In this document: one piece after another, positions 1 to 64,000 of the stretch | Layout: each line of letters starts with the position of its first letter | Position numbering within the stretch: the stretch's first letter is position 1 | Source of the DNA: Stylophora pistillata | Lineage: Eukaryota | Assembly (NCBI RefSeq): GCF_002571385.2 | Contig: NW_019217948.1 | Span: forward strand, 427,548-491,547 | DNA length: 64,000 bases | Direction: 5' to 3' | Notes under the pieces: generated by a model | What the model was told of the DNA's origin: nothing | The model's database searches: none | Seen by the model: the letters and a program-made list of their open reading frames with translations, nothing else | Position numbers and translations under genes: made by a program

Positions 1-985
1 GGGGGGAGCGAGGGGAGACATAAGAAGCAAAGAACTTTTCATGAAAAATTAGGTGGAACTTGGCGGATGAAATTGAGCCGATTAATTTTCCTTAGCTGCA
101 AATAGTTTATCGTTTTTGTCGAGCACTTAGTGAACAGAAAACTACAAAAGTGTTGTGCATGAAAGTAATAGTTGGAGAAGTTGGGCGATCATTGCCATTT
201 TCACCACGTGACTCAGTCGTTATGCTAGCAGTTAGCAAGACAACATTTCAAGTTTGATACAGTATTCCTTAACAAGCTTTCCAAGTTTTAATTCAGCTCA
301 CTGCATTCGTTTCAGTTGTATGTTCAATCACAGACAAGAATATCATGATGCAGAATGACAAGCATTACCGAGTTTTGCAACTTTCATTAGTATATCCTTC
401 CTTTAAGAGTGATCCCAAATGACAGGCCTTACGGTTTCAAGGTTAGATTTATAACTGATGTTATACCCGCAACTGACGAACTGGTTTATCTGTTTGATAT
501 GACTAAGGTAATCAGGCCATTTAATGTCAGAGCGTGTGTTAATATGAAGGGTCAGTTTTGCTTGGTGTGTGAACTCGTAATCGAAAACACCAGGATTGAC
601 GGTACACATTTGTCACAAGCAAACATTAAACCATTGAAATTCTGGTTTCCCCGGCTTGTGAGGGTTGTCACCACAGCCCAGGGGTGTTCACTCTGCTGGG
701 ATCAGTTATGTCTGGCGGGGAAGGCCTTTGATATTTACCGTGCTTAGACCACTAAACAATCGTAAGCATAGATCCCTTAACTTTGCGTCCCGAGAACTGG
801 GATAAACTGTTAAACTATATCTATCCGGAGCGGTCCGGGGGTTAGACAGTCATTAGTCTTTCAGAATTGAGAAACGAAAATCCCCGAACCCCTGATTCGT
901 GCACATATTCCCAGCACACTAATACAATACTCGTTAAAATATTCCTCCACAACGACGCTTTGTTTTCTCTGTTTTCAGTCACTAG

Positions 986-1085
986 CTATCATAAGATAGG
1001 AGTTAAAACACAGGGTCGTACTTTGTCAGTCCACGTGCGTGAGGTTCAGTCGTCAGTGACTTCTTTACGCCATCTTGTTCGTCTG
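986..1085 (-). pseudogene. Decayed partial duplicate of exon 2 of the 3312-5731 homeobox gene (end of helix 3 plus C-terminal tail)
   Basis: 1059-1085 matches 3424-3450 at 26/27 nt (RRTRWRKEV). It continues TDD*TSRTWT with W at the same offset as in the intact gene. 986-1006 (minus strand TTAACTCCTATCTTATGATAG) resembles TTAACTGCTAACTGTATGATAG in the intact gene. It has an in-frame stop and no upstream homeobox. Confidence 0.7.
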
Positions 1086-3135
1086 CGATAAAAGCGATTT
1101 AGGCTCGTTGGTTTTACTTATCTCCAGAATTCTTGGGAGAAACTTCAAATTGCTTGCGTTTCGTGCGATTGATAAGAATCAGTAACACTGCGAACGCACA
1201 GTAACATTAAAAAGATCTTGTTAAAGACGGGAAGTAAAACTATGTAGAATCGACATAAGGATTTTACTCCGGCGCGCGTAGAAATCTTTTTACCCCATCA
1301 AGGAACGATAATCTTACAGAAACTTGGCAGGTTACAATTCTGTTAATTTTGAAATAGAACTTCCAGTTTTCTATCTACAAGAAGAACTTGTAGGAGTGTT
1401 AAGTACAGATCTTTACAGAAATAATGAGAGTTAAGCCGATCAGGAACTCACCCGCGCGGCGGAAAGAAAGTGAATGAAAATATTATTAGTATTTTCCTAT
1501 CCATAGTATCCTCAATTAACACTTAAGACATATTTTGGACTTCTTATCTCGTAAATAAACCTCACAATAATCATAGGACATCCCAGAGTTGTTGAGTCAA
1601 CAATGAAAGTCGACATGCCGTATTTCCCGTGGTATTCTCTTTGTTAATTGAGGTTTCTGTAAACGTTTGTAGGTTAGCATATAGCAAAGGATCAGCACCT
1701 TCACTTAAACAATATTCTCCGGCCCATCAATACATCCGTCGAGAATATGGTGAACTAAATTTTCTTGTTGAAAGATATTCTTCCTTTCAAGGAACGATCT
1801 AAAGCAATTATTCCTAGAAAGCTAGTGCAGCTTGCAGAGGCTAACAAAGGATACCTACATATTTCACAATGCAGACAACGGTGACTTAGTGCATGACTAC
1901 TGTTCACCCGATTTAGGAAAAGTTTCATACTAAAACAAGGATGGCGAAAATGGCTAGTGAATTGCTTTCGCCCGCTCAACCGTAGCGGTACATCTGCTAA
2001 GTACCTTTTCTCGTCGGTAAGGCAACCAAAGGAAGGGGAACAGAGTACGGTCATGTCGATAATATTTGGAAACAAAGTATGCCACTGCAGGGCTAAGAAC
2101 TGAAGAAAAAAGTGTAAAACGTAATACTTTGCTTCTTTGAAATAGGAAAAGTTGATTTAATACTAATCACGTCTTTCTCTCTCTTCTTCTTTCTCATGGG
2201 ATCTGATTTTGAACTCCCGAATAAGAAGAATAAAAGCTCACGGTAACAATCTCCCGAAATACCCTTTGGCCCTGGTAAATTATGCGGGTTATCAGCATAT
2301 CGAGTCCAAGTGGTCTTAGAGGGAATGAATGAAACCTCGATTCAGTAAGTTCAACGACTGGATTTTATTAATCTGCTTGACGCATAATATTTCTATGAAC
2401 TAAGAAATAAATAATAGGTCTAGTAGGAACGCAAAAAATTTCGAACGTTCATATATAGCTAATCAACACAGGCGAGGAGGACGTGGTTGATAACATATAT
2501 ACACTTGCACATTAACATGCTTTTCAAAAAATGTATTTTCAAATTTTCAAAGAAAATTTGTTGCTTAAAATTAAATTTTAGAGAAACAACAGTAGGTTAA
2601 GCAAGATTTCTGAGTTGGTGTAGTCGCACATGAGCCTACTTAAGATCGCAAAGCTGCCTTCTTGAGAGAGTGGGTTTACAACAAAGCTGTGGGTATTTAA
2701 ATGTGCAAAGTTCGCCGAAATGGCATCTACGAAGCTAAGTGGTGCAAAGTGTAGAAATAATTCATCAAATCTTATATTTTGTCTTGCTTTCGATTAGATG
2801 CAACACCCGGGACGCGATGGAAAAACTAACTCTGGTGAAACTTAAAATTATCGATGCTGCGAACTCCCTAAGATTGTGCTTTCATGCGCATCAGCTCTAC
2901 CACCCCTACCTATATTGAGTTCTCTGACAAAAAGTATAACTTTCAGTATCAAAACGGCCACAGGGAATGTACATGCCTCCATAAAACACGTCTACAAGAC
3001 TTTGTGTTTCTAAACAGCACTGAGCACTGGTTGATCGGCTTTCCATTTTCAGTGATCACGGCAGCCAATCCAAATTCCAATAGTGGAAGTTTCGTTATCG
3101 CTCGAATAAATATGTCAGTTGATTTATATGCTGAT

Positions 3136-3225
3136 TGACGAAGGGCTAACGTTCGGAAACGTCAGCTTCTTAACTCTTTACGGTAGCCAATTTACAATTT
3201 CAACTTATTTCATATTATCAAATTA
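3136..3225 (+). mobile_element. Degenerate Penelope-like pLTR tail fragment with decayed hammerhead core
   Basis: TGACGAAGGGCTAACGTTCGGAAACGTCAGC...CCAATTTAC matches the tails at 9942, 22921 and 42952. Confidence 0.75.
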
Positions 3226-3311
3226 CTGTATAAGTGTTATTGCTGGAGAAAAGTAGCTAACAGGACTTTGAAATCATGAGGGTGAATGTATCTATGTGGA
3301 CGTCACAGTTT

Positions 3312-5731
3312 TCAAGATGAGCAATATCCTCGAACTATCATACAGTTAGCAGTTAAGATACTAGCGTCAAACTTTGCCATTCCAGTGTGCGTGGTCCAGC
3401 TGGGGTCGTCGTCCTCTTCGTGTACTTCTTTGCGCCATCTTGTTCGTCTGTTTTGAAACCATGTTCTAACTTGGGCTTCAGTAAGGCTTATTTCCGTGGC
3501 TAGTTTACACCGTCGAGACTTGGAGATGTATTTCTCGTTGATAAACTCTTCTTCAAGTTTCTGGAGCTGTTCTGGCGAGAAAAGAGGCCGTTGTTTCTGT
3601 CTCTTGATATGTTTACGAGGTCTTCGTGGGTTTGCATAGTTTGCTGTAAGTAATTCAGTGAATAACATTATAAGCATTGAACTGCAACAGTAAATATTTG
3701 GTCTCCAAAAGAAAAGAATAAATTGATTTGGCACCTTATTCAAAAAGTAACAAGGAACTAAGACCAGAAGACCACAGTATGTGCCAGTTACTACAAATAA
3801 ACATAGGATTTTTCATACTCAAATTTCTGCATTTCTCCAGTTCGTAGAAACGATGCATTCGGAGCTATAAAGTGCCTATTGGACTGAGAAGTCAGAGTTC
3901 AGATGTGAGGAGTTGTCTACTTAACGTTTCCTTGCATTTTCTTTGCTCCTCATGACCTTCATGTCTGTTGTGATTTTTTTTTTTTACCAAAAGCCTGACT
4001 AGGAACATGAGATGCCATGTAAATGAGATGCCATGGAACATCAGTGCCTGTGTGATAATGAGTGCTTCTCACCCGCTACTAACGTAAATTTCCACACTCT
4101 CTTGGTGATGAGATTGAGCGATGTCAATTTCCACCTGTATCACAGGTTACGGTAAAAATTAATATGTTCTTTAATCTAAAAATGTCGATCGATATCACAA
4201 TAGTTTCAGTGAATCAGTGGAATTGACTGCATCTAGGGAGGATCCCGTTCAATCAGGCAAACCAGTGATTAGCAAGTCAATGTGTGCCAACTCAGCTTCT
4301 GAGGTTTCATTGTATTTTAATTAAACTAAGTGGAGATGTTTTCCATTTGTACGTATTATCACTAGTGTGCATGTGAGTGGCGAACACACGAACCCGGCGG
4401 AAAAGCTTATAGCTTACTCTTGGACAATAAAAACGGAACATCCGCTAGCGTCCTCCCATCTTCCGTCCACTTGAGCTTAAATTTTACGCTTCTGGAAATC
4501 AGTTCGAACTTTCCAAAATATTTCCGAAAGTGATTGATAATTTTAGCCATCGCTAATCATGTTTAGGTAATTCAGTTAGTACCTTTGCGGTCGTTTTCGC
4601 AACTGCTTTGTTACATTTAAACAATACTGTTGTGATTACCGATGCAGTCTCTGAGATACAAGTGTCGGTTTTTTTCCTCTTTCAAAAGCTTGCAAACAGT
4701 GTCTACAGAAACAATGCCAAAGGGTCAGATCATGGGAAACCGGCTTCTGTAAAATAAGATGAAACTTCTGTTTATGTCTTTTCCTGTTCTGAATCGGAGC
4801 AATTAAAAGGTCGGTAAACACCCCTTTTAATTACCCACTGAAAATGTAATGTTTCACGGAGTTCCTCTTCGAGTAAATAAATGTGACACTTCGCCTTTTT
4901 TCGAAAAATTATACGGTAGGGGCCTTTTGTCAGCCTTATATTCAAAGACACATTTCTGATTGTTCGCCTCCTTTTGTGTGTATTTTGGGATTCTGACGAA
5001 AACACTCTAAAATGTCACGGCCTAGGCTAAAGGTTTGCAAGCTATAGAAATATATATTTCATTGCGAGTATGATGCACTAAGTGGGCAAGCTTTTTTCAG
5101 CATCTTTTATAAAGAGAGCATTACCCTAAGAAGTAACCTTTGCTAAATAGAACGTGATCGACAAGAGAGAATACGATTTATAGATGCGTTTGTTTAAACT
5201 TAATTCAAGTTCAGAAATTGCATTCTGTGGAGCTGTTTATGAAGTGAAAGTAATGCTCTCCAAGAAGGTGCTATTTATTGTATCACGTTGAGACGGGTCA
5301 GTCATACATGATTTATTAGAGTTCCGATGGGAGTCTGCTAAGAAAGAAATGTTGCACCGCTATACTTACGTATTAATTACGGAGTTTGGAGGCTTCGTCA
5401 TATCTTTAAATTCTTATTTAAATTATAACTAACCTGGAGGGATGCCATGCCTCGAATATCTCGTAGCATAAACCCATGCCGGCCAGACACTGTTTAGGTC
5501 GAAGTTACCTTGTGCTACACTCAAACCTGTGCCCTCTTTCACGGGGCGTGTTTTCTTCGCCGAGTTTTCGCTGGCAATAGAAAGGTTAGCGACTCTTTTA
5601 TGTTCCTTGTCTTCACCTCGTTGGTCGTCGCAGAGACTTAGCAGGTTTTTAATGGAGAAAGGATGATTTAAGACGGATTTGGAAGGGATGACAGGGGAAA
5701 AAGCCGAGCCATATTTCACTCTGGAAGACAT
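3312..5731 (-). CDS. ANTP-class homeobox transcription factor, engrailed-like/NK-like; 2 exons (5731-5434, 3643-3312), about 209 aa
   Basis: ATG at 5731. eh1 motif HPFSIKNLL; EH2-like WPAWVYATRYS at 5485-5453. A phase-1 intron (G|GTTAGT...TTACAG|CA) joins in frame to the homeodomain at 3602-3423 (RQKQRPLFSPEQLQKLEEEF...QVRTWFQNRRTRWRKE). TGA at 3314-3312. Confidence 0.9.
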
Positions 5732-7821
5732 TGCCTCAACCGATTATGTTCGTAGCCAGCTAACCTTCTTACAAGCAGTCAACTTCTCGGCTGCTTGGCA
5801 CCAACATAAGTTAGTTTGGAGACTCTAGTCTCGCGCCTTGATAACCGGCTAATTATGACTCCGGAATACTGTAACTTAATTGGCTCGTTGAGACACTGTA
5901 AATAGGTTGCGGTCAGGAAGCAGACATCTACACTCCCTTTGAACTCCCGTGCTTTCGTCGGAGAACGCTTTCATCGCTTGTTGGAACAAACTTAAGAGTC
6001 ATACGGCGCAGTGAAATATAGACTAGATTTGGTGGGAGGGAGCAAAGTGGTATAAGTTATAAGTAGTGGGATTAGCCACAAGTAAATAAAAACAAACATC
6101 GCCACGCTAGCTTTCGTACTGAGGAGCACATTAAAAATATTCCGGTTCTCTTTGCAAGCAAACAGTTGCACAGTTAAACTTTATTTTTGGCCACTTTCCG
6201 GACGGGAAATCATAATTTGCAAAGCATTTGAATAGGTATTCAATGTAGAGACAAATTAATCTGGATTCGTAGATTGCGCACATAACATCGTGTGATCCAA
6301 TTCGGAAACGAATAGAAAGTTATTTGAGTCTACAATTGTAGGTCAACCTTATTCTGGCTAAGATCGTTTTTCAAAGAAAACAAAGTGCTAAAAGCAGGAA
6401 GGGTTAGGCTGGATAACTGCACAATGAAATTTCTAACAATACATTAGACCATGTAATGCCCATACGGCTCACGACATCCCTGCTGTTTAGGAGTAGTGGC
6501 ATCTTGTTTCTCAGCATGAACTCTGAGTGTCTCGACCACCCTTTCATCGCAGTACTTGTATAATGTTCTCCAGAAAATCTTACGAAGAGCCCGGGAAAGG
6601 GTTATGTCGGTTATGAATGACTTAGAAAATCAGAGTGGAGTAATTTTTTGTTTCAATGTTCCAATTTTTTCTCACAAAATTTGAAAACACAGAAAGAGGA
6701 TATACTTTCCCTTCCGGTTCACGTTAATGAAGTCTCTTGTCGTAGAAGAAGCACTGGATCCCAATGATCTCTTGATCAAACTGTAAAGAATAGGCCGGTT
6801 GAACTCAAAAATGATGATGCTCACTCATTACCAAACCTCGCTTAAAAAGAAAAAGAAAAGAACGCTTTATTCTTACTATACGGGCGCCTCAGACGTGCAG
6901 AAAAATCAAGACCTGGTAGATGCCATACCCCCGGAGGCTTACGATTGAGTGTTAAGGTGACACCGCGCCACCATTTGATAAATTTGTCTCAACCGACAGC
7001 ACTGGGAACAGTTTCTCACGAAAGATCAAAATAATAGAAAATCGCCAATGTCGGATGCATAGTATTTTAACTTTTAGAAATATTAAACTGGTTATAAATA
7101 TTAAAGATCAAAACTCAAGAATAAAGCTATTGATCCAATGTTATTCTCATGTTTGAGAAAAGCCAACTTAATTTGAAGTTATCTTCAGGCACGACTTCCC
7201 TCAAGACCACAGGATATGAGAAAAGCGATATATGATATTAAGGTATAAATTGAAGACTTTACATTGACTAGCGGTGTGTGCCGTACTGATGACGGGAACA
7301 TGTGGGTGTGTCATTCTTAATGAAAATCAACACGAACGTTTTTCAATCCTTGTCAAGGCAAGAACGAAACAGTTACCTTACGTCTGGTGCGTCGTTCATT
7401 TGTAATTATTCACGAACCAGTACTGCGTACATTTCCCCATGTTAACGCACCTCATTTTGTTTGGTAATTGTTTGCAATTGATGGATTGGAATTTAAAATC
7501 TCTTTACTGCCGAGTAAAAGCATTCCATCACGAACGATCGACTGTTTTCATTGAAAATAAAGCCGGAAGGAAGAACCTATGTTCTATGATACTTTCCATC
7601 CTTTTCCAGTTCTTAAACTGAAATGGCCCAGAGGTAAATGTTGTCAGAGTTTGATTTGCGCCACAGGTGGCAAGTAGCTCTACAGCTCTTGAACATTGAT
7701 TGCTCCACGGGGACTGTACCTTTTACCACTCTCTTTGATTGTGAAATCACAATCTAACTTTGGGATATTCTTCGCATCAACATATTTTCACTGAATTTTT
7801 CCTCCCAAGTCATCCTATTGT

Positions 7822-8133
7822 GTGGAGGCGCGGTGGCCTCATGGTTAGTGCGCTCGACTCGGGATCGAGTGGTCCGGGTTCGAGCCCCGGCCGGGACATT
7901 GTGTTGTGTTCTTAGGCAAGACACTTTACTCTCACAGTGCCTCTCTTCACCCAGGCATATAAATGGGTACCGGAAAATTTAATGCTGGGGGGTAGGTAAC
8001 CCTGCGATGGACTGGCATCCCATCCAGGGGGGAGTAGAAATACTCCTAGTCGCTTCATGCTACAGAAACCGGAGTTAAGCACCTGCCTAATGGGCCACTA
8101 GGCTCGTAAACAGACTTTACTTACTTTACTTAC
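7822..8133 (+). mobile_element. tRNA-derived SINE (SINE2) with CORE-like central domain
   Basis: Pol III A box (TGGCCTCATGG) and B box (GGTTCGAGCCC). The central TGTGTTCTTAGGCAAGACACTTTACTCTCACAGTGCCTC...AAATGGG resembles the CORE domain. It ends in a short TTAC/ACTTT repeat tail. Confidence 0.8.
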
Positions 8134-9344
8134 ATCCAATTACTCTATTCAAGACTGAATTCTGTCTTTCATTTCAGGAATAATAAAATGTACAGTTACA
8201 AATCAAACTAACTTGGGGCCGGCAAAAACGGTATCCATCTTTCCATTATTTTACCTTTGTGGCGAAGTGTATAACTGTGCTTGCTTTGTAAGATCGCTTC
8301 CATTTGTTCTTCTAACCTAACAATTTGTGCTTTGCTCTTTGCAATTTGCAACATTGCTCTTAGAATAAATAAGTAAATAAAAAATGAATGATTGAAAAGT
8401 GAATAAAGCTGTGAATAATTGTCTTGTCAATCAAAATAAATCACTTCTTGAAGCTCGAAACTCGCAGTACAATTTGAATATGAAAGTAGATTCGTTTGAT
8501 AATTATATTGAGCTACATAAATTCTTTATTCTTGGTTTTCAACTTGAATTAACACCGCAATTGCGGTCAATCCCACAAATTGATGAAAAACTTGTGATTT
8601 CTAATATAAACCTGTCAGGAAATTTAACATCTTTATTTACAACTGAAATCCTTGAAAAGTCCATGGGTCAACGTTGTACAACTTATCATAGACAGCTCTT
8701 CAAGTGTTACTGTTCTTTTTTTGTCATTTTACCTATGAAAGTATGAAAACAACTGTTTGAAAGAACAATGAAACATTCCATCACGAACTTGTGTTTTCTG
8801 TAATAATCCGGAAGGAAGACCAAGCATGTACGTTCAAGTTTACACTCAATCAAAATCCATGCCTGAAAACGAAGAATCAGCTTTCAGTCAGTTCGAGACG
8901 ATTAAAGAAGAATTTGAAAGTGTACAACAAACGATCGGGCTCTACCCCAAACTGCATCCGATGCATCACAGGAAAATCTCCCATATTTGTCACGCTTCTT
9001 CGAGAAATCAGTATCCTCGTAATGAGGATTTCCTTTGTTGATTTACACCCTTAACTCGAGCAGCTGTTATTTTCCCTTAAAAGGTAGGATAACTTTCGTT
9101 GTGCTCACAAAGTCGTCAAAACAAAAGTACTTTACCCTCTTTCTATCGTACTTCAACTTTTTTTTAGCCGAATGAAATGATACCTGAGCGAATGAAAAGA
9201 GAAACTAAAACTTCGCATTCAATAAAGGAGTATAATTGAAAATATAATAGTCGTATAGCAACAAAAGTTGACAATCAACGAAACAATCGGTTTAGGAATC
9301 ATTATAAGATTAAATCAAGAGTTAGGATCTAGTTAGACCAACTG

Positions 9345-10030
9345 CAGAATGCCCCTCCTCTTGGTCAGAATGCCCCTCCTCTTGGTCAGAATGCCCCTCC
9401 TTTTGGTCAGAAGTTCTTTTGAGACTAATGACCAACCAGGCACTTTTAAATGCGCTCGTGCACGATACAAAACATGTCCTTTCATTCACAACGTTGATAA
9501 AATATCGGGACCTAAACGATCCATTAAGATCACCGATCACTTCACGTGCACCTCCGCTAACTTGCACTTATTGCAAAAAGATATACATCGGCGAAACAGG
9601 CAGAAGACTAGGTGACCGATTCCGAGAACACCTTCGAGACGTGGAAAGGAATGACAAGGACACATCGAAACCAGTCGCTAGACATTTTAATTTACCTAAT
9701 CATTCTAAGCAACATATGGCAATCTGCGGTCTTTCCTTACACTTAGGTAGCACGGAAAGCCGTAAAAATCTTGAACAAAAGCTCATCTTTCAAACCGGCA
9801 GTCTAAATCCCACAGGGATCAACGAACGCTTTTCATTCCACTAATTTATTCTTGTTTTTCTCGTTGCCATGTTCCCACCAATAACGTAGCTCCATTTTCT
9901 GCCTTTAAAAGCACACACAACCCACAATTCCTCTATTCGCTCCGACGAAGGGCTAACGCTCGAAACGTCAGCTTTTGTAATCGTTACGGTGGCCAATTTA
10001 CCATTTCAACTTTGTTGATATATCCAAATT
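9345..10030 (+). mobile_element. 5'-truncated Penelope-like retroelement: GIY-YIG endonuclease C-terminus plus pLTR with hammerhead motif
   Basis: Frameshifted ORFs encode KCARARYKTCPFI and CTYCKKIYIGETGRRLGDRFREH...PVARHFN...GINERFSF. The tail carries CCGACGAAGGGCTAACGCTCGAAACGTCAGC (9942-9972). A 21-bp triplication marks the 5' junction. Confidence 0.9.
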
Positions 10031-10045
10031 AAGAGNNNNNNNNNN

Positions 10046-10571
10046 AGATACAATGAAATATATGAAGTTCATATATTTTGAACTGCGGTATTAGATACGT
10101 ATGATGCACGATCCTCGCAGTAGATAGCGCTATTTAAGCAATAGCGAAAATCAGACCTGAAAAAATTCAGGCCTGTACGGGATTCGAACCACTGACCTCT
10201 GCGATACTAGTGCAGCGCTCTACCAATTGAGCTAACAAGCCAACTGGGAGCAGGCCGTTAAGTTGACTCGTAATAAACCCGTGAAAGTGATAAATCAGAT
10301 ACAATAAAATATATGAAGTTCATAGATTTTGAACTGCGGTATTAGATACGTATGATGCACGATCCTCGCACTGGATAGCGCTCTTTAAGCAATAGCGACC
10401 TCTGCACTAGTATCGCAGAGGTCAGTGGTTCGAATCCCGTACAGGCCTGAATTTTTTCAGGTCTGATTTTCGCTATTGCTTAAATAGCGCTATCTACTGC
10501 GAGGATCGTGCATCATACGTATCTAATACCGCAGTTCAAAATATATGAAGTTCATATATTTCATTGTATCT
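10046..10571. repeat. tRNA-derived element: 251-bp tandem unit plus inverted copy forming 170-bp palindrome arms
   Basis: The unit starts at 10046 and again at 10297. 10046-10215 is the reverse complement of 10402-10571. It contains a tRNA-like cloverleaf. Confidence 0.85.
10169..10241 (-). pseudogene. tRNA-Thr(AGT)-like pseudo-tRNA head of a repeat
   Basis: GGCTTGT/ACAGGCC acceptor stem, A box TAGCTCAATTGG, anticodon loop CTAGTAT, B box GGTTCGAATCC, followed by a T6 run. The T-stem and anticodon stem have mismatches. Confidence 0.65.
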
Positions 10572-10699
10572 GAATTATATTCTGATTCATAAAAAGGGAG
10601 AACTGACTTTGATGAAATACCAAGAGACACCTTACCTACTTTCTCAAGTATGACGAGTGATTTTAACCTCGGAAACTCAATGAAGAACATTCTACTTTA

Positions 10700-25848: not shown

Positions 25849-27269
25849 TAGATCAGTAATATTGGACCGCCCGGGTCTCGATATTTTCTCGACGCAAAGA
25901 TAACTGGAGTCCATGGGCAATTACACCTCTCTAGCTCCTTACCTTTGACAATGAAACTCTCTCCATCCAAACGGACTAATTATATCTACAGTGCTGAGCT
26001 GTGGAAAACATTCCTCTTGATGCCAATGTTAGACAACCCACAACAAAAATCAACTGATAAAGCCTCTTCCGGAGAAGTACGAAATGTCCACAACATACTG
26101 TGGACATACAGTTGTAAAGAACCCACCCTATGAGAGGTCAGTCTCTGAGCTGTAGTCTGGGTGCTAGACCTCATGTTAAGCCTAGAAATAATCCACGATG
26201 ACGTCTCCAGGAGGACAGGAATTCTCGACTGCAGTCCCACGGCAGCTAACATCCAACAACCCGTTTAATCTATAGGAGGACCGTAAGGAAATCAATCCAT
26301 GCACTTCGATTGGTAGCCAGGAGAAATACGGGGCCATGTCTGAATTTCCTTGTACGGTATTCGTTAAGCCAACAGATCAGCAGTGTTCAACGTAAAAGGA
26401 CACATTTTTTCTTTCAGACACTGCAAAGCTATTCACTGCTACTACTTCCTTCTCTCCAAGACTGCTCGGCAGTCACCTTATGAGATATCTTCCCGCAGGT
26501 GAGTGAATAAGGGCGTCAGTCATGATAACTCACTTGTTTTATCTTCCATTACTGCTGCACAGTACCAAATCGCAAATTTTTTTATCAATCATTAATGGAA
26601 CATGAAATTTCTTACATTACTTACATTACGGGATAACTAACACAACGCAAGATAATACAATACAATACGATGCAATACTTACATAACTTATAGTATAACA
26701 CTTTGTAATTGTTACTTTGTAGAAGAAAAGAAAGTAGTTAACTTTTTAACATTTTTTAAACTCAATTTGCGAAAAACACTTATTGCAATAACCCACTTAC
26801 TCTACTAAAAAAACGCATTACACTGATAACAATACAACTACTTCCACTTACACTAATGCAGAATACTGGGCCAGGTTGTTCGAAAGAGGGTTAACGTTAA
26901 TCAGGGATTAAAAGTTAACCTAGACTTTGAATTCTCAGGTAGAGGAGCATCTATAAGAGCTAGGGCTTTTTTAGTTTTATCTTAATATGACTCGAACCTA
27001 ACGACGAAGAAAAAAACAAACAAACTGTTTTTTTCAGTCTGAGATTAAAGTACTTTTCCTCGCCTATAAAATTTTATTTTTACCCGTCGATGAACGTTGA
27101 ATAGAAGTCGAAAAACCTTTGGAGTACTTGTTTTTTTTCAGGATGATAAGCAGCAGTGACCAAGAAAGAGGGATCCTTTTGAATTTCTGCTCCCGCTTCC
27201 CGCCCTGATTAAGATCCCAGTTCCCGCCCCCTGTTCTCCCGGGCTCCCACCCCCCTGTCCCCCACCACT

Positions 27270-27950
27270 AAATGACGCTTACGCACAGTGATGACGTACA
27301 TGAAGATGGTTGGGATTAAGCTTGGTGAAGAGGTAAAGTAAACAGATGTGCTATTCGGTGAATGACAGGGTTTTCGGAGAAGAAAAGAAAACTCCGAAAG
27401 CTACCAATAGGAGTAGAACCTACGACCTTCCGACTAGTTCTTTGGACGCTCTACCACTGAGGTAGAGGAGACTAGTGGAAAATTAGGCCGTTTAAATAGG
27501 TCCATGGTTACAAATTTCCTCCACATTAGAGGATAATCGGAATGCCGATGGGTGATGACTTGTGGCAAGTTGTGATGGTTAGCTAGGTTCATAATGACCA
27601 ACTTCCTGCATACTGCACGGATAGGAATGCCGATATCTAATGCTTATACGCAATGATGATGTAAATGGAGATAGTAAATTATATTGCTAGGGATTTAAGT
27701 GAACTGAGACGTTCTTTAGTAAAAGACCGTCAAAGGCGTGCTCGGATAAAAAAAGGAAAGTCTGAGTGCTCCCCAGTTGTCGAACGTACGACATTCCGAT
27801 TAGTACTTCGGACGCTCTAACACTGAGCTATAGCCAGTTCCTATCAGTTAAGCTAGGCCGGGGAACTAGGTCCATGGCGACAAACCTCTTGCATGCGACG
27901 AGGATAGGAATGTCGATATGTAATGATGATTAAATAGGAAGGGTCGAAAA
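27270..27950 (-). repeat. Degenerate tandem array of tRNA-like units (left part)
   Basis: tRNA-like units (minus strand AGCTCAGTGGTAGAGCG...GGAAGGTCGTAGGTTC) at about 27410-27473 and 27778-27833, with shared spacer motifs. Confidence 0.65.
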
Positions 27951-27979
27951 GGAGGAGAATGCTTATTATATTACGGGGA

Positions 27980-30842
27980 GCAATTGCACGCTACAAAATA
28001 TCGACGCAGACCGTGGCTACAAGTCAAATTCCCAAGTTCTTCTGTGTTATTTCCAGTTATCTACAGACCGCCAGACGCCGGTGAATTCTTTGATGTTCTC
28101 GGTGCCACCTCAGAAAAAGCTTGGCTTAAAACGTTTAATATAATGCTACTTGGGGACTTCAACGGTGACTTTAAGGCGGAATCTGAACAGTGTACTAACG
28201 CCAGAAAACTATGCTCTACTCTTGAAACGTTTAATATACAATATGTGGTGAATGCAAACCCTAGATAAACACAAACAACGAGTACGTTGATAGACCTTAT
28301 TATCACAACAAGGACTGATCTCATAAGCAAGTGTGGTGTTTTGCCTTTGAGAGTTTCAGACCACACTGTGGTATACGCAACGAGGAAGCTGAAGAAGAAA
28401 GGCCGCAACCGTAGTACATCAAAACAAGAGATTACAGGAAATTTGACGCTGAAAATTTCGGGAGGAACAGAATCTACACCTTTCCATGTGGCGTTAGTTT
28501 TTGAAGTGCCAGATTATGTCTTATGGGCATGGCAAACTTTGTTTAACAGAATTTGTGACGTCGCCCAGAAAGAAGTCAAGATAAGAAGTAAACTGGCTCC
28601 TTGGATAACAAACGAGAGGCGTTACATGATTAATAAAAGATACAAGATTTTCAAGGCAGCAGTTAGCACCAAACGTCCTGAGCTTCGGTCAAAATACAAG
28701 AAAGGCAGAAATGTGGTCACGTCAACTTTGCGAACAGCTAAAGCATCCTAGTTTACCAAAACGTTTGAAGAAGTAAGGAAATATAGTACTTACTGGAACT
28801 TAATTAACAAAGCTACAATTCGCTCAGCACGTAACAGAACAATAGGCCTCCTTAAGAGAACCGATGGCAGTTTTGCTCTTATGGAGAAAGAAAAAGTAAA
28901 GATAATGAACGCATACTTTTCCCAGATCCGTGAGAAATTAGCTAAGTCACTACCAATGCCACCGCAGCTTGCTTCTGTAGATGGCAACATATCGCCTACC
29001 TTAAAGCCCTATTTCAATCACAAACCGTTCTGTTGAAGAAAAGATAAATAAACTTAAGACTAATAAGTCCGTTGGACCTACTGACATCTCGCCTAAACTT
29101 CTCAAATTGGCATGGGAAAGGCTATTGTACCAACATTGGTCAATACAGTACAATACAATACATAGCTTATATAGCGCAACGCTTCTCAAAGATCCAGCGG
29201 CGCTTTACAATGATAGTGATAGAAAAATATCATCAATTAAGAATTAAAGTGAATTAAAAAACTAGTGGTCAACCTTTATAATTACAGCATTGAACGGAGA
29301 ACTGTCTTTTTCCCTGTGAAAGACTGCTCGATTAACTCCGCTTTTCAAGAAGGACGATGAAGCAGATTGTGGAAATTATCGACCTGTCTCCCTTTTAAGC
29401 GTACCTAGTGAGATCTTGGAAGCAGAAATAAAGGATAGACAGATGCAGCACGCTTTCGTCGACAATCAGTTAACCACAGAGAAGCAATGGGCTTACCGAC
29501 GCGGCCACTCTACTGAGCTCTTCCTTGTACATCTGACAAAAATGTGGAGGAGAGCTTTAGACTCCGGTAATGTGGTCGCAGTAGCTTTTGTGGACTTCAG
29601 AAAAGCGTTTGACGGTGGCTCACACGATGTCTCAGTGAAGAACCTGAAATATAATTTTGCTATTACGGGCATGTCGCTAGATGGATTAGGGACTACTTGA
29701 GTGGTAGAATGCAGTTCACTCTACTTAATGGTGTCAAATCTGACATGTTACCAGTAACAAGTGGAATACCACAAGGATCTGTATTAGGCCCTATTTTGTT
29801 CACTTTATTTGCTAATGATCTGCCCGCCGCGATAACCAAGGGATCTTTGTTTATGTACGCGCACGATATGTTAGTTTTCTGCACCTAGGTGGTGCCTAGA
29901 GAACCGCCTAACACCTAACCCGGCTAAGAGCGAAATTATTTTAATTAGTACACAAGACACTATTAGACCACTACCTCCAGTACTTTTGGGTAAATCGGTA
30001 CTAAGCTTTGTTACAAAATCTCGTCTTCTTTGAATGATCGTGAACGACAAGCTTACTTGGATACCACATATGCTAGAACTAAAGAAAAACTTTGCAAAAA
30101 AAATAGACACATTGAAGTGCTCAAGGTTTCTGCCCAAATATCCTTTTAATGTTCTATTTTAGTCTAATATTACCTTCTGCGAAGTATGATATTATTTTAT
30201 GGGGTTTCAGTACAAATTCAGATCTTCTGTACTCAATTGAAAAATCTCACGGTAGAGTAGAGCATCTGGGAGAGCTCTCAACGTTGCGGGATGGGATACA
30301 ATCAGTTTCGATTACAAATTTCAAATATTTAAACTATTTTATAGAGCAAGTAAAGTCCCACTACCTGAGTGTCTAATTAATAGCATATTCATACGACGGG
30401 AATGTAGCTACTCATTAAGAGTTCAAAAAGCAATCACGACACCTAGATTCAATTCGAGATTGTTAAAAGACTCACCGGTATATCGAGGTTCAGCGGTATG
30501 GAAGTTTGTTAACCATCATGTCAAAGGTAGTATTGACCTCAAGAAACTTCGTAGAGTACTCAGGAGAAATGATCACTTCAGGTGCTTTGCTTTCACGAGT
30601 TTATCGGGTTCAATGGTTAAGAACAGATTAACTGATTACACGTATTTTTAAGAAGATTTTATTAGCTTCTTAGTTCGCATTTTAAGAATTGTAATCTATT
30701 AGAATGTTGTTAGAAATGTGTTTTAGTTATAATTAATAGTTTTTAATTGGACGAGTAATTATTTTGTTAGTACACGGCCCCACAAGCTTTTTAGCTTAAT
30801 TCTTATCGTGTATGAATAAAGATTCTAGTCTATTATATTCTA
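27980..30842 (+). mobile_element. 5'-truncated decayed LINE (CR1/L2 group), ORF2 pseudogene with APE and RT
   Basis: APE motifs YRPP, LLGDFN, IDLI and SDH. RT motifs [32 protein letters not shown] and MYAHD (YADD). Multiple stops and frameshifts. The 3' tail has a TACACG/CGTGTA stem, AATAAA and TTCTA repeats. Confidence 0.9.
29144..29265 (-). mobile_element. L2-type 3' tail fragment inserted in the LINE
   Basis: Minus strand GTAAAGCGCC...GCGCTATATAAG followed by (TATTG)n. It is flanked by a TGGTCAA duplication (29137-29143 and 29266-29272). Confidence 0.6.
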
Positions 30843-30849
30843 TGTATGG

Positions 30850-31430
30850 AGATGATATATTTTTAACCTGGTGGAGATGTTGCTCAGTAAATAGCACCGG
30901 CATACACATAGGAAAATAGGAAAATCCGAGTATTCCCCATTGTTGTCGAACGAACGACCTTCCGATTGGTACGTCGTACTTCTTACGCTCTACCACTGAG
31001 CTAGAGGAGACTCATATCAAGCCAGGCCTTTGAACTAGCTGCGTAGGTGTAATGATGACATTCATGAAGATGGTAAATTATAAGGCTAGTGATTAATTAA
31101 GTGAAGTAAGATTTTGTTAATTGAATGACGCAGGCATACTCGGAGGAGAAAAGGAAACTGAGTGCTTCCACAAGGAGATGAACTTACGACCTTCCGATTA
31201 ATACATCAATGTGTGATGCTTGTGCGTAATGATGATGTGTATGAAGATGGTAACTATTAAGCCTGTTGATTTAGGAGAAAGAAGATGTTGCTTAGTAAAT
31301 GACACAAGGAAACTCATAGAAAAAAGGAAAATCGGGATGCACACAACAGAACTCGTACCTACGACCTTCAGAAGAGAACTTTAGACGCTATATCACTAAG
31401 CTATTGGAGATTTGTTTAGCTAAGTTTGAA
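30850..31430 (-). repeat. Degenerate tandem array of tRNA-like units (right part, continuation of 27270-27950)
   Basis: Same unit at about 30943-31012, 31173-31200 and 31348-31410. Confidence 0.65.
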
Positions 31431-32469
31431 CCAAAATGACCCAAAATGACCTTGAGTGATGTCTTGACCCAGAATGATCGAAACTATCCTACATTGATGA
31501 CTAGAATGACGTTTAAACTTTACTAGAAGTGTACAGGAAACTATGCCACGAGCAAGGAAAGCGTACAAACAAAAGATAACTCTGTGGCCTCCCTTAAAAA
31601 TACGTACACCAATCAAAACCTCGTCGCTCGTTTTTGATTATTTGTACAATTTGGTGACGAATAACGTAAATTAAGTTAAATGTTGTTCACTGAATAAAGG
31701 ATAGCTCAACTAATATTGGCTGGCCATATTACGGTTGACGGAAAAATTCTTACAATTTTGATTGTTGGCTATTTAATCATCGGATTGATGCTCTGATGGA
31801 TGCCCTGCTCCAAAAGCTCTTTAATGTAACTCTCTTTCTAGCTAGAGGAAAGGTTCGATAAAATAGGAGGCTATGGATGAAACGTGAGTTCTTTCCACAG
31901 GTAATTAGTTTTGATGGATTATCATGTATTTTGCAGGTAGACTGTATTTTTTTGTGGCTACTGCCTCCTATAGTAGGCGAATCCACGTATGTCATAGTTG
32001 TCGAGAGAGTGAGTGTGTGAGTCAATGTAACATTAGTATTCCGATCTTGACCCAATTTTGACTCGATGTTTCCTGTTGGTAATACTTATTTTTTATGGAG
32101 TATCTTAGTAGCTAAACATTAGCACTAGACACACAGCTGAGTTCTCTCCTTTTGTGATTTCTGGCTTACAGCCACTAGCACATTATGTTTTTAGTTCTTG
32201 CCGTAACACTTAATGGAATACAGCAGAAGGCGATAAACATCACAATAATTTCAGGATTGCAAAAATATCTTAAGAGGCGTGATCGGCGCATCATGAAGCT
32301 AAGAGGAATTTTTTTGCTTTGAAGAGAGAGTATTTTACAATTTTAATCAGCAAATTATGTAGATCCGAAGATATAATCTTTTCAGTTCTTGCCGTAATAC
32401 TACAAAAGACGATAAAAATCTCAAAATAGTTTTACGGTGGCATCAATCGACGCATAATTTTATAATGAT

Positions 32470-32843
32470 AATTGAACTGAGTGGAGTGCAATTTGGGCTG
32501 AAATCATACGTGTGATTTGAAATCACAAGTATGATTTCAGACCAAAATTGCATGACACGAGGTTCAATTACCACTTTATTACATCCATTTTGAAATTGCC
32601 CAAATACAGGACTTAGTCAATTCAAATATTTTATTGATGCAGTACTGAACCGGAACCGGAAATGCTTTTAAATCTTATTTTGTATGCAAAACAGAAAGAT
32701 TTTGACGCCATGTGTCAAAAACTCAGTCAAGCGTAAAATGATGTTCTTTAGAGCAAAAAATGGTGCGATTCGTGAATAAATCGCACCAATTAGAGCCAAT
32801 AAGGTTACAGGGACCACCAGTGATTTCAAAGTGGTGTAATAAA
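32470..32843. repeat. Probable interspersed element with internal long hairpin and second inverted-repeat pair
   Basis: Hairpin AATTGAAC..TGCAATTTGGGCTGAAATCATAC / GTATGATTTCAGACCAAAATTGCA..GTTCAATT. Second pair TTTATTACATCCATTTTGAAAT / ATTTCAAAGTGGTGTAATAAA. Confidence 0.55.
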
Positions 32844-33160
32844 AATCAAAACTTTACCTTGCAGAAATATCTCAATAGATATGATCTGCACATCATGGAA
32901 GCTTTGAAAATTTTACTGCTCGAACATTGACTTAAGCCGAAAAAAGCCGCTTAATTTGTGAAGCAAGCAAGCCGCGAAATACTTGAGTTTTTCAACAGGA
33001 ACGGGGGATTAGTGGTATGGCGAAATATCCTAAAACGCAGAGTGCCTTGTTGTGTGATACAAAATTCTCAAAATATGGAATTGCAATAAAAAAAGAAAAT
33101 CATTCATGATTAACAGACGAAATGAAAAGAAGCATAGGTAAAGATTGTTGGGGTCCAGAG

Positions 33161-33168
33161 GAGTTTGA

Positions 33169-33214
<46 letters not shown>

Positions 33215-33412
33215 TGTGGGTAAAAGTCGTGGGTGTGATTAATACTTAACAATAACAATAATCATTTAAAATACTAGTTATAATAATACACAAATATTAT
33301 AAAATCCTTGTCATTGTATCAGCTCGGTTTAGTGAGCCTAATATTTCATTGATTTCATCCAACAGAATTAATTCATTTCACCCAAAAAGAAAAGTGAAAC
33401 CAAAGACTAAGC

Positions 33413-33446
<34 letters not shown>

Positions 33447-34746
33447 AGGGTCATTCCAAAGAGTTTGAGGAGTTTTGTTCAGGTCAAACGCTTGATCAAC
33501 ACACAAAAAAATTATCTAACACTGTAAAGAGAGAAGTGTTAAACAACGTTTTTAGAACATGAAAGAAGCTTCGAGGATCAGAAACACGGCTATTGGCCGT
33601 GTTCTTGAATTAAAATGAAATTGTGCTCTCAGTGCCGGTTAAAAATGAATGAAGTTTCAAAAGTAAAAGTATATCCCTCTGCTGGTCAGGGAAAATAAAG
33701 CTTGTGTTGATCAATGACATTCAGACAAAGAGCCGAATGCCTCATCAATTGTCATCTCCGTATCGCGTACCATCTACCCTGCATCTAAGAAAAAAAAAAT
33801 CAAGTGAAACAGCGAACTGTTGCAAGATAAGCCGATATATAGATAGCAACGTTGCAACGTTAGTTGCAGGTCTGGAGATATTGGCTCCAAAGTTTTTCCA
33901 AGGCACGAAAATATAAAACCTCTGGTATCCAGTGTGCGGTACAATCGGGAACCGGAAATCGCAAGCCAATGTTAAATTGGTCACGACAACTGGCATCGGC
34001 GACAAGAAATTAAACGAAGAACCAATTAGTACAATCTTAAAATTTTTCTCCGTCCATTTAACTGGCCAGGTCCTTTTCTAAATCATAAAATAAACGAGAT
34101 ATGAAGGATTATTGAAATAAGTAAATTAATAAATGAAGAGGTTCTAATAATTTCAATTTTTAAACGATTCATTTCTTATCTGACAAAGACCAGACTCTGC
34201 AGAGTTGCGAAATGTGACGTACTCAAGAAACATACGTTTCATTGTTCGTCGAGAAGTATTGCATTACTTCACGGTAACTACTGACAGTCATGTTTCACGT
34301 CTTGTTTTGAGACACTTACAGGATAAATTTTTGGAAAAGAAGAGTAACAACGGTTCAAGTCACGTTTCGCGAAAAAAAGCCAGTCATTTCGCAATTTCCA
34401 TGAAGAAAAGCCGATTCAACGTTCACGGCGATATAACCAAATCACGTTTAAAACCAGCCAAAGGGCCCTTCACAATCACGATAAAACCCTTTTCCCCTAC
34501 AAAAATAACATTAGCAGTGTGCTATTAACATTATTAAATATGAGCTCTTAACCATTAATTGTTATGTATTACCCACACCCACACCCACGACCCACCACTT
34601 GTACCCACTACCCACGACCCATAGTCTCCCCTCGCAGCCGTTCTTTGTCTCGGGATCCCTGTTGTTGGGGAGGGAGACACAGGGATCCCGAAACAAAGAA
34701 CGGCTGCGAGAGGAGACTACACGATCCACGACCATTAGTCAAGCTC
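33161..34746. mobile_element. Non-autonomous Mutator/foldback-like DNA transposon with 9-bp TSD
   Basis: Termini GAGTTTGAC / GTCAAGCTC; subterminal inverted (C)GTGGGT repeats; perfect TSD GGTCCAGAG at 33152-33160 and 34747-34755. Confidence 0.85.
34622..34719. mobile_element. 98-bp palindromic mini-MITE nested in the right TIR of the Mutator-like element
   Basis: TAGTCTCCCCTCGCAGCCGTTCTTTGTCTCGGGATCCCTGT ... ACAGGGATCCCGAAACAAAGAACGGCTGCGAGAGGAGACTA. Confidence 0.75.
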
Positions 34747-37700
34747 GGTCCAGAGTATTGAGGAACCATGAGGCTTTGGACCGAGCTAGCCCCTTTAAAT
34801 TTATATCATATTACTATAATTGTTATTATTGTTAATATTAGTATCTGTTACGATATAATCAATGCTTGAATGTCAATCAGGCAATAAATTCTTGAATCAT
34901 CTTTCTCTTGTGGGACAGGGTACTCATAAATATGTGGGATGTGGCAGGAATTTCTGTTTTGTATGTGAGAGATCTGTTCTGCAACATTACCTTCGAGCAT
35001 CATTATAGAACCTCTAGCTCTTTTTGATGTTATAAAATTTGTGCGATATCAGAAGCCACATACAGTCTTTAACCGTCCATTTTAGACTTAAGAAACTAAA
35101 CAACGAAAAACTGCTTAGATAGAGTGCTAAGGAATTGAAGGCATTTTTGCACGGGCAGTGTCCATTGCAGTCCGCGGTGGGTCTTCTCTTCGCTGAAACG
35201 ATAAACGTTATCTGCTTGTCGTGCACCCCATAGCGAGAGATAACCATGCATTAATGTTCACAAGCTGTAACTAGGTGCACGCCAGAAAAAGTCCATCAAT
35301 TACGACACAGGATATTTCAATTCTTCTTGATAATTGTCAGTTATTGACAGCTAACTCTTTATCAATCCCAGGCGATCCGCCAAAGTGTCTGAGGTTTTCG
35401 CTATTAGTATGGTGTTGTACAGATTTCATACATGCTTTGATTTCTGGATATTCTAAATTTGTAGCATTTGATGCTTAACGATCAGTCCTTAGCTAATAAC
35501 GGAAAGTCTTGGGAGGACTGACTAAACACGTTACCATAATCTGGGTAAATAGAAAGGTTTTAACTCGTAAATGTAAAATTGTGGAATTTGAGCGCCAGCA
35601 TTTCCGGGATCTAATTGCTTTTGAGCTGATAAAAATTGCAATTATCAGTGCTAGTAAAGTAACAATGCATTAGAATCGAGAAAGAAATTAGGATTTTGAT
35701 GCTGTAAAGATAATGATGTAGTCTGTTTAAAGCTTGTCATAAGACACTTTTCTTATGGCAAATGACATGAAGTTGCTTAGTTACATTATCTAATTATGTT
35801 TATTGCTGTTTGCTAAAAGTGTTTCATGCCGGGGTAAGACTCGACATTGCACGGCGTGAAATGTGCTGCACGTCAGAATGATCATTGGTTAGGTCAGGAC
35901 CTTGGCGTAATCCAAGTATGTCACAAATAATTTTCACTCAAATTTGATTTTCACTCAAAACTCCTTGGTCAATTAGAACAAGTCCATTGATCTCAATGAG
36001 ATTTTATAGTTGAGTGTGAAGATCGGCAACAAAGTTGTGATCAAAATGGGTGGGGTTAGCACGATGACGCTGCAGGTGAAACAAAAGGATAATTGGCTTG
36101 AAAAATTGAACAAGAAAGTCTATGCCGACAGCTATCGGTGAATATCATCTGTACGGTGATCTTTGTACTGATGACATAGAAGATATATCATGATGATGAT
36201 GGTAATAGCGTCATTTGGTTAACAAAGGCAAGGAGAATCCAAAAACTACTTGCGATGTACAAAGAAAAGTCACTAGACCAAACCTGGGACTATATCAGTT
36301 GATAAATAGGCAAACTTTGCCTGCGATTGGAAAAAAGGAAAAGAAGAAATTGGTATGATTGTCACTGAGCAAGGTTTGGAGTACCTTTTAGAAATAGTAT
36401 AATAAGCTCATTTTTTCTTGAGAGTTTCTTCCGCGTCTCTATTAGTACTAGTCACAGTGGAACTTTTGGCGAGTAATATCTGTTATAGCTGTTTTCTATC
36501 ATCACTTAATAATTATGGGTTCAGGAATCACGACCACTTATGACCACTAATACTATTTGAGATCAGTTTTTCTTTCCTTTTCCGATCAGGAGCCAACGAG
36601 AATATCAGATGTCAAGTCTGATGGCGCCTGGGCGCGGGCTATGACCAAACCCAAATCAAGGACCGCCAACTTCTTTTGGTGAAAAACGCAGATAAAAGTA
36701 AATCGTATTGTGGCAAAAGAAGCCGATTTATGTACTCTAACTTTTCTTAGACTGACAATTTGTGAAGGACTTTATCCAACTCAAGTTTCATCAACCTAGT
36801 ACCCTTGCCTAACGTTTTCAGGTCATCTGTTTTCTTTTCTACATTTCATTCTATTTATTCAATTTTATCTATTAAAGCGAGGACTCAAAAAGTGTAACAG
36901 TAGAATGTAGGAGCTGAGTTTGTGTCCAAGTATGCAGATCATGATTTGCAAATGAAAAAGCTTATCATAATCCTAGTTTTCCCCCTTTCTTAATTTTCCT
37001 TAGAACTGTCGAGTACCGTAACGAAGGTATTTTAATTTTCAATGTTGTTTGCGTGCAGAAATTTACTTTTCGTCCATGAATTTGTAATTTGTGAGTATGG
37101 CATATCAAAGAACTGTGTTTCCTGTCGCTGTTTACCACGCGACATGTAATTGTCAACAACAGCGCCGCCCTAAGAGGCACGAATTCAATAACGACGGATA
37201 ATCCTTGAAGCATGCCATGAACTAATGAAAGCTCTTCAACATAAACACTTGAGGGCTGTAGTATTCTGTGATTCTAGTAAAACGAAAACAGTCAGTTATT
37301 CCCTGACTGTTCTGTGACAAACTCATAGGTGTCTACTGTAGTCCAGTTCTAAGAAAGCGATGTATTTAGTTTAATCGGCTCAACTGAGCTATTTTTGTAT
37401 ATTTAGATCACGAGAAATAATAGCTCAGCTAATCGGATAATCCTTCCGCTCAATTCCCGCAGAAGGACCTCTTATACAGCCAGGTGACTCATCGTTTTTT
37501 GCTCTTAATACTGAGAACAGATAGCGCCATCAAATATTCTGCACGAAGAGCGCCATTTTAACTTGCACCTCTTTTTATTTGGCTGAGGGCTTCTTGGCCG
37601 TGCTGACTCTTACTTTGTTTCGCAACGTTATGACTCACATCGGCAAGTTAAATTGGCAGTGAATAAGTCATTGTAAAAAAGAACTCATATTCAGTTGCCT

Positions 37701-38395
37701 ATATTTACTATTTCACTGAGTTTGCTGGAAATATTAAGTTACCAGAAGTTTCATCACACCCACATCATTACTTGAACTTAAATTACTTCATTCATCTGCA
37801 ACCTTATTTATGTCTGGAGTTAAATTAAAAAACATATAGCATTCATTAACACTAAGGAGCTCACTCGAGAAGTGAATTAATGAATAAGTGTGTCCTTTCA
37901 ATGAGTACATGCGTGAGATCGAAGCCAGTATTTGTAATGTTCTGTTTTTAATGTAACCGCATTAAGTGTTCGTTTACAAAACAAGTTCGAAAAAGGAAAT
38001 ACAGAAAAAAGAGTCTTATTTCGTTCATTATTGAGATTTTGGACTTTCTGTATCAATACTTTGCTTCCCTACAATGCTTTGCAGCAAGTATTTTAAATTT
38101 AAGTATAGCTTCAAAAATATGTTGTTGACGTGCTTGCCAGAACAGGCTGAGCTTACATTGCACTCTTCAGGCCAGTACAATGCTTGAAAAGCACAGAATT
38201 TCATATACGTCCTGCTACAGAACCCGGCGGAGAGGTCAAAGTACAACAATTTGGATAACAGTTCGAACACTGAATGAGGCATCTAAATTTAGAGCCACGA
38301 GGTCCAAGAGGGGCTTTTAGCTTAACATGGCTAAATCAATTAACACCAGTTCAAGTGAAATACCTGTCTGCCACGCCACAATTTGGTTTATTACA

Positions 38396-40626
38396 CTATG
38401 AACGTATCTCGTTGAAACAAGTCTGTATATACGTATAGGCACGGGAGCTTGCTGCAGGCGCTGACAATTCGTCATTATAGGAACTTGTTCCCGACAAATT
38501 TTGGTGACAGTTCTTGTTTGTTTGAGATACTGTTGTGGCCACTTGATCTTGCATTTCCTTTCTCCATTTTGTTCTTCTATTTTGGAACCACGTTTTAACT
38601 TGAGTTTCTGTAAGACCCAACTCTGTGGAAAGCTCTGCACGCTTGCTCTCAGAGATGTAACGACGCTTTGTAAATTCCCTTTCCATCGTTTGTACCTGGT
38701 TTTGGGAAAATAGCGGACGCTGCTTCTTCTTTCTAGAGAAACTTCTACGTCTTGGAAGATTTATATATGGAGAAAAACCTGCCAAAGGAATAGCGCATGT
38801 TTCCAGTTCTGTATGTTTTTAAATTAATGTGACAGGCAAGGGAAAAAATGAAAGAAGTCCAAGGGGGTAAGATTGTAATTCCCAAAATTGTTTCTACCTT
38901 AATTATACCCAGTATAAGAAGAATTTCAGTTTTCATCGAGTCTTTATTATCTTGCCAGTTGGGAGAAGCACCATAGACTGTTTGAGAGCTCAATAAAAAC
39001 CGAATTGATTCCCAAAATTTGATTTGGTTTATTATAATTGTGCACACTTCTTAAATGTCTGTCTACACTTTGCTTTAGAGGTCACATCTTATGCAGTCTT
39101 CGTGTGTTTATTTCTTTTCTTTTCCGTTCTCTATTTGCAATAAAATTACCAAGTCTTGCAACTCGGCTCCGCAATTGGAAACTTTTTCAAACAACGGTGT
39201 TTCCATTTCAAAGAAATATTTCTGTTAGTACTTTCTCGGCCGACAGATTTTAAAGCCTATTGCATTCAACGAAAATACGAATCTTAGAATTTTGTTATGG
39301 CTTTGGCTGTAATCTAGATATATTTAGTTGTATGAACAAAAACTCGTGAAGGTGCCTATTGTAAACAAGTTGATTCTTTTTTAAATGTTCAACGCTAATG
39401 CTACAAGAATAGGTTGGTGAATGAGACTAAATTATTTGTCAGGGTGTATTACAAAATTCAGAAGGAAAGGATGTCAAACGCTTCCGTGTGCGTAGCGCCG
39501 CAATTAGGCAACTCAAAATATTGCGCGTGTACACAACAAATGTAACGATCTGCAGCCACTCTATAGCATTATCTGGAAGAGCTTCTGTACATAAGAGTGT
39601 TCAAGGCCCAAGTTCCAGTACAACCACAACGCAATGGGCTTGAATATCAATGGTTTCAACACCTTGGAATTTTGACAAGTAATAATTCAAACATGAAAAC
39701 TTGCCAAACTGTGAGCAAACCGCTTTTATGGCCACTCACTCGGAAGTTAATAGTAAAAGAAAACCAGCTTCGCGCGGGTAAATTCAGCGTTCAAATCATA
39801 ATGTACGGACAAGAAAATAAAATAATTTCCTTTTGTTAGCGTTATGAAGAAAAAAATCGAAGGATTTACCCTTCAATCCTAAAGAGTGATAGTTGCTAAT
39901 TCTAGGAAAATAATTCCTGATCAAGTATCGATTGTTTCGTTTCTACTTTAAAGCGGAATTTTTGTCAATTCACTTGAATAAATCGAGAATCTTTGGCCAA
40001 GGTGTTTTCATCTGCAGACAACTGTTGCTTAACATCGCTTGCATCGACGAAATAAGCAGAAACGTCAGTCATCCTCCCCTTCAACTTAACAACCATTAGT
40101 AGAGAATGCAAACTGCTGAAAAAAACTGTCGCAAAATCGAACCAAAAATTCTCACGACTCATTTCTTGTTTGCTCGCTTCTGTTTATAACAACAAAATTC
40201 CAGAGAAGGAAAGCTCTCTACAGTCTAAAATCCAACTTCGCAACAATATTCATCAAGTTAACACGAAGCAGTAACTTTGCACTTACCATGGAAGTGTTCA
40301 TAACTTTGCATAAAACTTGTGTTGCAAATCCACGTGGGAAAGTTGGCCTGTGCAGTGGGATCTGCTGACCAATTTAAACTGATGCCACTCAGTGGAGAGC
40401 CCAGACCAGCGTAAGGATACCGCATTAATGGCGGCGGATTCATGGCGTAAGTGATTGGAGTCACGATGGGTCTTATAATGGAAACTTTTGCATCTTCGAT
40501 TTCTTCTCCTGATACTCTCGGAAACGCAGTCAAGGCTCTTTCATCTTGGAGGTTAAGAATGTTCTTTATGGAAAACGAACTTCTTCTCGGGGCCTGAAAA
40601 TAGACATCTCTGTTTGCTAAGTCCAT
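38396..40626 (-). CDS. ANTP-class homeobox transcription factor, paralogue of the 3312-5731 gene; 2 exons (40626-40287, 38778-38396), about 240 aa
   Basis: ATG at 40626. eh1 SFSIKNIL; hexapeptide-like FPTWICNTSF; phase-1 intron G|GTAAGT...TGGCAG|GT. Homeodomain at 38731-38552 (KKKQRPLFSQNQVQTMEREF...QVKTWFQNRRTKWRKE) is identical to the first gene at 37/59 positions. Confidence 0.92.
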
Positions 40627-42861
40627 GTCGTAGCTTGCCAAAACAAGGGTTACTTGGGCGGTCAATCTGAGATAATGTGCACCCCGAGTCAAGGTATTCT
40701 CTCTAAATATGTTGCGGACTTGACGCCTGCGTACTAACGTCTAATTAATCACATCAATCAGTGTTAGGAAAACTTAATTGTGTAGCGGCACACTTAGAGA
40801 ATCATGTCATCTTCTTTTTAAACTGGTTTGAGTGACGACTAAAAGCTGTTCGGAGAATTCCAAATGATTGAAGTCAACATTTTCAACCCGCAGTATTTAT
40901 ATTCTTTTCGAAAACTGCTGACCACTCAGGTAAATTTAGGCTGGAAGCGTCTGTCCCCGTTTGCTTCCGGTTATCGTAATTTCCGGTATGAAGAGGCTAG
41001 ATGCACAAAATCTGTATAATCTAATATAACGACCGGAAGTGGCGGAGAAATAAACATCTCTTTAGCGCTAGAAACATATTTCACACATTCGCCTGAGAGA
41101 GCTGATTTGTAGCTGGCAGCTAATATCCAACTTATCAATCACAAGTTAAAAAGAATCTTATCATCTTCTTTTGTACTCAATTAAAACGAAAAAGCTGCCG
41201 CGTAAAAGTATGTGATTGCAATAATTCGACCTTAATTGGCCAGATTTTTAAATTTACACTTGAGGATTTCCTAAAGTTTAGTTTTCCGATTTTTTGTCAA
41301 CGCGTCAAGTAATATAATACAGTTGCGTATGGTTAAATAGTTTCTGTAGAATGACTAGGCACGAAAATCACATTTCCTTATATTTGAAAAAATATCTTAT
41401 TTTGATGAATTTCTCTACTTGTTAAGAGTCTCAGCTTGATACTAAGCTGATGGCCCATAATAAAAGCAACGCAGTGATTGGAATTTAATCCACTTTATGA
41501 TACCTAGACGGGCTTATCGTTTAGTGGAGACAGACAGTGCGCAAGGGATAGGCCGGTCGGCCTATGCGGAACACGACTGGAGGAAGGCTTATAAGTCTTC
41601 ACTGAATTACGTCAATAGAACAAATCCAACCTCGACACAAAAATGTTGTTTTTTCAGCCTTTTTTTACCTTGGTTCCACATCAAGACTTAGTTTCTTTAC
41701 AAGAGAGCTTTAATCGTTTCCCATCCTACAGTCATGGATTCTGGGGCAAACCAAACAAATTAAAAAAAAAAAATGGTAAAAAAAATTCAAAATAAACAGC
41801 TGGCAAAGTTTAATGCATTGTTATATGCGTACAGTGACATTACTTTCCATGCTTTTAGCGTCTTTCCTCCTTACAGAGTCACGCCTTCCTTGACTCGGTA
41901 AGAGGTAATTACCAGCTTATTTCTGGAATTGCTGACGTCCTTTGAAAACCACATACTGTGAAAGAAGGCGGAGAAAGGCGGCAAAGGGAGGGCCTTGGGA
42001 GGAATTTTGAAGTACACACCACTAAATAGATTAACGTTTCATCCCTTGGACAGCTTCACGAAAATTCCTGTCTATGAGCACTGACAGATGCATTTCCAGT
42101 TATATGTAAGCTGTTGCTAAAATTTTAAATCTAGCTTACAACAAATCGATAGCAGGATGGCGTTACTGATTGATGTAATATGGAACTGTAACTCTTTCAT
42201 ATGTTATTCTACATCGACCTATTCGGCTCATTATCCTTCAAATTTTTCCGTTTTTGTTATTCAAAGGGATTTCTGGAAAACGAATTTCAATGAGTTATAT
42301 CCTGAATTCAGCCTCTGAAGACAAACAGTCCTTTGAAATCCCAAAAAAGAAGATTAGGGAACCAAACACTCCTTATAAAATTAACACAAAAACGTTTTGA
42401 TGCGATCGATCTGTGATCTGGAAGGCTGAAAAACGTCCGCCAAATGGTGCGAATGTTGCCGTCCTCAGTAAACTGATCTAAATAGTTAACAATAACGGAC
42501 AGCCCAACATTTGTTGTCAGACACCATCTGATAGGAAGCTAATCCAGTGGAGTGCTGGGACAAGGAATGAAATCCGTCGTTGATGGTACACCTTCACCAG
42601 CCATTGCAGACTTTGATTAGTTGTCGGCTGACACTGTGAGAAAGTGCGACAAATTTTTTCACCAGGTCAATCAAACTCATGTTGATTGAAAGGTTTTAAA
42701 TGCAATTCTTAGTTTGTTTTACACTTTGGTCGAGTATTTTGAATGTGAACTTCTCGTAGTGTTTCCCTTCTTAAATTTTGCCTGTTCCACGCTCTCTATG
42801 AAATTGTGCTACCCCGTGATATGCCTTTGAATACAATTACAAATTCTGAAATCTATTTGTG

Positions 42862-43110
42862 ATTTGGATATATCAACAAAGTTGAAATGGTAAATTGGCC
42901 ACTGTAATGATTACAAAAGCTGACGTTTCGAGCGTTAGCCCTTCGTCGGAGCGACGAAGGACTAACGCTCGAAACGTCAGCTTTTGTAATCGTTACGGTG
43001 GCTAATTTACCATTTCAACTTTGTTGAATTTGTTGAATTATTTCGTTACTCCCACCGACGCAGCCCCAAANNNNNNNNNNNNAGTTTCTTTCGAAACTAT
43101 CAGCCTTTAT
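42862..43110. mobile_element. Head-to-head Penelope pLTR pair (76-bp palindrome arms) with target-site duplication
   Basis: 42873-42948 and 42952-43027 are inverted. The flanking direct repeat TATTTGTGATTTGG lies at 42854-42867 and 43111-43124. An N-gap lies inside. Confidence 0.85.
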
Positions 43111-45049
43111 TATTTGTGATTTGGTTCTGTAAAGCCTGAAGCAATTGCTTAAAAGTGTTCTAAAGATGACTAAGTTTGCTCATTATCCCGTGGACTGACT
43201 TCGTCAATCATTAGCTGTCTGAAAGGTTCATCAAGCTAGAAACAACACCCTTTTCTAATTGTTGACAATAGAAATGTCCAAATGTAGAAGTAACCAGATA
43301 TCGCACCAGCAGCAGATTTTCTTTCGTTTTTCTGCTTTAGAAAACTTTTCTTTGAGATTACTTCATGATCTTAGGAAAAAGCTTCGTCGCAACTCAGTCT
43401 CAAGTGCGATTAGAAAGAAACACTAGTGCGCTCCTGAGTGCAAAGACACACCTGTGATTGAATGCACTCTTCATCAATCTTCAATTAAATAGCCATCTAA
43501 GGCTATAGTCGTGAGGAAGTCTTCGCGCCTCCCTATACGCGCTGTATTTGCCAAGCTTAAAGTCTGGATACGTACGTGTATGTGTAAGTATCGGTATTAT
43601 AAAAAAAAGTTTACAGCTAAACTTTCCTAATACACTCATCTATGATTGTTGAAAATGGACATTTCTGGAGCGCTAATTAAACGTATTTCCTCACTGTAAT
43701 TCAGCGCTGATGGTTCTTCGATGCTATTAAGATCTTTTAATCAAGTCATAACATAAAAAGACTCCTAGCATTCCCTATTACGGGATAACTAAACTTTCGG
43801 TCAGCTGCACCCATTCAGCTTTTACTTGAACTTATCCGGGCTTGACAGGGTGGTTTTTAGACGATTTAAAACGATGATCCAATTCGCTACACCTTTGTCG
43901 CTTGAGAGATGGGTCTTTCTTACTCGATTTACTTTTCCAAGGGAAGGGGGATTTAAATTAACTTGCGCAATTCAAGGGGAGTTTTCTTCAGTGCTTGACG
44001 CTAAAACATTACTCTTCACACTTAATTTGTAAACCGTGGTAGCCAGTAGCACCTAGTACATATTTCTGCCTAAAATAAGCCGACAATTTAACATCTTTCC
44101 GCTTTACTTCTTAATCCTAAGGATTAAATTTGGCGTCTTTTTTTCCCAGCTCAAACACGCTTTCCTTTGTCGTACATCCGAGTCAAATGGTGAAACATGT
44201 TTCTCAATGTTTGCTTTACTAAAAGAAACAAAACGAAAACAAACTTCGAGTAATTTGAGTGTTACCGCACCTTGCATGATTTCCGGCCATCATCAAGGTA
44301 AATCTTGTCAACCGTACCCGGCCCAGTCTTAATCTTAAGCAGATTTCTATCCAGTATCATATGATCCAGAGAAGATCTTGTAATCGGCGAAACTTGTATG
44401 TTTTTGTGTCCCGACTGAGTCCATGGAATCCGTGCTAGTTTGTGTGATGTTGGTTACTTTTTCTTTCAAGTAACGGAAACCATTTCCATAAAGAAATAAA
44501 AAAGACTTCCCGTCTGGTGTTTTTTGAAGACACAACGATTTAACTCTCTTGTGTTTGTACTTGAAATCTGCTCAGAAATGAAATGTAGAAAGGTAATTAA
44601 AACTTTTGTTTTCATTCAGGTTCGTTAAATCTTCCGTTAGTCTATATATGGACTACAACCCCAAAAATGAAGAAGTTCTTATTGTTGGCTAGCAGTGACA
44701 GATGGTGCCTCACTTTGTTGAAACTTATATCCTTGCTTTACATCTTAGAATATGTTAGCTATTTGTTTCCTTTAAGCACGTGAAAATAATTAAAATCGTA
44801 AAGGTAACTCGAATTCACCTGACTTTTAGTATATTTGAGCTCATAACGCGGCAGCACTAGAAATGTGTTAAAAAGGATATAATCCAACTCCCTTGTCATC
44901 TCTTACATTTCTAACCCACTTAAAGTTTTTTCGCATCACAGTTAAATTCACACTGCTTATACATTTGCTTTTCTATGGAAAGTTTCTTTTTTCGCGTAGG
45001 GATATATATGAAATGTGGGTAACGAGATTCAAATCAATTTGTTCGAGCT

Positions 45050-46510
45050 ATCTAGAAACGTAACTCGAAGTTCAACTCGAAGATCAACTCAAAGGTCAAC
45101 TCAAAGGTCAACTCGAAGTCCAACTTATTACTTGCGATCGCAACTTGCAAGTTAGTTTCAGTATCAGTTACATGGAGCATTCATGTTCGTCTTGCTCGTT
45201 AACAGTGAAGATGGCGGTTGTTGTATTTAAAGCATTGCTTGTCTGCTTAACGATTTCACAAAGCTACGCACTCCCTAATAGTTGCGGGGGAACTAGCGGT
45301 AATCGCATGGCTCCCAAAGCATGACAACACTCAATGATACATGTATCAAGGCGTTTCTTGAAACGTCCGTTTACAGTATGTTTCAGTTATTACTCACATC
45401 TGTGGAAAGTTAAACTTAGGCATACGGATGTGCATATAAGCTGTTCGCTTTTGGTTGTAATCATTCTCTGAAGAAGTCTCGGCTGGAGAAGAAACAATTC
45501 ATATGAAATAAACGAGAAATTACAACAACAGGACGTCTTCCTTTGTACTGCTCACCAGTCTCCGCTAAAAAATTGTGGACGTTCCGCAGATGAACGTTTA
45601 GCGTAAACTCAAACCACTTCAGGCGAAAATGAGCTCGAGTAAGGGACTGCCAAATCTCGATAAAAACCCAGCTTTTAGCAGGTAACAACCGAACGAAGTG
45701 AATCTGAATTATTTTTCAACATTACAAATGGTAAATTTTCCTTGAAATAAAGGATTTCCATAATTCTTACATGAATTGGGTCTTGTAAGGGAACACCAGA
45801 TCTCAATAAATATCAAACTTTTAAACTGTAACAAGAGACAACCTACGAAGAAATGTGAAACAATTCTCTTAAGGCTTCAGTGCAACCAAAGAAATTGGGA
45901 AAGAAATTGTTTACTTTCGTCATAAATAGAACCAACCTAAGAAGCAACAGATTGGGGAGGATGCAGATTATACATGGAGCTTTAATAACGATCTCTTCAC
46001 CATCCATCTTTGTGATCACAGTTAAAATTTGGTCTCATCAACCAAGTTGACAATCTGAAGTGGCCACTATAAAGTGTTTCTCAAGGCTGACGTTGCGAGC
46101 GTAAGCCCACACAAATACACGTTTTCCCACACTAATATAGTACGTTTTTAAAAGTCTCCTTATCGAAAACGAAGCCAAAATATACCGTATCACAAGTCAG
46201 GTTAGAGCCTGAACCAAGTTTTGACTCAGACGAACATCCATGCTTCATGTGACTGATATTGAAACTAACTTACAAGTGGCAAGTAATAAGTCGCGATCGC
46301 AAGTTTTAAGTTGCGTTCGCAAAAAAAAGTCGCGATCGCGAGTTATAAATCACCAGCCCGAAAAACAGGTGTAATTTTTTGGCATGCGCGAGGCGGCACG
46401 AACTGCAAGCCACGCGCGAGGCGCAAAAAGAAAATAAAAGATAAGTCGCGATCGCGAGTTACAAGTTGCAATCGCAAGTCACGCTATCTTAAGTTAGTAC
46501 CTCGCGATCG
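45050..46510. mobile_element. Foldback-type element with long imperfect TIRs and short internal tandem repeats
   Basis: ACTTGCAAGTTAGTTTCAGTATCAGTTACATGGAGCATTCATGTTCGTC (about 45143-45191) is inverted at about 46228-46277. There are 12-bp CAACTCGAAG repeats on the left and AAGTCGCGATCGC repeats on the right. Ends are approximate. Confidence 0.6.
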
Positions 46511-46972
46511 AAAAAATCGAAAATCGGAAAAACGCAGTTTTCAGAACAACTTTGACTCCCCTTTGAGAGTGAGTAGAACATTCCATTAGCCCTGGCCCGT
46601 TCATCTCAGTGATGTAAAATTCCTGCCTTTTGCGTCTTGCCCATGAGCGCACATTCATTGTGGTCTTGGTAGAGAGAATGATAATGGGTGCAGCACAAGA
46701 TTTGGCCCAAGTGTCTTGTCCTAAATCACTGGTTATCCAGTCCATCCTCCTGATTTGATAGCGTCTTCCGCTTTACACAGGCAGTATAGTGTTTTCGCTA
46801 ACAGGACTTTGTATTTTTTTTTCTCTACCTGAATGAACGATAAAGTGCTCGGTGTTTTCTCAGTTGACCGAGGGTCCATTGAAATCTTAGCGAACATGGA
46901 AGTTTTAATTCGTCTTAAACCGGTGGAAATCGAAGCCATCCCCTGGATCTGTACCGTCTTCCCCCCGCCATT

Positions 46973-48754
46973 AGGGACTTTAAGATGCAGCCTCTACTAC
47001 GGCGACCGGAAGTCTACACTTACAACTTGTCCGACTGCGCATGTCTAAGGCGGGAATTCACGCCGTACTCTTGCCATCTGCTACGGCATAATCACTTCTT
47101 TCCCGTAGTGGTGAGTACGTCAGAATTTGCCGTAATATTTTGTTTGAAGTTTTGATTATTTGAATGTTTTCCATGTGATTAAATTAATTGCGTTTCTTTA
47201 CGAGTTGATGAATCGTGGATAAACGCTATTTGGTCAAAATTTACTTGTAGAAAAAAGATGTCAAAACCAGAGACAGCTTCAGGTTCCGCCGCCAACACTG
47301 CCAAGCGGCAATCGTAATTATTTCCATATCGTTTTCGTTTGTTTTATTCTTTTTGACTCAGTCGAGCTCTTCGGTTTGCTTCATGATCCGGCACTAAGCT
47401 GGTGAATACTGTTACGTGTAACAAATTACTAGAATGTTTATTTATTTCTGTTAATTTGATTTTTACAACAGGCCAATGGAGTGGACAACAGCGCACGACG
47501 TGTTGCTGTGCAGAGAAAATTTGGAAGAGGAGTTTTATAAGTTCAAGAAAGGGAGTAATGACAGAGGAAGAATTTGGACGCAAATTTCCGAGAACCTCAA
47601 AAGTGTAACTGCAGTCAAATTCAAAGTGAGTCAATGAGCGGTAAGAGAGCGATTTGACTTGCTACTCGGAAGATTTCGACAGCAAAGTAGAGAAGAAGAA
47701 AATGCAAGTGGTATATCTCCCCAACCAACATAGCTCGACGTACTGTTAGAAGACTTTTCTGAAAGAGAGAAATTAGCACAATCAACGAGAGAATCCTGTA
47801 ACAGAAGGAGTGGCGAAACAAATCGCAAAAAAGCCGAGGAGACGCGTTTCCAAGCCTTGGAAAGAGTTGGTGAAACAAAAAGAAGGGCTAATGAGAACTG
47901 TGAAAGAAAAGCGAAAAGGCAACGAAGAAGTGGAGCTGATGTTGCCGAATTTGTACGCGAAAAATCAGAAGAGGAGCTTAAGATCCGCAAAGAGGAGCTC
48001 GCTTTGAAAGCAATAGAAGTTGAAAACGAAAAAAGATAAGCAAGCACATATGTTTAAAACCCAGGAGGCCATGATTACAAACATGGCAAAACAACAAGAT
48101 CAGATGCAAACACTTCAAAATGGCTTTTTTGCAGCAACAGCAACAACAGACACAGGCCACGATGGTGTTGTTAGAAAGAATTGCGAAAAAGTAGTAACTT
48201 AGTTCCCTGACAGAGATTAACAATGGATTGATTTACTCTTGTAAATTTATTGCAGCTTCAAGTTACTGATTTTGTTTGTTTAGTGTCATTTTGAATTTTA
48301 TATTTTTAAAGTAGTAGTGAATAATGCACCATTCAAGACATATCTTAAATTAATAAATTACTTCGCAAGTACCGCTATGTGGGTTTTTTTTTTTTTAAGC
48401 TAAACTGTGCCAAATATTCGTCGTCCCTAAAATTTTCGAGGTCAAACTCAGAGAACGAGTTATACGGAAGTTCTAAGTTTTGTGATTCGTAGCCAGTGTA
48501 AAGCAACAAAAATTCGTCATCACAAATGCAATTCATCTCATAACAAAGACGGATTAACTCTCTTTCTTCCTTGAAGGATGAAATTTTTGCTATTAAAGTG
48601 ACTCCACAACAACGCTTTGCGCTCTTAGCTTCCGCCGTAGTGTCGCTGTAGCTTAACGATTCGTATTTGGCGGGCAATACGCCTTACTCACCCTAGTCCA
48701 TCGCGGCCAAGGTAGCCGTAGTACAGATTCACCGTACCGTATCTTAAAGTCCCT
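46973..48754. mobile_element. Internally deleted PIF/Harbinger-ISL2EU (PHIS) group transposon, Pangu-like
   Basis: 14-bp TIR AGGGACTTTAAGAT with ATT TSD on both sides. The + strand carries a Myb/SANT-like pseudogene (MEWTTAHDVLLCRE...RGRIWTQISENL...AVRERFDLL...ASGISP, two stops). A convergent - strand segment resembles a transposase N-terminus (DDEFLLLY...LPYNSFSEFDLENFRDDEYLAQF). Confidence 0.85.
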
Positions 48755-49439
48755 ATTAGCCATTTGCTGGTTTTTTTTGCTACAGAACATGGATACATTT
48801 TATTTTTAGGTTAGGAAAAACGTTAGAAAATTCCACGGTTGATTGATCGCCTTATCGACCGTCATACAGAAACTGATTTCCCAAAGGATTGTATGTGGAA
48901 GATTTCAGGTTACACCTTGCGTCCTCAAATTTTTAACATCGCTTTCTCAATGAAGCAAGCGCAAGCGCAAGGTCCATACGCCATGACCTCAAGCCGAATA
49001 TTTTCCCGTCCGGCCCGACCTAACTCAGTCAATAAGCATTTCAACATCTGAACACTGACTACGTTTTGACAAATTCGAAAAAGTTTGTTCTAACTTGAAA
49101 AGACTGGCGCGGGAAAACCAAAATTGAGATTCCACAATGAAAAGTTTTCCTTTATTTTTTCGAGTCAGAACAAGAAACTCACAATTCATTGAAAAACGTG
49201 TCTTATTTTCTCATTGTTGTTTGCTGCTGTCACTCATTTTTGCAACAGAAGCGAACAATGCTTCTTTCTTTTTTTCTTTGGCAACAAAGCCGTACAAGTG
49301 CACTAGGACCGGACGGCTTTTTCCGGACCGGGTGACGTCAACCTGTCCGGCCCTACACACATCAGCTTTTACTACGGTTTTCTATGAGATTACGCGAAAT
49401 ACTATATTATAGTTTCTTATTTAGTTTGAAATGTGTCTT

Positions 49440-49542
49440 AGTATAATCAATACTTGGCTAGATACTATTTTATTAAGTACACGACCCCACACGCTTTTTT
49501 AGCTTTAATTCTTATCGTGTATAAGTAAAGATTCTATTCTAC
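49440..49542 (+). mobile_element. 3' tail fragment of the same LINE family as 27980-30842
   Basis: TACACGACCCCACACGCTTTTTAGCTTTAATTCTTATCGTGTATAAGTAAAGATTCTATTCTA matches about 30770-30842. Confidence 0.8.
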
Positions 49543-49713
49543 GGGTCATATGATCAAGACATTTCGGCTGGCTTGTGTGACAGTTAAAGTTAACACATAA
49601 GACACACTGAAGTTAGCTTCTTTATAAAATAAAAAAAAGGATCATTCACGTGATATTTTTTCCCATCCGAAATACACCGCAAATGATATTGATAACAGAT
49701 CTTCTACAAGCAG

Positions 49714-49719
49714 TTTATT
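49714..49719 (-). promoter_or_regulatory. Candidate polyadenylation signal of DHX8
   Basis: AATAAA on the minus strand about 60 nt downstream of the stop codon. Confidence 0.45.
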
Positions 49720-49780
49720 GAGCTCAGCCTCATGATCAGTTGACAAGTGGTCACATTGGTTACCATTGTAAGCATAATGT

Positions 49781-61179
<11,399 letters not shown>

Positions 61180-61659
61180 CTATAACAATGTAACAACAAC
61201 TTAAGATTCCTTTTCACATCATTTAATTAGTACATGTATTTATTATACAACTACCCTCTGTAGAGTACAAATAATGTCTTCATACAGCAATTGTACTCCA
61301 GAGAACCAGTTAGACAGGTTTTCTCACATTCTGCAAGTGCCAAATTGGATTGAAGTTACAAACAAAATGCCAGACAATTTACATCATTTTTCTGAAGAGG
61401 AAGAGTTGGAATGATCCCAGTTTTATAAGATAAATCAAATGAAGAGAAGCAGTTTGATAATAATGAAATTTCATCATTTATTGTAGAAAATAGAAACAGC
61501 AACACAACAATGCATCAATTCCGTTCCACTTCGCATACTTGTGTCACACACTCCTCATATATAAAGATTCGCGAAATTTGCCAACACAGAAGTAACAATT
61601 TGGCATGTTGGATAATAAATAACTTGTCAGACATTTTGGTGTGTCTTATTGCTGAGTAT

Positions 61660-62010
61660 TTTATAATAATAATAATAATAATAACAATAATAATAAAGGT
61701 CTTTATTAAGAATTATTAAGCAAACAGATGTGCAACAATTAACATGAATAGAATGAATAAGGAAAAAGAAAAGGTATTAATAACTATTGAAAAGACATCT
61801 ATTAATAAAAACTGATTTAAAACGGCTTGTCTGAACCTTGGGTAAAATATAATTATGCGACCTAGTTTCAACTGCCGTGTTCTCAGGGGAGGTAAGAGAT
61901 CGCTCAACGCAGTGTTGGTGGAAGAGATCCTTTGCCATAATTACTGGAGAAAGATTTATATGGGGAGAGGTTGTCTGAATGAGACACATAACGTATTTTG
62001 AATTCTCGAT
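61660..62010 (-). mobile_element. LINE 3' end fragment with (TAT)n tail
   Basis: Encodes RSHNYILPKVQTSRFKSVFINRCLF*, a typical ORF2 C-terminus, followed by AATAAA and a (TAT)n microsatellite. Confidence 0.7.
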
Positions 62011-62281
62011 GTGTGCATTGCCACATTAGCGGTCAATTTTTTCCTGGGGTAGACCATTGAGAGTTGACTCGACAAGACAAATTTACGCTACCCACTTCCC
62101 CCGAAGCGGCTAAATCAGCATTTAATTTTCCCTTGGGGTACTCCAGTGACAATTTATCTGTCGTCTGCAAATTTATGCACTACCTACTCTTCCAAAATAG
62201 CTAGATTGTGATGCCAAAATTTTTTTCCGATTAGTCACAAACTTTTTCGCGTCGCTTCGGCCAAAGTCCCTCAGCACTATA

Positions 62282-62492
62282 TTCATTGTATCTGATTTAT
62301 CATCACGGGTTTATTACGAATCCACTTAACGGCCCGCTCCCAGTTGGCTTGTTAGCTCAATTGGTAGAGCGCTGCACTAGTATTGCAGAGGTCAGTGGTT
62401 TGAATCCTGTACAGGCCTGATTTTTTTCAGGTCTGATTTTTGCTATTGCATAAATAGCGCTATCTACTGCGAAGGATCGTGCATCATATGTA
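62282..62492 (+). repeat. Second copy of the tRNA-Thr-like element (tRNA-like head 62346-62418), CpG-decayed
   Basis: Colinear with the 10046-10571 element, with several CG>TG changes. Confidence 0.85.
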
Positions 62493-64000
62493 AAAGGACT
62501 ATTGTTTACTACTTAATGTGTAAAGTTGAGCTGGAACAATAGACCATTTCTTGATACGGAGGTACTTAAATATTGACTCTGACTTTTTAAATTACCTCAG
62601 ACATGTATTTAATTGTTTTTCATGTCAATTCTGTTACCCTAAAATCTTGCAATTCCCACTTTAGCTTCATCACTTTTTTTTCATATGCAAGGCCTTTTCA
62701 AGGATCTCAATCCACTGTTTCAAGGGATCATTTCCTTCTTACACACAAAACAATAACCCAAGGACAAAAGGCTTGACAAATGGCTACATGACACAAATTT
62801 TCTTACATTTATGCAATTATTTTCATTTTTAACTGGACTTGAGCTTAAATCAAGCTGCCTTCTAGCTTTTCTAATTAATACTTGAACAGAATGGGATCAC
62901 ATAAATATTCACATCAACCAAACTTAGTTCAAGAAAATTTAAAACTTTGTTTGCACAAGAGACTTGTTTATCTTGGTTTAAGAATTATCACCTGACTGAT
63001 AAAAATGGAAAGTAAAACTTGGAAAGGGGAATGGGGAAGGAGTAACCAGGAAAAGGAATCTGGGACAAGGTAATCCACATAAAAATTCAAAATAGTGGAT
63101 GATGACACAGAAAAAAGGGTCTAAACACCATGCAGTTTTGATCAAGTGCTCTTTTAACATGGTTGTTATGGCAATCAGCCTGGAAGATAATAGAAGTATT
63201 TATTGACGGGTTTTTAACTTGACCTTTTTAACTTCAAAAATCTAGATTTATGCTGATATAAAGAGCAAGTTTGATAGAAATTGCATCTTCAGAGAGTTGA
63301 GTTTCTCAGAATGAATCATAGGCTATATACAAGTATGCATACATAATGACTACTCTGATGACAGAGTTCAAAGCTTGCTTAAGGATACAGTAGACCTTCT
63401 TGGATGTTCCTCAAAATAAAAATTGTTAACCTGAACTAGAAACTACATACAAATGGAAAGGTTATGAAATGACTTGTGTTGTCAGGAAAAAATTGTTTCT
63501 TTTTAGCTTGATCCAATTGTAAACCGGCTGAAGCATGAAAATTTGAAATGGACAGTCTCTTTATAAAGCAAATTAATAGAGTCTGGATGCATAAATAAAA
63601 CTTCTTTCCCTTGTCAATCTTGAGGGGTTGGTCTTTTAAACAGTGTGGGGATTTTTCAATGTTCTCATGGGTTGCTTTGAAGTTTACTTGCTAGTCATGT
63701 TTGCTTATCAAAATGTTACAGATATGCATTGTGTCAGAGGCCATTGTAGGAGATTTATCAGAAAAAATGGAAAACCCCCACAATTTGTTTAGATTTGTAT
63801 CCTGGGGGTTTTTGGACCAAATTTCGAGGCAATCAAGGTATTGTAAGTATTGGTACCTTGATAATTCTCTCACATGAGGCAAATTCACGTAAAAACAAAG
63901 TGGTTGTGCTTTTGAAGTTTTGCCAACACTTCACACCTTTTGGTGACCACTTGTCAAGTTATGTCAAAACTCTGAAAAACTATAAATGCTGACTGCCAAT

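What the first reader, a model, noticed from the sequence alone, without database searches (positions are those of the whole stretch)
3312..5731. Candidate cnidarian engrailed relative: eh1 plus near-perfect Engrailed EH2 motif plus mosaic homeodomain
Seen: the spliced protein has eh1 (FSIKNLL), then WPAWVYATRYS, a phase-1 intron six codons later, a basic linker (PRRPRKHIKR) and a Q50 homeodomain. Established: WPAWVYCTRYS is the Engrailed EH2 motif that binds Pbx/Exd. En genes have the order EH1-EH2-intron-basic EH3-homeodomain. Clear engrailed orthologues have classically been regarded as missing from cnidarians. By-eye comparison: helices 1-2 (EQLQKL..EF...YI...RR..LA.E.SL.EAQ) resemble En, but helix 3 (QVRTWFQNRRTRWR; T47, T54) is Tlx/NK-like, and no EH5 (LMAQGLYNH) is present. 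Inference: either a derived engrailed orthologue or a relic of the lineage from which En arose; homeodomain-only classification would call it NK/Tlx-like. Orthologues may already carry En-like, Tlx-like or orphan labels in anthozoan surveys, which I cannot check.
Basis: partly seen in the sequence, partly recalled or inferred. Interest (0 to 1): 0.9.

Follow-up and report, generated by a model that had tools for sequence, protein, structure and literature searches.

The report
Coral Abox homeobox gene, engrailed's sister family
This is a real, expressed two-exon coral homeobox gene carrying engrailed-type cofactor motifs, but it belongs to the Abox family next to engrailed rather than to engrailed itself, and a 2023 preprint already described such anthozoan genes.

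Summary
On the minus strand, exon 1 (5731-5434) encodes eh1 (FSIKNLL) and WPAWVYATRYS. A phase-1 GT..AG intron follows, and exon 2 (3643-3312) encodes a basic linker and a Q50 homeodomain. RNA-seq reads and contigs join 5434 to 3643 on the expected strand.

The gene is conserved in stony corals and, with a weaker EH2, in sea anemones. It is not engrailed proper. There is no EH5, and the genome has no credible engrailed C-terminal signature. Homeodomain identity is 20-25/60 to 14 engrailed sequences and 29-33/60 to bilaterian Abox.

An ML homeodomain tree puts the anthozoan clade with Abox (99/88), with engrailed as a weakly supported sister (71/51). AU tests cannot formally reject the alternatives. 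Hemichordate Abox carries WPSWIYATRYTR, the same RRPRK linker spacing and the same phase-1 intron. The "mosaic" homeodomain residues T47 and T54 are also the Abox state.

The gene sits beside Gbx, with a paralogue on Gbx's other side. Copley (bioRxiv 2023) already reported EH2-bearing anthozoan Abox genes next to Gbx, and RefSeq labels the orthologues "engrailed-like".

- RNA proof of the splice junction.
- The post-EH2 phase-1 intron is shared by engrailed, Abox and this gene, and is predicted in coral NK1.
- Bilaterian Abox has an EH5-like motif that the anthozoan genes lack.

The parts
5434..5731 (-). Exon 1 coding part (99 codons plus the first base of the split codon), starting at the ATG at 5731
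   Evidence: in-frame stop five codons upstream. RNA contigs reach about 5840, so the 5' UTR is at least about 110 nt.
5690..5707 (-). N-terminal motif SAFSPV (aa 9-14), shared with hemichordate Abox
   Evidence: S9, A10 and F11 are invariant in alignment A1, which includes Saccoglossus Abox. Among 142 Abox-like proteins held, only 4 match the loose pattern and only the two Saccoglossus models carry it N-terminally. It is absent from 4 mRNA-like engrailed ORFs.
5639..5659 (-). eh1 motif FSIKNLL (aa 25-31), the presumed Groucho/TLE-binding repression motif
   Evidence: It matches the eh1-like start of Pfam HNF_C, below that family's cut-off. The function is inferred from the literature on eh1.
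5435..5485 (-). EH2 motif WPAWVYATRYS plus RHGIPP (aa 83-99), the presumed Pbx/Exd-binding motif
   Evidence: The WPAWVYATRY core is identical in all seven full-length coral orthologues that retain exon 1. It is partly kept in Exaiptasia and degenerate in Nematostella.
3644..5433 (-). Intron of 1790 nt, GT..AG, phase 1
   Evidence: plus the RNA joint 3643/5434 in three runs. Abox of Saccoglossus and Lytechinus has a phase-1 intron at the same distance from the homeodomain: the split codon plus 13 residues.
3312..3643 (-). Exon 2 coding part including the stop codon (3312-3314)
3603..3629 (-). Basic linker PRRPRKHIK. Its RRPRK ends three residues before homeodomain position 1, as in bilaterian Abox.
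3423..3602 (-). Homeodomain of 60 residues with Q50, E17, E19, K28, R30, T47, R52 and T54
   Evidence: Pfam PF00046 E 1.3e-19. Residue comparison. Trees.
3315..3347 (-). C-terminal motif NCMIVRGYCSS, conserved in hexacoral orthologues and not seen in the aligned Saccoglossus Abox or in the post-homeodomain stretch of engrailed; function unknown
2400..3311 (-). 3' UTR, at least this long. RNA depth continues to the edge of the laid stretch.
   Evidence: tables 2 and 8.
17575..17751 (+). Gbx homeobox, the neighbouring gene about 12 kb away
   Evidence: tblastn. The best solved-structure match is human GBX-1 at 97.8 bits. The only intervening hit is a tandem double-engrailed construct (89 bits), and the next ordinary single homeodomain scores 64.5 bits.
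38396..40692 (-). Paralogue B on the other side of Gbx. Its exon 1 carries eh1 FSIKNIL and a degenerate EH2 (FPTWICNTSF). Its exon 2 carries a homeodomain with E28.
   Evidence: It is the closest paralogue in the genome (83.8 bits, 55%) and groups with the gene in the trees.

Best explanation
This is the coral member of the anthozoan EH2-bearing branch of the Abox family (Abox = 'absent in Olfactores'; Drosophila CG34031). Abox is the ANTP-class family that stands next to engrailed. The protein most likely acts as a sequence-specific transcriptional repressor. The Q50 homeodomain would bind TAAT-type sites, the eh1 motif would recruit Groucho/TLE, and the double-tryptophan EH2 motif would dock into the TALE homeodomain of Pbx for cooperative DNA binding. 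Shown here: gene structure, transcription, conservation, family placement, linkage to Gbx, and the presence of a Pbx gene in this genome. Inferred only: Groucho and Pbx binding, DNA specificity, repressor activity and developmental role.
For: Structure and transcription are covered. Orthologues with the same layout occur in Pocillopora, Orbicella, Oculina and unnamed coral assemblies. Exaiptasia and Nematostella have weaker EH2 motifs.

The family anchor is the Drosophila CG34031 (Abox) homeodomain, given in Table S1 of PMC10726417. It is the same family as the echinoderm, hemichordate, arthropod and annelid proteins.

Homeodomain identity of the coral gene is 29-33/60 to Abox and 20-25/60 to 14 engrailed sequences.

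The ML tree has 95 homeodomains under LG+C20 and includes 14 engrailed sequences recovered by reference from metagenome contigs. The anthozoan EH2 and E28 genes form one clade (99/86). That clade plus bilaterian Abox has 99/88. Engrailed joins outside it at 71/51.

Non-homeodomain characters shared with Saccoglossus Abox are eh1, WPSWIYATRYTR, the N-terminal SAFSP motif, and RRPRK ending three residues before the homeodomain. The phase-1 intron lies at the split codon plus 13 residues before homeodomain position 1.

E17, R52, E19 and R30 match the states Copley lists for Abox. The Abox-Gbx adjacency he reports for cnidarians is present here. A Pbx gene (PBC domain, 105.7 bits) is present in the genome.
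Against: The reverse search is not reciprocal at the homeodomain level. Saccoglossus Abox hits the two coral Nedx-like homeoboxes best (80 and 77 bits), then paralogue B (75), and this gene is only tenth (63.8 bits).

The anthozoan genes lack the post-homeodomain AQRQGLW-type motif found in 97 of 115 Abox-like proteins counted. They also lack the intron inside the homeodomain seen in Saccoglossus and Lytechinus Abox.

With 60 columns the AU test does not reject engrailed plus anthozoans as a clade (p 0.318).

Bilaterian Nedx, Msxlx and other families were represented only by coral sequences or not at all. No binding or expression-pattern data exist.
Confidence: 0.7

Rival explanations
1. Pro-orthologue of both engrailed and Abox. 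The cnidarian-bilaterian ancestor had one En/Abox gene beside Gbx. It duplicated in tandem on the bilaterian stem, and engrailed's homeodomain then diverged fast. The coral gene and its paralogues would descend from the unduplicated gene.
For: Copley infers a single ancestral EN/ABOX gene and reports En-Abox adjacency in Saccoglossus and Lytechinus. Bilaterian Abox and engrailed share an EH5-like motif after the homeodomain (QGLW versus QGLY at similar spacing) that all the anthozoan genes examined lack. Engrailed and Abox have the intron in a Gly codon 17 residues from the first Trp. The two window paralogues belong to one anthozoan clade, which fits anthozoan-specific duplication. The constrained tree is not formally rejected (AU p 0.065).
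Against: The free ML tree joins the anthozoans to Abox to the exclusion of engrailed at 99/88. The constrained tree is 19.96 log-likelihood units worse. The En-Abox adjacency could not be checked here, because no neighbour lay within the 10-kb flanks. The EH5-like resemblance rests on a short motif.
Confidence: 0.2
2. A true but derived engrailed orthologue, with Abox a separate family lost or unrecognised in cnidarians.
For: The first 11 EH2 residues match engrailed at 10 positions. RefSeq names the orthologues engrailed-like. A language-model feature search of the N-terminal part lists an 'Engrailed (Fragment)' cluster first (0.90, a lead only). The AU test does not reject engrailed plus anthozoans (p 0.318).
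Against: There is no EH5, and PF10525 has no credible hit in the genome: 22.6 bits in a 19-residue frame on a contig with no listed homeobox match, and 18.1 bits. The engrailed-specific homeodomain states K17, I47, K52, A54 and I56 are absent, and at these positions the gene has the Abox state. Homeodomain identity to engrailed is only 20-25/60. The tree places engrailed outside the Abox plus anthozoan clade.
Confidence: 0.05
3. An anthozoan orphan ANTP gene that merely keeps ancestral eh1 and EH2 motifs, with no special kinship to Abox or engrailed.
For: EH2-type motifs also occur in cnidarian Msx, NK1 and Msxlx. Coral NK1 has WHPWMAATRF followed by a predicted phase-1 intron at the equivalent place. 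These characters are therefore probably ancestral and not diagnostic. The reverse homeodomain search is not reciprocal.
Against: The clade with Abox has 99/88 support (99/96 without engrailed). The E19/R30 polarity is of the Hox-like type, not that of Msx or NK1. The RRPRK spacing and the N-terminal SAFSP motif are shared with hemichordate Abox. The gene is adjacent to Gbx.
Confidence: 0.05

Closest known systems
Abox homeobox family (Drosophila CG34031; hemichordate, echinoderm, arthropod and annelid Abox), and the anthozoan EH2-bearing Abox genes described by Copley, bioRxiv 10.1101/2023.03.14.532566
   Same: Both have eh1 and a double-Trp EH2 with YATRY (Saccoglossus). Both have a phase-1 intron at the split codon plus 13 residues before the homeodomain, and RRPRK three residues before the homeodomain. 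They share homeodomain residues E17, E19, R/K30, T47, R52 and T54. The gene joins Abox in the ML clade (99/88) and sits next to Gbx, as reported for Acropora.
   Different: Homeodomain identity is only 29-33/60. The post-homeodomain AQRQGLW-type motif is missing. There is no intron inside the homeodomain. The start of the homeodomain reads QRPLF where Abox has PRQAY. The gene has a lineage-specific C-terminal CMIVRGYC motif. The family is duplicated in anthozoans: this genome has three members, two of them with E28.
Engrailed (En; EH1-EH5)
   Same: Both have EH1. The EH2 is nearly identical over 11 residues. Both have a phase-1 intron just after EH2, a basic linker (EH3-like), E19/R30 polarity, and membership of the Gbx-linked (EHGbox) neighbourhood.
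   Different: There is no EH5. The homeodomain lacks K17, I47, K52, A54 and I56. Identity is 20-25/60. Engrailed has Cys where this gene and Abox have Ala in YxTRY. Engrailed falls outside the Abox plus anthozoan clade.
Cnidarian NK1 and Msx with EH2-like motifs
   Same: Both have eh1 plus a double-Trp motif upstream of the homeodomain. Coral NK1 has a predicted phase-1 intron at the equivalent place.
   Different: Their homeodomains have the opposite 19/30 polarity according to Copley, they fall in different tree positions, and they lie in the NK cluster on other contigs.

Membership tests
Engrailed | EH5 / engrailed C-terminal signature directly after the homeodomain (Pfam PF10525) | tested here: not met
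   Exon 2 has no PF10525 match at E<=1. The residues after the homeodomain are acidic and unrelated. Genome-wide there are only two weak hits, the better one on a contig with no listed homeobox match.
Engrailed | Engrailed-type recognition helix and homeodomain states (K52 with AKIKK; K17) | tested here: not met
   The gene has E17, T47, R52, T54 and W56, the same as Abox. The 14 engrailed sequences recovered all carry the KRAKIKK helix they were selected by, and the two compared directly have K17.
Engrailed | EH1 and EH2 (WPAW...TRYS) upstream of the homeodomain | tested here: met
   These motifs are not exclusive to engrailed.
Engrailed | Phase-1 intron between EH2 and the basic linker | tested here: met
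   In engrailed genomic contigs the acceptor reads cAG|GN-CCN, which is phase 1 in the Gly of ..PSS-G-PRSR. Loci L060 and L084 hold both exons. The coral gene has phase 1 one codon further on. Abox shares this intron and coral NK1 has a predicted one, so it is not diagnostic.
Engrailed | Groups with engrailed in phylogeny | tested here: not met
   Engrailed (100/98) lies outside the Abox plus anthozoan clade (99/88). The AU test cannot reject the alternative (p 0.318).
Abox | Homeodomain groups with bilaterian Abox (anchor: Drosophila CG34031) | tested here: met
   Support is 99/96 without engrailed and 99/88 with it. The anchor comes from Table S1 of PMC10726417.
Abox | E17-R52 salt bridge and E19/[RK]30 polarity (Copley's criteria) | tested here: met
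   the criteria were read.
Abox | Reciprocal best hit with bilaterian Abox | tested here: inconclusive
   In the forward direction, Abox ranks among the best bilaterian single-homeodomain hits, alongside Noto-like proteins. In the reverse direction, the coral Nedx-like homeoboxes score higher and this gene is tenth.
Abox | Conserved post-homeodomain motif (A-Q-R-Q-G-L-W type) of bilaterian Abox | tested here: not met
   The motif is present in 97 of 115 Abox-like proteins counted and absent from all seven anthozoan genes aligned.
Abox | Adjacency to Gbx, as reported for cnidarian Abox | tested here: met
   Contig C165 carries only three homeoboxes: this gene, Gbx and paralogue B, all within about 37 kb.

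The most novel reading that the evidence does not exclude
The anthozoan gene would be the unduplicated descendant of the single En/Abox ancestor. Engrailed would then be a fast-evolving bilaterian tandem copy of an Abox-like gene. [quoted passage not shown] Functional work on this coral or Nematostella gene would then show what the engrailed lineage did before segmentation.
Probability: 0.2. Interest if true: 0.55.

Novelty: already known. Interest (0 to 1): 0.35.

Why it matters
Engrailed is a classic bilaterian patterning gene with no accepted cnidarian orthologue. This locus is the nearest cnidarian relative, so it bears on how the En/Abox/Gbx neighbourhood and the Pbx-cofactor motif arose. 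The core point has already been published as a preprint: EH2-bearing anthozoan genes that are Abox, next to Gbx. The remaining value lies in the supporting details found here and in a clear functional target. Those details are transcript proof of the junction, conservation of the post-EH2 intron phase in engrailed, Abox and this gene (with a predicted equivalent in coral NK1), and an EH5-like motif in bilaterian Abox. The result also warns that the RefSeq labels 'engrailed-1-B-like', 'ceh-9' and 'HMX3' for these orthologues are unreliable.

Tried and rejected
- A word-based protein search with the EH1/EH2 part of orthologue P0002 reached only close coral orthologues. It said nothing about other families.
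- The solved-structure search with exon 2 did not discriminate. BarH-like 2, PDX1, TLX2, Eve, GBX1 and engrailed chains all scored 45-60 bits.
- I looked for engrailed next to Abox in Saccoglossus and Lytechinus. No other gene lay within the 10-kb flanks, and the Saccoglossus gene sits at a contig end. The published adjacency is therefore unverified here.
- The Atlas feature search listed an 'Engrailed (Fragment)' cluster first at 0.90. I treated this as a lead only, and the structural part was meaningless (TM < 0.3).
- I first hoped the intron position would be engrailed- or Abox-specific. It is not, because coral NK1 has a predicted phase-1 intron at the equivalent place.
- I tested the N-terminal SAFSP motif as an Abox marker. 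Among 142 Abox-like proteins it is clear only in Saccoglossus, so it is weak evidence.
- I did not run complex prediction with Pbx. The coral Pbx homeodomain is split by an intron, and joined exon models were not to be sent to tools.
- The joined two-exon protein of this window was never submitted to any search. Exons were searched by reference, and database orthologue P0002 served as the full-length proxy.
Full report
**1. What is there**

On the minus strand an ORF runs from the ATG at 5731. An in-frame stop lies five codons upstream of it. The ORF encodes, in order:
- an N-terminal SAFSPV motif;
- eh1 (FSIKNLL, aa 25-31);
- a poorly conserved spacer;
- WPAWVYATRYS followed by RHGIPP (aa 83-99).

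The exon ends at 5434 with a GT donor. The acceptor AG is at 3645-3644 and the intron is phase 1. Exon 2 (3643-3312) encodes the linker PRRPRKHIK, a 60-residue Q50 homeodomain (3602-3423; PF00046, E 1.3e-19), an acidic stretch, and a C-terminal NCMIVRGYCSS.

**2. It is a working gene**

I laid four runs on 2400-6800. A joint that skips 3644-5433 appeared in three of them:
- 14 stranded raw reads with 13 different starts, all with the first mate on +, which fits a minus-strand RNA;
- an 866-nt contig from a polyA RNA library, covering 3186-3643 joined to 5434-5840;
- a contig from a third study whose RNA status is only guessed.

Depth over the intron is near zero in the raw-read run and continues through a 3' UTR of at least 900 nt. 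Full-length database orthologues carry the same junction residues.

**3. Conservation**

Orthologues at 77-99% identity over exon 2 occur in Pocillopora, Orbicella, Oculina and unnamed coral assemblies. Exaiptasia and Nematostella orthologues are at about 59%. This places the window in a pocilloporid stony coral.

In an alignment of ten anthozoan sequences plus Saccoglossus Abox, the eh1 core and P84, T90 and R91 are invariant. W83, W86, Y88, A89, Y92 and R94 are at least 90% conserved. EH2 is intact in stony corals. In Exaiptasia the first Trp is lost, and in Nematostella the motif is degenerate. RefSeq labels for the orthologues are 'engrailed-1-B-like', 'engrailed-2-A-like', 'ceh-9' and 'HMX3'. 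These are automatic names and they disagree with each other.

**4. Prior description**

Copley (bioRxiv 10.1101/2023.03.14.532566) searched cnidarians for EH2 motifs as engrailed candidates. He found them in Acropora and other anthozoans and concluded the following:
- By reciprocal searches and phylogeny, these genes are orthologues of bilaterian Abox.
- They keep the E17-R52 salt bridge and the E19/[RK]30 polarity.
- Abox was further duplicated in anthozoans, giving paralogues without EH2 and with E28.
- Abox lies next to Gbx in some cnidarians.
- The ancestor probably had a single EN/ABOX gene.

Pocillopora damicornis was among his core species. The preprint does not mention introns.

**5. 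Independent tests of family placement**

(a) Anchor. Table S1 of PMC10726417 gives the Drosophila CG34031 (Abox) homeodomain. It belongs to the same family as proteins found among the best bilaterian hits of exon 2. A further search extended that family to echinoderms, a hemichordate, arthropods, annelids, a nemertean and a nematode. No vertebrates appeared among the listed hits.

(b) Engrailed sequences. None was available by reference, so I scanned metagenome contigs for the engrailed recognition helix. This yielded 58 loci. Most encode textbook engrailed with EH5, and several are spliced transcripts that also carry EH1 and EH2.

(c) Identity. Over the 60 homeodomain positions this gene matches:

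| Compared with | Identical positions of 60 |
|---|---|
| 14 engrailed sequences | 20-25 |
| Bilaterian Abox | 29-33 |
| Anthozoan E28 paralogues (database) | 32-36 |
| Window paralogue B | 37 |

At 11 positions the gene agrees with Saccoglossus Abox but not with a vertebrate-type engrailed. These include E17, T47, R52, T54 and W56. At 6 positions the reverse holds. The 'Tlx/NK-like helix 3' is therefore also the Abox state.

(d) Tree. I built an ML tree from 95 homeodomains under LG+C20+F+G4. The rows were coral homeoboxes taken by reference from this genome, 14 engrailed, 14 Abox, the anthozoan genes and other top hits. The bootstrap had not fully converged.

| Clade | UFBoot / SH-aLRT |
|---|---|
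| Anthozoan EH2 and E28 genes | 99/86 |
| That clade plus bilaterian Abox | 99/88 (99/96 without engrailed) |
| Adding engrailed (itself 100/98) | 71/51 |
| Adding the two coral Nedx-like genes | 89/84 |

(e) AU tests. With only 60 columns these are weak. Engrailed plus anthozoans is not rejected (p 0.318). Engrailed plus bilaterian Abox with anthozoans outside is borderline (p 0.065, 19.96 log-likelihood units worse).

(f) Reverse search. Saccoglossus Abox against this genome hits the two Nedx-like homeoboxes best (80 and 77 bits). Paralogue B comes next at 75 bits, and this gene is tenth at 63.8. Reciprocity is not clean at the homeodomain level.

**6. Characters outside the homeodomain**

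Saccoglossus Abox has eh1, WPSWIYATRYTR, an N-terminal SAFSP motif, and RRPRK ending three residues before the homeodomain. The coral gene has all four.

The first intron of Saccoglossus and Lytechinus Abox is phase 1. It lies in a Gly codon that is followed by 13 residues before homeodomain position 1. The coral intron has the same phase and the same distance.

In the engrailed genomic contigs the acceptor reads cAG|GN-CCN. That is phase 1 in the Gly that follows ..RPSS, which is 17 residues from the first Trp, exactly as in Saccoglossus Abox. The coral gene is one residue longer.

This intron is probably not diagnostic. Coral NK1 has WHPWMAATRF followed by a canonical G|GTAAG donor, phase 1, 18 codons from the first Trp. 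That site is predicted and has no RNA check.

Bilaterian Abox carries a post-homeodomain motif ending QGLW in 97 of 115 proteins. MAFFT aligns it with the engrailed EH5 core QGLY. None of the seven anthozoan genes aligned has it.

Among 142 Abox-like proteins held, only 11 keep any WxxW upstream of the homeodomain, and only the two Saccoglossus models keep the full motif.

**7. Genomic context**

The window is C165:427548-491547 of a 398-Mb assembly. C165 holds only three homeoboxes:
- this gene;
- Gbx at 17575-17751 (+), whose best solved-structure match is human GBX-1 at 97.8 bits, against 64.5 for the next ordinary single homeodomain;
- paralogue B at 38396-40692 (-), with eh1, a degenerate EH2 and E28.

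A third family member lies on C116. My labels for the other contigs rest on reading the homeodomains by eye:
- C168 carries Nedx-Dlx-Nedx.
- C14 carries Hox genes, Evx, Ro and Mnx.
- C52 carries an NK cluster.

The engrailed C-terminal signature has no credible hit in the genome. A Pbx gene with a PBC domain is present on C43.

**8. Mechanism**

By analogy with engrailed, Hox and NK proteins, eh1 should recruit Groucho/TLE, and the two tryptophans of EH2 should bind the Pbx TALE homeodomain. Copley's text cites work showing that the EH2 tryptophans are required for the Exd/Pbx interaction. The Q50 homeodomain should bind TAAT-type sites, giving a cofactor-dependent repressor. All of this is inferred. 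Nothing here tests binding.

**9. Verdict**

The gene is real, expressed and conserved. It belongs to the En/Abox lineage, and the homeodomain tree and several extra-homeodomain characters place it with Abox.

Strict engrailed orthology is not supported, though 60 columns cannot formally exclude it. The pro-orthologue scenario remains a live rival. The finding duplicates a published preprint, so its novelty is low.

Noticed in passing
window 3140-3226 (+), inside the 3' UTR of the gene: This is one copy of an approximately 87-bp element that is highly repeated in the genome. The first look found 1186 candidates, at 85-93% identity, often as inverted pairs about 100 bp apart, which looks MITE-like. 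It explains the depth spike of several thousand and the many loose ends in the RNA contigs at 3135-3281.
   Followed up: partly
window 38396-40692 (-): Paralogue B has eh1 FSIKNIL and a degenerate EH2 (FPTWICNTSF). Its homeodomain has E28, the residue Copley notes is shared with engrailed. It is the closest paralogue of the gene and lies on the other side of Gbx.
   Followed up: partly
window 16799-17751 (+): This is the Gbx gene. The homeobox exon is at 17575-17751. A possible first exon at about 16799-17060 carries an eh1-like FSIESII.
   Followed up: partly
L005 (G000:C219:438000-447000), positions 3963-4020 and about 4518: Coral NK1 has an EH2-like WHPWMAATRF followed by a canonical phase-1 GTAAG donor in a Gly codon, at the same relative place as the intron of engrailed, Abox and this gene. 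This suggests the intron is older than these families. The splice site is predicted only.
   Followed up: partly
Bilaterian Abox proteins (for example P0327, P0153, P0155) and engrailed loci L051-L108: Bilaterian Abox carries a conserved motif after the homeodomain (A-Q-R-Q-G-L-W type, 97 of 115 proteins). It aligns with the engrailed EH5 core (A-Q-G-L-Y). This may be an EH5 homologue shared by engrailed and Abox, and the anthozoan genes lack it.
   Followed up: partly
G000 contigs C168 (389-428 kb), C14 (414-678 kb), C52 (489-574 kb), C23 (507-540 kb): The genome has several homeobox clusters: Nedx-like, Dlx, Nedx-like on C168; Hox genes, Evx, Ro and Mnx on C14; Lbx, NK3/4, NK2 and Msx on C52; four Meox-like genes on C23. 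The family labels come from my reading of the homeodomains.
   Followed up: no
window 54767-55420 (-); 9419-9844 (+); 28287-28751 (+): The first is a DEAH-box RNA helicase exon of the DHX8/Prp22 type, judged by its motifs. The other two are ORF fragments that look like transposable-element remains. Two short N runs lie at 10036-10045 and 43071-43082.
   Followed up: no
P0138 / P0179 (ENA and Logan contigs, organism unknown): This homeodomain protein is sister to the whole anthozoan EH2 plus E28 clade in the tree (95/80 and 99/86). It may be a member from another cnidarian group. Its source was not identified.
   Followed up: no

Follow-up and report, generated by a model that had tools for sequence, protein, structure and literature searches.

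The window analyzed here, a 64,000-nucleotide stretch of Stylophora pistillata DNA, contained exactly three homeoboxes in a six-frame scan, and the same three were the only ones on its scaffold (C165) in a Pfam PF00046 scan of the entire assembly. They belong to a Gbx gene and to two genes on either side of it, here called gene A and gene B. The features of the locus are listed below.

3312-5731, minus strand: gene A, intact, two exons, with a homeobox
3312..3643, minus strand: gene A exon 2, coding 3643..3315, stop codon at 3312-3314
3644..5433, minus strand: gene A intron, phase 1, bounded by a GT donor (5433-5432) and an AG acceptor (3645-3644)
5434..5731, minus strand: gene A exon 1, read from the sequence, ATG at 5731, ending in phase 1
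10036..10045, no strand: assembly gap, intergenic, between gene A and Gbx
10046..10578, no strand: satellite-like repeat adjoining the gap, 251-bp period, with inverted copies inside
16844-17874, plus strand: Gbx, intact, two exons, with a homeobox
16844..17108, plus strand: Gbx exon 1, eh1 motif FSIESII at 16862-16882, ending in phase 1
17486..17874, plus strand: Gbx exon 2, homeodomain at 17578-17757 (L28), stop codon at 17872-17874
27900..30400, plus strand: degenerate interspersed repeat, present in 55 or more copies across the genome (69-89% identical)
38396-40626, minus strand: gene B, intact, two exons, with a homeobox
38396..38778, minus strand: gene B exon 2, homeodomain at 38552-38731, stop codon at 38396-38398
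38779..40286, minus strand: gene B intron, 1508 nt, GT..AG, phase 1
40287..40626, minus strand: gene B exon 1, ATG at 40626, eh1 motif FSIKNIL at 40555-40575

The gene models and the six-frame scan agree with the initial annotation, which had described three intact homeobox genes within 37 kb, the first two divergent across about 11 kb and the last two convergent. Gene A and Gbx are divergent and lie at least about 11.1 kb apart, a minimum because the assembly gap falls within this distance, while Gbx and gene B are in convergent orientation, with 20.5 kb between them. Also as described, reading of the sequence placed an eh1 motif near each N-terminus (FSIKNLL in gene A, FSIESII in Gbx, and FSIKNIL in gene B) and one phase-1 intron 5' of each homeobox. 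All three splice models were borne out by RNA contigs, which establish that the genes are transcribed. Intron-less mRNA contigs of the Pocillopora orthologues join the exons of gene A (L005-L007) and Gbx (L009-L013) exactly as predicted, and a 1770-nt polyA RNA contig from S. pistillata skips 1508 nt (38776/8 to 40285/7), corresponding to the predicted intron of gene B. Given 149 homeobox matches in 398 Mb of assembly, about 0.014 further homeoboxes are expected per 37 kb, and chance is therefore an implausible cause of the clustering.

The intergenic stretches examined between the three genes (10046-10578 and 27900-30400) are repeats, as judged by copy number. The latter carries reverse-transcriptase-like ORF fragments and is no host gene; its motifs suggest a retroelement. 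None of the eight intergenic ORFs tested, including the fragments at 27900..30400, matched a Pfam family at E<=0.01.

In gene A, exon 1 encodes the eh1 motif at 5639-5659 and an EH2 motif, WPAWVYATRYSRHGIPP, at 5435-5485, and the phase-1 intron follows directly after EH2. Exon 2 (Pfam Homeodomain, E 1.3e-19) encodes the homeodomain at 3423-3602, with E17, E19, K28, R30, and R52. An arm, RRPRK, stands before it at 10 residues from F8 (RRPRKH here, RRPRKP in orthologues), and the C-terminal motif is MIVRGYC. Scleractinian orthologues are 85-95% identical in exon 2, and a non-coding block of the intron at 4458-4610 shows 81% identity over 162 bp to the intron of the Oculina orthologue. The homeodomain of gene B (exon 2, Pfam E 6.2e-21) has E17, E19, E28, K30, and R52. 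The basic arm has been lost in gene B, as has most of EH2, the position of which is taken by a degenerate motif (FPTWICNTSF...) at 40288-40341; the structure is unchanged in the Oculina orthologue (P0288). A word search with gene B exon 1 returned nothing apart from the window and a single exon-1 ORF of Pocillopora, and orthologues of gene B were reached by a large profile search and a cluster listing.

The middle gene had been named Gbx, and this identification stands. Its second exon (Pfam E 2.2e-24) encodes L28, the named bilaterian sequences among its 1016 matches are all Gbx, unplugged, or CHOX-7, and the Gbx clade received support of 97/92 in the homeodomain tree.

Genes A and B belong to a single cnidarian family, of which they are paralogous members. 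They share 37 of 60 homeodomain residues and an N-terminal signature, QRPLFS, and a family of 41 cnidarian rows including both was recovered with support of 99/94 in one homeodomain tree and 88/90 in another. The closest bilaterian clade in these trees was Abox (support of 62/9 in the former and 82/73 in the latter), a clade that carries the HomeoDB Abox homeodomain of fly CG34031, beetle, and honeybee (DRKPRQAYS...KYLSVSKR...TWFQNRRTKWKKQ). In the tree that gave 99/94, the cnidarian family grouped with Abox and Emx/Not-like genes to the exclusion of engrailed, with support of 99/93. These homeodomain comparisons point, weakly, to a sister relationship of the cnidarian family with Abox. Homeodomain identity to ten bilaterian Abox representatives was 28-33/60 for gene A and 32-36/60 for gene B, a range (28-36/60) that is low for an orthologue, whereas Gbx is highly conserved. 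To our knowledge, the Abox family (Drosophila CG34031) is absent from vertebrates and tunicates. The ESM Atlas gave leads only: the nearest clusters for an orthologue of gene A were H2.0-like, DBX2, and engrailed-like, and that for a dipteran Abox was an 'engrailed-1a-like' cluster without the engrailed C-terminal domain. In a PDB sequence search with gene A exon 2, the top single-domain matches (Clawless, BarH-like 2, Pdx1, and Tlx2) were not diagnostic, and engrailed stood mid-list, its highest row being a tandem fusion.

The linkage to Gbx is conserved in corals, and since it recurs there it is no quirk of this assembly. In Pocillopora damicornis, 10 kb separates Gbx from gene A, and the two are divergent; collinearity with the window extends to assemblies of P. 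verrucosa and of a third Pocillopora. Oculina chromosome CM126641.1 carries a helicase gene, gene B, an extra paralogue, and gene A, arranged and oriented as they are here, with 85 kb between A and B; the Oculina Gbx protein (P0023) is recorded on a contig of 33,308,145 bp, the same size as CM126641.1. Three B-like genes are found 27-40 kb from Gbx on a contig of a further cnidarian (ENA ctg66261). The chordate EHGbox group consists of EN, MNX, and GBX, and the initial annotation had read the coral locus as a counterpart of it. This reading is incomplete: Abox-type genes and Gbx lie within 37 kb here, but Mnx is found beside Rough and Hox-like genes at 678 kb of scaffold C14 in this scaffold-level assembly, and not on C165. 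At the echinoderm Abox and sea-urchin engrailed loci, the other gene was not found within 10 kb, so the En-Abox adjacency described in Copley 2023 was not recovered there.

Taken together, we regard the locus, with somewhat better than even confidence, as a microsynteny conserved in corals, with Gbx placed between two paralogues of an anthozoan Abox-type family, which is the best explanation of the data. Gene A would be the conservative member, with eh1, an engrailed-type EH2, the RRPRK arm, and the phase-1 intron after EH2, and gene B a diverged duplicate with E28 and a decayed EH2. The eh1 motifs suggest, from the example of characterised homeodomain proteins with eh1, that gene A, Gbx, and gene B act as sequence-specific Groucho/TLE-dependent transcriptional repressors. 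EH2 is the Pbx-binding motif in engrailed, and gene A would probably be Pbx-assisted too. The family would be a relative of the Abox/engrailed pair of bilaterians and closest to Abox, with no engrailed orthologue among its members, and the three genes may share some regulation. Their linkage would best be taken for what is left of an ancestral En/Abox-Gbx neighbourhood, a proposal already made in Copley 2023 (bioRxiv 10.1101/2023.03.14.532566).

Alternatively, the cnidarian family might be a single pro-orthologue of engrailed and Abox together, which we consider possible but unlikely. The EH2 of gene A is a mosaic: WPAWVYATRYSRHGIP matches engrailed WPAWVYCTRYSDRPS at 10 of 16 residues and crinoid Abox at 7 of 16, with its A...RH positions as in Abox, while gene B retains only FPTWICNTSF. 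In addition, the intron after EH2 is in phase 1 at the 17th or 18th codon counted from the first W of that motif in coral gene A, Antedon and Patiria Abox, and Diadema engrailed, and an AU test did not reject a grouping of the cnidarian family with the engrailed clade (p 0.254), with 60 columns only and therefore too few to settle deep relationships. Against this, no homeodomain tree placed engrailed beside the cnidarian family, and engrailed fell outside the clade with 99/93 support. In ANTP genes, an intron often follows a hexapeptide-type motif, so the intron character may predate En/Abox. The EH2 character may do so as well, because, according to Copley 2023, cnidarians have EH2-like motifs in Msx, Nk1, and Msxlx, besides Abox.

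A more far-reaching reading, which we hold to be doubtful, is that gene A keeps the ancestral En/Abox state (eh1, long EH2, RRPRKP arm, and phase-1 intron) and that gene A, Gbx, and gene B are held together by shared cis-regulation. The locus would then be a working EHGbox remnant from before the cnidarian-bilaterian split, and gene A a Pbx/Groucho-dependent partner of a Hox-Gbx segmentation code.

It is improbable that genes A and B form a cnidarian-specific ANTP family without a one-to-one bilaterian counterpart, with a Gbx neighbourhood that is specific to hexacorals and no remnant of EHGbox. Such a family would fit the identity of their homeodomains to any bilaterian homeodomain (47-60%), the weak Abox node, and an ambiguous reverse search, in which an insect Abox query against this genome scored 66.9 bits for NK1, 66.7 for gene B, 65.2 for Nedx, and 64.5 for gene A. 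It would also fit Nematostella, where no Gbx was found within 10 kb of the A-like gene, which lies 4.3 Mb from a B-like pair, and where published maps put Gbx on the Hox chromosome. However, the RRPRKP arm with identical spacing, EH2, the intron position, and the HOX-like polarity at positions 19 and 30 are features that the coral genes share with Abox and En, and the linkage to Gbx occurs in several corals and on the further cnidarian contig. Moreover, Copley 2023 reports that in ambulacrarians Abox is located next to En, which is itself linked to Gbx. The E19/[RK]30 pair, as in En and Abox, also separates the flanking genes from an unrelated NK family.

The initial annotation had called genes A and B En-like, a view that their homeodomains contradict, and we consider it very improbable that they are true, fast-evolving engrailed orthologues. 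The engrailed signature consists of K17, E28, K52, and IKIWFQNKRAKIKK, whereas gene A has E17, K28, R52, and RTWFQNRRTRWRK, and gene B has E17, E28, R52, and KTWFQNRRTKWRK. The engrailed clade was separate in the homeodomain trees (100/99), with both genes outside it. Their second exons gave no match to Engrail_1_C_sig (PF10525, EH5) at E<=1, although this domain is present in the control, a sea-urchin engrailed, and neither gene was among the best 27 matches of a tick engrailed query in this genome. We know of no convincing engrailed orthologue outside Bilateria, and in cnidarians no engrailed gene turned up in either of two published surveys. The points in favour are the EH2 of gene A (WPAWVYATRYS, close to WPAWVYCTRYS of engrailed), eh1, the intron position shared with Diadema engrailed, E28 in gene B, and the p value of the AU test. 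NCBI also names the genes automatically 'engrailed-1-B-like' and 'engrailed-2-A-like', and source names of orthologues are engrailed-like; for the coral genes, automatic names of this kind mislead. The En-like reading of genes A and B finds no support in the form given, and the bilaterian family nearest to theirs is Abox. Among the features of the two genes, EH2 of gene A alone looks like that of engrailed.

The gap at 10036-10045 is intergenic, and therefore no reading frame is at issue. The satellite beside it, recognised by its genome copies and by self-alignment, occurs in hundreds of tandem copies genome-wide at 97-99% identity and probably gave rise to the gap; Tandem Repeats Finder reported only a 21-bp repeat at 9345-9412 near the gap and missed the 251-bp satellite. 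A misjoin here, making the cluster an assembly artefact, is scarcely credible: the join is a scaffolding product next to a high-copy satellite, but both flanks match three Pocillopora assemblies in order and orientation, two of these assemblies are free of N in the stretches fetched (L003 and L004), and P. damicornis carries Gbx and gene A on a single contig.

The finding of a conserved Abox-type/Gbx linkage is real, modest, and essentially known, since the argument for an ancestral En/Abox-Gbx linkage was already made in Copley 2023. That preprint describes anthozoan EH2-bearing Abox genes, their E28 paralogues, and an adjacency of Abox and Gbx, and it argues from Acropora and other anthozoans for an ancestral En/Abox-Gbx cluster. 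The annotation's proposal of an En-Gbx cluster before the cnidarian-bilaterian split keeps its conserved linkage, but the genes are not En by homeodomain and the inference has this precedent. The window adds another coral with the same arrangement, a further paralogue beyond Gbx, gene models verified by transcripts, and an intron after EH2 of the same phase and at nearly the same codon in coral gene A, echinoderm Abox, and sea-urchin engrailed. A cnidarian gene with a near-engrailed EH2 beside Gbx bears on the question of whether there was an En/Abox-Gbx neighbourhood before the cnidarian-bilaterian split.

The genes described in the text of Copley 2023 resemble those reported here. The anthozoan Abox genes are like gene A in having eh1 and EH2 and in keeping the E17-R52 pair, which serves there as the criterion separating Abox from engrailed and is present in both A and B, and the 'other putative Abox genes' are like gene B, without EH2 and with E28. 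That text presents a pair, whereas here a second paralogue lies beyond Gbx, and S. pistillata is not named among the species it shows.

Compared with bilaterian Abox, gene A shares eh1, an EH2-like W-P-x-W motif, and the RRPRKP arm at the same spacing of 10 residues to F8 (Antedon, Patiria, and Notodromas). Both coral genes share with Abox the E17/R52 and E19/[RK]30 pairs (E19/K30 in Abox) and a phase-1 intron after EH2 (Antedon and Patiria). They differ at position 28, which is V in Abox, K in gene A, and E in gene B. In addition, echinoderm Abox has a second intron within the homeobox that the coral genes lack, the coral C-terminal MIVRGYC was not seen in Abox, and the Abox tail RLKIAQRQGLW was not seen in the coral genes. 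Compared with engrailed, genes A and B are without its homeodomain signature and EH5, and the eh1 motif that they share with it is not engrailed-specific. Gene A nevertheless resembles engrailed in EH2 (10/16) and in a phase-1 intron placed as in the sea-urchin gene, and engrailed, like genes A and B here, is linked to Gbx.

A six-frame scan for the helix-3 motif identified three homeoboxes in the window, at 3444-3461 (-), 17719-17736 (+), and 38573-38590 (-), and Pfam PF00046, scanned against all 398 Mb of the assembly, detected no homeobox on scaffold C165 beyond those of gene A, Gbx, and gene B. The window corresponds to C165:427548-491547. The gene models, which were searched exon by exon, were read from the DNA as follows:

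5731..5434 and 3643..3315, then stop, - strand: gene A, left flanking homeobox gene
16844..17108 and 17486..17871, then stop, + strand: Gbx, middle gene
40626..40287 and 38778..38399, then stop, - strand: gene B, right flanking gene

All three introns are GT..AG, in phase 1, and upstream of the homeobox, and an eh1 motif stands at the start of each protein (FSIKNLL in A, FSIESII in Gbx, and FSIKNIL in B). According to Pfam, each second exon encodes a homeodomain and nothing else of note, and Engrail_1_C_sig was absent from all three. Exact-protein look-up with the Pocillopora orthologues of A (P0002, 210 aa) and Gbx (P0022, 217 aa) yielded short sequencing-run contigs with unbroken coding sequence, to which the window exons map leaving just the split codon between them. 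For gene B, 30-50% of the words of its region are present in several RNA-seq runs of Stylophora pistillata, and a 1770-nt contig of one run, X1 (depth 24.5), jumps 1508 nt from 38776 to 40285, a cut that can be shifted by 2 nt to give exactly the predicted intron (38779-40286). These results show that A, Gbx, and B are transcribed genes for homeodomain proteins with eh1. The initial annotation had described three homeobox genes with an N-terminal eh1 and a phase-1 intron before the homeobox, and the scan, DNA reading, Pfam, and RNA contigs agree with this.

The intron of gene A has mostly diverged from that of its Oculina orthologue outside a non-coding block at 4458-4610, which shares 81% identity with the Oculina intron over 162 bp (L001:11105-11265, a fetched stretch). 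This block is a candidate conserved regulatory element.

The run of N at 10036-10045 lies between A and Gbx, 4.3 kb from the ATG of A and 6.8 kb from that of Gbx; the gap is intergenic and therefore leaves the reading frames unaffected. Directly adjoining it on the right, 533 nt (10046-10578) belong to a satellite that repeats every 251 bp and includes internal copies in inverted orientation. Hundreds of 97-99% identical tandem copies of this satellite form long arrays on dozens of scaffolds; the left flank is outside this repeat. Window positions 36-9363 and 13960-16878 are collinear with three Pocillopora assemblies (P. damicornis RCHS01003372.1, P. verrucosa CM071756.1, and GCA_942486045.1), and the fetched Pocillopora stretches, L003 and L004, contain no N. 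Since 9363-13960, including the gap, is without a counterpart in these three assemblies, it appears to be a repeat insertion specific to the lineage. In P. damicornis, a single contig carries Gbx (194140-195146, -) and the A orthologue (205112-207455, +), divergent and 10 kb apart. The collinearity and this gene pair make the scaffold join across 10036-10045 well supported, and an artefact of scaffolding at the gap is very unlikely; the 11 kb between A and Gbx is to be taken as a minimum distance. A second short assembly gap is present at 43071-43082, outside the A-Gbx-B block.

The larger ORFs between A, Gbx, and B had no Pfam family, and the stretch at 27900-30400 is an interspersed repeat with at least 55 diverged genomic copies and reverse-transcriptase-like ORF fragments. 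Apart from Gbx, no host gene was found between A and B, as had been proposed from the sequence. Inside this repeat, a piece of ~125 bp (about 29141-29267) has many copies of its own that are 94-98% identical, pointing to insertion of a short, young element into an older one. Beyond B, the next host gene is a multi-exon DEAH-box RNA helicase of the DHX8/Prp22-like type (GETGSGKT...DEAHER) at about 50.1-55.4 kb (50110-55420, -), which probably extends over about 48-57 kb. The helicase adjoins B in Oculina too, where it has 1196 aa with S1, DEAD, Helicase_C, HA2, and OB_NTP_bind domains (fetched stretch L014).

Linkage among these genes is conserved beyond Stylophora, with the Gbx-A pair of Pocillopora and two further cases. 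Oculina chromosome CM126641.1 carries the helicase (+), then B at 18.136 Mb (+), an extra paralogue at 18.144-18.146 Mb (-), and A at 18.223 Mb (+), so that B and A are ordered and oriented relative to each other as in the window; for the Oculina Gbx, the record names a contig of equal length. The extra paralogue (L014:18305-18739, -) is convergent with B and of a type found in Porites too, and no counterpart of it was found between B and Gbx in the window. On the cnidarian ENA contig ERZ25073755 ctg66261 (291-345 kb; stretches L020 and L021), Gbx lies at 301 kb, and B-like genes are found 27-40 kb away at 329, 334, and 341 kb; these three B-like genes have a common motif past the homeodomain (ELRxEDPPxEVPDGRL). 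Nematostella has an A-like gene at 11.8 Mb and a tandem B-like pair at 16.1 Mb of one chromosome, with no Gbx within 10 kb of either; the literature assigns the Gbx gene of Nematostella to the Hox chromosome.

Judged by their homeodomain signatures, Rough and Mnx are 13 kb from each other on scaffold C14 (664.7k and 678.2k) together with Hox-like genes, two Nedx-like genes are on C168 (389.5k and 427.7k), and Hmx and NK1 are on C219 (400.4k and 442.6k). Because Mnx is on C14 rather than C165, the EHGbox group of the initial annotation is represented at this locus, at the level of scaffolds, by its Abox-type and Gbx members only.

The identification of the middle gene as Gbx was borne out: among 1016 relatives of its second exon, all bilaterian ones that carry a name are Gbx, unplugged, or CHOX-7; it falls inside the Gbx clade of the homeodomain tree (97/92); and its homeodomain carries L28, the Gbx state given in a preprint (Copley 2023, bioRxiv 10.1101/2023.03.14.532566).

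Orthologues of A occur throughout Scleractinia at 77-95% identity, automatically named 'engrailed-1-B-like' and 'engrailed-2-A-like' by NCBI, and in sea anemones at 59%, with the automatic names 'ceh-9' and 'HMX3'. They keep eh1, WPAWVYATRYSRHGIP, the RRPRKP arm, and a C-terminal MIVRGYC. Nine full-length A orthologues were combined into a profile for a search of 1.84 billion representative proteins, and multi-homeodomain merges were discarded. Many top-scoring matches (P0143-P0149 and others) had 5-10 homeodomains each and are probably gene models merging tandem homeobox arrays, and the ranking by total score is therefore distorted. The search recovered about 20 clusters with an N-terminal QRPLFS, including the B orthologues and, among those with a named source, coming from corals and anemones; a bilaterian group whose homeodomain reads DRKPRQAYS...KYLSVSKR...TWFQNRRTKWKKQ; and true engrailed proteins, scoring mainly via EH2. 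The bilaterian group comprised echinoderms, molluscs, insects, a tardigrade, a nematode, and an ostracod; vertebrates were absent from it in this search. A published HomeoDB-based alignment labels its homeodomain Abox in fruit fly CG34031, beetle, and honeybee (PMC6050708, supplementary file 4; see also PMC10726417). A third S. pistillata member of the cnidarian family, the anthozoan Abox-type family holding A and B, is on a different scaffold (C116:226207-226434; L015:5058-5492, -) and is nearer to B (62-67%) than A is.

In a tree of 60 homeodomain columns and 123 rows, the A orthologues formed a clade (100/99) within the cnidarian family (88/90), which joined Abox (82/73), and engrailed was a separate clade (100/99). 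When 18 ANTP homeodomains of S. pistillata itself were added (including NK1, two Nedx-like, Msx, Hmx, Nk6, Rough, Mnx, and Emx/Not-like), support for the cnidarian family rose to 99/94; its join with Abox was weak (62/9), and the family grouped with Abox and Emx/Not-like genes (99/93) to the exclusion of engrailed. Forcing the cnidarian family and engrailed together was not rejected by the AU test (p 0.254). In this genome, an insect Abox matched NK1, B, Nedx, and A all within 2.4 bits, and A and B were not among the 27 best matches of a tick engrailed.

Characters around the homeodomain were also compared. A shares with bilaterian Abox the RRPRKP arm exactly 10 residues before F8; of the 16 positions of its EH2, 10 agree with engrailed and 7 with crinoid Abox. 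Counted from the first W, the phase-1 intron after EH2 falls at codon 18 in A, 19 in B, and 17 in Antedon Abox, Patiria Abox, and Diadema engrailed. The homeodomains of A and B have both E17/R52, the Abox-versus-engrailed criterion of Copley (2023), and E19/[RK]30, a HOX-like polarity in that account. Together, these characters place A and B in the En/Abox neighbourhood, closer to Abox and outside the NK families. The cnidarian family may be orthologous to Abox alone or to the ancestor of En and Abox, a choice that the homeodomain alone cannot settle. The 'En-like' label first given to A and B is strictly wrong, in view of the separate engrailed clade and the lack of the engrailed signature, and Abox-type is the better name. 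A separate survey reported no engrailed in twelve cnidarian genomes.

By analogy with the established functions of these two motifs, eh1 and EH2, in engrailed and in further ANTP proteins, A, Gbx, and B may act as DNA-bound repressors via Groucho/TLE, and A might cooperate with Pbx via EH2.

The evolutionary point, an inferred ancestral En/Abox-Gbx linkage, is already published as a preprint, and our additions are modest: a second flanking paralogue, verified gene models, shared features of the intron and arm, and a probable cause for the gap. In the account of that preprint (Copley 2023), a search of cnidarians for EH2 as a mark of engrailed candidates found it in Acropora digitifera and other anthozoans, reciprocal searches and phylogeny identified these EH2-bearing genes as Abox orthologues, and further anthozoan duplicates lack EH2 and carry E28. 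As far as that account describes them, gene A fits the EH2-bearing anthozoan Abox and gene B the EH2-less E28 duplicates, residue for residue.
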